DNA of 64,000 bases. It comes from Thermoplasmatota archaeon (GTDB taxonomy: Archaea; Thermoplasmatota; E2; JACPAO01; JAHFTW01). Of this stretch, positions 1 through 64,000 are shown one piece after another. Where the stretch lies: contig DATLBS010000009.1 in assembly GCA_035526765.1 (NCBI GenBank), positions 7,570-71,569 on the forward strand, in the 5' to 3' direction. Position 1 is the stretch's first letter. The number at the start of each line of letters is the position of its first letter. The position numbers were made by a program, and so were the translations under genes. The notes under the pieces were generated by a model. The model had not been told where the DNA came from. It worked only from the letters and a program-made list of their open reading frames with translations, and searched no databases.

Positions 1-372
1 CGCAACGAGGCGACGGAGCGCGAGAGGCTAGCGGTCCTTTCGGGGACGACGCACCAGGTGTGGACGGGCCTTGCGCTCGTGTGGGGCGGCAAGGCGGTCG
101 ACGCGGCGCACGCGGTCACGGCGGTGCGGCTGGACAAGATGCCCAAGGACGTCGTGGAGGCCTACGTGGCATCCCGGCTGTGGGAAGGCAAGGCGGGCGG
201 GTACGGCATCCAGGACCTCATGCTGCAGCCCTACGTCCGCATCATGGCGGGGCCGTGGAGCAACGTCGTCGGGTTGCCCCTGGGTGTGGCGCATGCCCTC
301 CTGTCGCGCAACCGTGTGCCATGCAAGGCACCCCCTGCCGAGGCGTGGCTCGTGGACCATAACCCCTTTTAG
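1..372 (+). CDS. maf: Maf family nucleoside triphosphate pyrophosphatase, 5'-truncated by window edge
   Basis: Frame open from base 1: LAVLSGTTHQVWTG...YVASRLWEGKAGGYGIQ...GPWSNVVGLP, the Maf C-terminal motifs. Confidence 0.9.
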   Translation, partial: RNEATERERLAVLSGTTHQVWTGLALVWGGKAVDAAHAVTAVRLDKMPKDVVEAYVASRLWEGKAGGYGIQDLMLQPYVRIMAGPWSNVVGLPLGVAHALLSRNRVPCKAPPAEAWLVDHNPF

Positions 373-396
373 CGCGCGGGCGGGTCGACGTGCGAC

Positions 397-1905
397 ATGC
401 GCTCCCTCGGGATGCTGGCGGCCGTGGCGCTCCTCGTCCTCGCCGGATGCTTCCAGTCCCCGGCCCCCCGCACCGACTACGCGCGCGTGCAGACGGAGCT
501 GGAGACCGCGGCCTCCCCCGCCCTCCGCCTGGACCACGACGACCCCGCGGGCCACTCCAAGGCAGCCCTGCACAAGGGGGCCTACAACCTGGAGCTTGTC
601 GGCTACTCCAACGGCGTCGACGACTCCGGCGACCCGGACCACATCCCCGCGACGGCGTTCTGGAACGAGCTGCTGGTGACGCAGACCCACACGTACCTCG
701 CGGCCGAGTCCCGCAGCGGCGCGTACGGCGGCTTCAGCATCCTCGACACCACCGACAAGGCGCATCCCCGCGTGCTCTCGCACTTCGACGCGCAGAACGC
801 CTTCGACATCGAGGTCAGCGGCGACGAGACCCTTGCCTTCATGGCGTCCCAGCGCAACAGCGTCGAGCAGGTGGCCGCCGGCATCCAGGCCAACCAGGAC
901 CCCCAGTCCGACCTGCCCCGCGGAATCTACATCGTCGACATCGCCGACAAGCGCGCCCCCCGCCTGGACTCCTTCGTCCCCCTGCCCGTCAACGGCCCCC
1001 ACACGCTCACCTACTACCGCCACCCCAACGGCAGCGAGTACCTCCTGGTCTGCACGTACGACCTCATGACGGACCCCGGCACCGGCGCCATCACGGGGGC
1101 GGTGCCCGCGACGCAGCGCATGGTCGTGTACCTCGTGAGCCCGAACCCCCTCTACGGGCAGGTCCCCGGAATCCAGACCGGGCCCCGCGTCGGCCTCACC
1201 CCCGTGGCGCAGTACCAGATCCTGGACCCCGGCTACCCGGGCCTCGTGTTCCCGCACGACTCGCGCGTCGCCGTCGACCCCGCCGACCCCGCCAAGGTGT
1301 ACATCACGCTGGCCTACTGGGACAAGGGGCTGCGCATCCTCGACTTCAGCGACCCGCCCGCCCCGCCCGCGCCCGGAGGGATCCCTGACCCGGCCCGGAC
1401 GCCGATGCTGCGCGAGGTCGGCGCCTTCACGGACTTCTCGCCCAGCGCCTACAACAACATCCACCTCGCACGCCGCCTCCTCGTGGCCGGCACCCCCGTC
1501 ACCATCACGGAGCCCGAGATCATCGACGCAAGCGACGAGACCGGCCAGATCACCTTCCTCGACACCACGGACGTGTCCCGCCCCAGCCGCATCTCCAACT
1601 GGACCCTGCCGGCCCAGGACCCTCCGCTGGGCGTCCGCGACCTCGACTTCAGCCCGCACAACTTCGACGTCTGGGACGGCAAGGTCGCCCTCGCGCACTA
1701 CCACGCCGGCCTTTGGGTCATCGACGTGCACGACCGCGAGAACCTCGAGTCCCCCAAGTCGGTGGCGTTCTACATGCCTTCCATGCCGCGCGCCGACTCT
1801 CCCGTCCTGCAGCCGGACGTGTGGGGCGTGCAGCAGCAGGGCGGCTACCTCTTCGTGAGCGACGAGGCGACGGGACTCCACATCCTGCGCTACACGGGAC
1901 CCTAG
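397..1905 (+). CDS. LVIVD-repeat beta-propeller lipoprotein
   Basis: Lipobox LVLAGC; repeated GIYIVDIAD / GLRILDFSD / GLWVIDVHD blades; C-terminal DVWGV...YLFVSDEATGLHIL. Confidence 0.8.
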   Translation: MRSLGMLAAVALLVLAGCFQSPAPRTDYARVQTELETAASPALRLDHDDPAGHSKAALHKGAYNLELVGYSNGVDDSGDPDHIPATAFWNELLVTQTHTYLAAESRSGAYGGFSILDTTDKAHPRVLSHFDAQNAFDIEVSGDETLAFMASQRNSVEQVAAGIQANQDPQSDLPRGIYIVDIADKRAPRLDSFVPLPVNGPHTLTYYRHPNGSEYLLVCTYDLMTDPGTGAITGAVPATQRMVVYLVSPNPLYGQVPGIQTGPRVGLTPVAQYQILDPGYPGLVFPHDSRVAVDPADPAKVYITLAYWDKGLRILDFSDPPAPPAPGGIPDPARTPMLREVGAFTDFSPSAYNNIHLARRLLVAGTPVTITEPEIIDASDETGQITFLDTTDVSRPSRISNWTLPAQDPPLGVRDLDFSPHNFDVWDGKVALAHYHAGLWVIDVHDRENLESPKSVAFYMPSMPRADSPVLQPDVWGVQQQGGYLFVSDEATGLHILRYTGP

Positions 1906-1923
1906 CTGGCTGCCGGCCGACTT

Positions 1924-2006
1924 CACGCGGGGCTCGCGGAACCCGCGGAACCAACCCTGAGCTGCGGGAGGCTGGGAGGTTTCCCGCGCGTTCCGCGGTC
2001 GCCGCG
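1924..2006. repeat. Intergenic inverted repeat with 9-nt-periodic arms (CGCGGAACC x2 ... GTTCCGCGG)
   Basis: CGCGGAACCCGCGGAACC at 1935-1952 and an imperfect complementary arm at about 1980-2006; same architecture as 48748-48806 and 57839-57907. Confidence 0.55.
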
Positions 2007-2067
2007 TCCCGTGTGGGAGGCCTGCCATGGGCACAGAGGCTTTCACACCCCCTTCCTTGCCATCGGC

Positions 2068-3951
2068 ATGGCCATCCGGACCGTCACCGTCGTGGGCGCA
2101 GGCAACATGGGCTCCGGCATCGCGCAGAGCTTCGCCTCCGCAGGGTTCCAGGTCACCCTCAACGACGTCACGGCCGAGGCCATCCAGAAGGGTCTCGACC
2201 GCATCCGCAAGCCCCTCGAGAAGCGCGTGGCGGAGCAGAAGATGCCGCAGGGCGACCTCGACGCCCTCCTCTCGCGCCTCCACCCGCAACCCGACCTCGC
2301 CGCCGCCGTCGCCAAGGCCGACCTGGTCGTCGAGGCCGTCTTCGAGGACCTGAAGGTCAAGCAGGACCTCTTCAGCAGGCTGGACAAGCACGCCCCCGCC
2401 ACCTGCATCCTGGCCACGAACACGTCGAGCTTCACGGTGGCGGACCTTGCCGGCGTCACCAAGCGCCCCGGCCGAGTCCTGGGGCTGCATTTCTTCTTCC
2501 CCGCGGCCATCAACAAGCTGGTCGAGGTCGTGAAGGGGCCCGGCACGGGGGCCGCCGCCTTCGCCGAGGCGTTCGCTGCCGTGAAGCGCAGCGGCAAGGT
2601 CCCCATCGAGACCGCGGACGCCCCCGGCTTCGCGGTCAACCGCTTCTTCGTCCCCTGGGTCAACGAGGCCTGCCGCATCCTCGAGGAGGGCCTGGCCGAC
2701 ATCCCCACCATCGAGGCGGCGGCCAAGCAGGCCTTCGGCATCTCGATGGGTCCCTTCGAGCTGATGAACGTCACCGGCGTCCCCATCAGCCTCCACGCCC
2801 AGACGACGCTGCACGGCCGCCTCGGGGCCTTCTACGGGCCCAGCAAGGCGCTCAAGGCCCAGGTCGAAAGGAAGGCGGACTGGGACCTTGCGGGCCAGCC
2901 CGACCCCAAGAAGCAGGACGCCGTCGCGGGCCGCCTGCGCGGCGTCGCCTTCGGCATCGCGTGCCACCTCGTCGAGGACGGCGTGGCCACCATCCGCGAC
3001 ACCGACCGCGGCGCCACCATCGGCCTGCGTTGGGCCCACGGACCCTACGCCATGATGAACGCCTTGGGCACCCAGGAGGCAGCCGCTGAGGTCAAGGCCC
3101 TCTCCGACAAGTGGGGCAAGGCGTTCCCCATGCCCAAGAGCCTGGAGACGCAAGGCAAGACCGGGGCACCCTGGCGCCTGCCCGCCGTCGTGCACGAGGC
3201 CATCGAGCCCAACATCAGCCTCGTCACCTTCGACCGCCCCGAGGCGCTCAACGCCCTCTCGCCCGCAGTGCTCGCCGACCTCGCGCACTGCCTCGGCGAG
3301 GTGGAGCAGCGCAAGCCCCGCGCCCTCATCCTGACCGGCGAGGGCAAGGCGTTCATCGCCGGTGCCGACATCCAGGCGATGCGCGCCATGGACATGGCTG
3401 CCGCCACCGCGTACACGAGGCAGGGCAACCAGGTCATCGACCGCCTCGCCGCCCTCCCGTGCCCCGTCCTGGTCGCGATCAACGGGTTCGCCTTCGGCGG
3501 CGGCCTCGAGCTGGCCCTCGCCGGCGACCTCCTCTACGCCAGCGCCAAGGCGCAGCTGGGCCTGCCCGAGGTCGGCCTGGGCATCCACCCCGGCTTCGGC
3601 GGCACGCAGCGCCTGCCCCGCCGCATCGGCCTGGGGGCGGCCAAGGACCTCGTCCTTACCGGCCGCACGCTCTCCGCGCAGGAGGCGCAGGCCCTCGGCC
3701 TCGTCAACGCCGTCGTGCCGGCGGACCAGCTCATGGACCACTGCCTCGCCGTGGCGCGCACCATCGCGCAGAAGGCGCCCCTCGCCGTCGCTGGCGCCAA
3801 GCGCTCCCTCGACCATGGCCTCGGGGCGGACCTGCCGCGCGGCCTTGCCATCGAGCAGGACTCCGTCGTGCTGCTCTTCGCGACCCAGGACAAGAAGGAG
3901 GGGCTGGACGCGTTCGTGGAGCGCCGCACCCCCAACTTCACGGGCCGCTAG
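2068..3951 (+). CDS. 3-hydroxyacyl-CoA dehydrogenase / enoyl-CoA hydratase fusion
   Basis: VVGAGNMGSGIA Rossmann motif, TNTSS, HFFFPA..LVEVV, GFAVNR; C-terminal crotonase AFIAGADI, FGGGLELAL, GIHPGFGGTQRL. Confidence 0.93.
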   Translation: MAIRTVTVVGAGNMGSGIAQSFASAGFQVTLNDVTAEAIQKGLDRIRKPLEKRVAEQKMPQGDLDALLSRLHPQPDLAAAVAKADLVVEAVFEDLKVKQDLFSRLDKHAPATCILATNTSSFTVADLAGVTKRPGRVLGLHFFFPAAINKLVEVVKGPGTGAAAFAEAFAAVKRSGKVPIETADAPGFAVNRFFVPWVNEACRILEEGLADIPTIEAAAKQAFGISMGPFELMNVTGVPISLHAQTTLHGRLGAFYGPSKALKAQVERKADWDLAGQPDPKKQDAVAGRLRGVAFGIACHLVEDGVATIRDTDRGATIGLRWAHGPYAMMNALGTQEAAAEVKALSDKWGKAFPMPKSLETQGKTGAPWRLPAVVHEAIEPNISLVTFDRPEALNALSPAVLADLAHCLGEVEQRKPRALILTGEGKAFIAGADIQAMRAMDMAAATAYTRQGNQVIDRLAALPCPVLVAINGFAFGGGLELALAGDLLYASAKAQLGLPEVGLGIHPGFGGTQRLPRRIGLGAAKDLVLTGRTLSAQEAQALGLVNAVVPADQLMDHCLAVARTIAQKAPLAVAGAKRSLDHGLGADLPRGLAIEQDSVVLLFATQDKKEGLDAFVERRTPNFTGR

Positions 3952-3953
3952 GC

Positions 3954-4493
3954 ATGTCCGGGGGCCTGGCCGTCCACCCCGTCACGGCGGCGCGCTGGCA
4001 TGACATGGAGGCGCTCTTCGAGGCCAAGGGATCGCCCCACTACTGTTGGTGCGTGCCATACCGCTTCGCCGACGCGCACACGTTCGACAAGGCTCAGCGG
4101 AAGGAGGCGATGCAGGGGCTCATCCAGGCGGGAACGCCCGTAGGGGTGCTGGCGTACCAGGGCGGCGAGCCTGTGGGTTGGTGCTCCGTGGCGCCGCGGC
4201 CGACCTATGCCAAGCTGGAGCGGTCCCGCACCATGCCCCTGGCCGAGATGGATGCGGCATCGACGTGGGCGGTGCTGTGCTTCTTCGTGGCGCGACCGGG
4301 GCGAGGCGGGGGCGTGGCGCTGCGGCTCCTTGAGGGCGGAGTCGCGTACGCGAAGGCCAACGGCGCCTTGGCGGTGGAAGGATATCCCTGGGACACGATG
4401 GGCATCTCCTCGACGCACCGGGGCCACTCGTCCTGGTTCCACGCGGCAGGGTTCAGGAAGGAGGAGAAGCGCTGGGTGAAGCGGTTCCATTAG
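3954..4493 (+). CDS. GNAT family N-acetyltransferase
   Basis: ATG at 3954; VGWCSVAPR, WAVLCFFVARPGRGGGVALRLL acetyl-CoA motif, VEGYP. Confidence 0.8.
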   Translation: MSGGLAVHPVTAARWHDMEALFEAKGSPHYCWCVPYRFADAHTFDKAQRKEAMQGLIQAGTPVGVLAYQGGEPVGWCSVAPRPTYAKLERSRTMPLAEMDAASTWAVLCFFVARPGRGGGVALRLLEGGVAYAKANGALAVEGYPWDTMGISSTHRGHSSWFHAAGFRKEEKRWVKRFH

Positions 4494-4580
4494 CTTCGCG
4501 CCCCATGCGGCGATGGCGAGCGCGAAGCCGCAGCGTGGTCGACGCCATGGGCTTTTTTGTGCACCGCCCGCTTGCTGCGC

Positions 4581-5015
4581 ATGGATCGCCAGGGCCGCCT
4601 CGCCATCGCCGGGCTTGCGGTCTTCCTTTTCCTGACCGGGTGCCTGCAGTCCGGTGGCGACGCGCGTGAGCGGCTGGGCTCGGGACCCTGCGCAGGGTCC
4701 TACCGCGCCGGGCCGCACACCCTGGTGGTCCATGGCGGCTTCAACAAGGAGCAGGGGAAGGCGCCGCCCAGCCTTACGACGGTCCGAGCCGACCTCAGCA
4801 CGTGGGACGACGCGCGCACTCCGCTCGGCAGCGGCCAGCTGGATGCCCGGGGCTGCCTCGTCCTGCGACTCCCAGGCCCGGGGACCTTCTGGATCGACAC
4901 CCGGTCCACGGACGCCGCCAGTGAGCCTTGCTCGTGGTCCGGCGGGGGCAAGGTCGTCTACGAGGGCGGGGGGACGGCCACCTTCGAGGACATCGTCTCC
5001 CTCGTCTGCGCCTGA
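4581..5015 (+). CDS. Hypothetical lipoprotein
   Basis: Lipobox FLTGC after hydrophobic stretch; small beta-rich domain with Cys residues. Confidence 0.6.
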   Translation: MDRQGRLAIAGLAVFLFLTGCLQSGGDARERLGSGPCAGSYRAGPHTLVVHGGFNKEQGKAPPSLTTVRADLSTWDDARTPLGSGQLDARGCLVLRLPGPGTFWIDTRSTDAASEPCSWSGGGKVVYEGGGTATFEDIVSLVCA

Positions 5016-5114
5016 AATCCGCCGTCGCGGAGGCGGGCTGCGCGCGGCTTCTGCTGCTGGCGGCGGCCACGGGCACGCCGTACCCTTTATGCCCCGGGGT
5101 GGGGTCCTCTGGGC

Positions 5115-6266
5115 GTGTCCGAGCGCGGCGCCGTCCTGGGTCAGGTGAACCAGCCGGAACCCGAGGTCCCGCTGCTGAGCATCCTCGGGGACGGCGATGG
5201 CGTGGACGGCGTCGAGGCCCCCAGGCTGGCCCCCGAGATGCTGAAGAGGGCGTTCCGCACGATGCTGCTGGTGCGCACCCTCGACGTGAAGCTCACCAAC
5301 ATGCAGCGGCAGGGCCGCATCGGCTTCTACGGCGCCTGCACGGGGCAGGAGGCGACCCCCATCGGCACCGCCATGGCGCTCCGCCCGGAGGATTGGGTGT
5401 TCCCTGCCCTGCGCGAAGGGTCCGCGGCCCTCTACCGCGGGTTCCGGCTCAGCCACTACGTGGCGCAGTGCCTCGGCAACGACCATGACCTGCAGAAGGG
5501 CCGCCAGATGCCCTGCCACTACATGGACCGCAGCATCAACCATGTCTCGTGGAGTAGCGTCATCGCCACCCAGCTCCCCCACGCGGCCGGCGCCGCCTAC
5601 GCCATGAAGCTGAAGGGGCACGACACCATCGCGGTCGGCTTCCTCGGGGACGGCGCGACCAGCGAGAACGACTTCCACAGCGCCCTCAACTTCGCGGCCG
5701 TCACGAAGAGCCCCGTCGTCTTCGTCTGCCAGAACAACCAGTTCGCCATCTCCGTCCAGCACGACAAGCAGACCGCGACGAAGACCTACGCCGAGAAGGC
5801 GGCCGCCTATGGGATGCCGGGCGTGCGCGTCGACGGCAACGACATCCTGGCCGTCCACCAGGCCGTCACCCAGGCTGCCGAGCGGGCGCGCAGGGGCGAA
5901 GGCCCCTCCCTGATCGAGGCCCTCACCTACCGCCTCACCCCGCACTCCAGCAGCGACGACCCGACGAGGTACCGCGACGAGGCCACCTACCAGAAGTGGC
6001 TCAAGCGCGACCCCGTGGAGATCTTCCGCCGCCACCTCAAGGCCCGCAAGCTGTGGAGCCAGAAGTGGGAATCCGACCTGCAGACGGCCCTCGATCTCGA
6101 GGTGGAGGTCGCCATCAAGGAGGCGGAGGTCGCCGCCCTGCCGGGGCCCGAGTCGATGTTCTACGACGTGTACGAAGGGGTCCCCGACCTCCTCAAGGAC
6201 CAGGCACGGGAACTCCTGCACGCGATCGAGAACAAGCAGTACGAGTGGCCGCCGAAGGCCCACTGA
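5115..6266 (+). CDS. pdhA: 2-oxoacid (pyruvate or branched-chain) dehydrogenase E1 alpha subunit
   Basis: MQRQGRIGFY, GQEA, TPP motif GDGATSENDF...NNQFAIS, HSSSDDPTRYR; substrate specificity not resolvable by eye. Confidence 0.9.
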   Translation: MSERGAVLGQVNQPEPEVPLLSILGDGDGVDGVEAPRLAPEMLKRAFRTMLLVRTLDVKLTNMQRQGRIGFYGACTGQEATPIGTAMALRPEDWVFPALREGSAALYRGFRLSHYVAQCLGNDHDLQKGRQMPCHYMDRSINHVSWSSVIATQLPHAAGAAYAMKLKGHDTIAVGFLGDGATSENDFHSALNFAAVTKSPVVFVCQNNQFAISVQHDKQTATKTYAEKAAAYGMPGVRVDGNDILAVHQAVTQAAERARRGEGPSLIEALTYRLTPHSSSDDPTRYRDEATYQKWLKRDPVEIFRRHLKARKLWSQKWESDLQTALDLEVEVAIKEAEVAALPGPESMFYDVYEGVPDLLKDQARELLHAIENKQYEWPPKAH

Positions 6267-7976
6267 ATGTCCAGGCCGGCCAACCCGCTGCGCCTCACGT
6301 GGGCCGCCGACGCGTTCCGCCTCGCCCGGGCCCCCAGCGAAGCCCTCCTGCGTTCCCTGCGCGACCGCGAGCTGCCGTCCCCGGTATGGGACCTGGACCT
6401 GCGCACGTGGGCGTACGGCGACGACGAGGAATCCCTCCTGGCCGTCCGCTTCCTGGTTGAGACGAAGGCCATCGAGCCGGACGAGGAGGCCGCCGCCCGC
6501 CTGGGGGACCTGGGGCTGCTGCATGGGCCCGGCGAGGACTCCCGCATCGTCCACCTCGAATCCCTGCTGCGCCCCTACCAGCGCGAGGGAGTCGGCTACG
6601 CCCTGGCGAAGCGCCGCATCCTGCTTGCCGACTCGATGGGGCTCGGGAAGTCGCTGCAGGCCCTCGTCGCGGTGGAGAAGGCGGGGGCGTACCCGTGCGT
6701 CGTCGTGTGCCCGAGCGCCGTGAAGCTGGGCTGGCAGCGCGAAGTGGTGAAGTGGGTGCCCTGGCGCAGCGCGCAGGTCGTCATGGCGGGCCGCGACAAG
6801 CTGCATCGCTGCAACGTGACCGTGCTGAACCCCGAGCTCCTGCCGGCGCACCTGGAGGACCTCAAGGCGATGCGGCCGCAGTCGCTGCTCCTGGACGAGG
6901 CGCACTTCTTCAAGAACCCGGACTCGCAGCGCAGCCGCAACGCGCTGGAGCTGTCACGCGGCGTCCCCCTCCGGCTGGCCCTGACGGGGACGCCCATCAA
7001 GAACCGGCGCGAGGACCTGGTGCACCAGCTGCGCATCCTCGACCAGCTGGAGAACGTGCTGGCCATCTACAGGGGTCTGCTGCCGCACTGGTACAAGCCC
7101 TCGATGGGTCCCCTTGCGGAGCGGCACGCCGTCCAGGTGCTGCAGGGACTGGACGCGCGGACCCTGAACGCCCGCCTGCGCGAGGTCTGCATGGTGCGCC
7201 GCACGAAGGAGGAGGTGGCCCCCGACCTTCCCGCCCTCACCCGCACCCGCGTCGAGGTCGTGCCAGGACACCTCAAGGCGTACCACGTGAAGGAGCGCGC
7301 CATGCTGGACTGGGTCCGGAAGTGGCATGACAAGTACGGCGCGCAGGCGCAGGCCATGGAGCCCGCGATGACGCTGCAGTTCCGTTCCCACCTGACGGGC
7401 CTGCGGCGGGAGGCGGCGCTGGCGAAGGTGCCGTTCGCCAAGGAGTGGGTGCAGCCCCTCGTGGAGTCGGGGGAACGCGTCGTCTTCTTCGCCTACCACA
7501 AGGACGTCGTGGCGCGCCTGGCCGAGCAGCTGCCCGGACGCGTGGCCACCATCACGGGGGACACACCGCCCCTCGCACGTCGCGGCATCCTCGATGCCCT
7601 CGACCATTACGACTTCCTCGTCGCCACCATGGACTCCACGGGGTACGGCGTCGACGGCATCCAGTTGCATGCCAGCCACGTCGCCTTCTTGGAGCTGGAC
7701 TGGACGCCCACCAAGCATGAGCAATGCGAGGGCCGCCTGCACCGCATCGGCCAGGAGGACCCCGTGAACTCCTGGTACTTCGTGGCGACGAACACGATCG
7801 ACCGCACCATGATGGAGGTCCTGGAGGGCAAGTGGTCCGACATCCAGGGCGTCATGGAGGGGAAAGGCTCCGACGACTCCGCCTTCCTGGGACGGCTCCT
7901 GCGCTCCCTCGTGGAGGCGCGGGCCTGGGAGAACATGTCAGGCCCCGGCAAGGCCCTAGACGACGAGACCGGATGA
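6267..7976 (+). CDS. SNF2-family (SMARCAL1-like) helicase/ATPase
   Basis: LRPYQREG, LADSMGLGKS (motif I), LLDEAH (II), LTGTPIKN (III), ELDWTP...QCEGRLHRIGQ (VI). Confidence 0.9.
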   Translation: MSRPANPLRLTWAADAFRLARAPSEALLRSLRDRELPSPVWDLDLRTWAYGDDEESLLAVRFLVETKAIEPDEEAAARLGDLGLLHGPGEDSRIVHLESLLRPYQREGVGYALAKRRILLADSMGLGKSLQALVAVEKAGAYPCVVVCPSAVKLGWQREVVKWVPWRSAQVVMAGRDKLHRCNVTVLNPELLPAHLEDLKAMRPQSLLLDEAHFFKNPDSQRSRNALELSRGVPLRLALTGTPIKNRREDLVHQLRILDQLENVLAIYRGLLPHWYKPSMGPLAERHAVQVLQGLDARTLNARLREVCMVRRTKEEVAPDLPALTRTRVEVVPGHLKAYHVKERAMLDWVRKWHDKYGAQAQAMEPAMTLQFRSHLTGLRREAALAKVPFAKEWVQPLVESGERVVFFAYHKDVVARLAEQLPGRVATITGDTPPLARRGILDALDHYDFLVATMDSTGYGVDGIQLHASHVAFLELDWTPTKHEQCEGRLHRIGQEDPVNSWYFVATNTIDRTMMEVLEGKWSDIQGVMEGKGSDDSAFLGRLLRSLVEARAWENMSGPGKALDDETG

Positions 7977-7982
7977 CCGGGC

Positions 7983-8279
7983 ATGGCCGTCCCGTGGCTT
8001 CTGATCACCATCGTGCTGGGCTTCGCGTACGGTGCCCTCAAGCCTGGCAGGCAACCGAAGGCGAGACTGTTCTGGCAGGGCATCCTCATCGGGCTCCTGC
8101 TGTCCGCCGTCCTCGTGGTCCTGGACATCTTCCTGCACGTGCCCATCATCCTCAAGCTGGCCGGCATCGCCCTCATCGTGGGCATCATGGTGACCGCGTT
8201 CGTGTTCTCGCTCTTCTTCGTGATCGGCGTGTTCCTGGGCGACCTCGTCACGGGCTCCCTGCGCCGGGCCACGACATGA
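7983..8279 (+). CDS. Small membrane protein (about 3 TM)
   Basis: 98 aa, almost wholly hydrophobic with a GRQPK loop; co-oriented with neighbours. Confidence 0.7.
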   Translation: MAVPWLLITIVLGFAYGALKPGRQPKARLFWQGILIGLLLSAVLVVLDIFLHVPIILKLAGIALIVGIMVTAFVFSLFFVIGVFLGDLVTGSLRRATT

Positions 8280-8301
8280 TGGGGCCCCCTGCCCAGAGCG
8301 G

Positions 8302-9672
8302 TTGAATAGGCCGCGGCCACTCTCCCCCCGTGGCGCCGGCCCAGGACCCGCAGCGACCGTCCCCGCCACACCAAGCGAGCCCGCCATCAGGCTCGCGATC
8401 CAGACCGTCGTCGGGCAGACCCTGCGGGCCGTCACGGCATGGTTGGGGCCGCTGCTGCTGGCCTTCGCGCCCCTCGATTACTTCTTCAGCCCCGCCCCGG
8501 CAGGCCACACGCTGGCCGCCCTCGACGTCGCCCTGGGCCTGTTCTTCGCGCTGGTGTTCGTCCTGGTCCGTTCGGGTCGCATCCCGCCGCAGGCCACGCA
8601 TGCCGGCATGGGCATCGTGGTGCTGGCGGTCCTCCCCTATCTTGTGGCCAACCTGCTGGTCACGCACGATCCCGTGCAGAGCGCCGGCTGGGCCCTCTGG
8701 CAGATCTGCCTCAGCCTGGTCATGCTCTCCTGGCCCTGGATGCTGGGCCTGCTGCTGGTCTCGAACGCGTTGTGGATCGGGACCGTGCTGGCCCTCCCGC
8801 CCGACCCCGCCTTCCAGCAATACGGCTTCGTCCTGGCCACCGCCACCACCATTTCGGTCGTTGCGCACGGCGTCCGGCTGCGGACCATCCGCCGCCTTGA
8901 AGGGCTGCGCCTGGCCGAGCAGGCGCGCCGCGAAGAACTCGAACGCGTGCAGGTCACGGCCCGCGAGGTGGAGACGGTGCGCCAGGTCAACGAGGCAAAG
9001 ACCCGCTTCATCAACACCGCCGCGCACGAGCTCTCCACGCCCATGACCCCCATCGTGCTGCAACTGGCCATGCTACGCAAGGAACCCAAAGGGAACCTCA
9101 CCCCCCGGCAGGCCCGCTCCCTCGACATCCTCGAACGCAACGTGGGTCGCCTGAACTCGCTCCTCCACGACGTCCTCGACAGCGCCCGCCTGCAGTCCGA
9201 CCGCTTCTCCCTCGTCCCGGCCGCCATCGACCTGGGCGCCCTGATGCGGCAGGCGGTCGCGGACCACGAGGACACGGGGCGGGCGGCCGGCATCCGGCTG
9301 ACCGTGGAGGCCCTCGACACGATCGTCCAGGGGGACCGCCTCCGCCTGGAGCAGGTGCTCGACAACCTCTTGGGCAATGCCATCAAGTTCACGCCGACGG
9401 GGGGGATCGTGCGTTTGGCGGCGCGGCGGGAGGGCCCCATGGTCCGCGTCGAGGTGACCGACAACGGCCTCGGCTTGCCGCCGGGAGAGGCCCTGCGGTT
9501 GTTCCGTCCCTTCGCGCAGGTGCGCGACCCAAGGGCCGCCAACGTCCCCGGCACAGGGCTTGGGCTCTTCATCACGAAGGGCATCGTGGAGCACCACGGC
9601 GGCGAGGTCGGCTGCAGCAGCCCTGGCCCCGGCTTCGGGTCCACGTTCTGGTTCACGCTGCCTGCAGCTTGA
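8302..9672 (+). CDS. Membrane sensor histidine kinase
   Basis: Multiple N-terminal TM helices; H-box FINTAAHELSTPMT, N-box QVLDNLLGNAIKFT, G1 DNGLGL, G2 GTGLGL; start (TTG) uncertain. Confidence 0.9.
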   Translation: MNRPRPLSPRGAGPGPAATVPATPSEPAIRLAIQTVVGQTLRAVTAWLGPLLLAFAPLDYFFSPAPAGHTLAALDVALGLFFALVFVLVRSGRIPPQATHAGMGIVVLAVLPYLVANLLVTHDPVQSAGWALWQICLSLVMLSWPWMLGLLLVSNALWIGTVLALPPDPAFQQYGFVLATATTISVVAHGVRLRTIRRLEGLRLAEQARREELERVQVTAREVETVRQVNEAKTRFINTAAHELSTPMTPIVLQLAMLRKEPKGNLTPRQARSLDILERNVGRLNSLLHDVLDSARLQSDRFSLVPAAIDLGALMRQAVADHEDTGRAAGIRLTVEALDTIVQGDRLRLEQVLDNLLGNAIKFTPTGGIVRLAARREGPMVRVEVTDNGLGLPPGEALRLFRPFAQVRDPRAANVPGTGLGLFITKGIVEHHGGEVGCSSPGPGFGSTFWFTLPAA

Positions 9673-9768
9673 GGGGCACTGACCCTCACGCTGAAGCCGC
9701 GGATCGCCCGGGGAAGGTCACGGAGTCTTCCGCGACGATGCGGGCAGTCCGCGGGCAGCCCGCTTAGG

Positions 9769-10923
9769 TCAAGGAAGCTTGTTGATGGTCGCGGCGACTT
9801 CCTTGCCGACGGCGCTGCACTTGTGCGTGCCCCCGAGGTCGTACGTGAAGACGCGCCGCTGCAGGCACTGCTGCGTCGCCGCCTCGATGCTGGCGGCACC
9901 CGCCACCATCCGCTTGTCGCCCTTCTTGGCCCCCAGGTGATCTAGCATCATGCCGATGGCGCCGATGGTGGCGTAGGGGTTCACGATGTCCTGGCCGGCG
10001 TGCTTGGGGGCGGAGCCATGGATGGGCTCGAACATGGCATGCCGGTCGCCGATGTTGCCTGATGCCGCCATGCCCATGCCGCCCTGCAGGACGGCGGCCA
10101 GGTCGGTCACGATGTCGCCCAGCATGTTCGTCGTCACCGCGACGTCGAACCATTCGGGGTTGCGCACGAGCCACTGCGTGAAGGCGTCCACGTACGCGTA
10201 GTCGGTCTTGATGCCAGGGTGCCCCTTTGCGACCTCATCGTAGCAGGCGCGGAACAGTCGGCAGCCGGCGCGCACGTTCGACTTGTCGATGCACGTGACC
10301 TTCGCGAAGTCCTTGTCGCCGGAGGCAGAGGGATGGGCCTTGCCTGCGGCCTTGCGGGCGGCGCGGCGGGCCTCCGCGATCTCGAACCCCTTCTTCGCGA
10401 GGCGCGTGCTGCCCTTGTGCGTGATGACGCGGGTGTCGATCGCGACCTCGTCCATGCCGCCGCGCGAGAGCATGCCGCGCGTGGGGGTGTAGGAGCCCTC
10501 CGTGTTCTCGCGCAGGATGACCATGTCGACGTTCTCGGGCCTCCACACCTGCATGAACTGCTCCGACACCTTGTGCGGCACGCCAGGGTAGAGTTTGCAG
10601 GGGCGCACGTTGGCGTAGAGGTCGAGGCCGAAGCGCAGGCCGAACACGACGCCCGCGCCCGCGATGTCGCCGTTGGGGAGGCTCACGCCTGGCCAGCCGA
10701 CGGCGCCCAGCAGCACGGCGTCGGCGTCGCTGCAGGCGGCGAGGCCGCCTTCTTCCCATTCCTTGCCGGTCTTCTGGTAGTACTGCGCGCCGCAGTCCAC
10801 CTTGCGGACGTCGAGATGGAAGCCATGCCTCTCCTGCACGGCCTCGAGCACCGCGAGCCCCGCCGCGGTTACTTCGGTGCCGACCCCGTCGCCAGGGAGT
10901 GCGATGACCTTCGCGTTCGCCAT
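9769..10923 (-). CDS. Isocitrate/isopropylmalate/tartrate dehydrogenase family enzyme
   Basis: LPGDGVGTEV, GAVGWP, DLYANVRP, LRENTEG, DKSNV, NMLGDIVTD, FEPIHGSAP. Confidence 0.9.
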   Translation of the reverse strand: MANAKVIALPGDGVGTEVTAAGLAVLEAVQERHGFHLDVRKVDCGAQYYQKTGKEWEEGGLAACSDADAVLLGAVGWPGVSLPNGDIAGAGVVFGLRFGLDLYANVRPCKLYPGVPHKVSEQFMQVWRPENVDMVILRENTEGSYTPTRGMLSRGGMDEVAIDTRVITHKGSTRLAKKGFEIAEARRAARKAAGKAHPSASGDKDFAKVTCIDKSNVRAGCRLFRACYDEVAKGHPGIKTDYAYVDAFTQWLVRNPEWFDVAVTTNMLGDIVTDLAAVLQGGMGMAASGNIGDRHAMFEPIHGSAPKHAGQDIVNPYATIGAIGMMLDHLGAKKGDKRMVAGAASIEAATQQCLQRRVFTYDLGGTHKCSAVGKEVAATINKLP

Positions 10924-10968
10924 TGCGGCGGGGACCCCAAGGACCGTTTTAACCCAACGGAGCAGCCG

Positions 10969-12636
10969 CTAGCAGGCAAAGCAGGTCATGCGCACGGGTT
11001 GCGGGGAGAGCTCCCCCCCTGGTGCCACCACGGGGAGGTGCAGGTCGACCTTCTGGTACACGGTGGCTCCGTTCTGGGAGGGCGTGTACACGAAGTCGGC
11101 GTTGGTGCCGGTGCTGGTCTCCGTGGCGCTGTCGAACCCCGTCGTGACCTCGAGATGGTGGCCGGGCCTGAGCTCGCGGTCCATGGGGAAGAACAGCAGG
11201 TCGAACGTCGTTGGGAGCCCGGGCGTGTAGGCGCTGGGGCCGCTGAGGTCGTCCTTGAGGGCGGGGCGCTTCACGGCCTCGTTGACCCAGGTGCGGTTGC
11301 CGTCGCCCACGTCGTAGAGGTTCAGGTGGAGGATGGGGTCGGGGGAAGCGGGCACGACCGTGACCTTGGCGTGGGGGACACCACTGAGACGGATCGTGGA
11401 GGTCGCGTTGGGCAGGGTGAGTGTGAACAGGGGGGTCGCGGCCGCGCCGGAGGAGACTCCGGGGACGACCGTCTCCTGCGAGGCCGGAGGCCATGCGGCC
11501 GAGTGCCTCCACACCTTGTCGGAGCCCATGACGTCGAAGCCCAGCTCGCGGTCGATGCCGGTGCCGATGCCCTTCAGGTAGTGGTCGAGCCAGCGCAGCA
11601 TCGTGACGTTCCAGTCGGTGCGCATGGGGTACAGGTGGCCGCCGTTGCCGGTCTCCTGGTGCAGCCAGCCCTTCACCTGGAGGCCCTTCTGCTGCACGAT
11701 GTCCACCCAGGGGTCGATGTGGTCGGGCTTGACGTTCCAGTCCTGCAGGCCGTGCACGAAGAAGATTGAGCCCTTCCATTCCGATTGCGGGAGATAGCGG
11801 GTCCAGTCGCGCTCCTGCCAGTAGGTGTCCTTGATGCCGCTGGCGGCCGTGCCCTCGCCGCTCTGGACGTGCTTGGCCAGCTCGGGGCAGCCAACGTCAT
11901 CGATGAGGCGGGCCAGGGACTGCGCGTCCTCGTCCTCCGACCCCCCGGACCCGACGCCGGCTGGGCTGCCGTACTCCTCGGTGCCCTCGCCGACGGCGTA
12001 GCGAGGTGTGAAGCTGAGGCCGTTCGTGTAGGTGACGCCGTCCTTGCCGTTGTAGCGGTACATGTCCGTGATGCCGGAGACGTGGAAGAGGGTCTTCAGA
12101 GCAGGGTGGGGGAACTTGGCGACCAGGCCGTTCTGCGTGGTCGAGTCGTACGACTTGCCGCCGGCGCCGATGGAGCCCGTGGACCAGGATTGCTTGGAGA
12201 AGAAGTCCACGACGTCGCGCGAATCCTTGAGCTCGAGGTCGCCGCCGACCTGGAAGCAGCCCTCGGAGTGGCCGGTGCCGCGCACGCTGGAGAGGACGAC
12301 GGCGTAGCCGCGGGGGACGTACTCGGAGATCATGTACTTCGCGAAGTTGTCGTCGCGCGTCATCGCCTGGTCGCCGTGGTAGGGGCTGAAGTTGATGAAG
12401 ACGGGGACCTTCTCCGTGGTGTCGGGACGGTAGACGGCGTTGTTGAGTCGCTTGCCGTCGACGCCGGAGGGGATCCAGACCTCCTCCGGGTCCTTGATCG
12501 CGTACTTGGCAGGGGAGAGGACGGTGAGGTCCGGGCCATGAGTCGCTGCCGGGTCCGTGCCGCCGCTCTTGCTGCCGGTGCATCCCGCCAGGACGCCCGC
12601 CGTCAGGACGAATGCGACAAGCCACGCCTTCTGCAT
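10969..12636 (-). CDS. CocE/NonD (peptidase S15-like) alpha/beta hydrolase lipoprotein
   Basis: Lipobox VLAGC; SPYHG, SVRGTGHSEG, nucleophile GKSYD, VHGLQDWNV. Confidence 0.85.
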   Translation of the reverse strand: MQKAWLVAFVLTAGVLAGCTGSKSGGTDPAATHGPDLTVLSPAKYAIKDPEEVWIPSGVDGKRLNNAVYRPDTTEKVPVFINFSPYHGDQAMTRDDNFAKYMISEYVPRGYAVVLSSVRGTGHSEGCFQVGGDLELKDSRDVVDFFSKQSWSTGSIGAGGKSYDSTTQNGLVAKFPHPALKTLFHVSGITDMYRYNGKDGVTYTNGLSFTPRYAVGEGTEEYGSPAGVGSGGSEDEDAQSLARLIDDVGCPELAKHVQSGEGTAASGIKDTYWQERDWTRYLPQSEWKGSIFFVHGLQDWNVKPDHIDPWVDIVQQKGLQVKGWLHQETGNGGHLYPMRTDWNVTMLRWLDHYLKGIGTGIDRELGFDVMGSDKVWRHSAAWPPASQETVVPGVSSGAAATPLFTLTLPNATSTIRLSGVPHAKVTVVPASPDPILHLNLYDVGDGNRTWVNEAVKRPALKDDLSGPSAYTPGLPTTFDLLFFPMDRELRPGHHLEVTTGFDSATETSTGTNADFVYTPSQNGATVYQKVDLHLPVVAPGGELSPQPVRMTCFAC

Positions 12637-12794
12637 GGCCGGTCCAGGCATCCTGCCCGGCAAAAGCGTTGCCTTGCCGGACCCGTGCGGGCTGGCCCCA
12701 TGATTCCGAGCGAGCACGTCGTGCGAGCCCGCAGGGGGTCGCGGGGACCGGAGGCCCCCGCAGGGGGGACAGGTGCGGGGGAAAGTTCACGGAG

Positions 12795-12862
12795 GTCTTG
12801 TCCCTCGATGGGCGATTGACCCCTCGTGTCGCGCGCGTCAACGGAGCGAGGTTGCGGCCGTG
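12795..12862 (+). repeat. Degenerate copy of mosaic-repeat module GTCTTGTCCCT...CCCCTCGTGTCGCGCG...ACGGAGCGAG
   Basis: Aligns with 35127-35195 and with the reverse complement of 57647-57690. Confidence 0.7.
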
Positions 12863-12899
12863 ATGGAAGCCCGCAGGGCTTACGATGCAGGGTTTGCTG

Positions 12900-13358
12900 T
12901 CAGGCGGCTTTGTGCTGCGGGCTGCGCGCACGGTCCACGAGATTGGCGACCTGGGCGCGCGCCTTGATGATGGCGGCGTTGACGACCTCGATGAGCTGGC
13001 TGGGCTGCACGGGCTTGGTGAGGAAGTTCTGGATGGCGGCCTCGTTGATGGCGCGCACGGCGACCTGCAGCTCGGGGTAGGCGGTCACGAGGATGCGCGC
13101 CGTCTGGGGGGCCAGTTGGCGGGCCTGCGTGAGGAACTCCAGGCCGTCCATGCCAGGCATGCGGTAATCGGAGAGCACGGCGTCGAGGCGTTCGCGGCGC
13201 ATGATCTCCAGGGCCTGGGGGCCGCCCGGAGCGGAGAAGACCTGCACCATGGGCAGCTCGGCGCGCAGGAGGTCCACGATGGAGTCCAGCACATCGGGTT
13301 CGTCGTCCACGACCAGGATGGCGACCGCGGAGGAGAGGGGGCGGGAGAGCTTCGACAT
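12900..13358 (-). CDS. Response regulator (receiver domain with short C-terminal helix)
   Basis: ILVVDDEPDV, VLSDYRMPGMDGLEFL, LVTAY, FLTKP. Confidence 0.9.
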   Translation of the reverse strand: MSKLSRPLSSAVAILVVDDEPDVLDSIVDLLRAELPMVQVFSAPGGPQALEIMRRERLDAVLSDYRMPGMDGLEFLTQARQLAPQTARILVTAYPELQVAVRAINEAAIQNFLTKPVQPSQLIEVVNAAIIKARAQVANLVDRARSPQHKAA

Positions 13359-13451
13359 CAGCGCCTTGTCCGCCACCGTCGCATATGAAGCGTGCCCCCC
13401 AAGACCAAATAGGGGGCTATCGGGACGCCGAAGCATCCTCGCGGGGGCGGG

Positions 13452-14360
13452 CTAGGGGTCTCCCTGGCCGCGCAGGCGGCGGATGCGCTCCTCCAGGGGA
13501 GGGTGCGTCGAGAACACCGTGTTGGCCTTGAGCCGCCGGAAGGGATTGTCAAGGTACAGCGCCGACACGGTGCGGTCCCCCTTGTCCGGGTGGGGCTGCC
13601 GGGACGCGATCTTCTCGAGGGCCGCGGCAAGGCCTTCCGGGTTGCGGGTGAGCTCGGCGCCGGAGGCGTCGGCCAGGTATTCGCGGCGGCGGCTGATGGC
13701 GAAGTAGACCATCTTGGAAAGGATGGGGGCCAGGATGATGAACACGATCGCGAAGATGAGGAGCAAGCCTCCGCCCTCGCGGCTGCCGCCCCGCCGGCCT
13801 CCTCCAAAGAGCATGGAGCGGAACATGATCTCCCCCAGCATCGCGATGAGGCCGATGAGCGCGATGGCGTACGTGGTGACCTTGATGTCCTGGTTGCGGA
13901 TGTGCGACAGCTCGTGCCCGATGACGCCCTGCAGCTCCTCCTGGGTGAGGGAGTTGAGGGCGCCCGTGGTCGCGCACACGATGGCTTCCTTGTAGTCGCG
14001 TCCGGTGGCGAACGCGTTGATGTCGTCGTCCTCCTGCACGTACACCTTGGGGATGGGATGGATGCCGGCGGCGATCGCCATCTCCTCGACCGCGTAGATG
14101 AGGAGCTTCTCCTCCCGCACCGCAGGGTTGGCAGGGCGGGCCCGCGCGGCCCGGAGGATGGTGTCCACGCCGGTGGAGGATGCGATGCCAAGGTAGACGA
14201 GGCCGATGACGAGCGCCAGGATGCCAGTGAAGATGGGCGGGTAGCCCAGCACGACGCCGACGGCGAAGACGAGGGCGGCCAGGATCAGGAACACGACCAC
14301 GAACAGCCACACGGTGGCCGCCTTGTTGTGGCGGACCTGCTCGTCCAGCATCATGGCCAT
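13452..14360 (-). CDS. htpX: HtpX-like M48 zinc metalloprotease
   Basis: INAFATG, HELSHIRNQD, ISRRREYLADASG, FSTHPPLEERI. Confidence 0.93.
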   Translation of the reverse strand: MAMMLDEQVRHNKAATVWLFVVVFLILAALVFAVGVVLGYPPIFTGILALVIGLVYLGIASSTGVDTILRAARARPANPAVREEKLLIYAVEEMAIAAGIHPIPKVYVQEDDDINAFATGRDYKEAIVCATTGALNSLTQEELQGVIGHELSHIRNQDIKVTTYAIALIGLIAMLGEIMFRSMLFGGGRRGGSREGGGLLLIFAIVFIILAPILSKMVYFAISRRREYLADASGAELTRNPEGLAAALEKIASRQPHPDKGDRTVSALYLDNPFRRLKANTVFSTHPPLEERIRRLRGQGDP

Positions 14361-14394
14361 CAGGCACCTGCCGCGCGGCTGGGGGGCATCGCCT

Positions 14395-14946
14395 TCAGAA
14401 CTTCACGACGGGGACGGCCTTCGAGGCCTCGGGGACGGCCAGCATGGGGCGCGCCTGGCGGTTGCCGGCGAACCACTTGCCAGGATACGTCTGGATGGCG
14501 TTGTTGTAGCGCAGCACGGAGTCGTTGTAGTTCTGGCGCGCGAAGGAGATCTTGTTCTCCGTGTGCGACAGCTCGTCCTGCAGCTGCAGGAAGTTCGTGT
14601 TGGCCTTGAGGTCGGGGTAGGCCTCGCTGATGGCGAAGAGGCGGCCGAGGGCGGCGCCCAGCTGGTTGCTGGCATCCATCTTCTCCTGGGGACCGGAGGC
14701 GCCGACCATGCGGGCGCGGGCGTCCGAGACGGCAGCGAGCGTCGTCTTCTCATGGGAGGCGTAGCCCTTCACGGTCTCGATGAGGTTGGGGATCAGTTCC
14801 CCGCGGCGCTGCATCTGGACGTCGATCTGTGCCCAGGCATTGTCGATGGCGTTGCCGTAGCGGGTGAAGCGGTTGATGGCCGAGAAGATCCAGATGACGA
14901 GGATCACGGCGAGGGCGATCAGCAGGAAGGTCAACCAGGATGCCAT
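14395..14946 (-). CDS. lemA: LemA family protein
   Basis: N-terminal TM; NAWAQIDVQMQRRGELIPNL, EAYPDLKANTNFLQLQDEL..TENKI..ARQNYND; lies upstream of htpX. Confidence 0.93.
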   Translation of the reverse strand: MASWLTFLLIALAVILVIWIFSAINRFTRYGNAIDNAWAQIDVQMQRRGELIPNLIETVKGYASHEKTTLAAVSDARARMVGASGPQEKMDASNQLGAALGRLFAISEAYPDLKANTNFLQLQDELSHTENKISFARQNYNDSVLRYNNAIQTYPGKWFAGNRQARPMLAVPEASKAVPVVKF

Positions 14947-15248
14947 GGGCTCGACCGGCATTCCATCGCCGTGGAGTTAAGGTTGGTGCCTGCGGCCAAG
15001 CGGCGATGCGCGCGCCTGCGTTGCCTGAAGACCAGCAGCAGTGAGGGCTCGCCGATTGGTGGTCGGGCGCTCCGCGTCCGGCCCTGGATCGATTCCCATC
15101 CAACAATCCTTCGACGGATGGGCCGACGGTCGGGAACACCATCCGCCGGTGTCCAACCGGAATGCAGTGGGAAGCGGACAAAGTCAGCCCGGGGGCCCCG
15201 TGTTCTCGGTGGCTGGGAGCTGGAAAACAAAGGTCAAGCCTGCAAGGC

Positions 15249-15650
15249 TCAGGTTTCTGGCTTGATGGCCTCGAGCTTCGCGCGCAGGTCGGCCGGGATC
15301 TCCACGGTGCGCTTGGCCTTGTAATCGTAGGCCACCTGCACCGTCTCCACGGTCGCGAACACGAACCGGTCCGTGCGGCGCCGAAGCTGGTAGCTGAACG
15401 TCCACGACTTGCCGCCAATGCGGCTGGTCCACATCACGAGTTCCAGCGGGTCGGACTTCGCGATGGGCGCCTTGTACTCGATGTGGGCGGACGCGATGAT
15501 GAACGGCAGGTTCGCCATGGAAGGGTACCCCTGCGCCTGGAACCAGTCGCACCGCACCGTCTCGGCGTACGTCAGCATCACGGCGTGGTTGACATGGTCG
15601 AGTGCATCGATGTCACGGAACCGCACAGGCATCTCCTGCACATGGGCCAT
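15249..15650 (-). CDS. Acyl-CoA thioesterase (4HBT/YbgC family)
   Basis: VRFRDIDALDHVNHAVMLTY hot-dog fold motif. Confidence 0.88.
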   Translation of the reverse strand: MAHVQEMPVRFRDIDALDHVNHAVMLTYAETVRCDWFQAQGYPSMANLPFIIASAHIEYKAPIAKSDPLELVMWTSRIGGKSWTFSYQLRRRTDRFVFATVETVQVAYDYKAKRTVEIPADLRAKLEAIKPET

Positions 15651-15738
15651 CGCGGGCCGCACCGGCGCCGGCCAGGAAAGGTTTGCCCCCCCAGGGGCCG
15701 CTGCGCTGGACGCCGCGCGACTCTGGCCGCCGGCGTGA

Positions 15739-16269
15739 CTACTGCAGCCACCTGGGCCGCTCGTCCCTGGCCGCGTGGCGCTCCTCCTCGAGGCGCGCCT
15801 CCAGGCCACGCGCCCGCCCGATCGTGCGCCCGGGGACCACGAGGACCGGGATCCAGCTTCGCGCCAGCACGCCCTCGGCAACGGAGCCCAGCACCGCGTG
15901 GCTGACGCCGGTGTGGCCGTGGCTGCCCACGACGATGGCGCGCGCCTTCACGCGCTGCGCCTCCTCGATCAGCACGTCCGCAGGCCGCCCAGGGCGGCTC
16001 ACCAGTTCGGCAGCGACCTCGCGCCGGACGCGGTGCAGCCACTCCTCGGCCACGGTGGCCTCCGAGGCGGTGACATCCGTGGACTCGTTGCGCTCTGCAT
16101 CGTATTGTGGGTGCATGAGGTCCAGGCCCGGGGCGCCCAGGGGCTTCAGCGCGTGCACGAGCAGGACGTCTGCGCCCCATTCCTTGGCCATGCGGATGGC
16201 GGTGTCGCAGGCACGCCTTGAGGCGGGGGAGAAGTCGACCCCCAGGACGATGGTCGGGATGCGTTGCAT
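15739..16269 (-). CDS. Universal stress protein (UspA family)
   Basis: IVLGVDFSPAS, IVVGSHGHTGVSHAVLGSVAEGVL..PVLVVP. Confidence 0.9.
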   Translation of the reverse strand: MQRIPTIVLGVDFSPASRRACDTAIRMAKEWGADVLLVHALKPLGAPGLDLMHPQYDAERNESTDVTASEATVAEEWLHRVRREVAAELVSRPGRPADVLIEEAQRVKARAIVVGSHGHTGVSHAVLGSVAEGVLARSWIPVLVVPGRTIGRARGLEARLEEERHAARDERPRWLQ

Positions 16270-16412
16270 GGCCTTTCCATCGGTCTTGCGGCTAGATACC
16301 GAGGCAGGGACGGAACCGGCGGCAACAGGAAGGAGACGCAGGGACGAACTTGGTGGCACGGGGCGGACTTGGTGGTGCCGCGAGGCGTGAGCGCGTTGTG
16401 CGTGAAAAGCGC

Positions 16413-17018
16413 CTAGTCGCGCTTGAAATCGGCTTCCGCGGGATTGCCGGGCGCGGTGTGGATGGCGCCACCGCGCTTCTGCAGCTTGTGGCGAACGATG
16501 TTGACGAGGCCGCCAGCGTCCAGGATCTCGATGGCCTTGGCGCTCAGGGGGATGCCCCTGGTCTCGATGCCCCGGGCCTGGTTGCGCACGACGCCTTTCT
16601 CGAGGTCGACCGTGACGGTCTCGCCGTCCCGCACGAAGTCCTTCGGCATGTCGGGGCACTCCATGACGGGGAGGCCCACGTTGATGGCGTTGCGGTAGAA
16701 GATGCGGGCGAAGCTGCGGGCGATGACCACGGGGATGCCGGCGCCCAGCATGGAAAGGGGCGCGTGCTCACGGGAGCTGCCACACCCAAGGTTGTCCCCC
16801 GCCACCAGGATGTCCCCCGCCTTGACCAGCTGCGGGAAGTCCTGCCGCCACCCCTCCAGGATGTGCTCGCTCAGCCCCTTCGGGTCGATGATGGTGAGGT
16901 ACTTGCCGGGTGTGATCATGTCCGTGTCGACGGAGTCCGGCAACGCCCAGGCGCGGCCCGAGAACTGGGTGCGGAAATGCAGCTGCGGCGCGGCCACGCC
17001 TGCGCCACGGGGGCCCAC
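16413..17018 (-). CDS. leuD: Isopropylmalate/homoaconitate dehydratase small subunit
   Basis: DSVDTDMITPGKYL, GDNLGCGSSREHA, SFARIFYRNAINVGLP; start uncertain (17018 or 16997); could be hacB-type. Confidence 0.88.
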   Translation of the reverse strand: MGPRGAGVAAPQLHFRTQFSGRAWALPDSVDTDMITPGKYLTIIDPKGLSEHILEGWRQDFPQLVKAGDILVAGDNLGCGSSREHAPLSMLGAGIPVVIARSFARIFYRNAINVGLPVMECPDMPKDFVRDGETVTVDLEKGVVRNQARGIETRGIPLSAKAIEILDAGGLVNIVRHKLQKRGGAIHTAPGNPAEADFKRD

Positions 17019-17072
17019 GATTTAGCCCTCGCCCCAGACGCCTCAAGTAGCGGGGCCGCCAGAGCCTGGGGC

Positions 17073-17471
17073 ATGCCGAAGGCGCCACGCAGCCCGAGGG
17101 GTGGCCCGCCCCCAGCTCCAGGCCCCGCCGCGCCCGGTGCCGGAGCCGCGGAACCGCCGCCGCCCTCCCGGCCGCAAAAGCTCCGGCCCCTCCAACTGAA
17201 GGTCGACCCCGATCGGTTCCCCGGGCTGCCGCAGCACCCGGAACTCGAGCGCGCGCTGCTGATCCGCCAGGCCCTGGAGAAGGGCATGACGCGCGACGAG
17301 GCCATCACGGTCGCGGAGATGACGATGGGGCCGCGCGCGCCGAGGATGGAGCACCTGCGCCCCGCGGGCAGGCCCGACACTGCCAAGCGACCGGCCAGCA
17401 GGAAGGCCAGGGCGAAGCAGGCCTCGCCCGTGCCCGCGGCCGCGGCGAAGGCCGTCAGACGCCGCGCTTGA
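17073..17471 (+). CDS. Hypothetical basic protein with low-complexity ends
   Basis: ATG at 17073; ordered core HPELERALLIRQALEKGMTRDEAITVAE flanked by P/A/R/K-rich tails. Confidence 0.55.
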   Translation: MPKAPRSPRGGPPPAPGPAAPGAGAAEPPPPSRPQKLRPLQLKVDPDRFPGLPQHPELERALLIRQALEKGMTRDEAITVAEMTMGPRAPRMEHLRPAGRPDTAKRPASRKARAKQASPVPAAAAKAVRRRA

Positions 17472-18122
17472 GGCCGGCCGCCCGGCGGATGTCCCGGTTC
17501 TCCAGGACATGCTTGGCGTGGCCGTGCCTTGCGATTTCCACCATGGCCTTGCCCAGTTCGTCGCCGTGACCATCCCGGCAGGGTAGACGCCGCGGACGAT
17601 GGGTTGCAGCACACGCATGAGCCGGTCCTGCAGGAGCGGCGACCCCACCTGCGCCGGAGGATGGATGTACGCTGGCCGCAGATGCCACAACCCGGCGAGG
17701 CCCAAGGCGTCCAACGCCCTCTCGGCCTGGCCTTTCTCGACGGCGAACGGCATGCGCGACCGGCCCGTGGGGTCTGCGCCCCCTCCAGACAGGTGAAGGA
17801 ACCTCACGCCCGGATTCGCCTCCTTGAGCGCCTTGGCGCCCGCCACCACGAAGTCCACGGTGATGCGGTGCAGCTCCGGCCGCGACACCCGGAACTGCGA
17901 CGTCCCCAGGCACCACAGCGCCGCATCGACATCCACGAAGCGGTCGGCCACCGCGCCATGGTCCATGAAATCCTCGTGCTGCACGAACTCCACCTTCGGG
18001 TGCACCGTGTGGGGCGCACGCCGTGCCAGCACGACGACCTGTTCGATGGCTTCATCCTGGATGGCTTGGCGGAGCACACCCGACCCGGCGGTCCCCGTCG
18101 CCCCCGTCAACAGGACGCGCAT
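17455..18122 (-). pseudogene. NAD(P)-binding epimerase-like protein with a 1-nt frameshift near 17565
   Basis: MRVLLTGATGTAG N-terminus in one frame; the natural C-terminus DELGKAMVEIA..HVLENRDI is in another frame; span 668 nt = 3n+2. Confidence 0.75.
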
Positions 18123-18294
18123 GCGGCCCCCAAGACGCACCACTTCAAGGCCTTGGGCGTGGCGGCAGGTCCACCCCGACCCAACCCCCGCTCTCCAGCC
18201 AGAACAGCACCGCCTCCTCGATGACCTCGTAGTAAGGTTGCCGCGGATGGAGTCGTTCGGCGGCGAATCAAATCGCGCAGGACAACTGGGACCT

Positions 18295-18375
18295 CGATGA
18301 CGGTGCAATCGGTGGCGACCATGGGATTCCGCGGACGTCCATGGATTTCCGCGGACCTCCGTGGCTGTCCATGGA
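18295..18375. repeat. Six 8-bp quasi-palindromes (core CCRYGG) at 10-nt period plus a CACCGAT arm on the minus strand
   Basis: ACCATGGG 18318, TCCGCGGA 18328, TCCATGGA 18338, TCCGCGGA 18348, TCCGTGGC 18358, TCCATGGA 18368. Confidence 0.8.
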
Positions 18376-18457
18376 TGGACCCCCGGTTGAGTCTTGCAGG
18401 GAGCCGGGTGGAACCGGACGCCCGTTGGCCTGACCGTGCGCTTTGGACGTCCTTGGC

Positions 18458-19789
18458 CTAGGCCGCGACGGTGCGCTTCGGCCTGAGCTCGCCCTCGGAG
18501 AAGTATTGGCGGGGATCCGTCAGCTTCCCTTCCAGCGCCGTGACGGCCGCCGTGGCGGGGCTCACGAGGTAGGAGAGGGAGTCGGGGTGGCCCATGCGCC
18601 CCTTGTAGTTGCGGTTGGAGGTGCTGACGCAGACTTCCTTCTCGGCCAGGACGCCGCCCATGCCGCCGAAGCAGGCGCCGCAGGAGCTGGGGTTGAAGAT
18701 GCCGCCCGCCTCCACGATGGTCTTGAGGACGCCGGAGTCGAGGGCGCGGTTGTAGATGGAGGTGGAGGCGGGGAAGACGACGAGGCGCGTGCCTTTCTTG
18801 ACGTGGTTGCCCTTGAGGATGCGCGCGACGGTCTCGAGGTCCTCGTAGCGGGCGTTGGTGCAGCTGCCGATGAAGACCTGGTCGACCTTGGTGACCTTGG
18901 GGGCGGCCTCGCGGACGGGGACGACGTTCTCGGGGCTCTGCGGCATGGCGACGACGGGCTCGAGCTTGCTGCAGTCGAGGGTGTAGGTCTTGGCGTACTT
19001 GGCGTCACGGTCGCTGCGCAGGTCCGCGTGGGTGCGGACCTCGCTGCGGCGGCCGGAGGCCATCGGGGTCGCGTCGAGGTAGCCGAGGGTCTCCTGGTCG
19101 CAGTGGATGACGCCGGCCTTGGCGCCCATCTCGGTCGTCATGTTGGTGAGGGTGAGGCGCTGGTACATCGGCAGGGAGTCGATGGCGGGGCCGGTGAACT
19201 CGACGGCCTGGTACCGGGCACCGTCGTCGCCCATCTGGCCGATGAGGGAGAGCACGATGTCCTTCGACGCGACGGGCTCGACCAATTGGCCCTGCAGCTC
19301 GACCTTGATGGTGGGAGGCACGCGCATCCAGAGCTCGCCGGTGGCGAAGACGGCGGCCATCTCGGTGGGGCCGATGCCGGAGGCGAAGCAGCCGAGGGCG
19401 CCCGCCATGTTGGTGTGGGAGTCGGTGCCGACGACGAGGTCGCCCGGCAGGCAGAAGCCCTCCTCGGCGAGGATCTGGTGGCAGATGCCCTGGCGCCCGA
19501 TGTCGTAGAGGTGGGGCAGGCCGTACTCCTCGCAGAACTTCCGGATGCTCTGGTGCATCTTGGCTGAGGACTCCGAAGAGGCGGGGATCCAATGGTCGAT
19601 GGGGACGACGATGCGGTTGGGGTCCCATACCTTGGTGGCGCCCATCTCCTTGAACGGCTTGACCAGCTGGGCCAGCGCCTCGTGCGCCATGGCGACGTCC
19701 ACCTTGCAGTCGACGACCTCGCCCACGGTGACGGAGGCCGCGCCCGCCTTGAGGGCCAGGATCTTCTGGGGGAGCGTCATCCCTGCCAT
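18458..19789 (-). CDS. leuC: Isopropylmalate/homoaconitate dehydratase large subunit
   Basis: VPIDH, GICHQ, GTDSHT, FIGSCTN, SCGACFG, STSNRNYKGRMG; could be hacA-type. Confidence 0.92.
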   Translation of the reverse strand: MAGMTLPQKILALKAGAASVTVGEVVDCKVDVAMAHEALAQLVKPFKEMGATKVWDPNRIVVPIDHWIPASSESSAKMHQSIRKFCEEYGLPHLYDIGRQGICHQILAEEGFCLPGDLVVGTDSHTNMAGALGCFASGIGPTEMAAVFATGELWMRVPPTIKVELQGQLVEPVASKDIVLSLIGQMGDDGARYQAVEFTGPAIDSLPMYQRLTLTNMTTEMGAKAGVIHCDQETLGYLDATPMASGRRSEVRTHADLRSDRDAKYAKTYTLDCSKLEPVVAMPQSPENVVPVREAAPKVTKVDQVFIGSCTNARYEDLETVARILKGNHVKKGTRLVVFPASTSIYNRALDSGVLKTIVEAGGIFNPSSCGACFGGMGGVLAEKEVCVSTSNRNYKGRMGHPDSLSYLVSPATAAVTALEGKLTDPRQYFSEGELRPKRTVAA

Positions 19790-19861
19790 GCGTTTTGCAG
19801 GGTCCCCCTCCTTAAGGGGCTTTCCGGCGGGGCCTGCGCGCCCACGGTTTTCTGGAGTGCC

Positions 19862-20758
19862 TCAGGCCTGGTCGGGCTTGGCCTGGTCGCGCACGTTGGC
19901 AGGCGCTGCGGGCCTGGCCTCGCGGGCGCGCACCTCGCGCACCGCGGCAGCGACACTCTCGTGCAATGCGCGCGCCAGCATGGCGGCCAGGTGCTGCGTG
20001 ACGGCCTCGACCAAGGCTTGGTCGTCCTGCATGCCCGCCATGCCCGGCGTCCCGACCTTCGCCAAGGGCGCCTGGCCGGCCCCCGCGGTCGTCCGTCCCG
20101 CCGGAGCGGCGATGGCCGGACCCTGGGCTGCAGCGGGGGCAGCCGGCGTGCGCTGGGGGGACTGCGTTGCGTCCGGGGGTGAGATTGCCTCGGGCGGGAC
20201 CTGCGAGCCCGCGGCCTCACGTTCCACTTGGATCACCGGGGCCTGCCTGTCACCGGCAAGGGCCGCCTCCTTCGACCGCATCGCATGCTTGGGGCCCTCC
20301 GCGCCCTCGGGGTGGGCCGCCTCCAGGGACTCGGGTTCCGGCGGGCTCACCACGGTGGGCTGCGCCTGCCGCGCAAGGGCGCCGGCGCTGCCCGGGGCGG
20401 GCGACTGGCCCACCTCGGCGGGCTGCTGGCCCGTGATGGCCTGCGAGGCGGGTGGCGTCATGCCGTCGGCGGCGGAGACCGTCGTGGACCCCGAGCCCTG
20501 TCCCAGGCCGTCGGCGGTGCCTTGGGCTGGCGGGGGGACGTTCTTGCTGGAGCCGCCTGAGGAGGTCGTGGTCGGGTTGGCGCCGGCGGGCGTGGGGCTC
20601 GAGGCGGTGTCGCCTTCCCCCTGCTCCCAGGGCATCACGGTGTGGCCTCCCACCTCGCCGGGGGGACGACTCCGCTGCGCGGCAGGGGCTGCGGCGTGGC
20701 TGGGGATGTCGGGGGAGGGAGTGGCTTGTTCTGGCTGGGGCTGGGCGGCTTGGGGCAT
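19862..20758 (-). CDS. Hypothetical P/A/Q/S-rich disordered protein with C-terminal amphipathic helix
   Basis: Fills the gap between the LVIVD gene and leuC on the same strand; C-terminal DDQALVEAVTQHLAAMLARALHESVAAAVREV; start uncertain. Confidence 0.5.
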   Translation of the reverse strand: MPQAAQPQPEQATPSPDIPSHAAAPAAQRSRPPGEVGGHTVMPWEQGEGDTASSPTPAGANPTTTSSGGSSKNVPPPAQGTADGLGQGSGSTTVSAADGMTPPASQAITGQQPAEVGQSPAPGSAGALARQAQPTVVSPPEPESLEAAHPEGAEGPKHAMRSKEAALAGDRQAPVIQVEREAAGSQVPPEAISPPDATQSPQRTPAAPAAAQGPAIAAPAGRTTAGAGQAPLAKVGTPGMAGMQDDQALVEAVTQHLAAMLARALHESVAAAVREVRAREARPAAPANVRDQAKPDQA

Positions 20759-20892
20759 GCCCCAGGGTGTCTTCGAGGAGCTACATGGAGTGTCCACCAA
20801 AGATGCCCATCTGGAGCGGGGGTCCGAGCGATGCGCTTCAAGCCGCCGGGAAGCGGCGGGAGCGCCGTCTCTTCGGCCTTGCTTGTCGCGGC

Positions 20893-22335
20893 TCAGATCA
20901 TCTTCAGGACGTCCATGCCACGGTTCAGGTCGCCCGTGAACAGGTAGCCTTGGTAGTACCAGGTCTCCCACGTGTTCGAGTTGTCCGCGTACTGGGCCAC
21001 GACCTTGGTGAGGCCGGGGCCTTCGCGCAGGGCCGTGAAGTCCACGACGACGACGCCGGCGCCGTAGAAGCTCATGGCCAGGACGTCCCGCCCCGGGACC
21101 GGGATGAGGCGACCGTGGTGCGCCGTGCAGGAGGCGGCTGCGCCGGAGACGCCCGCCTTCTCGAGCTGGCTTGCCGAGACCCAGCCGACCAGTTGCGGGT
21201 CGGTCTCCGTCGAGATGTCATAGAACCACACAGCGCCGACGGGCGGGCCCACCCGGCCGGCGGGCGTGTCGGCAGCGGCAGTGCAGCCGATGGGGCCGAG
21301 GCCGCCGCCGGACTCATCCCCCACCAGGAGGATCGTGCCATCGGTGGAAAGGCCCGCGTAGTGGCTGAAGGATGCGAGGGAGGCGCTGCCGGAGGGCAGG
21401 CCGTTCACGCCGTGGCCGTACGGCACGCTGACGATCAGCTTCGGCTTGGCGGGGTCGGCCGTGTCGAAGATCTGGGTGTACTCGATGCCGGCGCAGAGGC
21501 CGCGGTACTTGTTCTTCTCGACGGAATTCCAGAAGTAGACGTGGTGGCAGCCGTAGCCGTTGTGGAAGGGCTCCAGGGTGATCACGTTCTCGGGGTCGGA
21601 GAAGTCGTAGATGTCCATGATGCCGGTGCCAAGCGCGGGGTCGACGTTGCCGGGGCCGGCCGCGGGGAAGGAGCCGCCGCCGTCGGAGCGGGCGTTGTAG
21701 ACGAACGGGGTGCCGGGGACGACGCCGACCTTGTGGCTGGGGACCTCGATGGGGGGGAGGGGGCTGGGCTTGCTTGGGTCCGAGATGTCCCAGACGTCCA
21801 GGCCGGAGCCGGTGCTGATCACGGTGACCAGGCGACCGGTGGGGTATGCGATGACGGTGGCGCCGCGGTGGCTGCCCAGCTGCGAGGTGAAGTTCCCCAG
21901 GATCTTCGGGGCGGTGGGCGTCGAGATGTCCACGGTGTAGCTCGGGGCGCCGTAGCCCGGGACGATGGCAATGCTGCCGAACAGCGCGATGCCTGCGCCC
22001 TTGGTGACGCCGGGGGTCTTGACGAGGTGCTGGAGGTCCGCGATGGTGGCAGGGATCGTCGTGGGGTCGATGGGGGCCCAGAATGCCGGGGTGCCGCTGG
22101 ACCTCGAAGGCTGCGCCAGGGTGGGCCAGTTGTAGGCCGGGTGCGCCGAATTCTGCGGGTCCAGGTAGAGGGCAGGACCTGCGAACAGGGCGCCAAGGCC
22201 CTTGTAGAGCGGGCCGGCGACCGCCGCAACCTGACTGACGGGAGGGGTCACAGCGTCCGGGGTGACGGGCGAGTCGATGCAACCGGAGAGGCCCGCCGCG
22301 AGCAGGGCCGCGACGGCCAGAAGTCTCAGGGACAT
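20893..22335 (-). CDS. LVIVD-like beta-propeller lipoprotein, paralog A
   Basis: Lipobox GLSGC; LDVWDISDP, IFDTADP, WETWYYQGYLFTGDLNRGMDVL. Confidence 0.8.
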   Translation of the reverse strand: MSLRLLAVAALLAAGLSGCIDSPVTPDAVTPPVSQVAAVAGPLYKGLGALFAGPALYLDPQNSAHPAYNWPTLAQPSRSSGTPAFWAPIDPTTIPATIADLQHLVKTPGVTKGAGIALFGSIAIVPGYGAPSYTVDISTPTAPKILGNFTSQLGSHRGATVIAYPTGRLVTVISTGSGLDVWDISDPSKPSPLPPIEVPSHKVGVVPGTPFVYNARSDGGGSFPAAGPGNVDPALGTGIMDIYDFSDPENVITLEPFHNGYGCHHVYFWNSVEKNKYRGLCAGIEYTQIFDTADPAKPKLIVSVPYGHGVNGLPSGSASLASFSHYAGLSTDGTILLVGDESGGGLGPIGCTAAADTPAGRVGPPVGAVWFYDISTETDPQLVGWVSASQLEKAGVSGAAASCTAHHGRLIPVPGRDVLAMSFYGAGVVVVDFTALREGPGLTKVVAQYADNSNTWETWYYQGYLFTGDLNRGMDVLKMI

Positions 22336-22360
22336 GGGTGGACCGACTCCAGGGAGTGGA

Positions 22361-22372
22361 TTAAGGGTTGCG
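22361..22372 (-). promoter_or_regulatory. Putative BRE/TATA element CGCAACCCTTAA
   Basis: Ends exactly 25 nt before the ATG at 22335; identical 12-mer lies 25 nt before the GTG at 23859. Confidence 0.6.
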
Positions 22373-22398
22373 TCCGCCCCGCCCCAACCGCGACCTGG

Positions 22399-23859
22399 TC
22401 AGACGAGTTTCAGGACGTCCATGCCGCGGTTCAGGTCGCCCGTGAAGAGGTAGCCCTGGTAGTACCACGTCTCCCACGTGTCGGAGTGGTCGGCCCACTG
22501 CGCCACGGTGCTGGGGAGGCCGCCGCCCTCGCTGCGGACGTCCGTGAAGTCGATGACGAGGACGCCGGAGCCGTAGAAGCTCATGGCCAGCATGTCGCGC
22601 TCCAGGTGCGGGATGAGGCGGCCGTGGTGCGCGGTGCAGCTGGTGGGCGCGTCGCCGCCCGTCGTGGCCTTGTCGGCCTGGGAGGCGGAGTACCAGCCCA
22701 GCAGCTTCGGCTGGGTCTCCACGGAGACGTCGTAGAACCAGACCGCCCCGATGGGCATGCTGACGGCGCCGACACCGGGGATGTCCGCGCGGACGACGCA
22801 GCCGGGCGGGGTGCTGCCGCCGCCGGACTCGTCGCCCATGAGGAGGACCTTGCCGTCGCGCGAGAGGCCGGCGTAGTGGCTGATCGAGAGGGGGATCTGC
22901 GCGCTGCGGTCGGTGGCGTCCAGCGGGGTGCCGCCGGAGCCGAAGGGGACGCTCACGATGACCTTGGGGTGGTACGGGTCGGTGGTGTCCCAGATCTGCG
23001 TGTACTGGATGCCGGCGCAGACGCCGCGCGTCTTGTTGAGGGCCAGGTTGTTCCAGAAGTAGACGTGGTGGCAGGAGTAGCCGTTCTTGAAGTCGGGCAG
23101 CGGGACCGCCTTGGTGGGGTCGCTGAGGTCCCACATCTTCGTGATGGCGGGCGAGGTGTCAGGGTCGCTCGAGGCGCCGCCGCCGGAGGCCGCGTTGACG
23201 ACGATGGGGGTGCCGGGGATGACGCCGACCTTGTGGCTGCGCACGAGCTTGCCGTCGACGTCGGTGAGGGGCGGCAGAGCGGTGGGGGCGGTGGGGTCGC
23301 TGAGGTCCCAGACGTCGATGCCCGCTCCCGTGGAGATGACGGTGACGAGGCGGCCGTCCGGGTAGGGGATGAAGGCGGCGCCGCGGTGGGTGCCGAGGCC
23401 TTCCTGCGGCTTGATCTGCGACAGGACGTTAGGGTGCAGGGGGTCGGAGATGTCGACGATGGAGGTCGGCTGCCCGAAGCCGGGGACGACGACGAGGCTG
23501 CCGAAGATGGCGATGCCAGCACCGGAGGGGACCTTGGGCGCCTGCACGAGGTGCTCGAGGTCGCGGATGGCGGCCGGCAGGGCGATGGGCTCGATCGGGG
23601 CCCAGTACTTCGGGACGGCGGCCCCCACGGCGGGATGGGCAAGCGTGGGCCAGTTGAAGCCGGGGTGGGGCGTGTTCTGGGGGTCGTCGTAGAGGGCGGG
23701 GCCGGCGAACAGCCTGCCGACACCGGAGTAGAGCGGGCCGGGAAGGGCCGGGCCTCCCACGGGCAGGTTCGGCGTTTCGGCGGCCGGGGCAGGACCGGTG
23801 ATGCAGCCGGCCAGCAGGGCGGCCAGCAGGGAGGCGGCGGCCAGGAGCTTGAGGGACAC
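22399..23859 (-). CDS. LVIVD-like beta-propeller lipoprotein, paralog B
   Basis: GTG start, lipobox LLAGC; colinear with paralog A, sharing WETWYYQGYLFTGDLNRGMDVLK. Confidence 0.8.
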   Translation of the reverse strand: MSLKLLAAASLLAALLAGCITGPAPAAETPNLPVGGPALPGPLYSGVGRLFAGPALYDDPQNTPHPGFNWPTLAHPAVGAAVPKYWAPIEPIALPAAIRDLEHLVQAPKVPSGAGIAIFGSLVVVPGFGQPTSIVDISDPLHPNVLSQIKPQEGLGTHRGAAFIPYPDGRLVTVISTGAGIDVWDLSDPTAPTALPPLTDVDGKLVRSHKVGVIPGTPIVVNAASGGGASSDPDTSPAITKMWDLSDPTKAVPLPDFKNGYSCHHVYFWNNLALNKTRGVCAGIQYTQIWDTTDPYHPKVIVSVPFGSGGTPLDATDRSAQIPLSISHYAGLSRDGKVLLMGDESGGGSTPPGCVVRADIPGVGAVSMPIGAVWFYDVSVETQPKLLGWYSASQADKATTGGDAPTSCTAHHGRLIPHLERDMLAMSFYGSGVLVIDFTDVRSEGGGLPSTVAQWADHSDTWETWYYQGYLFTGDLNRGMDVLKLV

Positions 23860-23884
23860 GCGCGTGCGACGGCGGGGCCACGGG

Positions 23885-23896
23885 TTAAGGGTTGCG
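23885..23896 (-). promoter_or_regulatory. Putative BRE/TATA element CGCAACCCTTAA
   Basis: Same 12-mer and same 25-nt spacing as at 22361-22372. Confidence 0.6.
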
Positions 23897-24016
23897 ACGC
23901 CCGGCATGCAACGGTTCGTGTGATGCACGGGAAACGCGAAGCGGGTCCAGGGACGAAGCGATGATGCGATGACTGCGCTACAGCCCTTAAGTAAGGGGAC
24001 GTGGGACAGCGGGTCG

Positions 24017-24316
24017 ATGCGGTCCCGCATGTCGGCGCAGACGACCGGCGCCATCCTGCTGCTGCTGGCCCTCGTGGCATGGGCCGTCGTCTTGGCGGAG
24101 GCCACCATCGTCCACAAGGTGTCGCTCCTCAGCATCGGCTCGGCGGTGCTCATCACCGGCCTCGTGTTCTCGTGGCCCTTCCTGCATGGCGCCCGCGCCG
24201 GCTCCGGCAACATGGTCCTCCTGCGACCCTGCCGCCACTGCGGCACCCTGCCGGTCCCGGCGCTGCAGTTCTGCATCCGGTGCGGCGCCTACCCGAAGGC
24301 GCCCTCCATGGGCTGA
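24017..24316 (+). CDS. Small 2-TM protein with C-terminal zinc ribbon
   Basis: Two hydrophobic helices, then CRHC...CIRC; CCCTTAA about 26 nt upstream; start 24017 or 24029. Confidence 0.7.
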   Translation: MRSRMSAQTTGAILLLLALVAWAVVLAEATIVHKVSLLSIGSAVLITGLVFSWPFLHGARAGSGNMVLLRPCRHCGTLPVPALQFCIRCGAYPKAPSMG

Positions 24317-24390
24317 CGCAGCACGCGAAGCCGCCCCAGGGGGTGCTGCTACCACAATCTCATATAGGGGGCTCCCCGCCTTGGGTGCCA

Positions 24391-24675
24391 GTGTCCCTGA
24401 CCACGCGCCAGGTGGGCTACGGCCTGCTGGGCCTCACCGCCCTCACCGTGGCGCTGACCGCCTACATGGTGGCCACGGCCGACCACGCCATGGCGCCCAT
24501 CCATTATGCCCCGGCGGCCGCCCTCGTCGCCATGATGGCGGTGTGGCCCTTTGCCAACGGGTGGCGGCCATGGACCTCGTCGCTGCCGCAGAGCTGCCGC
24601 GCCTGCGGGACCCAGTGGCTTCCCGGCGAGGCGCAAGGCCAGTGCCCGGCGTGCGGGCAAGTCAGTTCGGCCTGA
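24391..24675 (+). CDS. Small 2-TM protein with C-terminal zinc ribbon
   Basis: Two hydrophobic helices, then CRAC...CPAC; CATATAG about 25 nt upstream of GTG. Confidence 0.65.
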   Translation: MSLTTRQVGYGLLGLTALTVALTAYMVATADHAMAPIHYAPAAALVAMMAVWPFANGWRPWTSSLPQSCRACGTQWLPGEAQGQCPACGQVSSA

Positions 24676-24828
24676 CCCGCAACTTCGCACGCAAACCGCG
24701 CAAGACCGGGAGGGGCTGCGCATCGTGCGCGGGGCGGGGCCAATGATGCCTCGGCGCCCCCGGACTCCACGCGGATGCCGCGGAATGGGCGGAGGACACC
24801 CCCCCATTGGCCACGACCCACCGGCCTG

Positions 24829-25959
24829 TTACTTCAGGATGCCCATGGCCTGCAGCTTCTCCGGCAGGTAGGTGTCCGTCACGAAATTCAAGCCATACTT
24901 GGCCAGCGCCTGCTGCTCCGACTTCGTCTTCATCTCGAGCTGCAGGTTGATCTCGCCGCGCCAGTAGTCGTCGTCGAAGCGGGGGTCGTCCAGCTCGGCC
25001 TTGAGGGCGTCGACGTCCTGGTCGGTGAGCTTGTCCGTCGGCAGGTCGTAGTTGATGATGTCCGACGGGGTCACGCCGAGGAACTGCGCCGTGGGCGTGG
25101 CGAGGTACTCGGAGATGTGGGCGGTCTTGATGGCGCCATACGCCACACTCGCGAAGATGCGGAACGACCACGGGTCGCCGTCGGTGAACACGATGACGGG
25201 CTGGTTGGCCTCCTCGTTGAGGCGCTTGATGAGGCGGCGCGTGCTGCGGGCGGGCTGCCCCTTGAGGTGGACCAGGGTGCAGTTGTGCTTCGTGTCGAAG
25301 CCGTTCTCCACCAGGCGCGCGAACATGCCGCCCGTCTCGATGGCGATCACGAAATCGGAGTTGACGTTCTTGAACTGCAGGCGGTCCGGCTCCACGTTGT
25401 ACGGGATGTTGTAGCCCGAGTCGCCCACATCGTTCTGGCAGTGCATGGTGCGCTTCTCGCCGTTGCGCGTCGTCTCCACGACCTGGAGGTCGCCGATCAT
25501 CGCCGCGCCGTTCTCCTCGGGCCGCAGCTTGAAGTCCTCGCGCATCGACCCCGTCATGACCTCTAGGTCCTCTGCCAGCAAGTCCGACTCGTCCTGGGAG
25601 TGGAACTTCGCGAGGTCCCAGCCCTCCGAGATGTAGTACATCTCACGAAGCGTCGAGGACTTGTTCTCGCCGATCATCTGCTTGATGAAGTCCGTGAGGA
25701 ACATCGTGCGCAGCAGCATGTAGGCGCCATCGAGGGACTTGGCGGAGCGCGTCGTGAACTCGGAGCCGTACTTCCAGACCCGGTGGCGGTCGTCGAAGAC
25801 GATGTTGCCCTTGTTGCGCGAGCTGAGCTGCACCTCGGGGATGCTGGCCGACCTCAGGTGCTTGTAGATGGTGTCCGCGATGCCGTCCAGGGATTTCGTG
25901 GCCTGCGCCTCGCGCTGGGCCTTCGTGTCGCGCTTGCCGGATTCCTTTTTTTCTGCCAT
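24829..25959 (-). CDS. top6A: DNA topoisomerase VI subunit A
   Basis: STLREMYY catalytic Tyr, IAIETGGMF, LKGQPARSTR, VFTDGDPW, EQQAL. Confidence 0.96.
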   Translation of the reverse strand: MAEKKESGKRDTKAQREAQATKSLDGIADTIYKHLRSASIPEVQLSSRNKGNIVFDDRHRVWKYGSEFTTRSAKSLDGAYMLLRTMFLTDFIKQMIGENKSSTLREMYYISEGWDLAKFHSQDESDLLAEDLEVMTGSMREDFKLRPEENGAAMIGDLQVVETTRNGEKRTMHCQNDVGDSGYNIPYNVEPDRLQFKNVNSDFVIAIETGGMFARLVENGFDTKHNCTLVHLKGQPARSTRRLIKRLNEEANQPVIVFTDGDPWSFRIFASVAYGAIKTAHISEYLATPTAQFLGVTPSDIINYDLPTDKLTDQDVDALKAELDDPRFDDDYWRGEINLQLEMKTKSEQQALAKYGLNFVTDTYLPEKLQAMGILK

Positions 25960-25977
25960 CACACGCCCCCCTCCGAC

Positions 25978-26075
25978 CTAACCACAGATTGCACCGATCC
26001 CACAGAGACTGACCGTTCGCCCTCGGCCAGCCTGGCTAGTTCTGTGAAATCTGTGGAATCTGTGGTTCGTTGGGG
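25978..26075. repeat. Short element bounded by inverted 9-nt-periodic arms (AACCACAGATT...AATCTGTGGTT)
   Basis: Left arm AACCACAGATTGCACCGATCCCACAGA; right arm reverse complement AACCACAGATTCCACAGATTTCACAGA; lies between top6B and top6A. Confidence 0.85.
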
Positions 26076-26102
26076 CGCGAAGCAGGGCAAGTGACCGACC
26101 AT

Positions 26103-28295
26103 TCACTCGCCCCCATGCCACGGGTCCGCCCCGACCACATGGATCTCGTTGATGCCCTCGACGAACGTCTCGACGTCGTCCATCCCGCCCTTGTCCACGC
26201 CAGCCACCTGGTAGGACAGCGTGACCTTCTCCGTGGGCTTGAGCGGCGGCACCTCCCACATGACGTAGCGTTCGGTGACGGTCTTGGGGGCCGGGTCGGC
26301 CTCGGCGAACACGGCGCGGTCGGGCAGCACGATGTAGAGCCGGAACTTCTTGGATCCCATCATGTAGTTGGTGAGCCCCAGCCTGGAGGACGCAAGGTAG
26401 GCCTGGCGCGGCTTGGGGTGATCCATGGGGGGCACGACGCCGGCCTCCGCCATCGCCTCCGCCGGCGGCTCCTCGAAGGCATCCAGGGTCGCGGCCTTCT
26501 TCCCCTTGACCGCGGCCACCTTCTCGGCGGCGATGCCGGGCTGCTTCCCCTTCGCCTTCTTCGCGGGCGGCTCCTGGGAGTCCTCCGCCTTTGCGTCCTC
26601 CGCCTGGATGCGCGGGGACTCGGGGGCAAGCACCTGGCCCTCGAGCTTCTTGTACTCCACGACGGGGTCCTCGATCCACACCACGTCCATGATCTTGCAG
26701 ACGATGGGGGCCAGGTCCGCCTCCGGCTTCCCCAGGACGCTGGAGGCCTTCTTGTTGATCTCCGGCAGGATCTTCGTGACCAGGGTGAACTTCTCCGAGA
26801 CCTTCGCGCGCTTGGCCTTCTTGGCGAGGTGGCGGCCCAGGTGGCGCGCGGCCTCCTGCAGCCCCAGCTTCACCTCCCGGTGGATCTCCTCGATGGGTGC
26901 GATGGCCTCCTTGGCCTCCGACGTGAAGGGCACCTTGGTGCTGGCCACGTGCACCAGCACGATGGCGGGCCCCACCGGCATGCCCTTGCCGCCGCGCTGC
27001 TCGAGGCCATAGCGGCGCCAGTCCACGTCCTGCACGGCCACGGTGCTGGCGCAGCCGCCGCCCTGATACAGCAGGGGCACGCGGTTGGCGAAGCGCAGGA
27101 TGCGGGCCTGCTCCTCCGCGGGCAGGGTGCCGCCGTAGACGATCCCGACCTCCACCTGGAACGGGTGGCCGCCCCAGACGGAGGGAGGCCGCGTGACGGT
27201 GGTGATGAACTCGGGGCTCACGTCCTCGGTCTCCTTCTTGAGGCCGCGGCGCACCAGCGTCTCTCCGATGGGGGAGAGGCAGTCGGTCGGGGGCGCCATG
27301 ATCTTGACCTTGGGGAACGCCTCGTGCAGGCGGCGCACCTCGTCGTGCTTCAGGTCCTTGGGGTCGATGTTGTCGAGGTCGGCGGCCTCGAGGATCTTCT
27401 TGGCGGTGTCGTTGCCGACGGAGGAGAACTGGTCGGTGAGGAACGTGGTGAGCTTGCGCTCCTTGGCGTCCTTGGCCATCTTGAGGATGGTGCCCAGCTC
27501 GGTGCCGTGCGGGTGGGGCTTGATCTGCTTGGTGGGCGGCGGCACCTCGTCGGTCACGCGGTCGAACACGGTGGCCTGGCCGGTGGGGTCGAGGAAGGTG
27601 ATCCTGGCGTGCGGGTTCACGATGGAGGTCGCGCGCAGGAACTCGTAGGCCGACTGGCGGCCGCCCTGGAACTTCGCCTTGATGACGACCTCGATGCGGG
27701 TGCCATGGTCCTTCTGCCACGCTTCGTCCATGGTGGTGGAGTGGATCTCGGGCTGGTTCTTCTTGGTGTCCAGGCCCAGCTCCATGCGCACGGCGGGATG
27801 CCCGACCCCGATCTTCGACACCACCGTCGCGCGGTGGCCGGTCGTCAGCTGCCCATACAGCACCACGGCGGAGATGCCGATGCCCTGCTGGCCGCGCGAC
27901 TGGCGGATGGCGTGGAAGCGCGAGCCGTAGAGGAGGCGGGCGAAGATGTTGGGCATCTGGCGCTGCACGATGCCGGGGCCGTTGTCCTCCACGACGACCC
28001 TCAGCTCGTCCGGGTGGGTGCCCTTGTGGACCTGGACGTCGATGTCGGGGAGGATGCCGGCCTCCTCGCAGGCGTCGAGGGAGTTGTCGGTGGCCTCCTT
28101 GATGGCCGTGATGAGCGCCTTGATGGGGGAGTCGAAGCCCAGGATCTGGCGGTTGCGCTCGAAGAACTCCGCGACGGAGATCTCCTTCTGCCCGAGGGCC
28201 AGCTCCTCCGCGATGGGGCCCTTGCCCTTGCGCTTGGCAGGTGACGCCGCGTCCTTGGCGCCGTCGAGGGTGGCCTGGTTCTTGGCTGCGCTCAC
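26103..28295 (-). CDS. top6B: DNA topoisomerase VI subunit B
   Basis: [54 protein letters not shown]; GTG start inferred. Confidence 0.95.
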
Positions 28296-28607
28296 GCTCT
28301 CGTGCTCCCGTGCATCCCGTCTCCTGGAGCGCCAGGGGGTTTGAAAGGGATGCGCTCGGGTCCGGTGAAGTGCTCCTGCGCTCCTGCGCTCCTGGTCGGT
28401 TTTCGCGAGCCACGCCGACCAGGCCACCGGTGGCGGACCGGCCCGATCCGTTTCAGCGTGAAACGCGTCCCAAGCCACGCCGCACATGGGACCACGTTCG
28501 GAAAGGCAGGTGGCGTTCCATGCTTCCCTGGAGCCTTGGCTTGCGAAAGGCCGGCAAGGCCTAGGCGCGACCGGCGCCGCTTTGTGCTCCCGCCGAGGTG
28601 CCCCGGC

Positions 28608-28946
28608 ATGGCCCAGGCCCCCGTCGGAGCCCACTGCCCCCAATGCGCGACCTACGAGGACGCCGTCATCTCCAGGACGCCCGGCGAGCCGTTCCCCGCC
28701 ACGGTCCTGCCGTGCGACAGCTTCGCCATGTCGGACCGCTTCCGCGACTGGGCCGTCGCCCAGATGCGCGCCGAGGTCGGCGGCCAGGTCTCTGGCGCCG
28801 GCCTCGACCGCATGGCCCTGCTGAAGGGGAAGACCAGCACGGCCTCGCCCGCTCCAGCGACGGCATCGGCGCGCAAGCTGACGGCCCGCAAGCGCAAGGG
28901 CTCCCCCAGCGGGGATGTGTCCCCCAAGGACCCGGGCCAGCGCTGA
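28608..28946 (+). CDS. Hypothetical protein with N-terminal CxxC
   Basis: ATG at 28608; HCPQC...PCDS then a basic low-complexity tail. Confidence 0.55.
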
Positions 28947-28968
28947 ACCGTCCAAGCCGCCTGCAGGC

Positions 28969-29694
28969 TCAGCCGAGCATCTTGCTCAGAAGGTAGAGCA
29001 CGAACATGCCGCCGGCGACATAGAGCGCAAGTCGCCCCATGCTGATGCGCTTGGGCGGCATGCGGGTCTCCACGGTGCCCTCGTGCTCGAGGGGGCGCGG
29101 CGGGGCAGGCGGCGGCAGCGGCGGGCGGGGACCCTCCGGGCCGGGCGCGGGGGCGTCGAGCCACGCGAAGCGCGCGGTGCCCGCTGGCCTGGGTTGCGTC
29201 GCAGACGGGGCGGCCTCCGGCTGCCACGCGGCCGGGACGGGCGCCGCGGGCACGACCTGCTCCGCCTCCATGAGGCGCGCGGGCTCGGCGACGGGCCCGG
29301 CGCGCCCGGAGGCGGGCCAGGGATGCGCGGCCAGGTCCTTCCCGGCCGGGTCTGCGAGGGCGGGGCCTGGAAGGCGCGGGGCGGGGTCGTCCAGCGCGGA
29401 CTCCTCCAGGACGACGACGGCGAGCTGGGCGGCCAGGCGGCGCAGGTCGGCGCTGGCGGTCGCGGAGGCCACCACCGGGGTGGCGCCGATGTCGCGGGCC
29501 ACGGTGCGCACGCGGCTGACCTCGGCGGCATCGACGCCGGCCGCGTCGCCGAAGCTGACCAGAAGGGCGCCCAGGGGCCCCTCGGCGACCATGTCGAGGT
29601 GGTAGACGTTCTGCGATGCGCCGCGGACCTTGACGCCCTCCCGCACCTCGTAGCCCCGGGCGCGGTAGAAGTCGGCCACCCGGGACCTGAACAC
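28969..29694 (-). CDS. Mrr/PD-(D/E)XK-fold domain + Pro-rich linker + C-terminal TM anchor
   Basis: [24 protein letters not shown] pattern of restriction-endonuclease-like domains; C-terminal [19 protein letters not shown]. Confidence 0.6.
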
Positions 29695-29816
29695 GCCCTT
29701 CCACCGCCGCCTGGGTACAAACCGGTTTCCTTCTGTGGCAGCCCGGCGCGCCGCCGCGGCACCGCACCTGCCTGACCCCCAATCTTAAGCCACCCACCCT
29801 AGGTGCGCGCGTGCGC

Positions 29817-32783
29817 ATGGCGGAGGACGCGTGGGACCTGGAGGCCATCACGGCCAAGTGGCAGGCGCGTTGGTGGGCCGCGAAGGTCCAGCATGCGGAA
29901 AGGCCCACGGATTGGATCGGGACCGTGCCAGGGAGCGGAGTCGCGAAGCCGACTTTCTTCATCCATTTCGCCTACCCGGGAATCTCAGGGTTCCTCCATG
30001 TGGGCCACATGCGGGGCTTCACCTACACCGACGTGTTCGCCCGTTACAAGCGCATGACGGGGCACCACGTGCTGTTCCCCGCCGGCTTCCACGCCTCCGG
30101 CATCCCCGCGGTGGCCTTCGCCTCCGAGGTCAAGCGCGGGGAGAAGACGGAATACCTGCGCACCAACGGCTACGAGGGGCCCATCGAGGCGCTGTCGGAC
30201 CCCAAGGCCGTCGTGGGCTACTTCGCGCGGATCTACACGAACGACTACTGGAAGAAGTTCGGATTCCTCATCGACGAGCGCCGCAACTGCACCACGATCG
30301 ACCCCGCCTACAACCGGTTCATCCAGTGGCAGTTCCGCGCCCTGTCCGCCAAGGGGTACCTCATCCAGAAGCCGCACTACGCGCCCTACTGCCCTGTCGC
30401 AGGGCCCGTGGCGGTGGACAAGTCGGAGACCGACATCAAGCAGGGCGGGTCCGCCGAGGTCCTCGAGTTCGTCGCCCTCCGCTTCACCCTTCCCGCCGGC
30501 ACCGTGCACGCCGAGCCCGTCATCCTCCCCTGCGCAACGCTGCGCCCCGAGACCGTGTACGGCTGCACGAACGTCTGGGTCCACCCCGACCAGGAATACC
30601 ACCTCGTGCGTGTGTGGCAGGACGGTTTCGTGAAGGATTCCGACCCCAGCGAGGTGTGGGCGGTCTCCGCGCGCGGCGTCGTGAAGCTGGAGTGGCAGTT
30701 CGAGCGCGCCAAGTCCCTGCACATCAAGGTCGACGGCCGCACCCTCGTCGGCGAGAACGTCGTCGCCCCCGTCACGGGCAAGCGCGTGCCCGTCGTGGCC
30801 GGTTCCTTCGTCGACCCGCAGATCGCGACCGGGGTCGTCATGTCGGTGCCCGGGCACGCGCCCTTCGACTACGCCGCCTACAAGGACGCGGGGCTGCTGG
30901 ACACCCTGGGCGCGCCTCCCGTCATCGTGACCGTCGAGGGGCAGAAGGGCATCCCCGCCGCGGAGGCGTGCAGGCGCCACAAGGTCACGAACCAGGGCGA
31001 CCGCGCCCAGCTTGACGCGGCCACCGAGGAGCTGTACTCTGACGAGTTCAACAAGGGCGTCCTGACGGAGGCCTGCGGCCCGTACGCCGGCAAGCGCATC
31101 AAGGCCGTGAAGGACCAGATCAAGGCGGACTTCATCAGTGTGGCAAGCGCCGCCCCGCTCAAGGGCCACTTCCCGGCCGGCCGCATCCTGCGCCAGTTCT
31201 CGGAGCCCGTGGTGAGCCGCGCCGGCGAGATGGTCGACATCAAGCGCGTCCCCGACCAGGACTTCATCCACTACGCGGACAAGCCGTGGACCGAGAAGGC
31301 GAAGGCGCACGCCGCGTCGATGGCCGTGTTCCCGCAACGCTACAAGGACGAGCTCCCCAACGTGCTGGACTGGTTCGGGGACCGCGCCTGCGTCCGCCGT
31401 GGCGCGTGGCTGGGCACGGAGTTCCCGTTCAAGCCGGGCTGGATCGTCGAGCCCATCGCCGACTCCACGTTCTACTCCTGGTTCTACCTCGTGCAGCGAT
31501 ACGTCCGAAGCGAATGGAACCCAAGCCCACCCCGCGGCGGCCTGGCCGTCGAGGAGCTCACGGACGCCTTCTTCGAGTTCGTCTTCAACGGCAGGGGGTC
31601 CCCCGCCAAGCCCCTGTGGGAGGAGGTGCGCAAGGACGTCCTGTTCTGGGGCCCCGTCGACATCAACCTCGGCGGCAAGGAGCACCAGACCGTCCACTTC
31701 CCCGTCTACGTCATGAACAACGTGGCCCTGATGGAGGACCCCAGGCTGTGGCCGAAGGGCATCTTCGTCAACTGGTGGGTCACGCAGAAGGCGGGCGCCA
31801 AGATCAGCAAGAGCAAGGGCGGCGCCGAGCCCATCCCCGGCGCCGCGCGGCGCTACGGCGTCGACGCGATGCGGCTCTACTACTGCCACGTCGGCTCCCC
31901 CCACGTCGACATCGAATGGGACCCCGACCTCGTGATGAGCTACAAGGTGCGCGTCGAACGTGTCGCGCGCCTGTGCGACGAGGCGCTGGCCGCCACCGGC
32001 CCCGCCGGCCCCATGGACGCCTGGCTGGAGGCCGCCTTCGCCAAGGCGCTGGGGGCCGCGCGGTCCGCCTACGAGGCGCACGACCTGCGCACCGCCGCCA
32101 CGGAGCTGGTCTACACCGTGCCGGACCTGCTGCGGTGGTACCACCGCCGCGGCGGCTCCAATGGCGCCCTGCTGCGCCGCGCGGTGCGGGAATGGGCGCA
32201 GGGGCTCTGCCCCATGCTGCCGCACCTGGCGGAGGAGATGCACGAGCGCGCGGGCGGCAAGGGACTCTGCACGGCCTCGGCCTTCCCGGACCTGCCCGAG
32301 CCCGGGCCCGCGGCACTGGCGAGCGAGGAGTACCTCCGGGCCGTGCTGGAGGACATGTTGACGGTCCGCAAGCTGGCCGGCATCGAGAGGCCGGAAAGCC
32401 TTGCCCTCTACACGACGGCGGCGTGGAAGCGCAGGCTGCTGGCGCAGGCCGCGGCGATGGCCGCGGCGGCGGGGGGCAAGTTCCCGATGGGGCAGTTCAT
32501 GCAGCAGGTCATGGCCGACCCCACGATGCGCGAGCAGGGCAAGGCCGTGCAGGCCTTCACCGGCAAGCTGCCCCAGGCCGTTACGCAGACCGCGCCGTGG
32601 CAGCGCATCCTGCTCGAGGCAGGCACCGACGAGCGCCAGGTGCTGCAGGAGGCGGCTCCCTTCCTCGCCCGGGAATTGGGCGTTCCCGCCGTCCAGGTCT
32701 TCTCGGCGGACGACCCCCAAGCCCCCGATCACCCCAAAAAGGGGTTGGCAGCCCCCTTCAAGCCTGGCATCGCGATTGCCTGA
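29817..32783 (+). CDS. leuS: Leucine--tRNA ligase (archaeal/eukaryal type)
   Basis: HVGH, ATLRPET, VMSVPGHAPFDY editing motifs, KISKSKG, YGVDAMRL. Confidence 0.95.
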   Translation: MAEDAWDLEAITAKWQARWWAAKVQHAERPTDWIGTVPGSGVAKPTFFIHFAYPGISGFLHVGHMRGFTYTDVFARYKRMTGHHVLFPAGFHASGIPAVAFASEVKRGEKTEYLRTNGYEGPIEALSDPKAVVGYFARIYTNDYWKKFGFLIDERRNCTTIDPAYNRFIQWQFRALSAKGYLIQKPHYAPYCPVAGPVAVDKSETDIKQGGSAEVLEFVALRFTLPAGTVHAEPVILPCATLRPETVYGCTNVWVHPDQEYHLVRVWQDGFVKDSDPSEVWAVSARGVVKLEWQFERAKSLHIKVDGRTLVGENVVAPVTGKRVPVVAGSFVDPQIATGVVMSVPGHAPFDYAAYKDAGLLDTLGAPPVIVTVEGQKGIPAAEACRRHKVTNQGDRAQLDAATEELYSDEFNKGVLTEACGPYAGKRIKAVKDQIKADFISVASAAPLKGHFPAGRILRQFSEPVVSRAGEMVDIKRVPDQDFIHYADKPWTEKAKAHAASMAVFPQRYKDELPNVLDWFGDRACVRRGAWLGTEFPFKPGWIVEPIADSTFYSWFYLVQRYVRSEWNPSPPRGGLAVEELTDAFFEFVFNGRGSPAKPLWEEVRKDVLFWGPVDINLGGKEHQTVHFPVYVMNNVALMEDPRLWPKGIFVNWWVTQKAGAKISKSKGGAEPIPGAARRYGVDAMRLYYCHVGSPHVDIEWDPDLVMSYKVRVERVARLCDEALAATGPAGPMDAWLEAAFAKALGAARSAYEAHDLRTAATELVYTVPDLLRWYHRRGGSNGALLRRAVREWAQGLCPMLPHLAEEMHERAGGKGLCTASAFPDLPEPGPAALASEEYLRAVLEDMLTVRKLAGIERPESLALYTTAAWKRRLLAQAAAMAAAAGGKFPMGQFMQQVMADPTMREQGKAVQAFTGKLPQAVTQTAPWQRILLEAGTDERQVLQEAAPFLARELGVPAVQVFSADDPQAPDHPKKGLAAPFKPGIAIA

Positions 32784-33190
32784 ACAGAACCGCCTCCACG
32801 CGAAGCGCTGGGGCCAAGCAGGGGCCATGGTTTCCTATCCGACCCGTTCGTGGGTAGGCTTCAACCACACCTGTCCGTGTCCGTTTGCGCACAAACCTAC
32901 AATCTACAAATATGCCCAGACCCAATGCTAGTTGCTGGTTTCCTTATGAATGGACCCCCTTGCACGACGGACACTCACGAATACATCTACTGGTAATCTC
33001 CACCCGAGGCCCCGGTTCCACTGGAACCTGGCGCCTTTCCTTGACCGCATCGACCTGACCCCCATGGGGCCTCTTTTGATCGCCGCCAACACGACCTAGC
33101 GGGCGCTCCATAACCTCCGTTCCGCAGATTGCTTCGCTTCCCCTACGGGTCCCGGCCCCCTCCTTCGCTAGGCTAGGGCAAGCGGCGTCG

Positions 33191-33310
33191 TTGGCTCGGT
33201 GCGCTCGCCTCTCATTGGGCAGCCCCGATCCGGCGCCTCGCGTTCGTTCGGCTTGGGCAAGAGGCCATGCTTGGCTCGCTGCGCTCGCCTCTCATTGGGG
33301 CCTCTTGCCC
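33191..33310. repeat. 29-bp direct repeat (80-nt period) with a 12-bp inverted repeat around the second copy
   Basis: TTGGCTCG(G/C)TGCGCTCGCCTCTCATTGGG at 33191 and 33271; GGGCAAGAGGCC 33255-33266 / GGCCTCTTGCCC 33299-33310. Confidence 0.8.
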
Positions 33311-33507
33311 ATCATCTTCGCATAGAACCCGTTCGGGAACCCCCGCAGCACCTTGTTGTACGCAGCCGCCGAGCCGCCTGCCCGCAAGCGCCGCCCCGCC
33401 ATGGCGAACACCACGAGGTACACGAAGAAGCCGCCGAGGTAGACCGCGCCGAGGCAGTAGAGGAACGTCGTCCAGAACGTCCAATGCCCAGGGTCGAAGG
33501 GCAGCAC
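33292..33507 (-). CDS. Small single-TM membrane protein
   Basis: 71 aa; WTFWTTFLYCLGAVYLGGFFVYLVVFAM then a basic tail; divergent from gdhA. Confidence 0.6.
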   Translation of the reverse strand: MLPFDPGHWTFWTTFLYCLGAVYLGGFFVYLVVFAMAGRRLRAGGSAAAYNKVLRGFPNGFYAKMMGKRPQ

Positions 33508-33564
33508 GGCCGCTGCACCCTCCCGTCGGATTTATAGGGCCATCCCTTCCGCGCAGACGGTCGC

Positions 33565-34830
33565 ATGGCGGAGACCCACCTCAACCCGTACCAGATGGCG
33601 CTGTCGCAGCTGCAGGCCGTCGCCAAGCGCATGAAGCTGGACCCCAACATCCACGAGGTGCTCAAGCACCCCATGCGCAGCCTCGAGGTCTGCATCCCCG
33701 TCCGCATGGACAATGGCACCACGAAGGTGTTCACCGGCTTCCGCGTCCAGCACTCCATGGCGCGCGGCCCCGCCAAGGGCGGCGTGCGCTTCCACCAGAA
33801 CGTCACCCTCGACGAGGTCAAGGCCCTCGCGATGTGGATGACCTGGAAGTGCGCCGTCGTGGGCATCCCGTACGGCGGCGCCAAGGGCGGCGTCATCGTC
33901 GACCCCAAGGAGCTCACCCACGGCGAGCTCGAGCGCATGGCCCGCCGCTACTTCTCCGAGATCTCCGTCATCATCGGCCCCCAGATCGACATCCCGGCCC
34001 CCGACGTCAACACGAACGCGCAGACGATGGCGTGGTTCATGGACACCTACTCGATGGGGCAGGGCTACGCGGTCCCCGCCATCGTCACCGGCAAGCCCGT
34101 CGACATCGGCGGCTCCGAGGGGCGCGAGAAGGCGACCAGCCGCGGCATCACGTTCTGCGTCCGCGAGGCCGCGAAGGCCATCAAGATGGACCTCAAGGGC
34201 GCGACCGTCGCGATCCAGGGCTTCGGCAACGTCGGCGGCAACTCCGCCCCCCTGCTGAGCGACATGGGCTGCAAGATCGTGGCCGTGAGCGACGTGAGCG
34301 GCGGCATCCACGACCCCAAGGGCCTGGACATCGCGAAGCTGATGTCGCACGTCAAGCAGACCGGCTCCGTCAAGGGCTTCGCGGGTGCCAAGGAGATCAC
34401 GAACAAGGAGCTCCTCGAGATCAAGGTGGACATCCTCGTCCCCGCGGCCCTCGAGGGCGTCATCACGAAGGACAACGCGGCCCGCATCGACTGCAGGATC
34501 CTCGCCGAGGGCGCCAACGGTCCCACGACCCCAGACGCGGACCAGGTCCTCCTCAAGAAGGGCGTCTTCGTCATCCCCGACGTCCTCTGCAACGCGGGCG
34601 GTGTCACCGCCTCCTACTTCGAGTGGGTGCAGGGCCTGCAGTCGTTCTTCTGGACGGAGGACGAGGTCAATGACCGCCTCGACCAGATCATGACGAAGGC
34701 GTTCCACCAGGTGCACGACATCTGGGTCAAGGAGACGGCGAAGGAACCGCTCACGATGCGGCAGGCGGCGTACATGCTGGCCGTGAAGCGCGTGGCGGAA
34801 GCGATCTCGAAGCGCGGCATTTACCCGTAG
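33565..34830 (+). CDS. gdhA: Glu/Leu/Phe/Val dehydrogenase (glutamate dehydrogenase)
   Basis: RGPAKGGVRF, GGAKGGV, DIPAPDVNT, QGFGNVG, AEGANGP, PDVLCNAGGV. Confidence 0.95.
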   Translation: MAETHLNPYQMALSQLQAVAKRMKLDPNIHEVLKHPMRSLEVCIPVRMDNGTTKVFTGFRVQHSMARGPAKGGVRFHQNVTLDEVKALAMWMTWKCAVVGIPYGGAKGGVIVDPKELTHGELERMARRYFSEISVIIGPQIDIPAPDVNTNAQTMAWFMDTYSMGQGYAVPAIVTGKPVDIGGSEGREKATSRGITFCVREAAKAIKMDLKGATVAIQGFGNVGGNSAPLLSDMGCKIVAVSDVSGGIHDPKGLDIAKLMSHVKQTGSVKGFAGAKEITNKELLEIKVDILVPAALEGVITKDNAARIDCRILAEGANGPTTPDADQVLLKKGVFVIPDVLCNAGGVTASYFEWVQGLQSFFWTEDEVNDRLDQIMTKAFHQVHDIWVKETAKEPLTMRQAAYMLAVKRVAEAISKRGIYP

Positions 34831-34839
34831 GTTTTCGGC

Positions 34840-35316
34840 CCGCACGAACCACAGATTGCACAGATTTCACAGAACCTAGCGCGAGCTCGTTTGGTGCACA
34901 GCGGCCCGGGTTCGGTTCCAGACGGCCGAGCGCTTCGCGTTCGGTTCTGGATCATCGACTATCGTACACCCCCTGTGTGGGCGGCGGCGTGGAGCACCAG
35001 AGAAGTTGTTCTTGGTGCGCGGAGCGCACGGGTCTCGAAGCGTCCCCGAGCTTCGAGGGGCGCGCTTTGCGCGCCCCCGTTCCATCGCTTACGTCAACAG
35101 CAACCCCAAGCCGTTTGGTGGCGAAGGTCTTGTCCCTTGAGGGGCCGCAGGCCCCTCGTGTCGCGCGTGTGCACGGAGCGAGCCGTGCTGGCCGTGCCAC
35201 GCGCCGCCGCCGGAGGTGCCAGTGTCATGGATTTTCTCGCTTCGGGGCGACCGATGGGTCAATCCTTGACCGGCAAGCATCCAAGGTCATCTGTGCCGTA
35301 TGTGGTTCAGTTGGGG
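34840..35316. repeat. About 470-bp mosaic intergenic element with CACAGAT arms at both ends
   Basis: GAACCACAGATTGCACAGATTTCACAGA at left, ATCTGTGCCGTATGTGGTTCAG at right; internal blocks shared with 51681-51777, 57647-57785 and 12795-12862. Confidence 0.9.
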
Positions 35317-35381
35317 GAACCGAAACCCGCCGGACCACGCACTGCGTCCCGCTTATCTGGGGGACCCTTCTGCCGTCGCCC

Positions 35382-36638
35382 ATGACATGGCATGGCCGCT
35401 TCCTCGGGGCCGCCGAGAACATCGGTCGCCTCGGCTTCGTCCTTGACACGGAAGGCTCCCGCTTCCTCTTCGACTACGGCATGGAGCCGGACAAGCCGCC
35501 CCTCTACCCGCTGCCCTCGCCGGCCATCGACCGCGTGTTCCTCACGCATTCGCACCTCGACCACTCCGGCATGCTCCCCTGGCTGGCCGCGCGCTACGAC
35601 GCCCCCGTCCTGTGCACGCCCCCCACGGCGGAGGTGGCCACCCTCATGCACAAGGACTCCCTCAAGATCGCGCGCAGCGAAGGGTTCCCGGAGCCGTACG
35701 GCGACGCCGACATCGAGGCCACCATCGGCCTGTACGACCACCAGGACTTCACGCACCCCAAGCCGATGGGCAAGCACACCCTTCGCCTCCACTCCGCCGG
35801 CCACATCCCCGGCGCCAGCCAGATGGAGCTGCAGGGCCCCAACGGCACCCTCGTCTTCACCGGCGACCTCTACACCCGCCCGCAGCGCGTCGTCATGGCG
35901 GCCAAGCAGACCAAGGCGGACGTCCTCTTCATGGAGGCGACCTATGCCGGCAAGGAGCACCCGCCCCGGGACCAGGTGGAGCAGGACTTCCGTGACTACG
36001 CGCACGAGGTCGTCGCCCGCGGCGGCGTCCTGCTGGTGCCCGCCTTCGCGGTCGGCCGCAGCCAGGAGATCGCCATGGTCCTGGCCGAGGAGGGCCTCAA
36101 CGTGTGGCTGGACGGCATGGGCCGCACGGTGGCCAAGATCTTCTCGCAGCACCCGCAGTACCTCAACGACCGCTCCGCCTACGAGCGCGCCATGGGCCGC
36201 GTCAAGATGATCCACAACCACCGCGGCCGCAGCGTCGCCCTCAAGGAGGCCGACGTCATCATCACGACGGGCGGCATGATGGACGGCGGCCCCATCCTGT
36301 TCTACCTCGATGCCGTCCGCAACGACCCCCGCTGCGGCGTCGCCATCACCGGCTACCAGGCCGAAGGCACCAATGGTCGCCGCCTTCTGGAGAAGGGGGA
36401 ACTGGACTTCGACCCCCGCGCCCCCGGCACCAAGGTGCACCGCCTCAACTGCGAGGTGCGTTCCTTCGACTTCAGCGCCCACGCCGGCCACAAGGACCTC
36501 GTCGACTTCGCGCGCCGCACCGGCGCCAAGGACATCGTCCTCTTCCATGGGGACAAGCGCGAGGCCCTCGTGGGCGACCTCAGCGACTTCGCCACGGTGC
36601 ACCTGCCCATGGTGGACCAGCCGTTCGTGATCAAGTAG
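35382..36638 (+). CDS. MBL-fold beta-CASP ribonuclease (CPSF-like)
   Basis: THSHLDHSG, SAGHIPG, FTGD, MEATY, PAFAVGRSQE, ITGYQAEGTNGR, DFSAHA. Confidence 0.9.
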   Translation: MTWHGRFLGAAENIGRLGFVLDTEGSRFLFDYGMEPDKPPLYPLPSPAIDRVFLTHSHLDHSGMLPWLAARYDAPVLCTPPTAEVATLMHKDSLKIARSEGFPEPYGDADIEATIGLYDHQDFTHPKPMGKHTLRLHSAGHIPGASQMELQGPNGTLVFTGDLYTRPQRVVMAAKQTKADVLFMEATYAGKEHPPRDQVEQDFRDYAHEVVARGGVLLVPAFAVGRSQEIAMVLAEEGLNVWLDGMGRTVAKIFSQHPQYLNDRSAYERAMGRVKMIHNHRGRSVALKEADVIITTGGMMDGGPILFYLDAVRNDPRCGVAITGYQAEGTNGRRLLEKGELDFDPRAPGTKVHRLNCEVRSFDFSAHAGHKDLVDFARRTGAKDIVLFHGDKREALVGDLSDFATVHLPMVDQPFVIK

Positions 36639-36680
36639 GACACCGGACGGCTGGAGCGCACCGGAAGCCGTCCGGCCGCG

Positions 36681-37553
36681 TCAGAAACCGCTCGCCAGGT
36701 GCGCCGCCATGCGGGCCTTCACGCGCGTGAGGACGTCCTCGTTGTCGTAGGCCCGCTCCGCCTTCTTCGGCGCGCGGATCGCCTTGTCCAGCAGCGGCAG
36801 CGCGCGGGTCAGCTCGTCCACGATCGTGATGTCGGCCATGCGGGCCGTGCGGCTGAGCGGGTTGAGGTCGATCGTCACGACGGTCTTCCCCATCCTCTTG
36901 AGCGCCTGGCAGCGGTCGCCGTCCTCCAGGGGCACGATGACGAGGTCGGCGGTGCCGATGCCGGCCTTGCAGCACCTGCCGCGGTCCGAGTCGAGACCGG
37001 GGATCTGGAAGTCCGGCTTCGCTCCCAGGACGGTGCCCTTGATGGCGCCGGACTTCTCCATGGCACGCACCAGCTTCGCGACCCGCTCCTCGGAGCGGTG
37101 GAACAGGTTCACCTCCAGCGTGATGGACGGCCACGCCCGCGCGATGGAGTCGCACAGCCCCGCCGCCAGCGCCACGACGTTGCCGTTCAGGGACAGGACT
37201 GGCCGCTTCGCGGCACGGATGCGGCGCGCGGCCTCCTGGATCGCCTCCACGGCCTCGGGCGGCGTCTTCTCGCCCAGGAGATAATCGAACGCCTCGCCGC
37301 GACCATGCGCGATCAGGCCCGTGGGGTGCACCCAGCCGGCCGTGACGGCGTCCTTCATGCGCTCGCGCACGCGCAGGCTCGCGTAGCGCGGATGCGAGGC
37401 AGGGATGTTGCTGCCGGTGCCCGCGGCCGGGGGGGCCGATTCCACGGCCCCCTCCCTCGCGTCGCCATCGGCCGGGGCCTGCGCCGGCACCCCGGCTGGC
37501 TTGGAGGCGCGCCGCGGGGCGCGCGGGGCCTTGGCCTTGGTCGCGGGGGTCAT
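36681..37553 (-). CDS. 4-phosphopantoate--beta-alanine ligase (archaeal phosphopantothenate synthetase)
   Basis: SHPRYASL, GLIAHGRGEAFDYLLGEKT, EVNLFHRS, VPLEDGDR, IDLNPLSRTA; ATGA overlap with nadC. Confidence 0.92.
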   Translation of the reverse strand: MTPATKAKAPRAPRRASKPAGVPAQAPADGDAREGAVESAPPAAGTGSNIPASHPRYASLRVRERMKDAVTAGWVHPTGLIAHGRGEAFDYLLGEKTPPEAVEAIQEAARRIRAAKRPVLSLNGNVVALAAGLCDSIARAWPSITLEVNLFHRSEERVAKLVRAMEKSGAIKGTVLGAKPDFQIPGLDSDRGRCCKAGIGTADLVIVPLEDGDRCQALKRMGKTVVTIDLNPLSRTARMADITIVDELTRALPLLDKAIRAPKKAERAYDNEDVLTRVKARMAAHLASGF

Positions 37554-38377
37554 GCGTCCCATTCCATGGAGAGGTCCTTGGCGGGGGCCTTCTGCGTGAG
37601 CCATCCGAGGCTGACGCGGTCCGCCCACCCGTACTCGAGGAGGTTGTCCGGCCGGATGCCCCCCGAGGCTTCAACCTTGATATGGGGGAACTCGGCCCGC
37701 ACCGCCCGCGCCCAGGCTTCCCCGACGGCGCCAGCCTGGTTGTCGATCAGCAGCCAGTCGGCGCCGGCGGCGGCCGCGGCGCGGGCGTCCTCGTGGCTCT
37801 CCACCTCGCACGTCACGGTCCTGCCGCGGGCGGCGGCGACCACCCTGCGAACGGCGGCGTCGACGTCGCCGGCGCAGGCGGCGATGTGGTTGTCCTTCAC
37901 CATCGCCGCGTCCCAAAGGCCCATGCGGTGCGGGTCGCCGCCCCCCACGCGGACCGCCTCCTTCTCGAAGGCGCGGAAGCCAGGCGTCGTCTTGCGCGTG
38001 GCGGCCACCTGGGCGCGCGCGCCTGCCTTCGCCAGGGCATCGGCAAGCTCCCGCGTGAGGCTTGCGATGCCGGCCATGCGCGCCAGGAGGTTGAGGGCCA
38101 GCCGCTCGCCCGCAAGGAGGGCCTGGGCCGGGCCGCGGACCTCCAGCAGGGGGGCGCCGGGGGACGCCCAGGCTCCTTCGGTGGCGCAGGGGGTGGCCGT
38201 GGCGCCGAGCCGGCGGAACACCTCGGCGGCGTGGGCGGCACCGGCCACCAGCAGCCGCTCCCGCGCGACGATGCGGGCGCTCCCCTGCTCGCCTGCGGGC
38301 AGCGCCGCCGCGGTGAGGTCGCCGGGCCCGAGGTCCTCCTGGAGGTAGAGGCCGAGCCAGTCCGGCGTCGAGGGCAC
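37550..38377 (-). CDS. nadC: Nicotinate-nucleotide diphosphorylase (carboxylating)
   Basis: EDLGPGDLT, ERLALNLL, ATRKTTPG, HRMGLWDAAMVKDNH, EASGGI. Confidence 0.93.
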   Translation of the reverse strand: MPSTPDWLGLYLQEDLGPGDLTAAALPAGEQGSARIVARERLLVAGAAHAAEVFRRLGATATPCATEGAWASPGAPLLEVRGPAQALLAGERLALNLLARMAGIASLTRELADALAKAGARAQVAATRKTTPGFRAFEKEAVRVGGGDPHRMGLWDAAMVKDNHIAACAGDVDAAVRRVVAAARGRTVTCEVESHEDARAAAAAGADWLLIDNQAGAVGEAWARAVRAEFPHIKVEASGGIRPDNLLEYGWADRVSLGWLTQKAPAKDLSMEWDA

Positions 38378-38466
38378 GCCGGGGGCACAGTTGCTGGCTA
38401 TTTTGCGGCTTGCCCGTCAAACGGTCGCGCCACAGCGGTTTTGTGCAGGCAGGCCGAGTGCGGGGC

Positions 38467-39345
38467 GTGCGCTGGCTCCTTGCCGCCGGGACCCTCCTCC
38501 TCTGCCTCCCCATGGCACAGGCGGCCCTGGACCTGTCGGTGGACCTGTCCGCGGGGGAGCTCAAGCCCGGCACCGACCAGGCGACGGCGACGGTGCGCGT
38601 GGGACTGGACTGCCAGCAGGCGCTGCTGCGGGCCCGCGGGACCGCGGATTCGCTGCCCGTGCCCATCAAGACCTCGGGCTCCCCCGCCGTCGTGGTGAGC
38701 GGCAACCCGGTCGTGAACCTCCCCCTGGAGCCCTGCCGCAAAGGGGAGCAGGCCACCGAGGTGTCCGCGGGCTACGCCGTCGGCGTGCTGGCCGGCGCCC
38801 CCGCCAACCGCCCCCTGGGGTTCAACATCACGGCCGAGCTCCCCTCCGACGTCCCCACCCTCGCCACCGCCGAGAGCAAGACCGTGCCGCTCTCCGTGAA
38901 GGCGAAACCCATCGTGCTCGTGGTCGTCGTGCAGGTGCCGCAGGCCCTCCACCTCACCCAGTCCAACCAGACGTTCCTGCTGAGCCTGGCCAACAAGGGC
39001 AACACGCCCGTGCACGTCCGCGTGACCCCTGCCTTCTCCTCGCCCGACGTCCGGTCCTATCCCGCCGAGACGGACCTCGGCACCGAGGCCATCCCCGGGT
39101 CCGGGTCCCCCACCGCCGACCTCAGGTTCTCCCTTGAGGCCCCCACCATGGACAAGCTGCCCGAGTTCACCGGGCACCTCGACATCGTCGCGCACGCCAT
39201 CGAGGGCGGCGCCCCCGACACGCAGGTGCGCGCCGACCAGTTCTTCCGCAACGAGGTGGCACCGCCGAAGTCCTCGCCCGCCTCCCCGCTGGTGCTGGCC
39301 GGCCTTGCGCTGCTGGCCTGCGCCCGCGCGCGCCGCCGCCCTTAA
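38467..39345 (+). CDS. Secreted/surface protein with C-terminal KSSP-TM-RRR anchor
   Basis: Signal peptide ending AQA; beta-rich body; ends KSSPASPLVLAGLALLACARARRRP. Confidence 0.75.
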   Translation: MRWLLAAGTLLLCLPMAQAALDLSVDLSAGELKPGTDQATATVRVGLDCQQALLRARGTADSLPVPIKTSGSPAVVVSGNPVVNLPLEPCRKGEQATEVSAGYAVGVLAGAPANRPLGFNITAELPSDVPTLATAESKTVPLSVKAKPIVLVVVVQVPQALHLTQSNQTFLLSLANKGNTPVHVRVTPAFSSPDVRSYPAETDLGTEAIPGSGSPTADLRFSLEAPTMDKLPEFTGHLDIVAHAIEGGAPDTQVRADQFFRNEVAPPKSSPASPLVLAGLALLACARARRRP

Positions 39346-39370
39346 GGGCAAGGCACGGGTCGCCGGCGCC

Positions 39371-40144
39371 ATGGGACTCCAGGTCGGCATCGTGGGCTGC
39401 GGGGCCATCGGCTCCGAGGTCGCGAGGGCCGCAAGCGCGATGGGCGGCATCGATGCGGTGTGGCTCTTCGACATCGACCCCGACGCCACCCGCCTCCTCG
39501 CCCGGCTGCCCCGCACCAAGGTCGCGCCCACCGCGGCGCACCTCGTGGAGAAGGCGCACCTGGTCATCGAGTGCGCCAACAAGGGGGTCGTGCAGACCGT
39601 CGTGCGGGACGCCCTGGCCGCGGGCAAGAAGACGATGCTGATGACCATCGGGGCGCTGGCCGACGACGCGCTGCGCGCCGAACTCGTGGGCCTTGCGACG
39701 CAGACCGGCGGCAAGATCTACCTGCCCAGTGGCGCCGTCATGGGCGTGGACGGCGTGAAGGCGGCGGCGGAGGCGGACCTGAAGTCCGTGACGTTGGTCA
39801 CGACCAAGCCGCCGGCCGGGCTTGACAAGAAGACGGACCGCTGGACGCTGCTGTTCTCGGGTCCGGCCCGCGAGGCGGTGGAGAAGTTCCCCAAGAACGT
39901 CAACGTCGCCGCCACGCTCTCGCTGGCGGGATTGGGCTTCGACCAGACCCACGTCCAGGTCGCCATCGATCCTCTGGCCACGCGCAACTCGCACAAGGTC
40001 ATCATCGAGGGCACCTTCGGCCGGGCCCGCATCGAGGTGGAGAACCTGCCCAGCCCCGCCAATCCGGCCACCAGCTACCTTGCGTCGTTGTCGGCCATCG
40101 CCTTGCTGCGACGGATCGTGTCTCCCATCGAGATCGGAGCCTAG
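39371..40144 (+). CDS. nadX: L-aspartate dehydrogenase
   Basis: GIVGCGAIG, PSGAVMGVDGV, FSGPAREAVEKFPKNVNVAA, NSHKV, NPATSYLA. Confidence 0.92.
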   Translation: MGLQVGIVGCGAIGSEVARAASAMGGIDAVWLFDIDPDATRLLARLPRTKVAPTAAHLVEKAHLVIECANKGVVQTVVRDALAAGKKTMLMTIGALADDALRAELVGLATQTGGKIYLPSGAVMGVDGVKAAAEADLKSVTLVTTKPPAGLDKKTDRWTLLFSGPAREAVEKFPKNVNVAATLSLAGLGFDQTHVQVAIDPLATRNSHKVIIEGTFGRARIEVENLPSPANPATSYLASLSAIALLRRIVSPIEIGA

Positions 40145-40271
40145 CGCCCCGCTATGTGGGGCCGCAGGCCCCACGACGCAACGTGATCGACCTTCGTTTG
40201 AAGGTCGGGATCGTGTCTCCCATCGAGATCGGAGCCTCCGCCCCGCTATGTGGGGCCGCAGGCCCCACGAC
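40113..40271 (+). repeat. 65/64-bp direct repeat comprising the nadX 3' end plus a GCA-triloop hairpin
   Basis: Copy 1 at 40113-40177, copy 2 at 40208-40271; they differ only around the stop codon (CCTAGCG vs CCTCCG). Confidence 0.92.
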
Positions 40272-40335
40272 AACCCAGGCATTGTCAGGTCCCGTCCAGA
40301 AAGGCAATATATGAACGACCTTCGTGGGAATCGCG

Positions 40336-41256
40336 ATGAGCCGCAAGCTCGCCTTCCTGCCCCTGCTCCTTCTGGCGCTCCTGCCGCTGGGGCAGGCCAA
40401 CGCCCAGGCCCTTGACGACCTGACCCTGACCCTCGGGGCCGTGAAGGGCGTCATCTCGGAGGACAGCCTCGGCGTCGTCCCCTACAAGGGCAACCTGACG
40501 GTGGCCGTCGAGGTGCGGGCAGGCTGCGCTGCCATCGCGCGGGCCGTGGCCGCTGACCCTGAGATCGACCACATCGACGTCGCCGTCGTCAACCCCCCGG
40601 CCTGGATGAACGCTGAGGCCCAAGACATCGAGATGGACCCGAAGGGTTGCATCGGCTCCATCGATGGTTACCAGACCGTCGCGGGCGAGTACAAGATCGG
40701 CCTGGGGCCCGGGGCTCCCGGAATCCTCCCCCAGAGCGTGAACCTGACCGCCAGCCTGGAAGGGGTGGACGACTCCGAGTCCGCCCCAAAGCAGCTCCAG
40801 TTCAAGGTGCAGTTCCACGGCAACTACACCCTGACGCCCAGCGTGCAGTTCCCCCTCAAGGTCACCGGCAACCAGGCCAACTTCACGGTCACCCTGACCA
40901 ACACCGGCAACTCCCGCAACATGATCATGGTCGAGGACATGCATGCCTCCACGGGCGCCTTCTCCGGCCTCGGCTCCGAGGTCTACGACCCGCCGAAGAC
41001 CGTCACGCTGCCCGTCGTGTTCAAGGCCCCCGCCAAGTGCTGGACGAACGCCACCGTGCAGTTCACGACCGCCACCCATTACCTGACGCTCAGCCAGTTG
41101 GCTGGCTCCTACCACGAGGTGCGCCACTACTCGTGGGACTTCACCAACGCCGAGGCGGGCAACTGCAAGGACACCAAGTCCTCCCCGCTGGGCGGCTGGG
41201 TGCTGGTCTCCTCCATCCTGGGCGCCGCCTTCGTGGCCCGCCGCCGACACGTTTAG
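40336..41256 (+). CDS. Secreted/surface protein with C-terminal KSSP-TM-RRR anchor
   Basis: Signal peptide ending ANA; ends KSSPLGGWVLVSSILGAAFVARRRHV. Confidence 0.78.
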   Translation: MSRKLAFLPLLLLALLPLGQANAQALDDLTLTLGAVKGVISEDSLGVVPYKGNLTVAVEVRAGCAAIARAVAADPEIDHIDVAVVNPPAWMNAEAQDIEMDPKGCIGSIDGYQTVAGEYKIGLGPGAPGILPQSVNLTASLEGVDDSESAPKQLQFKVQFHGNYTLTPSVQFPLKVTGNQANFTVTLTNTGNSRNMIMVEDMHASTGAFSGLGSEVYDPPKTVTLPVVFKAPAKCWTNATVQFTTATHYLTLSQLAGSYHEVRHYSWDFTNAEAGNCKDTKSSPLGGWVLVSSILGAAFVARRRHV

Positions 41257-41328
41257 GCGAACGGCCCTGCAGACCTCGGCTACGCGGTCGGTGGATCCGG
41301 CATGCGCCGGAGCCCCTCCTGACCTCGG

Positions 41329-42420
41329 CTACGCCTCGGTCAGGCGGAACATCTCGTCCAGGGTGCGCCTGGCCCCTGCAAGGTCCACCTCGGGGATCTG
41401 CACGACCTGGTCCGCGCGCGGCGCCTGCAGCACCTGCAGGATGCTGGCGAGGCCGGTCTTCTTCATGTGCGGGCACTGCACGCATGCCCCGTAGATGTTG
41501 AGCGCAGGCATCTCGGCGCGCATGCGGTCCGCCGTGCCGCACTCCGTGATGGGCATGATGTCCACGCGGCCGTCGGCCTCGAGCTTGCGCGCGTACTCCA
41601 TCATCTTCTCCGTGGAGCCCACGTAGTCGGCCTCCAAGAGCACCTTGGGGTCGCATTCGGGGTGGGCGAGGATGACCAGCTTGCGGCCCTCGGAGGCGGC
41701 CTGCTGCCGCCAGGCGCGCGCGCTCTCGGCGGTGAACTGGACGTGGACCTCGCACTCGCCTTCGTGGATGTGGACGGTCTTCTCGCCGGCCAGCTCCTTC
41801 TGCAGGTGCGCCCCCATGAAGCGGTCGGGCACGAAGATGAGTTCCTTTCCCGGGAGCCGGCGGGCGATGGCGAGGTAGTTGGCGCTCGTGCAGGTGACGT
41901 CGCAGGCCGCCTTCACGGCGGCCGTCGTGTTCACGTAGCACATCACGGGGACGCCGGGATGCTCCTTCTTGAGGGTGAGGACCTGTTGCGGGGTGATGCC
42001 GTCGGCCAGGCTGCACCCGGCGCCTGGCTCCGGGATGAGGACCGTCTTTCCAGGGTTGAGGATCTTGGCGGTCTCCGCCATGAAGCGGACGCTCGAGAAC
42101 AGGATGGTGCCCTGGGTGGCCGCCATGGCCTTCTTGCTGAGGCCGTAGGAGTCGCCGACCTCGTCGGCCACACCGTACACGATGTCGGGAGTCTGGTAGC
42201 TGTGCGCCAGGATGATGCAGTCGCGCTCGCGCTTGAGGTGGTTGATCTCCAGCGTCAGAGGGGCGATGAGGCGGCACATCTCCAGGCCCCACCGCTGCGG
42301 CTGGGCGATGCGGGATTCCAGCCGGCGGGCCTCCGCCTCGACCTCGGCCGGGGTCCACTTCCGTGCGCAGACGTAGTGGGCGGGGAGGGGGGCGGCGGGG
42401 CGGTCCAGGACAGTGGCCAT
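41329..42420 (-). CDS. nadA: Quinolinate synthase
   Basis: ILAHSYQ, VGDSYGL, RFMAETAKILNP, CSLA, YVNTTA, CEVH, AHPEC, CPHMK. Confidence 0.94.
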   Translation of the reverse strand: MATVLDRPAAPLPAHYVCARKWTPAEVEAEARRLESRIAQPQRWGLEMCRLIAPLTLEINHLKRERDCIILAHSYQTPDIVYGVADEVGDSYGLSKKAMAATQGTILFSSVRFMAETAKILNPGKTVLIPEPGAGCSLADGITPQQVLTLKKEHPGVPVMCYVNTTAAVKAACDVTCTSANYLAIARRLPGKELIFVPDRFMGAHLQKELAGEKTVHIHEGECEVHVQFTAESARAWRQQAASEGRKLVILAHPECDPKVLLEADYVGSTEKMMEYARKLEADGRVDIMPITECGTADRMRAEMPALNIYGACVQCPHMKKTGLASILQVLQAPRADQVVQIPEVDLAGARRTLDEMFRLTEA

Positions 42421-42495
42421 CGAGATTCCAGGGGGGAGCGCGCTCCCATTCCTTGTTCACTTTGACCTTGTACTAAACGGTTCGTGTGACGGCCG

Positions 42496-42807
42496 TCATC
42501 CCGTCCAGGCGGACCACACGGACCACCGGCTTCCTGCAAGGAGGAACCCGAGCCGCACCGCCACGAAGCCCGCCTGCCCCATGAGGACATCCGCCACGAT
42601 GTTGGGCCATGACTCGTACTCGAACAGGCCCTTGCCATTAGGGTCCGGCTTGATGTGGCGCAGCACGGCCTCCAGGGCCTCGTACCCGATCAGGAGGGCC
42701 AGCACCAGCACGAAGGAGTCCAGCAGGAAGCCGAGCGCGACCCCGCTGCTGACATGGACGAGGGTCCACCGGTCGAAGGGAAGCTGGCCGGGGGCGTACA
42801 GCGACAC
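42496..42807 (-). CDS. Small membrane protein (DUF2585-like motif pattern)
   Basis: DRWTLVH...YEALE...ES..N...D charged motifs between TM helices; GTG start inferred. Confidence 0.6.
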   Translation of the reverse strand: MSLYAPGQLPFDRWTLVHVSSGVALGFLLDSFVLVLALLIGYEALEAVLRHIKPDPNGKGLFEYESWPNIVADVLMGQAGFVAVRLGFLLAGSRWSVWSAWTG

Positions 42808-42943
42808 GGGGGGGCCAGGTGGACGCCGCAAAAAGCGTGACCTTGATGGATTTCAGGCCCAGTCCGCCCGGGATTCCTTGCATATAGGCCGTCCGGGACA
42901 ACCTCGGCGAGCAGCTTAGCCCCTCGGCGGACGAACCAAGACC

Positions 42944-43252
42944 ATGGACACCGCAATGACCGTCATCGTCATCGCCGCAGTGGTCGCGCTTGCGACGCTG
43001 GGCGCACTCGCCTTCAGCGCCTCTGCGCGCCGCAGCCGCCTCTTCGAGGGCACCCGCAGGGCCCGCGTCGTGCGCGAACCTGCGACCGTGTACGAGACCC
43101 CCGACGTCGTCGACCGCCCCGTCATCGACCGCCCCATCACCGAGGAGCGCCGCGTCGAGCGCCGCTCCCGCCCCAGCCGCGCCACCCGCTCGCGCCGCTT
43201 CGAGGACGATGAGGATTACGAGGAAGTCGAGACGACCCGCCGCCGCCTCTAG
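42944..43252 (+). CDS. Small single-TM protein with Arg/Glu-rich tail
   Basis: N-terminal TM, CATATAG upstream, pyrimidine-rich tract after stop. Confidence 0.65.
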   Translation: MDTAMTVIVIAAVVALATLGALAFSASARRSRLFEGTRRARVVREPATVYETPDVVDRPVIDRPITEERRVERRSRPSRATRSRRFEDDEDYEEVETTRRRL

Positions 43253-43264
43253 TCCGCGTTCCTG

Positions 43265-43300
43265 CCGGCTTTTCCTCCTTCCTTCCTCCTTAGTTTTTGT
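43265..43300 (+). terminator. Pyrimidine/T-rich tract, possible archaeal intrinsic terminator
   Basis: CTTTTCCTCCTTCCTTCCTCCTTAGTTTTTGT shortly after the 43252 stop. Confidence 0.35.
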
Positions 43301-43434
43301 CCCTGGCCACGCCCCAGGTCCTTTTGGGGTCTGTTCACGGTCCGGAGACCTCAGGAAGCCCCAGTCCCACCATCCTGGGCAAGCTTCGGTGCACCGGCGG
43401 CCTCATGTGAGGCATGCAGGTCGGCGCTTCGCCG

Positions 43435-45405
43435 ATGAGCTTCGAGATCATGGACCGGGCCGCCGCGGGCCGCCTGGGAAGGTTCACGACCCCCCACGGC
43501 AAGGTCACGACCCCCACCCTGATGCCCGTGGTGAACCCCAACCTTCCCCTGGTGCGGCCGCAGGAGATGAAGGAACTCTTCGGCGCCGAGATGGTGATCA
43601 CCAACTCCTACGTGGCGCACAAGCACGACGCCCTGCGGACCCAGGCCCTGGCCGAAGGCATCCACAAGGTCATCGGCTGGGAGGGCGCCCTCATGACCGA
43701 CTCCGGCACGTTCCAGATGTACGTCTACGGCGACGTGCAGGTGGGCGCGGACGAGATCGTGCAGTTCCAGCGTGATGTCGGCGTCGACGTGGCCACCTGC
43801 CTCGACCTCTTCGTGACCCCTGACATGACCCGCGCACAAGCCGAGGAGGCCGTGCGGACCACCATCGAGCGGACCCGCTCAGCCGTGGCCCACAAGGGCA
43901 AGAGCCTGCTCAACGCCACTGTGCAGGGCGGCATCCACCTCGACCTGCGCAAGGCCTGCGCCCAGGCCTACCGCAGCCTCGACATCGACTACCACACGAT
44001 CGGTGGCGTGGTCCCCGTCATGGAGCGCCAGATGTACCCCGACCTCGTGGAGATGATCCTGTGGTCGCAGGCGGGCCTGCGCAAGGACCGGCCCGTCCAC
44101 CTCTTCGGCGCGGGGCATCCCCTCGTGTTCCCGCTGGCGACAGCCCTGGGCTGCGACCTATTCGACTCCTCCTCCTACGCCAAGTACGCCAAGGACGGCC
44201 GCATGATGTTCGAGTGGGGCACCGCGCACCTGTCCGAGCTCGTGGAGGTCCCCTGCTCGTGTCCTCCCTGCGCACGGCATGGCGCCGACGGCCTGAAGGC
44301 CCTCCCCCCGCGGGACAAGGAACGCGCCCTCGCCGAGCACAACCTCTACGTCTCCTTCCAGGACCTGCGCCGCATCCGCACCGCCATCCGCGAAGGCAAC
44401 CTCTGGGAGCTCGTGGAGCAGCGCGCGGCCTGCCACCCCATGCTGGCCGCCGCCACGAAGAGGCTCGGCGACCCCGCCTACCAAGGGTGGCTGGAGGAGC
44501 GCGAACCGGTCTCCGGCACGCGGGCCCTGCGCTACACGGGCGCCCTCACGCACAACCGCCCCATCTTCCGCCGCATCGCGGAGCGCCTGCGGGCCCGCGT
44601 CGTGCCGCAGGGGGAGCCCGTAGAGGTCGAGGCGGATGGCCCGTACGCCGCCAAGGGCGACATGAAGAGGGAGCTCGGCCTCCACAAGGAGCCGGACAAC
44701 AAGCCCTACGGCGGCCGCCTCGGCAATCTCGACGCCGGCATGGACCACGCGGTCATCTGCGCCCTCGGCCCCGTGCCCCTGGGCCTCGATGAAGCCTACC
44801 CGTTCGCGCAATCGGTCCTGCCCCGTCTCGACGGCCTCGACCGCGGCCACATGGGGTGGGTCGGGCAGGCGAAGGACCGTTTCCTCGAGGCGCACGGCTT
44901 CGTCCCCGCCATCCCGGGCGGCCCGGGACCCGGCGGGAAAGTGGACCTCGACGTGCTGCGCATCACGCGCACGGCGGATTGGCAGTTCGGGGCTGGCGCC
45001 GGAGCCGCCCTCACGCAGGGAGCGCTGCGGATCGAGAAATCGGCCAACACCGACAAGGTGCGGACCGTGCACCTCGATGGCGCCCACATCCTGAGCCTGC
45101 GCGCCGGCGACGGGTTCTGGACCCTCAAGGCCGCGGGGGCCGCAGCCCTCCACAAGGCGCTGCCCTCCCCCGCCAACCGGGTCGTCGTGAAGGCCGACAG
45201 CGTCCCGTTCAACCGCGTGGGGAAATCCGTCTTCAGCCAGTTCGTGCTCGCATGCGACCCTGGGCTGCGGCCTGGGGACGAATGCCTCGTCGTGGATGAG
45301 AAGGACGCCCTGGTCGCCGTGGGGCAGGTGCTGCTGAACGCGGAGGAGATGGCTGATTTCCAGAAGGGGATGGCCGTGAAGGTGCGGGAAGGGATCGCCG
45401 CGTAG
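43435..45405 (+). CDS. tgtA: Archaeosine tRNA-guanine(15) transglycosylase with C-terminal PUA domain
   Basis: TPTLMPVVNP, ITNSY, MTDSGTFQ, HLFGAGHP, DLFDSSSY, Zn site CSCPPC..H, PUA-like GKSVFSQFV..DECLVVD. Confidence 0.93.
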   Translation: MSFEIMDRAAAGRLGRFTTPHGKVTTPTLMPVVNPNLPLVRPQEMKELFGAEMVITNSYVAHKHDALRTQALAEGIHKVIGWEGALMTDSGTFQMYVYGDVQVGADEIVQFQRDVGVDVATCLDLFVTPDMTRAQAEEAVRTTIERTRSAVAHKGKSLLNATVQGGIHLDLRKACAQAYRSLDIDYHTIGGVVPVMERQMYPDLVEMILWSQAGLRKDRPVHLFGAGHPLVFPLATALGCDLFDSSSYAKYAKDGRMMFEWGTAHLSELVEVPCSCPPCARHGADGLKALPPRDKERALAEHNLYVSFQDLRRIRTAIREGNLWELVEQRAACHPMLAAATKRLGDPAYQGWLEEREPVSGTRALRYTGALTHNRPIFRRIAERLRARVVPQGEPVEVEADGPYAAKGDMKRELGLHKEPDNKPYGGRLGNLDAGMDHAVICALGPVPLGLDEAYPFAQSVLPRLDGLDRGHMGWVGQAKDRFLEAHGFVPAIPGGPGPGGKVDLDVLRITRTADWQFGAGAGAALTQGALRIEKSANTDKVRTVHLDGAHILSLRAGDGFWTLKAAGAAALHKALPSPANRVVVKADSVPFNRVGKSVFSQFVLACDPGLRPGDECLVVDEKDALVAVGQVLLNAEEMADFQKGMAVKVREGIAA

Positions 45406-45424
45406 GGGAGCGCGAACGAGCCCT

Positions 45425-45700
45425 CCCCTGAACCACAGATGGCACCGATGGGGCGGATGCCGTCATTGGTTCCATCGCGTCGAGTGTCCTTGGGACGTGC
45501 GTTCTCCAAATCCACCCGGTCGTGCGTTCGACCCATCGGTCTGTCGCAAAACCGCAGCCAGTCAGACGCTGCCGTGGCGCCGACGCCGGAGTCCAGGACA
45601 ACGTGTTGGAAGGGCAAGCGATGGAATGGGGCGCGCGAAGCGCGCCCGCCACAACCCCCAATGCCCTAGGGCAATCTCCGCGTGTTCCGCGCATCCGCGC
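45425..45700 (+). repeat. Mosaic intergenic element between convergent genes
   Basis: GAACCACAGATGGCACCGAT; TCGACCCATCGGTCTGTCG 45528-45546; GTGGCGCCGACGCCGG 45574; GGGCGCGC-GAA-GCGCGCCC 45629-45647. Confidence 0.9.
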
Positions 45701-45772
45701 GAGCCTGGGGCTGGCTCCGTGCCGACGGCCTCCCTGAATTCGACGTTTTTTCGCTTGCTCGGGAACCGGCCC

Positions 45773-46897
45773 TCAGCTCGACGCCTTGCCCGGCCCGGCT
45801 TCGTCTTCCTTCGCCTCGCGTTGCAGCCGGGTCTCCGCCACGAAGGCCTTGGCCTCCGTGTGCCAAGCCTTCGCCTCCTCCATCGTGGGGGCGTGCTTGG
45901 GGTCGGCCTCCTCCAGGGCGCGCTGCACGAGCGCGGGGGGGGTCTGGGCAAGGTCGCGGATGCGGGCGACCCCGACCTCGGTGAGCTGCACGGCGGCCTC
46001 GGGCTTGAGGCTTGACAGCCGCAGCAGCCCCGCCACGTTGCGGCAGCGGCCCAGCTGCGAGGCCGGGATGTCGAGCTTCTGGGCCAGCTTCTTCAGGTTC
46101 ACGTGCATGAACTCGAAGCCTCCCTTGATCCCGAGGGCGGTGAGGCGCTTGCGCTGCGCCTCGTCGATCCACCCGAACGACTCGATGCTCACCCGGCTCG
46201 CCTCGCGCTTGCCCATGCGTGCCGCGACGATGCCCACGACCACGAGGAGGACGATGACCACCCAGGGCAGGAGGTCCCACAGGCCGCCGGTGGGCAGCGC
46301 GCTGGCCGTGACCTTGATGATGATGGCCCACGCCACGTTCACGATGGCGCCGACGATGCCCAGCACGACGAGGAGCCGGGGCAGCGGCACCCGCAGGACG
46401 ACCCCGAGCGCCCCCGCGCCCAGCACGCCGGCGCCCTGCACGGGGGCCACCGCGATGATTCCGAGGCCCAGCAGGCCCCAGCGGGCGAGGAAGTGGCGGC
46501 GGCGCCAAGCCATCTGCTCGGCCGCCATGAGGATGTTGCCGATGAAGCGGGCATCGCGAAGGCCCTCGACCGCGCGCCAGGCCAGGGGCACGATGAGGAA
46601 GAGGGTCGCCGCCATGTTGAGCACGCCCATGAGGATGACGAGCCAGAGGCTGAGGTCGACGCGCGGGCCGAAGGCGTAGAAGGCGGCGGCCTGCCCGCCC
46701 GCCACCGTGGTGATGCCGATGAACCACAGCAGGGAAAAGAAGGTGGCGCGGTCGAAGAGGAAGCTGACGACGACGATGGCCGCCATGGCCGCCCAGCACA
46801 CCGCGGAGACGAGGAGGGAGACCCGCAGGACCGGCGGGTACCTCTTGCGGTGGTCCCGCAGGTGGGCCTTGAGGGCTTCGCGGGCCGCCTCCGTCAT
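45773..46897 (-). CDS. Membrane protein (small multidrug export-like) fused to a DUF4332-like helix-hairpin-helix domain
   Basis: About 6 TM with APVQGAGVLGAGALG; C-terminal GWIDEAQRKRLTALGI...LLRLSSLKPEAAVQLTEVGVARIRDLA. Confidence 0.65.
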   Translation of the reverse strand: MTEAAREALKAHLRDHRKRYPPVLRVSLLVSAVCWAAMAAIVVVSFLFDRATFFSLLWFIGITTVAGGQAAAFYAFGPRVDLSLWLVILMGVLNMAATLFLIVPLAWRAVEGLRDARFIGNILMAAEQMAWRRRHFLARWGLLGLGIIAVAPVQGAGVLGAGALGVVLRVPLPRLLVVLGIVGAIVNVAWAIIIKVTASALPTGGLWDLLPWVVIVLLVVVGIVAARMGKREASRVSIESFGWIDEAQRKRLTALGIKGGFEFMHVNLKKLAQKLDIPASQLGRCRNVAGLLRLSSLKPEAAVQLTEVGVARIRDLAQTPPALVQRALEEADPKHAPTMEEAKAWHTEAKAFVAETRLQREAKEDEAGPGKASS

Positions 46898-47096
46898 GGC
46901 CCGCCCTCCGTCCGGCCGCGCAGGGGAGGGCATCGGTCCCCGCAGGCACGGCCACGCCTTAAGGCGCTGCACTCCCCGAACCTGGCTGGGGTGCGCGCGG
47001 AGCCTCGACGCGAAACGAGGGCCCCCGCAGGCCCGCATCGACCCACAAACCCGTCACGTGAAGCCTCGGGAAGGGAACTTCCTTGGAGGCAGGGGC

Positions 47097-47117
47097 TTCC
47101 ACGCGAAATGAAGGGGT
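47097..47117 (+). promoter_or_regulatory. Origin recognition box (ORB)-like Orc1/Cdc6 binding site
   Basis: TTCCACGCGAAATGAAGGGGT fits the euryarchaeal ORB pattern TTCCAnnnGAAAnnnnGGGGT; about 150 nt upstream of cdc6. Confidence 0.65.
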
Positions 47118-47268
47118 CAACAGGAACGAGGCAGGCCGGGGGCGAACCTATATTTCCCCTGGCCACTTCGGTCGAAATCCCGCTTCGTGCAGGACCGATG
47201 CAACCCATGGAACCGCTGGGAGGCGGACTTCATGGCTGGCCGCGCGAATCGAGGATGGGAGGCTCCAG

Positions 47269-48564
47269 ATGGCCGTCAACGATCTCTTTGGGCAGCTGCT
47301 TCAGGTCGAACCGCTCTTCACGAACAAGGAAGTGATGCGTGCCTCGTACACGCCGGACGACCTGCCGCACCGTGACTCCGAGATCCGGGCCCTTGGCTCC
47401 CTGCTGGTCCCCGCCCTGCGCGGCGAGACCCCCTCCAACGTCTTCATCTACGGCAAGACCGGCACCGGCAAGACCGCGTGCGTCAAGTACGTCGGCAAGG
47501 AGCTCAGCACGAAGGGCACCGAGCTGGGCAAGCGCGTCAACCTGATCTACATCAACTGCGAGATCGTCGACACGCAGTACCGCGTCCTGCAGAACATCGC
47601 CAACGCCTTCGTGCCCGCCGAGAACTGGAGCCAGCGCATCCCCTTCACCGGGTGGCCGACCGACGAGGTCTACGAGGCCCTGCGCCGCTACGTCGACGGC
47701 TGGCTCAAGCAGGACGACACCCAGTGGGTGCGCGACGCCTCCCGCACCGGCGGCGAGGTCACCATCATCGTGCTGGACGAGGTGGACAAGCTCAAGGGCG
47801 ACGAGGTCCTCTACAACCTCAGCCGCATCAACTCCGACCTGGAGCACAACAAGGTCTCCGTCATCGGCATCAGCAACGACCTCAAGTTCACGGAGTTCCT
47901 CGACCCCCGCGTCAAGAGCTCCCTCGGCGAGGAGTCCATGATCTTCGCGCCCTACGACGCCAAGCAGCTCGAGGACATCCTGGGCCAGCGCGCCGGCATG
48001 GCCCTCAAGCCCAACGTCGTGCAGGAAGGCGTCATCCCCCTCTGCGCCGCCCTCGCGGCCCGCGAGCACGGCGACGCCCGCCGCGCCCTCGACCTCCTGC
48101 GTGTCGCGGCCGAGCTGGCCGAGCGCGACCGCAACCCCAAGGTCACGGACGCCCACGTCCGCATGGCGCAGAACAAGATCGAGCTGGACCGCATCTCCGA
48201 GGTCGTGCGCACCCTGCCGACACAGAGCAAGCTGGTCTTGCTGGCCACCATCCTCGGCGAGGAGAACAACCGCGACCAGGGCGTCCACACCCTCACCACG
48301 GGCGAGGTCTTCGACGTCTACAAGGAGCTGTGCAAGAGCACGGGATCCGACATCCTCACGCAGCGCCGCATCACGGACCTGATCTCGGAGCTGGACATGC
48401 TGGGCATCTTCACGGCCCGCGTCATCTCGAAGGGGCGCTACGGCCGCACCCGCGAGATCCAGATGAGCTGCCCCATCGACTCCACCAAGCGCGTGCTGGA
48501 GGAGGACGAGCTGATCCGCACCGTCGTGAACTTCCGGCCACGCAAGCAGAACCGCCTCGTCTGA
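47269..48564 (+). CDS. cdc6: Orc1/Cdc6 replication initiator
   Basis: YTPDDLPHR, Walker A GKTGTGKT, Walker B VLDEVD, HGDARRALDLLR, winged helix ISELDMLGI..GRYGRTR. Confidence 0.96.
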   Translation: MAVNDLFGQLLQVEPLFTNKEVMRASYTPDDLPHRDSEIRALGSLLVPALRGETPSNVFIYGKTGTGKTACVKYVGKELSTKGTELGKRVNLIYINCEIVDTQYRVLQNIANAFVPAENWSQRIPFTGWPTDEVYEALRRYVDGWLKQDDTQWVRDASRTGGEVTIIVLDEVDKLKGDEVLYNLSRINSDLEHNKVSVIGISNDLKFTEFLDPRVKSSLGEESMIFAPYDAKQLEDILGQRAGMALKPNVVQEGVIPLCAALAAREHGDARRALDLLRVAAELAERDRNPKVTDAHVRMAQNKIELDRISEVVRTLPTQSKLVLLATILGEENNRDQGVHTLTTGEVFDVYKELCKSTGSDILTQRRITDLISELDMLGIFTARVISKGRYGRTREIQMSCPIDSTKRVLEEDELIRTVVNFRPRKQNRLV

Positions 48565-48581
48565 GGCTTCGGCCTGCCGTC

Positions 48582-48806
48582 CGCAGAGAGCGCAGAGAGG
48601 GGGAGTCTTGGCTGGCCCCTGGTTTTCGGCGCCCACCGAACACAGATGGCACCGATGAGGCGGATGCTCCCACTCGCCGGAATTGACCCATCGCTCTGTT
48701 GCAAGGGGGCGCGCGAGGCGCGCCCGCGCAAACCTGTCACGGAACCCACGGAACCTTGGAAACCGAGACTCAAGCTTGGCTTTGCGGTTTCCGTGGCTTC
48801 CGTGGC
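48582..48806 (+). repeat. Mosaic intergenic element between convergent genes
   Basis: CGCAGAGAG x2, GAACACAGATGGCACCGAT, TTGACCCATCG, GGGCGCGC-GAG-GCGCGCCC 48707-48725, CACGGAACCCACGGAA...TTCCGTGGCTTCCGTGG. Confidence 0.88.
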
Positions 48807-48865
48807 CAGGAAGGGGGAGGGCGGCCGCGTGGCCGCGGCATCCGCTGTGAAGTCCTGGGCATCGA

Positions 48866-49792
48866 CTATTGCTGCGGCGGTGGCTGCAAGGGCTCCAGCC
48901 CCTCGTCCTTGCCCTTGCCCGCCAGTTTCCTCGCCGCCGTGACACCGTAGGGCAGGGCCACCAGGACGCCGAGGCTCACCACCAGCATCACCTTCGTGTC
49001 GCCGCCCGCGTTGCTGAAGTTCGTGGAGGGACCGCGCAGGTCGTCGACGAAGAGCTTGATGAGCCCGAACCACGGGAGCTCCCCGCGCGCCTTGCCGAGG
49101 ACCCAGTCCAACCGGGCAGGACCGGTGGCCAACCCGTTGGCGCACTGGTCCGCGACCTGGTTGTTGTCGCCCTTGGTGATGAAGCCGGAGTCCGCCATCG
49201 TCCAGCGGTGCGGGCCCGTCGTGCCCCCGAGGGTGCAGTGGGTCAGCGACGTCACCGCCTTCTGGTCCAGGGTCGCGACGTGGAAGATCCCCAGGTCCGG
49301 CACGGAGTACGTGTGGTCGGAGTCGTTGACCTGCACGTAGAAGAGGGCGCGATGGATGATGGGGGTCACCTGCGTGCTCCCGCCAGGGCGGTAGACGACG
49401 ACGTCGCCGGCCTTCGCGTAATGCGTGGCGCCCGCCTGCGCGAGGGTGGCCACCTGCGCGCGGTCCGTGATGTGGCGCACGAAGACGAGGTCCCCGGGGT
49501 CGATGGTCCCGATGCGCCCGTAGCGCAGGGGCTTGCAGTCCTTCCCGTAGGAGGGGCCCACGCCGTCGAGGCCGACGTCGGCGCAGTGCATCATGCTGCC
49601 CGAGGTGACCACGACGACGGGGTAGCCGCCGGCGATGGGCTGCCCGGTGGCCGCGTACAGGACCCCCAGGAGCGCGAGGATGACGAAGGCCCCCGCCAGG
49701 ACCTCGCGGACGGCGGGGTAGGGGGAGTCGTCGCGGGTGAGGAACCGGTGTAGCCGGGGCGCCCTCTCGCGCAGCCAGGCGACCCGGGACAC
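48866..49792 (-). CDS. Signal peptidase I (S26, archaeal Ser-His type), paralog 1
   Basis: VVTSGSM, GDVVVY, PIIHRA, ITKGDNN, PWFGLIKL; GTG start inferred. Confidence 0.88.
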   Translation of the reverse strand: MSRVAWLRERAPRLHRFLTRDDSPYPAVREVLAGAFVILALLGVLYAATGQPIAGGYPVVVVTSGSMMHCADVGLDGVGPSYGKDCKPLRYGRIGTIDPGDLVFVRHITDRAQVATLAQAGATHYAKAGDVVVYRPGGSTQVTPIIHRALFYVQVNDSDHTYSVPDLGIFHVATLDQKAVTSLTHCTLGGTTGPHRWTMADSGFITKGDNNQVADQCANGLATGPARLDWVLGKARGELPWFGLIKLFVDDLRGPSTNFSNAGGDTKVMLVVSLGVLVALPYGVTAARKLAGKGKDEGLEPLQPPPQQ

Positions 49793-49847
49793 GGGCGTTC
49801 GATTCGGGCGGGGCACAAAGCCTCTCCCGTGCCGCCGCGTCCCGCCG

Positions 49848-50702
49848 CTACGGCCCGCGTGGCGCACGAAGGCGGCGCGCCAGGCCGACGAGGGACGGCG
49901 CCGCCAGCAGGACGCCCAGCGTGACGACGAGGAGCACCTTCGCGTCCATGGAGGCGTTGGCGAAGTTCTTCGTCGCACCGGGGGGACTCCGCAGGTCGTC
50001 CACGAAGAGCTTCACGAGGCCCACCCACGGCACCTCGCCGCGCGCCTTGCCGATCACCCACTCCAGCCGCACGGGGCCGGAAGCGTTGCCGGGGCACTGG
50101 TCCGCGGCCAGGTTGTTGTCGCCGCGCGTGACGAAGCCGGAGTCCTTCGTCAGCGGAAGGATGCAGCCCGTCACCGCCACGAGCCGGGCCTGGTCGAGGC
50201 TGGAGGCATGGGAGATGCCGAGGTCCGCCACGGAGTAGGTGCCATCGCTCTCCGCCTGCACGAAGAAAAGGGCGCGATGGATGATGGCGGTGGCCGTCAG
50301 GGAGCCGCGCGGGTGGTACACGATCACGTCGCCAGCCTTCCCGTACGTCGCGTCCCCATCACCGGCCAGGGTGGCGACGTCCCTCACGGAATCCACGCTG
50401 CGCACGAACACCAGGTCGCCGGGGTCGATGGTGCCGATGCGGCCATAGTTCCCCGACTCGCAGGTCCTGCCGTAGTTGGCCTCGAGCGTGCCCGCGTTGC
50501 GGCAATGCATCATGCTGCCGGATGTGACCACCACCACCGGCCGCCCGCCGGCCAGGGGCTGCGCCGTTGCGCCATAGAGGAGCGCCAGCAGGACCAGGAT
50601 GACGAGGGCGCCGCCCACGACCTCGCGCACGAGGGGATAGGGCCGGTCGCCCCGCGTGAGGAAACGGTGCAGCCCCGGCGCACGGTCCTTGAGCCACGCC
50701 AC
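49848..50702 (-). CDS. Signal peptidase I (S26, archaeal Ser-His type), paralog 2
   Basis: VVTSGSM, GDVIVY, AIIHRA, VTRGDNN, PWVGLVKL; GTG start inferred. Confidence 0.88.
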   Translation of the reverse strand: MAWLKDRAPGLHRFLTRGDRPYPLVREVVGGALVILVLLALLYGATAQPLAGGRPVVVVTSGSMMHCRNAGTLEANYGRTCESGNYGRIGTIDPGDLVFVRSVDSVRDVATLAGDGDATYGKAGDVIVYHPRGSLTATAIIHRALFFVQAESDGTYSVADLGISHASSLDQARLVAVTGCILPLTKDSGFVTRGDNNLAADQCPGNASGPVRLEWVIGKARGEVPWVGLVKLFVDDLRSPPGATKNFANASMDAKVLLVVTLGVLLAAPSLVGLARRLRAPRGP

Positions 50703-50786
50703 GCCACGCCGAACGCCGCGCGCCCCAAAGCCCCTGCGGTCCCGACCCCAACCCCTTTGACGGAGAGGCCCCTGCCAAGAGCACCC

Positions 50787-51410
50787 ATGAAGGCCGCCCC
50801 CCAGCGCAAGGCCGCGGTGCATGCCGCGGCGGCGCACCTGCCGACCCGGTTCGGCACCTTCCAGATCCATGTCTACCGCGACGTGCCCACCGGCAAGGAG
50901 CATGCCGCCATCGTGAAGGGGTTCGTGTCGGAGCAGAACTGCCCCGACCCCGTGTTGGTGCGCATCCACAGCGAATGCCTCACGGGCGACATCTTCGGCT
51001 CGAAGCGGTGCGACTGCGGCCCCCAGCTGCACGAGGCCCTTCGGCGCATCGAGAAGGCGGGGCGCGGCGTCATCCTGTACCTGCGCCAGGAGGGGCGTGA
51101 CATCGGGCTCACCAACAAGATCCTCGCCTACGAGCTGCAGGAGCAGGGGCTGGACACGGTGGAGGCGAACCTCGAGCTGGGGCATCCGGCCGACGCGCGC
51201 ACGTACGATGCCGCGAAGGACATCCTCGACGACCTCGGGGTGCACTGCGTGAAGCTGCTGACGAACAATCCCGACAAGGTGACGGCCCTGCAGAAGCTGG
51301 GCTTCAACTGCCTCGAGCGCGTGCCCTTGGAGATCGACCCTGGCGAGGCCAACCGCGGGTACCTGGAGACGAAGCGCGACAAGATGGGGCATTTGCTTGA
51401 CAAGCTGTGA
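50787..51410 (+). CDS. ribA: GTP cyclohydrolase II
   Basis: LPTRFG, VRIHSECLTGDIFGSKRCDCG, YLRQEGRDIGL, LLTNNPDK, YLETKRDKMGH. Confidence 0.95.
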   Translation: MKAAPQRKAAVHAAAAHLPTRFGTFQIHVYRDVPTGKEHAAIVKGFVSEQNCPDPVLVRIHSECLTGDIFGSKRCDCGPQLHEALRRIEKAGRGVILYLRQEGRDIGLTNKILAYELQEQGLDTVEANLELGHPADARTYDAAKDILDDLGVHCVKLLTNNPDKVTALQKLGFNCLERVPLEIDPGEANRGYLETKRDKMGHLLDKL

Positions 51411-51440
51411 CCAGTCAACCATATGGCCGGGTTTCGCTGC

Positions 51441-51790
51441 CCACTGAACCACAGATGCCACAGATGGACGCAGATACAGGTCCCTTCAGGCTCAACGTTG
51501 GACCCAGAATCTCAACTTCGAGTCTCCAAAGCCACCTGCCTCTGATTTGACGCATCGGTCGCCGTGAAGACCCGAGGCTCAGGTCCTAGGGGTGTGTGTG
51601 GGCGGCGGCGGGTTGTTCCTGCAAGCGATGGCATGGGGCGCGCGAAGCGCGCCCGCCGAAACCAATCCAACGCTGCGGAGCCGTGCGCCCCGCGCACCAA
51701 GAACAATTTTTTCAACCTCCGCGCCCCCGCCGCCGTCCAAGGGGTGTTAGGCTCAACATGATCCAGAACCGAACGCGGAGGGGCCGACCA
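51441..51790 (+). repeat. Mosaic intergenic element between convergent genes
   Basis: GAACCACAGATGCCACAGAT; TTGACGCATCGGTCG; GGGCGCGC-GAA-GCGCGCCC 51636-51654; ATGATCCAGAACCGAACGCG 51758-51777 is the exact reverse complement of 34936-34955. Confidence 0.9.
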
Positions 51791-51837
51791 CCCAGAATGC
51801 TGGAGGCATCACAAGTTAGGAAATGCCGCCCGTGACC

Positions 51838-52281
51838 TCAACCCAGACTCTTCGTCATCAGGCGGCGGTTGTGGACCCCGAACCCGAGCCGCTTGTACAA
51901 CTCCAAAGCACGCGGGTTGCCGATGTCGACCTCTAGGTGCATGGCCCTTGCGCCTCCTCTCCCCGCCTCCTTCGCCATCGCCTCAAGCAAGGCGGTCCCG
52001 ATGCCCTGGCCGCGGTGGCTTGCGACGACGTACAGTTCATCCGCGAAGGCGTCGATTCCGCCGAACTCGATGCTGTAGCCGAACACGTAGACACCGTACC
52101 CGATCACTTGATCCTCCTCTTCTGCAAGCACGACCCCCCCACGTCCCGGCTCGGCCAGCAACCTCGCCACCGCCGACCGGCGCCCCTCCGGCGTCGTCGC
52201 CAACTGCTCATGCAGGTGAAAGTCTGCAATGTGGGGCAGGGCCCGGTCCAGGTCGGCTGAAGCCGCCGTGCGCAGCCTCAT
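51838..52281 (-). CDS. GNAT family N-acetyltransferase
   Basis: DELYVVASHRGQGIGTALL, LEVDIGNPRALELYKRLGF. Confidence 0.88.
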   Translation of the reverse strand: MRLRTAASADLDRALPHIADFHLHEQLATTPEGRRSAVARLLAEPGRGGVVLAEEEDQVIGYGVYVFGYSIEFGGIDAFADELYVVASHRGQGIGTALLEAMAKEAGRGGARAMHLEVDIGNPRALELYKRLGFGVHNRRLMTKSLG

Positions 52282-52661
52282 TCTCCCCTCGCGTCCCATT
52301 GGTGCGCCTCGCGGAACCAGGCCATGGTCCCGGCATCCAGGTCGGCGGCCGTGCGCAGGTGGATGCGGATGGAATACCGGTTCCCCGCCTCATCGTGCCG
52401 CACGCGATCGGAAGGGACGGCGCAGGGCAACAGGAAACGCACCACGATGCTCCCGTCAAGGTTGGCGGCGTTGCACCACAGGAACCGGGTTCGGCCCATG
52501 AGCGCGACGCGGCTCTTCGTGGCGGTGACCGTGAATGCGCGTACCGGTCGCATGGAGTCCACGAACTTCGCCAAGAGTGCGGCGGCCTGGGGGCGGTCCT
52601 TGAAGAAAAGGGCCGCCGCGACCTCATCGTCTGGGGAGACGTAGGGAACCGGCTGAGGCAC
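52278..52661 (-). CDS. DUF5655-like domain protein
   Basis: TVTATKSRVAL..RF, HLRTAADLDAGTMAWFREAH pattern; 4-nt overlap with the GNAT gene. Confidence 0.65.
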   Translation of the reverse strand: MPQPVPYVSPDDEVAAALFFKDRPQAAALLAKFVDSMRPVRAFTVTATKSRVALMGRTRFLWCNAANLDGSIVVRFLLPCAVPSDRVRHDEAGNRYSIRIHLRTAADLDAGTMAWFREAHQWDARGE

Positions 52662-52721
52662 GACCAGGGGACTTCATCCCCGTTGAAAGAGGGAACCGAT
52701 GGAGGGCTGAGCCGGGTTGCT

Positions 52722-53126
52722 TCAGGGCCCGTAGGCGCGCACTGGGATGCCAGCCTGCTGGATGCGGGCAAGCCCTTGGTCGGCGGTCACGAGGACATAG
52801 CGTCCGGCCGCGGCGGTCCCCGCGATCAAGGCGTCAAGTTGGCCAAGGGGGATGCCCTTGCGCATCATCTGCACCTGGATCTCTGCGGCGTGGCTGGCGG
52901 CGTGCTCGCTGAGTTCCGCCAGGGGCATGCTGGCTGCGACGGCCTCGAACTCCGCTTCCTCGAGCCGGTCGCCTCGCCACAGGAAGCCGAAACGGAGCTC
53001 GAAGAGCACCAGGGGAGACAAATGGGCGACTGCGCCTGCGCCGGCAAGTTGCTCCCACAGGTCGACGGCCTGCTTGCGGCCGCGCAAGAGGTCCACGAGG
53101 AACGAGGTGTCCGGGAGGACGTTCAC
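52722..53126 (-). CDS. vapC: PIN-domain toxin
   Basis: LPDTSFLVDLL, FELRFG, LDALIAGTA, LVTAD; 4-nt overlap with the antitoxin. Confidence 0.9.
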   Translation of the reverse strand: MNVLPDTSFLVDLLRGRKQAVDLWEQLAGAGAVAHLSPLVLFELRFGFLWRGDRLEEAEFEAVAASMPLAELSEHAASHAAEIQVQMMRKGIPLGQLDALIAGTAAAGRYVLVTADQGLARIQQAGIPVRAYGP

Positions 53127-53368
53127 AGGAGGCCTAGACGGCGGTACCGGTCCGTGGCGGCTTCGCGTTCGAGGGCCCGTTGCTTGTCCAGGAGGTCGCG
53201 CATGGCCTTGCCCTTGGCGGGACTGACCAGCCCGCTGAGACGGCGCATCGGGTCTTCCTGGGGGCGCAGGAGCCGTTGCACGACTTCGCTGAAACTCTCG
53301 TCCCCGCGTTTGGCCTGCAGCAGGATCGCGTAGGCGCCCTCCTCCAGGCTGATCGTCTTCGAGGCCAT
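53123..53368 (-). CDS. vapB: Archaeal VapB-type antitoxin
   Basis: MASKTISLEEGAYAILLQAKRGDESFSEVVQRLL N-terminus, directly upstream of the PIN gene. Confidence 0.88.
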   Translation of the reverse strand: MASKTISLEEGAYAILLQAKRGDESFSEVVQRLLRPQEDPMRRLSGLVSPAKGKAMRDLLDKQRALEREAATDRYRRLGLL

Positions 53369-53752
53369 GCATCTGTGTATGTGGATGCAAGGACTTCAAC
53401 CTTGTGGGAGACGCTGTCCTCGCCTTTTTCCCTCGCCGTGGTGGGGTAGCATTGGGACACCTTCTTGGGCTTCTCGAGGGGGTCCGCCTTGTATGGGCGC
53501 CCGTGCGTTGTCCCCCGGATGCTGCCCTCTGCCGCGGGGCATCCCCGATTGGGTGGGGCTCGTCCCGATGGGGATCTTGGCTGGCCTGGCCTCGCGGTTG
53601 GGGCGGTTCTTTGGGAGAAGGTCCACCCCCAATCTACGGCACTTTCACCCCGCCCCGGCCCAAACCCTAAAGGCCCCCGTGGAGTCAAGTGAAAACAACC
53701 CCAGACGGGGGTCCCCCGCGCCAATGGCCGGTGGGACGAGGAACACGTCCGA

Positions 53753-56659
<2,907 letters not shown>

Positions 56660-56700
56660 AGGAAAACGGCATGGCGTAAGGGCCCGGGGGTCGGCACGAA

Positions 56701-56867
56701 GTGCGGAGTCCTGCGTAGTCCTGCGGATTGCAACGGAGTCCTGCGTGGGCCTGCGGACTGCCACGATCGCCTGCGAAAGCGGGTGCAGGCCTGCGAAGGC
56801 TTGCGCAGAGCCTTGGCGGGCTGCGCATGACTACAGGCGACTGCGCAGCACTGCGTTCGCCTGCGCC
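56701..56867. repeat. Degenerate tandem array with 10-nt period, consensus about CTGCGNAGNC, 17 units
   Basis: CTGCG in register at 56711, 56721, 56741, 56751, 56771, 56791, 56821, 56841, 56851, 56861. Confidence 0.85.
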
Positions 56868-56985
56868 CTCCTCGCGAAGCGACGGACATGCCGGTGCGTG
56901 GCAGGCCGAGCGGCACAGCGTCTCCTGCCGCTGCCCAAAAACGTCCAACGCAGGTTTATGCTCCGCTTTCTGGATGGTCCCCTGG

Positions 56986-57429
56986 ATGCGGTCGGTCACC
57001 GGAGGGTTGTTCCTCGTGAGCGTCAAGATCCGCGACGAGCCCGGCGCCCTCGCCCGCGTCGCCCGGCTGCTGGCGGCGCACAACATCAACCTGCGCGGCC
57101 TCATGGTGGACGCCGCCGGCATCAACCTCCTGACGCAGTCCCTCCCCACGGCCCGGGCGGCGCTCGACGACAGCGACCTGCGCTACGAGACGCAGGAGGT
57201 CCACGAGGTGCTCCTGGAGGACCACCCCGGCACGCTGGCGGACCTGTGCGAGCGCCTGGCCAACGCCGGCATCAACATCGTGACCGCCTTCGGCGTCAGC
57301 ACCGGCAGCGCGGGCCGCATCTACATCAACGTGAGCGACCTCCCGCGGGCGGCGCCCATCATCGACACCGTGAGCCAGGGTCCAGCCCTCGTGCATTACC
57401 GGTTGGGCCGCATCGGCCCGGCGCCCTGA
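56986..57429 (+). CDS. Tandem ACT domain protein
   Basis: DEPGALARVARLLAAHNINL and DHPGTLADLCERLANAGINI; TTTATG about 26 nt upstream. Confidence 0.85.
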   Translation: MRSVTGGLFLVSVKIRDEPGALARVARLLAAHNINLRGLMVDAAGINLLTQSLPTARAALDDSDLRYETQEVHEVLLEDHPGTLADLCERLANAGINIVTAFGVSTGSAGRIYINVSDLPRAAPIIDTVSQGPALVHYRLGRIGPAP

Positions 57430-57559
57430 ACCTCAGCCTCGCCTTTTCCAGCTGTTCGCCCGCGTGTTTCGTCTCAATCGGCCTGCATCGCATGGTTCCC
57501 TTTGTCGAGCACTCCCGGGGCGTTCTCAGGCCGTCATGCGCTCCGCGTTCGGTTCCGAC

Positions 57560-58135
57560 GGCTCGCTCCCGACCTTCAAACGACGGTCGACCACGTTGCG
57601 TCGTGCGGTCTACGACCGCACATGGCATTCCCCTCTGACTTACCGGACACGCGCGACATGAGGGGCCTGCGGCCCTTCAAGGGACAAGACAAACACTGGG
57701 TTCTGGACCACCGACGTTCCATCACTCCTGTGTGGGGGCGGCGTCCAGCACCAGGAAAATGCTTGTGGTGAGCAAGCGCACGGCCCCAATTGCACGTGGA
57801 TAGGACGGAAAGTGCGGAGGCACTCCCCCGTTTTTTGCCGCGGAACCCACGGAAGCCCACGAAGTTAGACGTGAGTTCGATTCCCGTGAGTTCCGTGCCT
57901 TCCGTGGCTGGTTTCGGCGGGCGCGCTTCGCGCGCCCCATGCCATCGCTCGCAACATCGTCTCGTCGTGCCGGAGCACGGCGTCGTCGTCACAGGCGTGT
58001 TGACCGGTTGCGGGTTTACGACAGACCGATGGGTCGATTCGCGTCGAGGGATTTTGGAGGCCCGGCATAGGCGCTGACAGCAGGTGGGCGCCTCCATCTT
58101 CCCCAATCTGTGCCATCTGTAGTTCAGTGGGGGCC
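57560..58135 (-). repeat. About 580-bp mosaic intergenic element between convergent genes
   Basis: On the minus strand: GAACTACAGATGGCACAGAT, TCGACCCATCGGTCTGTCG (58019-58037), GAA hairpin (57919-57937), CACGGAA arms, GCA and GTA hairpins (57660-57678, 57603-57621). Confidence 0.92.
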
Positions 58136-58157
58136 GAAGCCCTGCCAAGAACTCGGG

Positions 58158-59102
58158 TCACTTGTTGCGGTACGGCGCCCAGGAATCCACGAGGGTCTCC
58201 GGCGTGAACGGCAAGGACACGATGCCCGTCCTCGCGTAGCGGTACAGCGCCGTCTGGTAGAGACTGCCCACCATCGACGCGAAGAGGCCCATGGCAAGGG
58301 AGGCGACGACGATGACGCAGCCTGCCGTCAGGACGAGGGGGAACATCGCCTTCGCCGAGACGATGCCTGCCGCCATCAGCAGGGGCAGGCCCATCATGAA
58401 CAACAGGAACGGCAGGAAGACAAGGAGCATCGGGACCATGACCGCGAGCCCGATCGTCACGATGCCCGCCGTCGCCTTGCCCCACTGGTCACGGGCCAAC
58501 GCGGTGGACGTGCGCAAGGCGCCGATGGCGCTGCGCTCGCCCTCGACGACGAGGACCGGGATGACGAAGTAGGCAGCCACGGCCCACGCGAGCGCGCCCA
58601 AGGTCTGGAAGGCCTGACCAATGTACGGGATGATGCGCAGCCGGTCCAGCAGTTGGCCGACCACCGCCAGCAGGCCGGACACGAGCATGGCGAGGAGGTT
58701 GTAGCGCGCGATGGGGCCAAGCTGTGCCACGGCCCGGCGCCAGGCGTCCTTCTTCCGGCCGGGACGGCCCTCCAGGCGCTCATGGGCGGCGTGGCAGAGC
58801 GCTGCGTTGAACAGGCTCGTCAGCACCATGAGCGGATACATCAGGGGCATCGCGAGGAAGAACAGGAAGGGACGCGCGCCCCGCGGGACGTGGAGCAGGT
58901 TCAGGAAAGAGGGCCCCAGGGCAAGAACGCCCCAGACCACGACGCCCACGAGCACGGCCGCGAACGCCAGCATGCTGGCAAGGCCCAGCAGGGGGAACAC
59001 CCAGAGGTCGCGCTCGGTGCGCAGCATGCGCCAGGACTGCCCGAAGATCGCGCGGCTCGTCGCGTAGCGCGCCCTGAACGGCACACGCACCTTGCCAGCC
59101 AT
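58158..59102 (-). CDS. Multi-TM membrane protein (DUF6159-like)
   Basis: SWRMLRTERDLWVFPLL, YFVIPVLVVEG..AIGALRTS, YQTALYRYA. Confidence 0.72.
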   Translation of the reverse strand: MAGKVRVPFRARYATSRAIFGQSWRMLRTERDLWVFPLLGLASMLAFAAVLVGVVVWGVLALGPSFLNLLHVPRGARPFLFFLAMPLMYPLMVLTSLFNAALCHAAHERLEGRPGRKKDAWRRAVAQLGPIARYNLLAMLVSGLLAVVGQLLDRLRIIPYIGQAFQTLGALAWAVAAYFVIPVLVVEGERSAIGALRTSTALARDQWGKATAGIVTIGLAVMVPMLLVFLPFLLFMMGLPLLMAAGIVSAKAMFPLVLTAGCVIVVASLAMGLFASMVGSLYQTALYRYARTGIVSLPFTPETLVDSWAPYRNK

Positions 59103-59329
59103 GCGGGGAGAACCCCTCGCCCTGGCTTGAATTTTCCTGGCCCTTGGCCGGTGCCCCGCGCATGCGGCGGACTGCGTCGCGCCCCAGGGGCGGCGCAGCG
59201 AATGGGTTAAGAGAGCCCCCCGAGTCGGCGCGCGTGCGCCCCTTTGGGGCGCGCGGGGTTCTGCCCTGGGATTCCCTGGCTCCGGCGTCCGCCGGAGCCG
59301 CATCGGGTGTCCTGAGGACACCCTCGCCC

Positions 59330-59402
59330 GGTCCTGTAGTGTAGCGGCCAATCATGGTGCCCTCTCACGGCACCGACCCGGGTTCAAATCCCGGCGGGAC
59401 CA
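59330..59402 (+). tRNA. tRNA-Glu (anticodon CTC), CCA not encoded
   Basis: Acceptor GGTCCTG/CGGGACC, anticodon stem GTGCC/GGCAC with loop CTCTCAC, T-loop GGTTCAAATCC. Confidence 0.96.
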
Positions 59403-59493
59403 TTCGCCTGGCTCCGCGCGGCCTCGCGCCCCGGCATGACGCCTGCCCATGGCCTTGCTGCGTGGCAACCCTTAACCTGGGGCCGCCGCTGGA

Positions 59494-59748
59494 ATGGGCG
59501 TGGTGGCGCCCCTTGGTCGCGATGCCCGCAGGTTGGACCTGCAGGCGCGCTTCAACCAGATGAGCGTGCGGCGGGAGGAGCTGGAGCGGCGCTACCCCGG
59601 CAGCTTCGGCATCGGGGGGATGCCGCCCAACCCCTTGGGCAAGCGCGCCCCCGACGGCCTCGTGGAGGAATGGAGGATCCTGTGCGATGCCCTGGCGAAG
59701 GTGGAGGCCGACCTCGCCACCCTGGTCCCCGAGCCCCCGAAGGCTTGA
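59494..59748 (+). CDS. Small hypothetical helical protein
   Basis: GCAACCCTTAA at 59465-59475 upstream; start 59494 or 59500. Confidence 0.55.
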   Translation: MGVVAPLGRDARRLDLQARFNQMSVRREELERRYPGSFGIGGMPPNPLGKRAPDGLVEEWRILCDALAKVEADLATLVPEPPKA

Positions 59749-59773
59749 ACCCGCGGCTTGGGCTCGCGGCGGC

Positions 59774-60586
59774 GTGGGCGAGCCTGCACGCATCGTGAGC
59801 CTCGTGCCCAGCCACACCGAGTCGCTGCACGCCCTCGGCCTCGCGGCCCGCGTCGTCGGCCGCACCCGCTTCTGCATCCACCCGGAACCCTGGGTCGGCA
59901 CGGTGCCCGCCGTCGGCGGCACGAAGGACGCCAGGCTGGACCGCATCCTCGCGCTGCGCCCCGACCTCGTGGTGGCGGACAAGGACGAGAACCCGAAGGC
60001 GCTGGTGGAGGCCCTGCAGGCCGCAGGGGTGGAGGTGCTTTGGTCGGAGATCGACGCCGTCGAGGACGCCGCACGCTTCCTGGAGGCGCTGGGCCGCCGC
60101 TGCGGCGCCGACCAGGCCGCCACGGTCCTGGCCAGGGACCTCCGCGCCGCGATGGCCGAGGTCGCGGTCGCGGGCGGAGGTGGGCCCGGCGTGCCCGTGT
60201 TCTGCCCCATCTGGCATGCGCCCTGGATGACGTTCGACCGCACCGCGTACCCGAGCGCCATGCTGGCTGCCGTCGGCCTACGAAACGTCTTCGCGGACCA
60301 CGCGGGACCCAAGTACTTCCAGGTCGCGGACGGCGAGGTGGCCGCAGCGGGTGCCCAGTGGTCGCTGCTGCCCTCAGAGCCGTTCCCCTTCCACCGCCAC
60401 CCCGTCGACACCTCCGGCCTGGGGCCGGCGGGGCATCCCGAGCGGGTGCGCGTCATCGACGGCGAGGCGCTCACCTGGTTCGGGGCGCGCACCGCGGCGG
60501 GGCTGCGCGAGCTGGCCGGTGTGGCGCGCTCGCTGGTCAGTCCTGGCGGCGGCGCTGCAGCAGGGCCGCGCAGCCCAGCAGGCTGA
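59774..60586 (+). CDS. Helical-backbone metal receptor (BtuF/TroA-like substrate-binding protein)
   Basis: RIVSLVPSHTESL, VGRTRFCIHP, VGGTKD..LDRILALRPDLVV..KDEN, IDGEALTWFG. Confidence 0.85.
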   Translation: MGEPARIVSLVPSHTESLHALGLAARVVGRTRFCIHPEPWVGTVPAVGGTKDARLDRILALRPDLVVADKDENPKALVEALQAAGVEVLWSEIDAVEDAARFLEALGRRCGADQAATVLARDLRAAMAEVAVAGGGGPGVPVFCPIWHAPWMTFDRTAYPSAMLAAVGLRNVFADHAGPKYFQVADGEVAAAGAQWSLLPSEPFPFHRHPVDTSGLGPAGHPERVRVIDGEALTWFGARTAAGLRELAGVARSLVSPGGGAAAGPRSPAG

Positions 60587-62582
60587 CCAGGGCCAGCAAG
60601 CCTGCGCCGGGGCTCGACCGCGAGGCGCCTTCCACGGCCTTGGCGCGCGCCGCCGCGTCGTAGGGCCCGAGGCCACCGTGCAGGTCCTCGAAGGCGGCGC
60701 CGCTCCCGCTGCCGCCGGCGCCGCCGGCGGAGCGCGTGGCCGACGCGGTGCCGTAGGCGGCGGAGCCGTCGGCGCTGGCGGCCATGGGCGCTTCCTTGGC
60801 GCCCGCGGAGGCGTACATGCAGCATCCGCCGTTGGATTCCTGGCCCGGCGTCAACTGGATGTCGAAGGGGGTCTCGCCGGACTTCAGGGTCAGCATGCCG
60901 ACCCAGTGGAGGTGGCCCTCGGCGTAGGCGTAGACGTCCATGTGGCCGCTGCGGACCTTGATGCTGTAGGAGCCGTCCTTGTCGGTGGTGGCGGAGCCGT
61001 ACCCGTAGCCGTCCTGGCTGCTGAAGCTCACCTGGGCGTTGGGGATCGCCTTGCCGGTCGAGGCATCGACGACGTAGCCGGAGACGACGGCGTCGGGGGC
61101 AGGCCGCTGCTCGAGGCGGACCGTCACCTTGGTGGTGGCGTCCGCGGGCAGGTCGAGGACCTGGTTCCAGGCGTAGTGCTCGGGCCGGCAGGGCCTGTAG
61201 TTGCCATCGGTCTGGGGGCAGTCGCGGTAGGCGTCGTGGCCGACCGAGAGGACCGTGTAGCCCGGGGTGACGTCGCCGCTGAAGGTGCCGTCGCTGTTGA
61301 CGCGGATCGCGCAGCCGTTGCTGTAGCCGCCCGGGTAGGGGTAGGAGACATCGCTGCTGGTGGGGCTCTCCGGGTCGCTGGGCGGCGTCTCCTGCGCGGG
61401 CTTGGGCGGGGAGTCGTCGGCCTGGGAGGCGTCCTGGCTGCACTCGTAGAGGCCGTAGCGGGGCGACTGCACGCCGATGTAGAGGGCCGAGAGGCCCTTG
61501 CCGGTGGAGGCGTCCACGACGCGGCCCTCGATGTGGGCCGTCTTGGGGGGGAACTTCTGCATCTCGATGTCGTGCGCCACGGATGCGCCCGTCACCTCGA
61601 CGTTCGCGTAGTGGTTCGCGTAGCCTTCGTGGTACACGTTCATGCTGACGCTCACGCCGCTTGCGACATGGATGCTGTAGCGGCCCTCGCGGTCGGTGAC
61701 CGTGGAGTTGTAGCCGTTGCCGTAGTAGGGGCGCGCGACCGCCATGCCGGAGCTGGGGCTGGACGCGGAGGCGGGGGAGGCGGTGCCGGAGGAGGTGGAG
61801 GTGTCGTACGCGTGGCAGCAGCCGCCGTAGCCGCCGTAGCTGTACACGTTGATGGTGAAGCCGGGCAGGGGCGTCCCGTCCTGGTCGCGGACCACGCCGT
61901 GCAGGGTGGCGTCCTGCCTGGGGGCTTCGGGGACGCGGAGGGCGACCCCCTGGGTGCCGTCCACGAACTGGCTGACCGAGGCCAGCTGCATGCCGTCGGA
62001 GTCGACCGAGAAGGTGCGCTCGCCGGACTGGGTCGTGACGGTGAAGGCGCCGTCGGCGTCCGTGTACGTGTCGGTCATGCCGAAGTCGTTGGCGCAGCAC
62101 ACCGTGACGTGGGCCTTCGGCAGGCCCTTGCCGTCCTGGTCGGTGACGGTGCCCTTGACGTCGATCGACCTGGGGACCAATCCGACGCGGCGTTCGGTGG
62201 CACCCTGGATGTTGAGCTGGAACTCCATGGTCTCGTAGCCCACGCGCTTGAGCTCTAGGGTGTACGTGCCTGCCGTGAGGTCGGAGCCGGAGAACGTGTA
62301 GGTGCCGTTCTGGTTGGTGGTGCCGGACTTGTCGACCGCGAGGGCGCCCGTGCCCCCGACGCCGGCCTTCGTGAGGTGGAGCTGGACGTTGCCCAGGGCG
62401 GGGCCGCAGCCGGCAGCGTCGCCGGGCTCGGGCGCCTGCACGTAGTTGACGTTGCGGTCGCGCGAGCAGACGTCGACGTCGAGGGAGTTGGACACCTGCG
62501 CATCGATGGGGTGCGGCACGAGGGCGATGGCGCCCAGCAGGAAGACGGCGGTGAGGACGAGGGCGGACGGCTTGCGGTCCAT
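60537..62582 (-). CDS. Carboxypeptidase-regulatory-like repeat surface protein with RSSP-TM-RRR anchor
   Basis: Signal peptide; repeated G.V.D..TGK.IP.A.V / TTD.DG.Y modules; ends RSSPGAGLLALVSLLGCAALLQRRRQD. Confidence 0.82.
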   Translation of the reverse strand: MDRKPSALVLTAVFLLGAIALVPHPIDAQVSNSLDVDVCSRDRNVNYVQAPEPGDAAGCGPALGNVQLHLTKAGVGGTGALAVDKSGTTNQNGTYTFSGSDLTAGTYTLELKRVGYETMEFQLNIQGATERRVGLVPRSIDVKGTVTDQDGKGLPKAHVTVCCANDFGMTDTYTDADGAFTVTTQSGERTFSVDSDGMQLASVSQFVDGTQGVALRVPEAPRQDATLHGVVRDQDGTPLPGFTINVYSYGGYGGCCHAYDTSTSSGTASPASASSPSSGMAVARPYYGNGYNSTVTDREGRYSIHVASGVSVSMNVYHEGYANHYANVEVTGASVAHDIEMQKFPPKTAHIEGRVVDASTGKGLSALYIGVQSPRYGLYECSQDASQADDSPPKPAQETPPSDPESPTSSDVSYPYPGGYSNGCAIRVNSDGTFSGDVTPGYTVLSVGHDAYRDCPQTDGNYRPCRPEHYAWNQVLDLPADATTKVTVRLEQRPAPDAVVSGYVVDASTGKAIPNAQVSFSSQDGYGYGSATTDKDGSYSIKVRSGHMDVYAYAEGHLHWVGMLTLKSGETPFDIQLTPGQESNGGCCMYASAGAKEAPMAASADGSAAYGTASATRSAGGAGGSGSGAAFEDLHGGLGPYDAAARAKAVEGASRSSPGAGLLALVSLLGCAALLQRRRQD

Positions 62583-62682
62583 GGAGTGGACATGTCCCTT
62601 CGGACTATATCAACCCCGGTCGGCAGGCGGGGGTTTCCCCAACCATGGGGGGAGCCGCGTTGGGCCCTTCGGCGCACCCGCC

Positions 62683-63028
62683 GGAACCACAGGATGCCAC
62701 CGATGGAGAGGATTCCCTGGCTTTCCACAGATGGAGAGGTGCCCCCCGGCCTTCCGCCCACGCCTCCGGTAATTTTCCTCTAACAATCTCCAAAGGCGCC
62801 GGGTCCAAGCCACCTTCCACGATCGACCCATCGGCCTGTCGTGAACCCGCGACCCGTCCAACCTGCTGTGGCGCCGACGCCGGCGTCCAGATACAACGGG
62901 TTGGGACAGTTGGCGATGGCGTGTGCGCGCGAAGCGCGCCCGCCGAACCTGGCCAGGAACGCGCGGAGACCGCGGAAATCCTGGCAGTTGCCATGCGCTG
63001 CGGGGGGGTGTGTCCGCGTGTTCCGCGA
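62683..63028 (+). repeat. Mosaic intergenic element between divergent genes
   Basis: GAACCACAGGATGCCACCGAT; TCGACCCATCGGCCTGTCG 62823-62841; GTGGCGCCGACGCCGG 62868; GCGCGC-GAA-GCGCGC 62925-62939; CGCGGA arms. Confidence 0.88.
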
Positions 63029-63130
63029 CATCCGCGTGCAGGCGGGGCCATGTTCGCCCAGGGCACCCTCGTTCGTGCGCCTCTCGGAGGGCCGGTTGGT
63101 TCTTACCAGGAGGGAGTCCTCGACGCACCC

Positions 63131-63904
63131 GTGCCCGAGCCCCGCGACGCCCCCACGCCGTCCCCGGCACCGGCACCGTTCCTCCCCCTCGAGGGCGCGC
63201 CTGCCTCCAACCTCCTTGCCCCAGACCCCCGCTACGCCCTGGGCGGCATCGACGAGGCCGGCCGCGGCCCCGTCATGGGTCCCCTCGTGGTGGCGGGCGT
63301 CGCGGTCACCAACCCGGGCCTGCCCAAGCGCCTGGGCTGCCGCGACTCCAAGATGGTGCTGCCGGCCCGCCGGGAGGCCCTCGACCGCGCCCTGCGCGCC
63401 GACAAGGGCGTCCACGTCGAGGTGCGCGTCATCGCGCCGGAGACTTTGGACGAGCAGCGTCGGCAGGGCCGGAGCCTCAACGACATCGAGCTCGAGGCCT
63501 TCCGCGACATCGCCGTCCACCTTGACGCCAGGCGGCTCTACGTGGATGCGGCCGACGTGGACGCGGACCGTTTCGGCGCGGGCATCCAGTGGGCCGTGCC
63601 GCGCACCACCGTGCTGTCCATGCACCGCGCCGACAGCAAGCACGCCGTGTGCGGCGCCGCCAGCATCGTCGCCAAGGTGGCGCGCGACGCCGAGGTCGCC
63701 AAGCTGGGCAGGCTGCTCGAGCGCAAGGTGAACCGGCCCCTGGGCTCCGGGTACTCGCACGACCCGATCACGCAGGAGTTCCTTCGCGCCTGGTGGGAGC
63801 AGGAGCGCTGCCTGCCGCCCGGCATCCGCGCCACGTGGGCGACGGCGGCGGAGCTGGTGGCGCCCAAGCCCATGAAGCTGGACGCGTTCCTCGCCGGCCC
63901 CTAG
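63131..63904 (+). CDS. rnhB: Ribonuclease HII
   Basis: GIDEAGRGPVMGPLVV, RDSK, VDAAD, AASIVAKVARD, GSGYSHDP; start uncertain (63051 or 63131). Confidence 0.94.
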   Translation: MPEPRDAPTPSPAPAPFLPLEGAPASNLLAPDPRYALGGIDEAGRGPVMGPLVVAGVAVTNPGLPKRLGCRDSKMVLPARREALDRALRADKGVHVEVRVIAPETLDEQRRQGRSLNDIELEAFRDIAVHLDARRLYVDAADVDADRFGAGIQWAVPRTTVLSMHRADSKHAVCGAASIVAKVARDAEVAKLGRLLERKVNRPLGSGYSHDPITQEFLRAWWEQERCLPPGIRATWATAAELVAPKPMKLDAFLAGP

Positions 63905-64000
63905 CCGATGCCCGGCGCCGCAGGTCCAGGCGCCGGCCGCATCCGCACCTGGGCCACCTCGGCCTCACCCTCGGGCGGCCATCCGGGCGGGCTACAGCAA

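Follow-up and report, generated by a model that had tools for sequence, protein, structure and literature searches.

Nine-nucleotide-phased heptamer arms at the ends of inverted-repeat elements in a Thermoplasmatota genome and their probable relation to GxxExxY nuclease cassettes

Phased arms and their elements in the window

The window, the whole 64,000-nt stretch of DNA that was analyzed, comes from a 2.24-Mb soil Thermoplasmatota MAG (G000). It includes gdhA, tgtA, cdc6, ribA, the top6B/top6A pair, and a DUF6159 gene, beside which short phased repeat arms are found; the identities of the genes beside the arms were confirmed with Pfam. A first-pass annotation had reported about ten CACAGAT runs, and a search with CACAGATNNCACMGAT, allowing ≤2 mismatches, bore this out, with 11 CACAGAT-NN-CACMGAT matches versus 0.46 expected (0 of 100 shuffles reached 11). 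The matches are at 25983, 25992, 34850, 34859, 45434, 48641, and 51450 on the plus strand and at 26040, 26049, 35289, and 58106 on the minus strand. Two of the sites listed earlier, 18316 (minus strand) and 62686, proved to be loose variants.

Each arm consists of AACC and then two to three repeat units, each made up of a heptamer and 2 further nt. Before it comes an outer segment, GYTT(T)CGssCCCnaCCk, whose conservation is loose. Because TTCG was found after 32% of arm-bearing stops versus 7% of other stops, this outer motif is part of the element rather than a property of gene ends in general. The arms lie at the outward ends of elements built as inverted repeats; these elements are either 65-bp hairpins or ~450-bp noncoding foldbacks. 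In the foldbacks the order is arm, box, GC clamp, and nested CRCGGA mini-hairpin. In full cassettes it is arm, box (GRCCAAYSG-like), a gene for a ~125-amino-acid PD-(D/E)XK (Cas4/RecB-like) nuclease, and inverted arm. The elements in the window are as follows.

1924..2005, no strand assigned: stand-alone sister-family hairpin, an inverted pair of CGCGGRR units with period 9
18295..18345, minus strand: loose variant array between two minus-strand genes, TCCGCGGAA..CCATGG (CCGCGGA/CCATGG) every ~20 nt, then CACCGAT-TG-CACCG; no typical CACAGAT arm
25978..26075, no strand assigned: 98-bp gene-less hairpin in the top6B/top6A spacer (top6B stop 26103, minus strand; top6A start 25959); left arm AACCACAGATTGCACCGATCCCACAGAG, right arm the reverse complement of AACCACAGATTCCACAGATTTCACAGAAC
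34831..35330, minus strand: composite noncoding foldback of ~500 bp, beginning right after the gdhA stop TAG; A-type arm 34847-34876 (plus), GC clamp 35059-35075, box GACCCATCGGTC 35249-35260 (minus), degenerate arm 35289-35316 (minus)
45406..45695, plus strand: composite after tgtA; GATG-type arm 45431-45462, box 45530-45541, GC clamp 45630-45646, inverted CRCGGA arm 45677-45691
48565..48810, plus strand: composite after cdc6; two-unit CGCAGAG arm ~17 nt past the stop, GATG-type arm 48638-48670, box 48685-48696, GC clamp 48708-48724, CACGGAA hairpin 48738-48804
51411..51797, plus strand: composite after ribA; arm 51447-51475, box 51549-51560, GC clamp 51637-51653
57839..58151, minus strand: composite after the DUF6159 gene (58158-59102, minus strand); arm 58097-58124, box 58024-58035, GC clamp 57920-57936, CRCGGA hairpin 57839-57906
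62668..63040, plus strand: composite with a degenerate arm at 62686 (CACAGGAT..CACCGAT); box 62825-62836, GC clamp 62924-62940, CGCGGA hairpin 62962-63036

The terminal inverted repeats proposed earlier for 25978-26075 and 34840-35316 were present, with inverted arms at both ends, and so were the proposed inverted pairs of a sister unit (CRCGGA pairs at 1924-2005, 48738-48804, 57839-57906, and 62962-63036). None of the elements in the window contains a GxxExxY open reading frame, no coding signal was detected in the 34831..35330 element, and the genome as a whole holds mostly gene-less forms. On sequence grounds, the window elements are gene-less relatives of GxxExxY cassettes rather than cassettes themselves.

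Abundance, phasing, and placement at gene ends

Genome-wide, G000 has 223 outer arms (about 220). There were 218 intergenic three-unit arrays with period 9, compared to 7 to 13 at periods 8, 10, and 12, in agreement with the 9-nt periodicity noted at first. Within 600 bp of each other, 54 arm pairs were found, 39 of which span 54 to 99 bp; the 65-bp hairpins carry two distinct arm types. The ~450-bp foldbacks occupy 146 loci, or 2.2% of the genome. Arm pairs 2.5 to 6.7 kb apart are separate neighboring elements, and no arm pair in G000 encloses a transposase-sized open reading frame. The median best-partner identity of element copies is 81%, and the copies are therefore old.

The heptamer cores are kept in all units of the arms, mismatches within arms persist as conserved positions, and the 2-nt spacers are noncomplementary, being no more alike between the two arms of one element (0.40 to 0.43) than between elements (0.44). 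Because the cores are conserved and the spacers are not complementary, this pattern favors reading of the arms by a protein, as reiterated sites, over selection for hairpin pairing. The initial suggestion that the phased heptamers are iterated binding or recombination sites is consistent with the composition of the arms.

Placement of the arms also conformed to what had been described. The arms had been said to lie on the sense strand ~15 to 80 nt past six stop codons, and the measured distance from stop to AACC, always in the sense orientation, was 16 nt for gdhA, 25 nt for tgtA, 33 nt for the DUF6159 gene, 35 nt for top6B, 36 nt for ribA, and ~73 nt for cdc6, where the further CGCAGAG arm begins 17 nt past the stop. 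With genes called genome-wide by a simple purpose-made caller, 123 arms followed a stop in the sense orientation and 59 preceded a start (68% versus 48 ± 3.5% for randomly placed arms; maximum, 58.5% in 500 trials), and the stop-to-arm distance peaked at 15 to 17 nt. The orientation bias relative to upstream genes is thus real. However, it is not a separate property of the arms, because arms always point into their element and elements adjoin the 3′ ends of genes. Among arm-bearing spacers, convergent ones were enriched ∼2-fold and divergent ones were depleted ∼3-fold.

GxxExxY genes and comparison among species

The first-pass annotation had mentioned a link of such runs to GxxExxY and four-helix-bundle genes. 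The former was supported at the level of sequence; for the latter, no TIGR02436 match was found in G000. GxxExxY genes are present in all 13 genomes of the genus, at 1 to 8 per genome, and ∼25 of the 27 inspected are bracketed by inverted 9-nt-phased arms with gene-specific heptamers. These nucleases (PF13366, PD-(D/E)XK) were the only genes seen between such arms in the 13 genomes. The putative catalytic residues D70, E79, and K81, as well as E30, Y33, and the GxxExxY motif, were invariant in 19 sequences. A structure model (pLDDT, 90) had Cas4 SSO0001 as its best fold match, with alkaline exonuclease, AdnAB, and MGME1 among the other top matches. Thus, the catalytic residues and the fold of PD-(D/E)XK nucleases are predicted to be intact.

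In each genome a heptamer family of its own is dominant, and species with 91% identical coding DNA differ wholesale in heptamer. CACAGAT arrays numbered 303 in G000 and 8 in G009, whereas CACGAAT arrays numbered 262 in G001, 139 in G009, and 19 in G000. In genomes with large families, the same heptamer also flanks a GxxExxY gene (CACGAAT in G001 and G009; CACAGAT in G005 and G007). The heptamer tracks the protein tree, with 18 changes of heptamer label on the tree versus 21.6 when labels were shuffled (0 of 200 shuffles as low), although plain joint inheritance of gene and arms would also give rise to such co-variation. In G000, the GxxExxY gene C24 (TIGR04256, 1.6e-36), with an array of three CRCGGAG units, is intact and cognate to the CRCGGA population. 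The only candidate for a CACAGAT-type nuclease gene, C5, whose three best matches are C[AG]CAGAT-armed proteins, is frameshifted. Despite hundreds of CACAGAT arrays, no intact gene flanked by them was found in this MAG, which is ∼90% complete, so that one may have escaped detection. Because C5 is frameshifted and the copies are old, the CACAGAT family in G000 seems to be orphaned.

The top6B/top6A spacer, the one site for which empty alleles were available for comparison, was empty in four congeners (G003 to G006). It contained a hairpin in G000 (CACAGAT), G011, and G012, a solo arm in G007, and a different element in G008. In G001 and G009, the nearest relatives of G000, a GxxExxY gene (in G001, TIGR04256, 2.3e-36; PF13366, 1.2e-34) lies there between arms of three CACGAAT units. 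Relative to the empty alleles, the element at this site is flanked by an apparent duplication of ∼19 bp. The earlier statement that no target-site duplication was found is thus only partly right; across 54 elements of G000, no significant flank repeat was detected (P = 0.13). Elsewhere, in comparisons of presence and absence between species, the element after gdhA was missing in G001 and G009, no such element followed ribA in G001, a different solo arm was found after ribA in G009, and the ∼450-bp unit was absent from sister species. Within a single population, no polymorphism for insertion was seen, the metagenome contigs being uninformative on this point.

Interpretation and relation to known systems

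We consider it probable (roughly 0.6) that the arms serve as terminal inverted repeats in a population of elements akin to GxxExxY cassettes and that a cognate nuclease acts on the heptamers. The phased heptamers would then be reiterated recognition sites of this nuclease, with each arm occupied by several protomers. Once the nuclease has acted at the arms, repair or replication by the host may copy or replace elements, which would explain both the genome-specific dominant heptamer and the different heptamers at one locus in sister species. Elements would persist only where they are harmless, flush with stop codons and for the most part in spacers of convergent genes. In at least some cases, insertion appears to have duplicated ∼19 to 50 bp at the target, which would leave intact both the stop of the gene upstream and the ribosome-binding site and start of the gene downstream. 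Because the cargo of the ∼450-bp units does not stem from the nuclease gene and holds very conserved blocks, a function beyond selfish spread is possible.

A more far-reaching version of this reading is tentative and, taken as a whole, doubtful. GxxExxY proteins would be minimal Cas4-like nucleases, each reading its own heptamer array, that propagate themselves in archaea and bacteria and colonize gene ends via 19- to 50-bp duplications that regenerate the stop, ribosome-binding site, and start. Resident arrays would be rewritten to the current heptamer, and gene decay would leave orphaned populations of hundreds of arms. A single ancestral insertion between top6B and top6A might in this way now read CACAGAT in G000 and CACGAAT in G001 and G009.

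It is unlikely that the elements are primarily host-useful 3′-end modules (bidirectional terminators, mRNA 3′ stabilizers, or insulators), like the REP sequences of enterobacteria, that selection keeps at gene ends and in which GxxExxY genes are occasional passengers. The position of arms flush with stops and in convergent spacers would suit such modules, as would the strong folding of the whole element (z = −10.9) and interior blocks, such as GGCGCGCGAAGCGCGCC, that are far better conserved than their surroundings. However, the arms have noncomplementary spacers and conserved mismatches, RNAalifold analysis of 59 copies gave neither a consensus structure nor usable covariation, the nearest relatives lack elements after the same genes, and the heptamer varies by species and tracks the nuclease. 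A 3′-end role that was acquired secondarily can coexist with our main reading.

Arrays of phased cores with variable spacers resemble reiterated protein sites in general, and the hundreds of CACAGAT arrays in G000 flank no intact gene, as might be expected if a host regulator, chromatin factor, or segregation factor unrelated to GxxExxY bound them. We regard this as improbable, because arrays are depleted from divergent (promoter) spacers and the heptamer changes wholesale between such closely similar species; the bracketing of most GxxExxY genes would also be left unexplained.

Still less probably, the elements are ordinary MITEs whose movement depends in trans on a classical transposase (DDE or HUH) with its gene elsewhere. 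The terminal inverted repeats, the high copy number, the two size classes (65 bp and ∼450 bp), the position between genes, and the possible duplication of target would be in keeping with this reading. Nevertheless, no Y1/HUH transposase was found in G000 (not all DDE families were scanned), arm pairs enclose nothing of transposase size, GxxExxY nucleases are the only genes between arms, and the apparent duplications of 19 to 50 bp are far longer than is usual for IS elements. That the ∼450-bp units are structured noncoding RNA genes, with the arms part of the fold, is highly improbable despite the strong predicted folding, the conserved blocks, and a box that a CTCCAAA motif precedes by ∼25 nt, because no Rfam match was found for 34800-35360 even at an E value of 1 (the whole window gave tRNA-Glu alone at the gathering threshold), there is no consensus fold, copies are mosaic in length (263 to 592 nt), orientation relative to neighboring genes is only weakly biased (64:44), and sister species lack the unit.

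Transposons such as Mu, Tn7, and IS21 have reiterated subterminal binding sites. Like these transposons, MITEs, and IS elements, the elements described here have terminal inverted repeats, several repeats of a putative protein site at each end, and insertions nested in one another, and, as with MITEs and IS elements, short gene-less derivatives outnumber full-length copies. They differ in having no recognizable transposase among the families searched and, where target duplication is seen, in its length of 19 to 50 bp. Intervening sequences of 23S rRNA with S23p/four-helix-bundle open reading frames (e.g., the Coxiella IVS; PMC4990558) are likewise selfish cassettes of ∼0.4 to 0.6 kb with one small open reading frame and inverted repeats, but the present elements lie outside rRNA and have a different gene family, TIGR02436 being without a match in G000.

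The GxxExxY (PF13366) proteins form a very large family, the function of which was given as unknown in the one survey found to list it (PMC3424549). The few other papers mentioning it contain nothing on repeats, and no nuclease-plus-repeat system of this kind was found described in print. The genus offers a compact natural experiment: in its 13 genomes, nuclease genes nearly always lie between phased arms, each genome has gene-less arms by the hundreds with a heptamer matching that of a resident nuclease, and one locus can be traced as empty, cassette, hairpin, and solo arm. The repeats account for >2% of the genome and cause breaks in metagenome assemblies; located exactly at gene ends, they can also mislead annotation of 3′ untranslated regions and terminators.

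The Ssn (GIY-YIG) single-stranded DNA nucleases with NTS/SRM hairpin repeats (PMC11893778) also combine a small nuclease gene that has its cognate repeat on both sides with hundreds of copies of the same repeat around other genes, and repeat variants co-vary with nuclease variants. Site-specific cleavage has been demonstrated for Ssn (PMC11893778), whereas for GxxExxY proteins cleavage of the arms is a prediction from sequence. The flanked genes here encode PF13366 PD-(D/E)XK proteins with a Cas4/RecB-like fold rather than GIY-YIG proteins, and the arms are phased heptamers, compared to the one ∼30-bp hairpin of NTS.

In REP/REPIN-RAYT systems (PMC3116915, PMC3337134), as here, hundreds of short extragenic repeats, mostly inverted doublets, lie at the 3′ ends of genes; they also flank the gene, present in low copy number, that encodes a presumed enzyme; and the repeat sequence is specific to lineage and enzyme, with largely vertical inheritance. 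Unlike in RAYT systems, the enzyme here is a ∼125-amino-acid PD-(D/E)XK nuclease and not a Y1 HUH transposase: no PF01797 (RAYT) match was found in G000, although the same search detected matches in 6 of 14 control genomes. In place of a GTAG-led palindrome, the repeat unit here is a nonpalindromic heptamer iterated two to three times at 9-nt intervals, and the host is an archaeon. If the nuclease reads the arrays, the elements would represent a third system of an enzyme and its dispersed repeats, beside RAYT/REPIN and Ssn/NTS, the first in archaea and with a different fold, and would provide a collection of small nucleases whose short specificities could be read from the flanking DNA.

Phased arms and the elements that they bound

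The 9-nt-periodic run described by the first-pass annotation is real, with 11 matches to CACAGATNNCACMGAT (≤2 mismatches) in the window compared to 0.46 expected from shuffles. In the whole assembly (designated G000; a soil Thermoplasmatota MAG of 2.24 Mb, 43 contigs, 69% GC, with the window at C9:7570-71569), there were 223 outermost CACAGAT-type arms, which read AACC-CACAGAT-NN-CACAGA(T)-NN-CACAGA(A/T). The periodicity also held genome-wide in a scan that was blind to the core and required three similar intergenic heptamers at a fixed period: 218 arrays were recovered at period 9 versus 7 to 13 at periods 8, 10, and 12, and the dominant cores were CACAGAT and CRCGGA(A/G), the latter being the "sister unit" of the annotation. 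Its gene names (gdhA, tgtA, cdc6, ribA, and top6B, together with top6A) were borne out by Pfam, and six of six stop-to-arm relations were correct. In public runs, the locus was found in soil DNA runs only, where Logan contigs were too broken up to distinguish empty from filled alleles.

From the outside inward, an arm consists of an outer segment that is only loosely conserved (GYTT(T)CGssCCCnaCCk), followed by AACC and two or three heptamers with 2-nt spacers. TTCG followed 32% of stops with an arm versus 7% of stops without one, and thus the outer segment is part of the element, not a general gene-end feature. A generic terminator motif of the organism was rejected as an explanation for this flank because it is missing after genes without arms.

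Among the CACAGAT arms of G000, 123 were downstream of a stop codon in the sense direction and 59 upstream of a start (68% after a stop), versus a chance expectation of 48 ± 3.5% (maximum, 58.5%) in 500 random intergenic placements. The stop-to-AACC distance had a sharp peak at 15 to 17 nt, so that the outer segment abuts the stop codon, and start-facing arms were scattered over 16 to 190 nt. Convergent spacers held 40% of arms versus 19% of intergenic DNA, and divergent spacers held 8% versus 23%. The proposed bias relative to upstream genes was seen, but "fixed orientation" does not stand as an independent property, because arms always point inward and elements adjoin gene 3′ ends. This placement, and the strong fold of the elements (z = −10.9), are compatible with a host role at 3′ ends, such as that of a terminator or stabilizer. 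However, such a role accounts for neither the species-specific heptamers nor the bracketing of nuclease genes considered below.

Of 54 facing arm pairs within 600 bp, 39 were hairpins of 54 to 99 bp (mode, 65 bp) and 15 spanned 155 to 561 bp. In the 65-bp elements, the two arms are of distinct types (...CACCGAT..CACAGAACC versus ...CACAGATGACACAGATTG), which makes these elements copies of a single asymmetric unit. The longer elements, or composites, are non-coding foldbacks, which in the window are ordered as arm, box GACCCATCGGTC, GC clamp GGCGCGCGAAGCGCGCC, and nested CRCGGA mini-hairpin. Iterated nhmmer searches identified 146 distinct loci of at least 150 nt, 49.6 kb in sum (2.2% of G000). 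Relative to neighboring genes, the orientation of the asymmetric composite was only weakly biased (64:44).

Features in the window (composites are in the order given unless noted)
25978-26075: 98-bp hairpin between top6B and top6A
34831-35330: composite, order reversed; conserved interior blocks at 35059-35075
45406-45695: composite; conserved interior blocks at 45630-45646
48565-48810: composite
51411-51797: composite; conserved interior blocks at 51637-51653
58151-57839, minus strand: composite; conserved interior blocks at 57920-57936
59330-59402: tRNA-Glu(CTC), the sole Rfam or ARAGORN match in the window
62668-63040: composite

Because this order recurs, the CACGGAA/CGCGGA inverted pairs at 48748, 57839, and 62958, which had been taken for a sister unit, make up the distal module of these composites.

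The ~450-bp interior of the longer elements, essentially restricted to G000, has near-invariant blocks, GCGATGGAATGG-GGCGCGCGAAGCGCGCCCGCCGAAAC and CCGTGCGCTCCGCGCACCA, separated by 20 nt that vary freely; over the rest of their length, the copies are ~80% identical. A decayed GxxExxY gene was rejected as its identity, as a six-frame HMM search of G000 returned two GxxExxY loci only. Another ORF (consensus translations were Arg/Pro/Ala-rich junk) and a known RNA family were also rejected. The full-length alignment was too mosaic for consensus structure or covariation (1,308 columns versus ~450-nt elements), RNAalifold found no structure in the best-conserved 210-nt module, and the conserved hairpins are invariant and thus uninformative on covariation, for or against. 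A structured RNA gene is unsupported as a reading of the element. No relatives of the interior were found among plasmids.

On contig C10 of G000 (32663-32756), three direct arms with a 33-nt period, each with an outer segment and two units, precede a full three-unit arm; head-to-tail multiplication of arms can therefore occur. CTCAGAT units make up a third, smaller heptamer family, which shares the 3 × 9 inverted layout but has a different outer flank, GGGCATCC/GGCAGCC.

Sites of the CTCAGAT family in G000
C10:104017-104133
C14:26678-26731
C32:5197-5255

GxxExxY nuclease genes and heptamer families

The suspected co-occurrence with GxxExxY genes was found in the genus. All 13 genomes have 1 to 8 such genes, and inverted 9-nt-phased arms were seen by eye at ~25 of 27 inspected loci. 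The heptamer is locus specific (for example, CACCGAT, CGCAGAT, CACGGAA, CACTGAA, CACGGGG, or GCCGGAT), and many loci have a GGCCAAYSG-like box just within one arm. In a maximum-likelihood phylogeny of the 27 proteins, heptamer labels clustered (18 changes versus 21.6 when shuffled; 0 of 200 shuffles were as low).

The proteins have an invariant residue set of H, E..Y, D, and E-x-K. A sequence search found no PDB relative, and a single-sequence prediction reached a pLDDT of 44. The model from a 19-sequence alignment (pLDDT, 90) had Cas4 SSO0001 as its closest fold, followed by alkaline exonuclease, the AdnAB/AddAB nuclease domains, MGME1, RecE, and lambda exonuclease. A 2012 survey of PD-(D/E)XK proteins gives the function of GxxExxY/PF13366 as unknown (PMC3424549), and the searchable literature contained passing mentions only. 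Many of the ORFs run into the downstream arm (e.g., loci L036, L039, L040, L042, L045, L050, and L055), and their C termini are therefore short, heptamer-encoded Ser/Val/Ala-rich repeats, such as ...SVTSVSSV.

Arrays per genome (reversed-pattern controls, 0 to 3 matches; G001 to G012 are other genomes of the genus)
CACAGAT: G000, 303; G007, 131; G012, 109; G005, 70; G001, 59; G009, 8
CACGAAT: G001, 262; G009, 139; G012, 113; G000, 19; G005, 1

Genomes with a large family have a GxxExxY gene beside the same heptamer, CACGAAT in G001 and G009 and CACAGAT in G005 and G007. G000 has two GxxExxY loci. The gene at C24:59505-59915 is intact, with CRCGGAG arms on both sides, and the CRCGGA family numbers 207 arms. 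The locus at C5:31430-31732 is without arms, a 1-nt deletion disrupts its N-terminal helix, and the three proteins that it matches best have C[AG]CAGAT arms. The G000 copies are old: identity to their best partners had a median of 81% and a maximum of 95.7%. Taken together, the broken C5 gene, its C[AG]CAGAT-armed matches, and the age of the copies suggest that CACAGAT arms form an orphaned population in G000, which is uncertain because the genome is ~90% complete.

Gain and possible replacement of elements among relatives

The spacer between top6B and top6A differed among species.

Occupancy of the top6B/top6A spacer
G003 to G006: no element; genes overlap or abut (TGATG/ATGA)
G000: CACAGAT hairpin
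G011: CRCGGAT hairpin
G012: CACGAAT hairpin
G007: solo CACGGA arm
G008: GCTGAAT element
G001 and G009: ~600-bp cassette with an antisense ORF between two inverted arms, each of three CACGAAT units

G001 and G009 are the nearest relatives of G000 (top6A DNA identity, 91 to 92%), and the cassette ORF matched TIGR04256 "GxxExxY" (2.3e-36) and PF13366 PDDEXK_3 (1.2e-34). Empty alleles have a single GGAGGCGAATCCTGATGGC, which takes in the stop codon of top6B as well as the ribosome-binding site and start codon of top6A. All filled alleles have two diverged copies of this stretch around the element, the left terminating top6B and the right providing the ribosome-binding site and ATG of top6A. These flanks look like a target duplication of ~19 bp. 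The left copy has a derived form, GGRGGCGAGTGA, common to G000, G001, and G009, and the insertion was therefore probably a single ancestral event. In G000, G001, G009, and G012, the heptamer at this site is one of the genome's own abundant families. If the insertion was single, this suggests that arms were replaced or converted in place, with heptamers now differing by species.

In element-free species, the final codons of top6B contain the ribosome-binding site of top6A. In element-bearing species, the operon is split by 100 to 600 bp (25960-26102 in the window), and the nuclease gene inserted in G001 and G009 is antisense to it.

The earlier statement that there is no target-site duplication is only partly correct: across 54 G000 elements, no flank repeat was significant, a result that old elements would be expected to give, whereas the top6 flanks look duplicated. 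A classical MITE moved by an unseen transposase is an unlikely source of the elements, as a G000 search for Y1/HUH transposases (PF01797) found none and the genes seen between such arms were GxxExxY nucleases.

The large elements that follow gdhA and ribA in G000 have no counterpart at these gene ends in G001; G009 has none after gdhA and a different solo arm after ribA. It follows from these absences and the near confinement of the interior to G000 that the large elements were gained, or replaced, after the split from the nearest relatives.

In two relatives, 48 to 50 nt of a gene 3′ end, including the stop, are duplicated around GC-rich hairpin inserts. The final 48 nt of G007 gdhA (C10:187600-188200), including TAG, are doubled around an ~130-nt GC-rich insert, with a separate 45-bp 2 × 2 CACAGAT hairpin beyond the second copy. 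In G001 cdc6 (C199:150-750), the terminal ~50 nt, including TGA, occur twice, diverged, around an ~75-nt hairpin-rich insert, with a nested CAYGGAT/CGCGGAT element next. In G000, two short hairpin elements separated by 180 bp (C4:54066-54120 and 54246-54313) have near-identical left flanks (AGCTCCGGAAGAGTAGTCCTGTT), which resembles a local segmental duplication encompassing the element. Directly after G001 gdhA (C73:3500-4100), ~300 bp are markedly AT rich in a genome of ~69% GC and may be foreign DNA; a secreted-protein-like ORF follows.

Proposed recognition of the arms and known systems

The two arms of an element share ~84% identity in their heptamer cores, whereas spacer likeness is 0.40 to 0.43 within elements versus 0.44 ± 0.03 between elements, and specific mismatches are conserved. 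This argues for selection on the cores rather than arm-to-arm pairing and favors reiterated sites recognized by a protein, as the first-pass annotation had proposed. The bracketed GxxExxY nuclease is the obvious candidate for a putative reader of the arms. Elements might be copied via homing-like repair, hairpin-primed synthesis, or long staggered cuts, each of which is possible. The anatomy and the nuclease association are well supported; the mechanism is unproven.

The G000 system does not have RAYT, the enzyme that defines REPIN-RAYT systems (PMC3116915, PMC3337134), nor the defining enzyme of Ssn-NTS (PMC11893778), as the bracketed gene is PF13366 rather than GIY-YIG. Nevertheless, the arm/GxxExxY system would work similarly to both.

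Follow-up and report, generated by a model that had tools for sequence, protein, structure and literature searches.

Hairpin-ended intergenic repeats of an uncultured soil Thermoplasmata archaeon as candidate non-autonomous mobile elements

The question raised by this locus is what kind of sequence recurs between its genes and how it came to be there. The window, i.e. the whole stretch of 64,000 nucleotides that was analysed, belongs to the genome of an uncultured Thermoplasmata archaeon from a soil metagenome. With somewhat better than even confidence we regard its intergenic repeats as non-autonomous, hairpin-ended mobile DNA elements of that organism. The modules of which they consist are dispersed in many copies just 3' of stop codons, and relatives differ by their gain, loss or replacement.

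The host and the repeat family

The archaeal host presumed in an earlier, sequence-only reading of the window is confirmed by marker genes (Topo VI A/B, archaeal LeuRS, phosphopantothenate synthetase, arcTGT-PUA and Orc1/Cdc6) as well as by Cdc6, whose top matches are named Thermoplasmata MAGs.

The intergenic hairpin repeats are a real, multi-copy family, far above chance. All exact or near-exact matches previously listed among the six long elements (E1 to E6, in order along the window) were present on re-examination. The box sequence TCGACCCATCGGTCTGTCG is found at 45528 on the plus strand, at 58019-58037 on the minus strand and, with one mismatch, at 62823, and a weaker copy is at 48683 (4 matches in the window vs 0.01 expected). 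The segment 34924-34955 is the reverse complement of 51758-51789, the distal 20 nt being exact; 35003-35034 is 91% identical to 51678-51709, 35127-35170 is 95% identical to 57647-57690, and GTGGCGCCGACGCCGG is found twice, at 45574 and 62868. Self-BLASTN of the window extends the similarity beyond these blocks: 34936-35090 matches 51777-51623 (75% over 159 nt), 45528-45656 matches 58037-57910 (79% over 131 nt), 62820-62944 matches 45525-45650 (80% over 127 nt) and 48706-48828 matches 57938-57814 (75% over 126 nt). The head motif AACCACAGATKGCACMGAT has 8 matches in the window vs 0.03 expected, the GC hairpin occupies 6 sites vs about 0.5 matches expected, and there are 21 arrays of 9-nt direct repeats vs 2.2 in shuffles, a density of 3.3 per 10 kb as compared to 0.7 per 10 kb in GC-rich control contigs (556 kb).

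Most of the shorter or decayed pieces reported earlier are real too, some of them tens of bases away from the position first given. The piece at about 1924 corresponds to an isolated 9-mer array at 1935-1950 (plus strand, CGCGGAACC twice), those at about 18295 and 24690 have their closest arrays at 18347-18363 (minus strand, CACGGAGGT and CGCGGAAAT) and 24770-24785 (plus strand, CGCGGATGC and CGCGGAATG), respectively, and the piece at 25978 is a compact hairpin element, E0. The pieces at 12795 and 40150 are, respectively, the solo 44-mer (82% identity) and the tandem 65-nt unit described below. The stretch 15090-15215 gave no significant match.

The family is multi-copy also outside the window, as had been supposed. 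In the source metagenome the unique contigs of the window genome have a depth of about 9-15, and the summed depth of the modules is 60-1500, a depth that belongs to the metagenome as a whole (about 5 to 100 times single-copy) and is not assignable to one genome. By module, the depth is about 250 for the GC hairpin, 885-1523 for the 63-mer and 425-674 for the AT-type head, and many contigs pass from a module into dissimilar flanks.

It is hardly credible that the repeats are clusters of replication-origin elements (ORBs), or else an assembly artefact. E2 and E3 do flank the DUF4332-cdc6 pair, so that orc1/cdc6 is bracketed by two elements, and there is an ORB-like box upstream of cdc6. However, this box (CTTCCACGCGAAATGAAGGGGTC, 47085-47115, conserved in the relatives L119 and L121) lies apart from the elements and does not recur within them, and the elements adjoin unrelated genes over 60 kb. 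E3 and E4 are reproduced with zero mismatches in independent Logan contigs of the source metagenome (the contig covering E3 spans 48459-49061), and therefore the elements are not an assembly artefact. In our view the distinct ORB box, the 60-kb spread and the exact contigs together refute both versions.

Architecture of the elements

When the six long elements are oriented by their heads and aligned, they share one collinear backbone consisting of head, box, GC hairpin and tail hairpin, and only two hairpin modules (a 44-mer and a 63-mer) vary in place and orientation. The sequence-only reading had seen shared blocks in different order; the sharing stands, while the differing order does not apply to the backbone, and the elements are mosaic at the level of the small modules only. 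The heads and the tails consist of arrayed 9-nt direct repeats with a CRCNGA core. Two to four such repeats bound an element, array and inverted array pair into a long stem, and the non-coding interior between the arrays holds the conserved box and the GC hairpin with its GAAG-type closing loop. The elements are intergenic and no ORF was found inside them, in agreement with the first description; no transposase was found in the window.

The fullest composite is E1 (34831-35330, minus strand), with inverted heads at both ends (34847-34875 plus, 35289-35316 minus); in minus-strand order the head is followed by the box (35262-35245), the 44-mer (35170-35127), the GC hairpin (35076-35058) and a tail homologous to that of E4. 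E4 itself (51411-51800, plus) contains a four-unit head (51442-51475), a degenerate box near 51548, a GC hairpin module (51620-51664) that is 98% identical to the E5 copy, and the tail homologous to E1 (51664-51790). E5 (57555-58157, minus) reads, in minus-strand order, head (58134-58095), box (58037-58019), GC hairpin (57953-57909), CACGGAA tail hairpin (57908-57836), the 44-mer (57690-57647, inverted relative to E1) and the 63-mer (57626-57564). E2 (45406-45700, plus) has its head at 45425-45462, TCTCCAAA at 45504-45511, the box at 45528-45546, the GC hairpin module at 45614-45656 and an inverted CGCGGAW array at 45676-45699. E3 (48565-48830, plus) begins with a CGCAGAGAG array (48582-48597), followed by the head (48632-48658), a shortened box (48683-48701), the GC hairpin (48707-48725) and a CACGGAA-type tail hairpin (48733-48808). 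In E6 (62650-63040, plus) a degenerate head (62683-62712) precedes the box (62823-62841), GTGGCGCCGACGCCGG, the GC hairpin (62923-62947) and a CGCGGAW tail hairpin (62955-63040).

The small modules also occur outside the long elements. A solo 44-mer hairpin lies at 12790-12862 (plus strand, 80-82% identical to 35122-35196), and a tandem pair of a 65-nt unit (40113-40271, 97% mutual identity, GGGGCCGCAGGCCCC and CGACCTTCGTTTGAAGGTCG hairpins) adjoins the stop codon of an aspartate dehydrogenase gene; 40151-40213 within this pair is 87% identical to 57564-57626 of E5, in inverted orientation. As single-stranded DNA, four of eight modules fold clearly more stably than shuffles (z -4 to -5.3, e.g. 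-5.3 for E0, -4.7 for the tandem pair and -4.0 for E3) and four weakly so (z -1.1 to -2.2). Two compensatory changes preserve the stem between the two window copies of the 63-mer.

These features call for a comparison with the REP/BIME/REPIN repeats, which are likewise short extragenic high-copy palindromes that form mosaics with other short motifs, often lie at 3' ends or within operons, and belong to lineage-specific families with quick turnover. REPs are marked by an unpaired, conserved tag, GTAG or CGTC, beside one end of the stem (PMC3733652). The GC hairpin, the 44-mer and the 63-mer are short (20-40 nt) imperfect palindromes, extragenic and of high copy, and their combination is BIME-like. 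The 63-mer, which in the source metagenome outnumbers every other module, has CGTC immediately 5' of the stem (CGTC|GTGGGGCC..GGCCCCAC and CGTC|GTGCGGTC..GACCGCAC, the stem varying with compensation), the layout seen in the CGTC-tagged REPs of PMC3733652. Nevertheless, this tagged module occurs just twice in the window, neither the heads nor the GC hairpin nor the 44-mer has the tag, and the arms, being arrays of 9-nt direct repeats instead of one 20-40-nt palindrome, are unlike any REP in PMC3733652. The tagged REPs of that survey come from 8 bacterial phyla, and none were reported in archaea, to which the present host belongs; moreover, a REP family is typically confined to one species or genus, whereas one arm type of the window is common to several phyla and domains. 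No Y1_Tnp gene was seen among the scanned ORFs of the window or in the gene tables of relatives, nor was a RAYT (Y1/HUH) gene found in the window's 64 kb or in the loci of eight relatives, which amount to about 100 kb. A REP/BIME-type system moved by RAYT (HUH/Y1, IS200/IS605-related) acting on single-stranded hairpins, which was the mechanism first put forward, is distinctly unlikely: no evidence for it was found, the main modules are untagged, and neither the window nor the relatives' loci showed such an enzyme gene. The suggestion that the family may be undescribed is supported, in that no Rfam family and no describing paper was found.

Position next to genes and variation between relatives

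Four of the six long elements (E2, E3, E4 and E5) lie between convergent genes, as first noticed; E1 lies between tandem and E6 between divergent genes. In five of the six the head starts 17-70 nt past a stop codon and points in the same direction as that gene. The related bacterial heads described below show a similar placement (44% lie at most 60 nt after an ORF end vs 15% of random positions), and hairpins are also found within operons, between atpG and atpD in locus L004 and between top6B and top6A in the window.

This placement could mean that the elements are selected cis-acting RNAs, either small RNA genes or 3'-UTR stem-loops by which the upstream transcripts are stabilised or terminated; their similarity would then reflect function, and duplication or gene conversion, not transposition, would have spread them. 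The start of the elements shortly past a stop codon and in the same sense as the gene before it, the operon-internal hairpins and the stability of the local hairpins all agree with this, as does the variation of the arms, mostly A/G on one arm and T/C on the other, i.e. changes that G-U pairs can bridge. We consider it unlikely, since shuffled sequences fold as well as whole elements do (z -0.8 and -1.5), covariation is very weak, E6 lies between divergent genes, and no Rfam family matches the elements: only tRNA-Glu passed the gathering threshold, and the elements and the bacterial hairpins gave sub-threshold miRNA-like matches. The same sites in relatives hold unrelated sequences, so that no function tied to the site is conserved, and a functional origin alone leaves unexplained an identical 27-29-nt arm in the archaeon and in Gammaproteobacteria. 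The RNA reading does not exclude mobility; mobile elements of the kind we favour might, as a side effect, supply stable 3' stem-loops to the genes upstream of them.

The comparison of relatives with proteins about 90% identical gives direct support for mobility. The top6B gene (minus strand) has its stop at 26103 and top6A starts near 25965; E0 (25972-26098, inverted arms of CACAGAT-type 9-mers at 25980-26007 and 26040-26067) sits between them. In the relatives L262 and L264 the junction is single and uninterrupted, with overlapping stop and start codons. In the window the junction is interrupted by this 127-nt hairpin insert and an imperfect direct repeat of 15-16 nt stands on either side, at 25956-25971 (plus strand CCATCACACGCCCCCC, the duplicated top6B-stop/top6A-start junction) and 26099-26114 (plus strand CCATTCACTCGCCCCC). 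A third relative, L263, carries a different hairpin of 145 nt with CACGGATT arms at the same junction. The presence/absence polymorphism expected of a mobile family is found here (L262 and L264 empty, the window and L263 filled). Similarly, 3' of Cdc6, array hairpins of different types are found in the window, L118 and L121, and unrelated tandem repeats occupy the place in L119. Replacement by recombination or gene conversion, instead of true transposition, would explain these data as well, and E0 is the sole site at which a flanking direct repeat was found, E1-E6 having none above chance.

Insertion polymorphism is shared with classical MITEs (Correia, Nezha and those of Sulfolobus and Haloquadratum), i.e. 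deletion derivatives of IS elements moved by a DDE transposase that recognises terminal inverted repeats. The likeness extends to the size (127-600 bp), the small ORF-less body, the multiple copies and the terminal inverted repeats of E0 and E1. In contrast to MITEs, however, the inverted repeats of the window are made of tandem sub-repeats, and most composite copies carry dissimilar arrays at their two ends (the ends of E2 and E6 are unlike, and the tails of E3 and E5 form hairpins of their own). No target duplication above chance was seen at the composite copies, and the imperfect 15-16-nt repeat that flanks E0, the one possible case, would be long for the work of a DDE transposase. A parent IS or transposase gene with matching ends was not found among 117 bacterial, 18 viral or the archaeal loci. 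A MITE origin is accordingly very unlikely.

Matching arrays in bacteria and viruses

If the elements are mobile DNA as we suppose, their mosaic form may have arisen by small hairpin modules inserting into or beside each other and by recombination of copies, and a trans-acting protein would recognise the 9-nt arrays, the latter being the least certain step. The head 19-mer is present at no fewer than 117 bacterial loci across many phyla and also in some viral contigs. In 14 of 15 close homologues that were inspected there, namely 7 of 8 loci picked by motif, 4 of 4 close IMG/VR homologues and 3 of 3 loci chosen solely by protein, a gene of the GxxExxY family (TIGR04256/PF13366 PDDEXK_3, a PD-(D/E)XK nuclease) stands between inverted 9-nt arrays. 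It is the only recurrent gene between arms among the 117 bacterial and 18 viral loci. Because inverted arrays of this kind enclose its gene in bacteria and viral contigs, GxxExxY is, by association, the best candidate for the mobiliser.

The resemblance of these cassettes to the window elements is close in several respects. Both have inverted 9-nt arrays with the CRCNGA core at both ends, the array sequence being identical in several cases (AACCACAGATTGCACAGATT...); the arm starts at or beside the stop codon of the upstream gene; and the arms are spaced about 370-440 nt apart, as compared to about 415 nt in E1. The main difference is that the window elements carry a conserved non-coding backbone in place of the gene. 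Neither a GxxExxY gene nor another candidate enzyme was found in the window or in the loci of eight relatives, and tblastn and profile searches of six-frame translations found no GxxExxY gene or remnant within the window elements. The link to the archaeal elements is purely an association observed in other organisms, and the elements would at most be gene-less derivatives of GxxExxY-type cassettes. No paper describing the flanks of such cassettes was found.

The arms are AT-rich and of bacterial consensus in an archaeon of 70% GC, which suggests cross-domain acquisition followed by drift to GC-rich variants. Multiple transfers of PF13366 between Bacteria and Archaea are on record (PMC3424549).

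Integron attC sites were also considered. The arms start with AAC and end with GTT, but their flanks do not fit the R''/R' core (RYYYAAC...GTTRRRY); the arms lie on opposite sides of a gene, whereas each attC cassette has a single hairpin, and an integrase was not seen. The flanks of the bacterial hairpins often lengthen the palindrome rather than form a duplication. Finally, in the intervening sequences of 23S rRNA of the Leptospira type, for which a mobile origin is suspected, an ORF is carried in the loop of a long stem. The protein concerned is a four-helix bundle and not a PD-(D/E)XK nuclease, so the protein families differ, and the window elements lie outside rRNA; by general description, the two have in common a long inverted-repeat stem around either a small ORF or a loop that does not code.

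Anatomy of the repeat family and its host

All sequence matches listed in the sequence-only reading were found again in window searches, and the similarities between the six long intergenic elements (E1-E6, 34831-63040) lengthened to 125-160 nt at 75-80% identity in a self-BLASTN of the window. The head motif AACCACAGATKGCACMGAT has 8 matches and the box 4, against 0.03 and 0.01 expected from shuffles, and the GC hairpin GGGCGCGCGAAGCGCGCCC occurs at 6 sites where shuffles give about 0.5 matches. E3 and E4 are covered without mismatch by Logan contigs, assembled independently from the source soil metagenome run X1, and the concern of the earlier reading that the elements might be artefacts of chimeric assembly is therefore excluded.

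Once oriented by the head, all six elements share a single backbone (alignment A1). It runs from the head, GGTTTCGGC.CCCACTGAACCACAGATGGCACAGATGG.GCGGATG, through TCTCCAAA, the box ATCGACCCATCGGTCTGTCG and a variable middle to GCAAGCGATGGNAT, the hairpin GGGGCGCGCGAAGCGCGCCC and GCCGAAACC, and it finishes with a tail, i.e. a hairpin or half hairpin made of CACGGAA or CGCGGAW units. The blocks had been described as standing in different order and orientation. The second part of this description is correct, as whole elements are inverted, but the first is not: the backbone is collinear, thus its blocks are not shuffled. Likewise, the label "mosaic, module-shuffling" suits two smaller hairpin modules that move independently, but not the backbone. 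One of them, a 44-mer, lies in the middle of E1, in the opposite sense in the far tail of E5, and alone at 12790; the other, a 63-mer, forms the end of E5 and is present twice in tandem at 40113-40271. The most complete copy is E1: followed along the minus strand, it closes with a second, inverted head and so has terminal inverted repeats about 415 nt apart. The compact hairpin element E0 (25972-26098) consists of just two inverted heads and a 32-nt loop. Heads and tails alike are arrays of a directly repeated unit with the core C-R-C-N-G-A, which occurs two to four times per array at intervals of about 9 nt. In the window 21 such arrays were counted as opposed to 2.2 in shuffles, and their density, 3.3 per 10 kb, compares with 0.7 per 10 kb in GC-rich control contigs (556 kb). 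Since the repeats lack regular spacing, a CRISPR reading was rejected; oriC/ORB and integron attC readings of the elements were also considered and rejected.

When the modules were folded as single strands, 4 out of 8 clearly exceeded shuffles in stability (E0, z -5.3; the E3 and E5 tails, z about -4; the 40140 copy of the 63-mer, z -4.7), and the E6 tail, the GC hairpin module, the 44-mer and the E5 copy of the 63-mer folded weakly (z -1.1 to -2.2). The stem of the 63-mer is kept in both copies through two compensatory changes. A structured RNA spanning the whole element was rejected: neither strand of E2 folds more stably than its shuffles, and covariation gave a term of -0.75. Rfam, used with gathering and E-value thresholds on the window and eight bacterial loci, returned only tRNA and no family for the elements, and window DNA was found in no RNA run. 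The elements were said to contain no conserved ORF, and indeed Pfam gave no match for any long ORF within them; since a profile of the GxxExxY nuclease family also found nothing in six-frame translations, a decayed gene was discarded as an explanation. The leuS-gdh spacer (32783-33540) is 750 nt long, does not code and has a lower G+C (0.62); it is not related to the repeat family and matches nothing in Rfam. Near 33016-33030 it contains the perfect palindrome GGTTCCACTGGAACC, and at 33152-33219 and 33230-33299 two tandem copies, 82% identical, of a sequence of about 70 nt.

The host is an uncultured soil member of Thermoplasmatota. Its archaeal nature, claimed earlier, follows from the gene content (DNA topoisomerase VI subunits A and B, an archaeal-type leucyl-tRNA synthetase, phosphopantothenate synthetase, an archaeosine tRNA-guanine transglycosylase (TGT) with a PUA domain, and an Orc1/Cdc6 protein) and from the closest Cdc6 relatives, 93-86% identical, whose sources name them Thermoplasmata or Thermoplasmatota MAGs. 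The G+C content of the window is about 70% throughout, and soil run X1 contains 78% of the sampled window words. The ORF of topoisomerase VI subunit B (26103-28955, minus strand) is about 950 aa long and its family-model match begins only at residue 260, hence either it has a long N-terminal extension or its true start is further downstream. Two tandem paralogous gene pairs without Pfam match lie within 20893-24288 (20903-22217 and 22409-23741, 72% identical over 1.37 kb) and 48866-50700 (49025-49762 and 49980-50681, 72% identical).

Copy number, position and turnover

The repeats collapse in the Logan contigs, so the depth of a module sums over its copies. Contigs unique to the window genome have a depth of about 9-15. 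With about half of X1 read, the summed depths, which refer to the whole metagenome and cannot be assigned to one genome, are 885-1523 for the 63-mer core, 425-674 for the AT-type head of E1, about 190-270 for the GC hairpin module, 45-307 for the 44-mer region, 57-95 for the box and 14-62 for the GC-type head. Many X1 contigs run out of the modules into sequence unlike the window, and their loose ends carry further CACGGAA and CGCGGAA arrays. It follows from these depths and flanks that the family is not confined to the window, a restriction that the earlier reading had allowed for. Unequal abundances of this sort are expected if the units of a mosaic spread separately. A JGI metagenome scan with a 20-mer of the GC hairpin yielded 112 loci, nearly all of them chance matches in GC-rich DNA.

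On a corrected gene map, E2, E3, E4 and E5 lie between convergent 3' ends, in agreement with the earlier count of four out of six. E1 has tandem genes on its two sides, one for glutamate dehydrogenase and the other metallo-beta-lactamase/beta-CASP-like (its family was assigned from the translation), and E6 lies between divergent genes. In 5 out of 6 elements the head begins 17-70 nt past a stop codon, in the same direction as the gene concerned.

Comparison with archaeal relatives shows how far these sites vary. The long modules are absent from L119 and L121, two syntenic loci with Cdc6 proteins 92% and 90% identical. In the region downstream of cdc6, the hairpin of L121 is of the CACAGATT type and has a loop of 160 nt, that of a third relative, L118, is compact and of the CACCGAG type, and L119 has an unrelated tandem repeat. 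The presence/absence polymorphism that the sequence-only reading proposed to look for is found at the top6B/top6A junction. In L262 (Top6A 91% identical) and L264 (88%) the top6B stop overlaps the top6A start (ATGA) without a spacer, and in the window the 127-nt E0 separates the two genes. The sequences on the two sides of E0, GGGGGCGAGTGAATGG and GGGGGCGTGTGATGG, are an imperfect duplication of the exact stop/start junction which keeps both the top6B stop and the top6A start. L263 (89%) has a different, 145-nt hairpin with CACGGATT arms at the junction, and L261 (95%) a CACGAATT arm 17 nt before top6A. The junction is thus an insertion/deletion polymorphism with a footprint that resembles a target duplication. 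Its states fit independent insertions as well as one old insertion followed by loss and conversion, and do not show which of these took place. Around E1-E6, target duplications did not exceed chance.

The neighbourhood downstream of top6A is variable, as a ParE-toxin pair in L263 (3515-4023) and a PDDEXK_19-HTH gene in L264 (4169-5134) are both missing from the window. L121 (9400-9600) and L119 (11300-11460) bear tandem intergenic repeats of their own, a 93-nt unit twice after TGT and a GGGCCGATGCCCGCAGGCG-containing unit three times after cdc6, respectively, with GGCCGCAGGCC-type hairpins like those of the window's 63-mer. An ORB-like box, CTTCCACGCGAAATGAAGGGGTC, directly upstream of orc1/cdc6 (window 47040-47120) is conserved in L119 (9800-9900) and L121 (9810-9900), and for this reason it probably marks a replication origin. 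A DUF4332 gene (45773-47038, minus strand) separates TGT from the ORB region in the window and is absent from L119 and L121.

In bacteria, REP, BIME and MITE-type repeats affect the structure of the genome, the stability of mRNA and recombination; to our knowledge they are poorly documented in archaea. Our literature searches found no papers on the exact arm sequences, on MITEs in Thermoplasmata or on REP/BIME/MITE-type repeats in Thermoplasmatota. The best-supported reading is that the elements are non-autonomous, hairpin-ended mobile elements. They would gather past stop codons, nest within one another, recombine among themselves and have a fast turnover. A 3' stem-loop function is compatible with this account and may explain why the elements are tolerated. 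We infer that they would move in trans, by means of a protein that reads the arrays. The sequence-only reading had proposed movement in trans by analogy with the REP/RAYT system. The 63-mer does carry a CGTC tag, as such a system would have it, but the other modules fail the tag test and no RAYT enzyme was found in the window or the relatives' loci. The earlier observation of a repeat family is therefore confirmed, while its interpretation is only partly supported. The repeats are of a known kind, dispersed palindromic mosaic repeats, set apart by the archaeal host and the unusual, array-built ends. They form a concrete archaeal family in which an empty, a filled and a differently filled site can be compared.

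Array hairpins in bacteria and the GxxExxY nuclease

A scan of one genome per species detected the 19-mer head at 117 loci at least, with a few tens expected by chance (a rough expectation over 596 Gb). The matches listed come from Planctomycetota, Verrucomicrobiota, Chloroflexota, Bacteroidota, Spirochaetota, Acidobacteriota and Proteobacteria, with the isolates Solimonas marina, Solimonas soli, Asticcacaulis and Chryseobacterium, and include no archaea. Bacterial matches continue into a third repeat unit and very often have an inverted partner at a distance of 20-170 nt. Over 27 nt, the E1 arm AACCACAGATTGCACAGATTTCACAGA has exactly the sequence of arms in Solimonas and in a Tepidisphaeraceae MAG. 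True head copies were also found in about five distinct viral contigs, the remaining viral matches being coding. The position of the hairpins was judged by distance to ORF ends, a longest-open-frame test being unreliable because the motif lacks stops in several frames: 44% lie within 60 nt past an ORF end, as opposed to 15% of random positions. Some lie inside operons, e.g. atpG-atpD in L004. A Tepidisphaeraceae MAG (L020, 740-1010) has a nested, onion-like palindrome of three array types, from outside in CCGAA-type arrays, CACGGAG-type arrays and a CACAGATT hairpin. Each layer has its mirror image on the opposite side, an arrangement suggesting that older hairpins took up insertions at their centre. 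A Bacteroidales MAG (L013) has runs of 8-nt tandem repeats (GACTTATA, GACTCATA, GACTCGGT) at 2524-2582 and 6997-7079; the second stands immediately upstream of a CACAGATT head. The same locus holds two cassettes about 1.1 kb apart with the same 59-nt end, head included.

Among the matches listed, the sole gene recurring beside the head encodes a protein of about 125 aa, identified as GxxExxY (TIGR04256, E-values 1e-37 to 1e-44; Pfam PF13366, PDDEXK_3). Where present at motif-picked loci, the gene is inside the hairpin. At L025, L044, L061 and L099 an array lies 30-60 nt before the start codon and an inverted array directly after the stop; L048 and L089 show one arm of the two, L045 has a denser field of arrays, and the arms of L039 are CGCGGAA-type arrays, the same type as the E2 and E6 tails. 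Inverted 9-nt arrays of other types also flank all four close homologues in IMG/VR, which were chosen without the motif (CGCGAAAAG, ACGGAATAA, CGCAGATAA and CACGAAAAN). Loci picked by protein similarity have an upstream array in 3 out of 3 cases and a downstream array too in 2 out of 3; here the array starts with T(A/G)AACC, and this start lies at the stop codon of the preceding gene or overlaps it. According to a survey of the PD-(D/E)XK superfamily (PMC3424549), PF13366 has no known function, is found in prokaryotes and viruses, has been transferred repeatedly and forms clades in which bacterial and archaeal members mix. Our searches found no paper describing the flanks of a GxxExxY/PF13366 gene. 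GxxExxY has no solved structure detectable by sequence and is absent from PADLOC. The protein database holds at least 8000 members, with no named archaeal member among the best 120 matches, and neither the gene nor a remnant was found in the window or the archaeal loci read.

The link between GxxExxY and the arrays is an association in other organisms, not a mechanism. We speculate that the array-reading protein might be the GxxExxY nuclease, and that AT-rich consensus arms in a 70% GC genome might be recent bacterial imports, the GC-rich variants being older copies. A wider proposal, doubtful when all of its parts are taken jointly, sees in the hairpins of 9-nt arrays the ends of mobile elements of a very small, hitherto undescribed class found in both Bacteria and Archaea. 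With a length of about 0.5 kb, the autonomous form would have a GxxExxY PD-(D/E)XK nuclease of about 125 aa as its only gene product, and its targets would be stop codons, the positions just past them, or the centre of existing hairpins; the archaeal mosaics would be gene-less derivatives, gained by inter-domain transfer and then driven to high GC. The archaeal family is tied to a widespread bacterial hairpin motif that brackets GxxExxY, and the added interest comes from an arm that is shared across domains and consistently paired with an uncharacterised family of nucleases. This connection is a testable idea, both for the role of the nuclease family and for how tiny selfish cassettes might cross domains. 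Should it prove wrong, the above would still be a sound account of an ordinary kind of repeat in an unusual host. Identical GxxExxY proteins (P0337, P0345, P0343 and P0342) occur on 10-18 different contigs; for P0342, the six places examined are one locus, beside a Tad gene, seen in different samples, and not separate insertion sites.

Follow-up and report, generated by a model that had tools for sequence, protein, structure and literature searches.

Several described systems place short hairpins in extragenic DNA. REP/BIME/REPIN sequences of bacteria are mobilized by RAYT (HUH-Y1) transposases (PMC3733652, PMC2817692, PMC3116915), and short non-autonomous derivatives of IS200/IS605 are known in archaea (PMC3119063; HUH survey, PMC6006769). 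Mini-hairpins of the type d(GCGAAGC)/d(GCGNAGC) are natural sites in single-stranded DNA (ssDNA) replicons, including the G4, St-1, and alpha3 origins, ssiA, and the N4 promoters (PMC13037366). No DNA hairpin tip is more stable than C(GNA)G. The melting temperature is 76.5 C for d(GCGAAGC), whereas the related tetraloop hairpin d(GCGAAAGC) in its RNA version, r(GCGAAAGC), melts at 39 C; in RNA, C:G-closed GNA triloops have no special stability (PMC13037366). C:G closure with G and A at the two loop ends is the optimal context for a DNA mini-hairpin (PMC13037366, PMC3201870). In the GC-rich archaeon Haloferax volcanii, 503 transcript ends are preceded by hairpins, one of which gave 59% termination in vivo (PMC7237163).

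Here, we analyzed hairpins in a 64-kb stretch of DNA (the window) from a soil Thermoplasmatota archaeon with 70% G+C. The comparison set comprised ~150 kb of loci from eight relatives (nine sampled genomes with the window organism).

RESULTS

Triloop hairpins are overrepresented in the window

The window contains 11 perfect triloop hairpins with a stem of at least 8 bp (2.8 expected), and 7 such hairpins have a GNA/TNC loop (0.3 expected). The flank-defined hairpins and those of the relatives, 12 in total, are all closed by a C:G pair, and the loop begins with G in 11 of 12 and ends with A in 11 of 12; the exceptions are two copies of the hairpin that we refer to as A, i.e., those at 48707 (GAG) and 35058 (AAA). 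These two of the six A loops are not of the GNA type. Because the I unit described below, the organism's most abundant hairpin unit, has a GTTT loop, GNA is not the general rule in this genome.

Using Pfam, we found no transposase, HUH protein, or integrase within the 64-kb window. In a scan with Rfam 15, a tRNA-Glu was the sole match at threshold, and nothing notable was present among the sub-threshold matches. T runs of at least 5 nt occur 7 times in the whole 64 kb.

Hairpin A is part of a discrete, species-specific unit

The stem-loop of A, GGGCGCGC-NNN-GCGCGCCC, is present in five copies and one 6-bp version, in agreement with the preliminary description. The pattern GGGCGCGCNNNGCGCGCCC matched at 35058, 45629, 48707, 51636, and 57919 and had 0 matches in 100 dinucleotide shuffles, and the 6-bp core GCGCGC-NNN-GCGCGC adds the sixth copy at 62925 (0.11 expected). 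Position 35057, originally given for the first copy, marks the outermost pair of its stem, which here has 9 bp. The unit as a whole is ~35 nt long and strand-asymmetric, with AGCGATGG(A/C)ATG followed by the stem-loop and then GCC. In a covariance model in which the orientation of A was defined by the flanks, the six copies scored 52-70 bits in the forward and 12-13 bits in the reverse direction, and the next best match in the window reached only 13 bits. This orientation upholds the loops reported earlier for the element strand, i.e., four GAA, one GAG, and one AAA. The copies are as follows:

35055-35089, minus strand: A unit with an AAA loop (element strand) and a 9-bp stem (35057-35077); 57 bits; antisense to both plus-strand neighbors, gdh and a beta-CASP gene
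45617-45650, plus strand: A unit, the majority variant in the source metagenome, consisting of the tail AGCGATGGAATG, GGGCGCGC-GAA-GCGCGCCC (hairpin 45629-45647), and GCC; 63 bits
48707-48725, plus strand: A hairpin, short version with a GAG loop, without the GCGATGG tail and directly abutting the GACCCATCG box; 52 bits; 143 nt past the cdc6 stop
51624-51657, plus strand: A unit with a GAA loop (hairpin 51636-51654); 69 bits; T6 tract 53 nt downstream (51707-51712)
57916-57949, minus strand: A unit with a GAA loop (hairpin 57919-57937); 70 bits; a CACGGAA 9-nt foldback array (57906-57839) comes next when read in element orientation
62913-62944, plus strand: A unit with a GAA loop, an uncompensated G>T stem change (GTGCGCGC), and a perfect core (62925-62939); 53 bits; in the divergent spacer upstream of the RNase HII gene

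All copies are single, lie at least 2.9 kb apart, and form neither inverted doublets nor regularly alternating clusters; a CRISPR repeat can be ruled out, as these solitary copies, kilobases apart, form no regularly spaced array. A is not tied to transcript ends, its spacers being of the convergent, the tandem (antisense), and the divergent type. No target-site duplications, terminal inverted repeats, or flanking direct repeats bound the A units, which distinguishes them from MITEs. A GTAG or CGTC tag beside A is absent on both strands (flanks ...GGAATG and GCC...). The hairpin is directly followed by GCCGAAACC with no adjoining T run, so that A also differs from an intrinsic terminator (hairpin plus U-tract); the nearest downstream T6 tract is 53 nt away for one A copy and 99 nt away for another, and the remaining copies have none. 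No Rfam 15 covariance model of a known RNA family matched A.

A lies in a composite with constant block order

At six of six loci, a 9-nt CACAGATGG array, a GACCCATCGG box, and A follow each other in the same order and orientation. Block map and alignments place the blocks upstream of the A unit at 45617 as follows:

45430-45541, plus strand: composite blocks upstream of A, with the CACAGATGG 9-nt array at 45430-45450, TCTCCAAA at 45503-45510, and the CGACCCATCGGTC box at 45529-45541

Four of the six composites start 20-70 nt past the stop of a same-sense gene, and only the one at 34.8-35.3 kb has inverted CACAGAT arrays at its bounds. In the syntenic relative L140, short spacers take the place of the window's A composites and accessory genes, and array-like repeats are also present there downstream of cdc6.

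Hairpin B belongs to an older family at gene ends

The preliminary description had recognized a second hairpin with two compensatory swaps between copies. We found both swaps, together with a change of the middle loop base, in the hairpin B:

40156-40174, plus strand: B hairpin, GTGGGGCC-GCA-GGCCCCAC, on the sense strand 11 nt past the nadX/AspDH stop
40250-40268, plus strand: second copy of the B hairpin, GTGGGGCC-GCA-GGCCCCAC
57603-57621, minus strand: B hairpin variant, GTGCGGTC-GTA-GACCGCAC; compared with the copy at 40156, two pairs are compensated
40114-40237, plus strand: the final ~30 nt of nadX as a direct repeat (copies 40114-40142 and 40209-40237; stop TAG changed to TCC in copy 2), bracketing a B hairpin and an I unit

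The four stem substitutions between the two flank-defined copies amount to exactly two compensated pairs (P ~0.0017). One relative has the hairpin CTGGGGGCC-GCA-GGCCCCCAG at the 3' end of its orthologous nadX/AspDH gene; this hairpin differs from the window's copy only by compensated changes, including a compensated 1-bp insertion. Base pairing is clearly maintained. Covariation nevertheless fails to extend to A, whose stems do not differ apart from one uncompensated change (62923). The conservation of the A loops is therefore not separable from recent common descent, and the conservation of A may reflect its youth only.

B belongs to an older GGCC-GCA-GGCC family common to related genomes. 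In four of four cases (four of the nine sampled genomes), the GCA hairpins start 7-22 nt past a stop codon on the sense strand, i.e., after nadX in the window, TGT in L145, AspDH in L144, and cdc6 in L139; three of these cases have tandem contexts and the orientation is unambiguous. The L139 stem contains two G.T pairs on the sense strand, which correspond to A.C on the other strand. A duplicated gene end flanks the hairpin in these cases, and hairpin modules bracketed by gene-end duplications were found at 4 of ~160 genes compared with 8 of 3600 random junctions. On the opposite strand, CGTC abuts the B stem (GACG after ...CAC), which may be a matter of chance.

The flanks of B and the C module are separate units

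The copies of B do share a flank, as previously proposed, but this flank is an independent high-copy unit of 31 nt, the I unit. The hairpin at 35139, formerly read as a third swap in B, has other flanks and belongs to a different module (C), so that the comparison was not like-for-like.

40178-40208, plus strand: I unit, 31 nt, consisting of GCAACGTGAT, the hairpin CGACCTTC-GTTT-GAAGGTCG, and G
57569-57599, minus strand: second window copy of the I unit, with one uncompensated stem change
35139-35157, plus strand: C-module hairpin, GAGGGGCC-GCA-GGCCCCTC, with flanks CTTGTCCCTT ... GTGTCGCGCG
57660-57678, minus strand: C-module copy with one A.C mismatch
12807-12825: diverged C-module copy with a 7-nt loop

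A and I units are abundant in the source soil and absent from the relatives and collections scanned

Aligning contigs of the source soil metagenome run to A gave a summed depth of 290-380 compared with 9.6-14 for single-copy sequence, i.e., ~20-40 copy equivalents, a measure based on summed contig depths to which other organisms may contribute. Depth steps delimit a unit of ~35 nt; for the unit at 45617, which has no variant letters, they are located at 45615-45618 and 45647-45653. No variant letter in the A stem or loop reached 1% in this metagenome. By the same measure, and with the same possible contribution from other organisms, the I unit is present at ~150-250 copy equivalents (summed depth 2000-2800 compared with 10-15 for a single copy). 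Its depth was still ~2700 when 95% identity was required, and its bounds enclose 31 nt. A tandem I-CCGTCAT-I joint is present in the metagenome, and no inverted pairs were found.

Neither A nor the I unit was present in the ~150 kb of loci from the eight relatives (scanned for A in five of them and for the I unit in all loci). Neither unit was found in 185,579 species genomes, JGI metagenomes, viral contigs, or plasmids (scanned for A with A-based patterns). The units are missing from orthologous spacers of relatives in which the flanking proteins are 86-93% identical. The metagenome contigs contained no empty-site allele.

DISCUSSION

We consider it more likely than not that these hairpins form the core elements of a REP/BIME-like repeat system specific to one species of Thermoplasmatota archaeon. 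Unit boundaries are sharp, copies within the genome are highly identical, and some units lie beside duplicated target sequence. They would represent small, non-coding, strand-asymmetric DNA repeats scattered in the intergenic DNA of one soil species, built of a 10-12 nt 5' tail, an 8-bp G/C stem, a loop of 3-4 nt, and 1-3 further nt. At least three layers may be discerned, i.e., the A unit (GAA, in a composite with 9-nt arrays), the I unit (GTTT), and the older GGCC-GCA-GGCC family. Tentatively, the units may multiply as DNA via a folded single strand recognized by a structure-specific enzyme, by analogy with RAYT or the IS200/IS605 TnpA, which read REP and IS-end hairpins; a C:G-closed G-N-A tip would help the single strand to fold. 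The units would persist mainly behind genes, insertion there presumably being harmless, and transcribed units would add a 3'-UTR hairpin that may help to define or protect transcript ends. It is unlikely, yet worth stating, that the hairpins represent an undescribed class of tiny modules (31-100 nt) of soil Thermoplasmatota that insert at gene 3' ends with target duplications of exceptional length (26-64 bp), are read as folded ssDNA with C(GNA)G tips, and seed REP-like families such as A and I. Such a class would imply either a mobilizing archaeal enzyme that measures staggered cuts by a ruler or a hairpin-primed repair route.

The preliminary description had proposed selection on ssDNA structure. 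The maintained pairing agrees with this proposal, but A lacks covariation and the sense placement behind stop codons fits RNA. The accompanying argument, that the lack of U-tracts speaks against RNA, is weak in an archaeon: hairpins precede transcript ends in H. volcanii, T6 tracts follow two A copies, and the GCA hairpins lie on the sense strand after stops in four of four cases. Both the gain/loss behavior and the C(GNA)G tips favor DNA, whereas the placement at stop codons on the sense strand favors RNA; the hairpins may act in either form, as folded DNA or as RNA. We regard it as rather doubtful that the hairpins are primarily RNA elements that terminate transcription or block 3'-to-5' decay, with their spread between spacers being secondary. 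The positions of the GCA hairpins in the window, L145, L144, and L139, the G.T pairs of L139, the starts of four of the six A composites shortly past same-sense stops, the scarcity of T runs, and the H. volcanii precedent (PMC7237163) are all in line with such a role. However, A is antisense to both neighbors at 35058 and lies in a divergent promoter spacer at 62923, the T6 tracts past two copies argue that A is not the end signal there, C:G-closed GNA triloops are not specially stable as RNA (PMC13037366), the same gene ends in relatives lack the units, no Rfam family matches, and the listed sequencing runs with this DNA include no RNA run.

It is improbable that the hairpins are mutational by-products that arose without selection by fold-back priming or quasi-palindrome template switching, which would be easiest at C(GNA)G tips and would make the "compensation" an intrastrand templated correction. 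Such processes could account for perfect stems with minimal 3-nt loops, for tandem duplications around several hairpins, for the highly stable DNA tip (PMC13037366), and for uncompensated changes in neighboring hairpins (I unit, 57570-57589; A, 62923) beside compensated ones, but leave unexplained the dozens to hundreds of near-identical dispersed copies, their asymmetric tails and sharp borders, and the constant block order around A. We find it very hard to credit that the hairpins are double-stranded DNA sites, i.e., boxes near cdc6 that are linked to an origin, or operators or nucleoid-protein sites to which a dimeric protein binds. In favor of such sites, the two 8-bp halves of A form a perfect inverted repeat around a 3-bp spacer, one copy adjoins cdc6 with flanking 9-nt arrays, and the cdc6 of L140 is also followed by array-like repeats; by contrast, compensated change in both half-sites within one genome is unexpected for a protein operator, the conserved tail and loop are asymmetric, and the copies are dispersed among unrelated housekeeping genes.

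Comparison with known systems

As in att-type duplications, an inserted hairpin module lies between direct repeats that correspond to 26-36 nt at the 3' end of a gene; unlike in integrative elements, the insert is just 60-100 nt, lacks an integrase, and targets the ends of protein-coding genes (nadX, TGT, cdc6) rather than tRNA genes. The ends of IS200/IS605 elements and the PATEs of Haloquadratum likewise have subterminal hairpins read as ssDNA with adjacent guide nucleotides (PMC3119063, PMC6006769), but PATEs are longer and have two different ends, and the IS200/IS605 hairpins are imperfect, while the stems here are perfect, no TnpA/TnpB is nearby, and no IS605-type RNA of Rfam matched. As for the d(GCGNAGC) mini-hairpins, GCGAAGC itself makes up the center of A, and B and C carry C-GCA-G or C-GTA-G; those of ssDNA replicons are single functional sites, whereas these are repeats dispersed in a chromosome, and their loop adds little to the stability of an 8-bp G/C stem. 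At least 15 homologous Ralstonia inovirus-type contigs contain an identical 19-mer, GGGCGCGC-GAA/GCA-GCGCGCCC, with GAA or GCA loops only; because the inovirus-type and A flanks share no sequence, we take this as a resemblance and not homology. In H. volcanii, hairpins also lie soon after coding regions of a GC-rich archaeal genome with no adjacent U-tracts (PMC7237163), but they are not described as dispersed repeat families.

The closest likeness is to REP/BIME. The differences are the archaeal (Thermoplasmatota) host, the lack of a GTAG or CGTC tag at A, a tail of 10-12 nt rather than the 4 nt of REP, the absence from the window of the head-to-head or tail-to-tail doublets of REPINs, and the absence of a RAYT gene within the 64-kb window (Pfam). 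Shared with REP/BIME are the extragenic location and the length (20-40 nt) of the palindromic units, their GC-rich stems (6-9 bp) and small loops (2-3 nt), a short one-sided tail that is unpaired, tens to hundreds of copies, species-specific families of which a genome has several, a position mostly downstream of genes, and a mosaic arrangement with other motifs, as in BIMEs.

A repeated hairpin is the core of a discrete ~35-nt unit

The window has a G+C content of ~70% and carries genes for Orc1/Cdc6, an archaeosine tRNA-guanine transglycosylase with a PUA domain, topoisomerase VI and UvrA, among other housekeeping genes. The nearest Cdc6 proteins (top 36 matches) are from Thermoplasmata/Thermoplasmatota MAGs (77-93% identity), and one soil-metagenome run, X1, contains the window DNA.

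The repetition of hairpin A, GGGCGCGC-NNN-GCGCGCCC, is real, as the preliminary description had it: five exact copies are present in the window, while none was found in 100 shuffles, and the 6-bp core of A leads to a sixth site at 62925. A covariance model built from the six sites and their 15-nt flanks gave these sites 52-70 bits when read one way and 12-13 bits when read the other way; elsewhere in the window, and in the locus of a relative, the top score was 13 bits. Because of this gap between forward and reverse scores, the orientation of A is well defined, with copies on the plus strand at 45629, 48707, 51636 and 62923 and on the minus strand at 35058 and 57919. In the orientation given by the model, the loops are GAA in four copies, GAG in one and AAA in one, exactly as listed before. 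Window-wide, perfect triloop hairpins with a stem of at least 8 bp number 11 versus 2.8 expected, and those with GNA/TNC loops 7 versus 0.3 expected.

In an alignment, the A flanks show a conserved tail, AGCGATGG(A/C)ATG, 5' of the stem and GCC(GAAACC) 3' of it; this tail is missing from the shortened copy at 48707. We aligned X1 contigs onto two A copies and read the summed depth along them. The depth rises stepwise to 290-380 across ~35 nt and drops on either side, while the adjacent single-copy flanks have a depth of 9.6-14. From this stepped profile, A is a discrete unit of ~35 nt with an abundance of ~20-40 copy equivalents, a depth-based figure from ~48% of X1 that possibly includes other organisms. 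At a reporting threshold of 1%, the aligned X1 contigs show no alternative letters in the stem and loop, and the sole variant seen is the A/C in the tail. Neither target duplications nor inverted termini were found flanking A. The folding z-scores of 48-nt A units (-0.8 to -3.1) are unremarkable because shuffled sequence of 70% G+C folds well too.

Two other identities for A were rejected. A coding reading (ATG-GGG-CGC-GCG-AAG...) fails because the ATG and the frame are lost at 35058 and 62923, and a box C/D sRNA, K-turn or promoter lacks matching boxes and a match in Rfam.

A copies lie in ordered, lineage-specific composites

All six window copies of A are part of one ordered composite, which consists of a 9-nt periodic CACAGATGG array, (TCTCCAAA), a (T/C)GACCCATCGGTC box and then A. 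In the window, the (T/C)GACCCATCGGTC box is never found without A. On the 3' side, A is followed by a CACGGAA 9-nt foldback or by a GTGCGC-NCC-GCGCAC block with GATCCAGAACCGAACGCG. Three of the spacers with A are clearly convergent, one is convergent between ribA and GNAT, one is tandem (35058) and one is divergent (62923), and the copy at 35058 is antisense to both flanking genes. A is not confined to transcript ends.

CACAGAT 9-nt arrays form inverted pairs in the window, of which the wider one resembles terminal inverted repeats.

Inverted CACAGAT pairs
25979-25999 (+) and 26048-26068 (-), close foldback after the topoisomerase VI A gene
34846-34866 (+) and 35288-35308 (-), 440 nt apart, enclosing the composite with A and module C (the module of the hairpin at 35139)

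A units are absent from positions 1-35 kb of the window and, with filters off, from ~105 kb of sequence from the relatives L139, L140, L144, L145 and L146. In searches for A with its left tail, GTDB species-representative genomes gave only unrelated bacteria, among them the Oscillospiraceae family described below; an A-pattern scan of JGI metagenome contigs gave chance coding matches only, so that the A family was found in neither collection. IMG/VR viral contigs gave chance matches or nothing for the A tail and the 31-nt I unit (see below), and BLAST against plasmids (PLSDB) retrieved neither unit.

L140 is syntenic with the window, and its Cdc6 is 92% identical. In L140, cdc6 comes immediately after the TGT gene, and uvrA immediately after ribA, whereas the same window spacers carry A composites together with accessory genes.

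Extra genes of the window relative to the syntenic L140 locus
45773-47038, DUF4332 protein, in the TGT-cdc6 interval
51838-53368, GNAT / unknown / VapC(PIN) / VapB block, in the ribA-uvrA interval

The composites that carry A were therefore added recently and are specific to this lineage. L140 bears repeats of its own in those spacers (11312-11457; 17104-17399): 3' of cdc6 there are three CAGACGGGCCGATGCC(C/G)GCAGGCG arrays with a GGCGACC-TT-GC-GAA-GC-GGTCGCC hairpin between them, and 3' of an ACT-domain gene there is a 130-nt unit in 2.3 tandem copies with 9-bp hairpins.

Hairpin B, the I unit and module C

The second hairpins, B, of the GGCC-GCA-GGCC family, are located where they had been placed, and there is an additional copy at 40250. 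The flanks of the copies at 40156 and 57603 had been described as homologous; they do share sequence, but this sequence is not part of hairpin B and forms a separate 31-nt unit, I, just downstream of it.

Window copies of the I unit (GCAACGTGAT-CGACCTTC-GTTT-GAAGGTCG-G, 31 nt)
40178-40208 (+)
57569-57599 (-)

In X1, the summed depth over I is 2000-2800 (~2700 at an identity of at least 95%) versus 10-15 for single-copy sequence, corresponding to a depth-based ~150-250 copy equivalents, with borders that are sharp to 1-3 nt. Among the three units for which depth was measured, I is by far the commonest, and it has a GTTT rather than a GNA loop. X1 also contains a tandem I pair with the 7-nt spacer CCGTCAT. 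I was not found in the relatives' loci, viral contigs or plasmids.

Between 40156 and 57603, the B stem has four substitutions that together make up two compensated pairs, and the loop is GCA at the first site and GTA at the second. Four substitutions placed at random in the stem would have this outcome with a probability of 0.0017. The I stem has one uncompensated change between the same two loci. The hairpin at 35139, which had been read as a third pair swap, has different flanks and belongs to module C, of which further copies lie at 57660-57678 (with an A.C mismatch) and 12807-12825 (with a different loop).

Hairpin modules at gene ends are bracketed by duplicated gene ends

GGCC-GCA-GGCC-type hairpins recur on the sense strand straight after stop codons in four of four cases, one in the window and three in relatives. 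They are part of modules of 60-100 nt in which the GCA-loop hairpin is joined by another one, whose loop is GGA or GTTT.

Gene-end hairpins and the duplicated-end modules around them
Window, nadX/AspDH: hairpin 11 nt past the stop; module 40114-40237
L144, AspDH: CTGGGGGCC-GCA-GGCCCCCAG, 22 nt past the stop, orthologous site with a compensated extra pair; module ~20995-21185 (-)
L145, TGT: GGGCGGCC-GCA-GGCCGCCC and AGGGGC-GGA-GCCCCT, 14 nt past the stop; module 9384-9610
L139, cdc6: GGGGGGCC-GCA-GGCCTTGCC with two G.T pairs, and GGGGC-GGA-GCCCC, 7 nt past the stop; module 11270-11385

At each of the four sites, the final 26-36 nt of the coding sequence are present twice, as direct repeats on either side of the module, and the downstream copy is decaying. 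Such duplications were present at 4 of ~160 gene ends versus 8 of 3600 random junctions (0.2%), and those 8 were all in known tandem repeats. The arrangement resembles what an insertion that duplicates a long target would leave behind. No empty-site allele was seen among the X1 contigs aligned at the nadX locus.

Two compensated pairs and the central base of the loop are all that separates A from the L145 hairpin, which also lies downstream of TGT, a resemblance that may or may not reflect homology. Among 12 flank-defined hairpins and hairpins from relatives, the closing pair is C:G in 12, the loop begins with G and ends with A in 11 each, and six of the eight stem pairs are altered on both sides, a table that is descriptive only because several rows were picked for being perfect hairpins. 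The proposal that the structure is under selection is supported for the GCA/B hairpins, in which changes are compensated, but is not demonstrable for A, since its stems are invariant.

DNA or RNA as the functional substrate

The substrate may be single-stranded DNA, as had been suggested, or RNA. For DNA, the copy number and borders of the units, the way they are gained and lost, and the duplications next to them are like those of DNA repeats, and A occurs in every spacer type and in both orientations. d(GCGAAGC) melts at 76.5 C; for a related tetraloop hairpin, d(GCGAAAGC), the RNA counterpart r(GCGAAAGC) melts at 39 C. The favoured closing pair of the DNA mini-hairpin is C:G (PMC13037366, PMC3201870); by analogy, the stability of a C:G-closed tip of this type may favour DNA. 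Conservation of an identical 19-mer in viral contigs with relatives among ssDNA phages, the Ralstonia Inoviridae, would by analogy point the same way.

The units could instead act in RNA as hairpin-type 3'-end elements. The GCA hairpins adjoin stop codons on the sense strand, and one stem (L139 cdc6) has G.T pairs on that strand. T-tracts are rare (seven T runs and three A runs of at least 5 nt in 64 kb), and two A copies are followed by T6 tracts, at distances of 53 and 99 nt, so that these copies would fall in 3' UTRs. A precedent is provided by Haloferax volcanii, in which 503 transcript ends have a hairpin ahead of them and termination at one hairpin reached 59% with no U-tract (PMC7237163). 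The hairpins have no match in Rfam, and folding energies fail to separate RNA from DNA, as a stem of 8 G/C pairs has high stability in both. The T6 runs at 45746, 51707 and 57831, all three within A-bearing spacers, are consistent with archaeal T-tract terminators.

Look-alike hairpins and comparison with REP-like repeats

Similar hairpins occur elsewhere. At least 15 homologous viral contigs of 6-16 kb (L002, L009, L011, L012, L015, L018, L024, L030, L032, L033, L074, L080, L084, L087 and L088) conserve GGGCGCGC-GAA/GCA-GCGCGCCC followed by (c)tagaYttRtat...aacactt, with loops of GAA (10) or GCA (5) and no others; one contig bearing the 19-mer matches Ralstonia solanacearum Inoviridae. In gut-bacterial Oscillospiraceae MAGs (L090, L091, L092, L094 and L105), an unrelated repeat family, GATGGTGTA-GGGGCGCGC-TGT-GCGCGCCC followed by GCGGGCGGCC-AAA-GGCCGCC, reaches four copies within one MAG and is independent of A. 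The viral contig L068 (IMGVR_UViG_3300030333_004257) has five copies of GGGCGCGC-(ACT/AGT/TGT)-GCGCGCCC within 6 kb (692-6520), a GC-rich hairpin repeat in an AT-richer contig of 46% G+C.

We know of no described equivalent of REP hairpin repeats in Thermoplasmatota. The window presents a layered, species-specific hairpin-repeat system with units of 31-35 nt in an uncultured soil archaeon, and the relatives provide two handles on it, namely that pairing and the C(GNA)G tip are kept while stems change and that duplicated gene ends bracket hairpin modules. Movement of the units in the form of folded single strands would imply a so far unknown archaeal mobilisation enzyme; a role in RNA would make them 3'-end signals of the hairpin type in an archaeon that is rich in G+C and poor in T-tract terminators.

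Assignments to MITEs, bacterial-type terminators, CRISPR repeats or an Rfam family were rejected. Surveys of REP repeats and their HUH transposases have dealt mainly with bacteria, and one of them lists families from bacterial phyla only (PMC3733652). The units described here differ from REP in that A lacks the GTAG/CGTC tag and that no inverted doublets were found; they are like REP/BIME in size, stem and loop dimensions, one-sided tail and copy number as well as in species specificity, the coexistence of several families and mosaic arrangement (PMC3733652). We file the units as a putative new archaeal variant of REP-like repeats.
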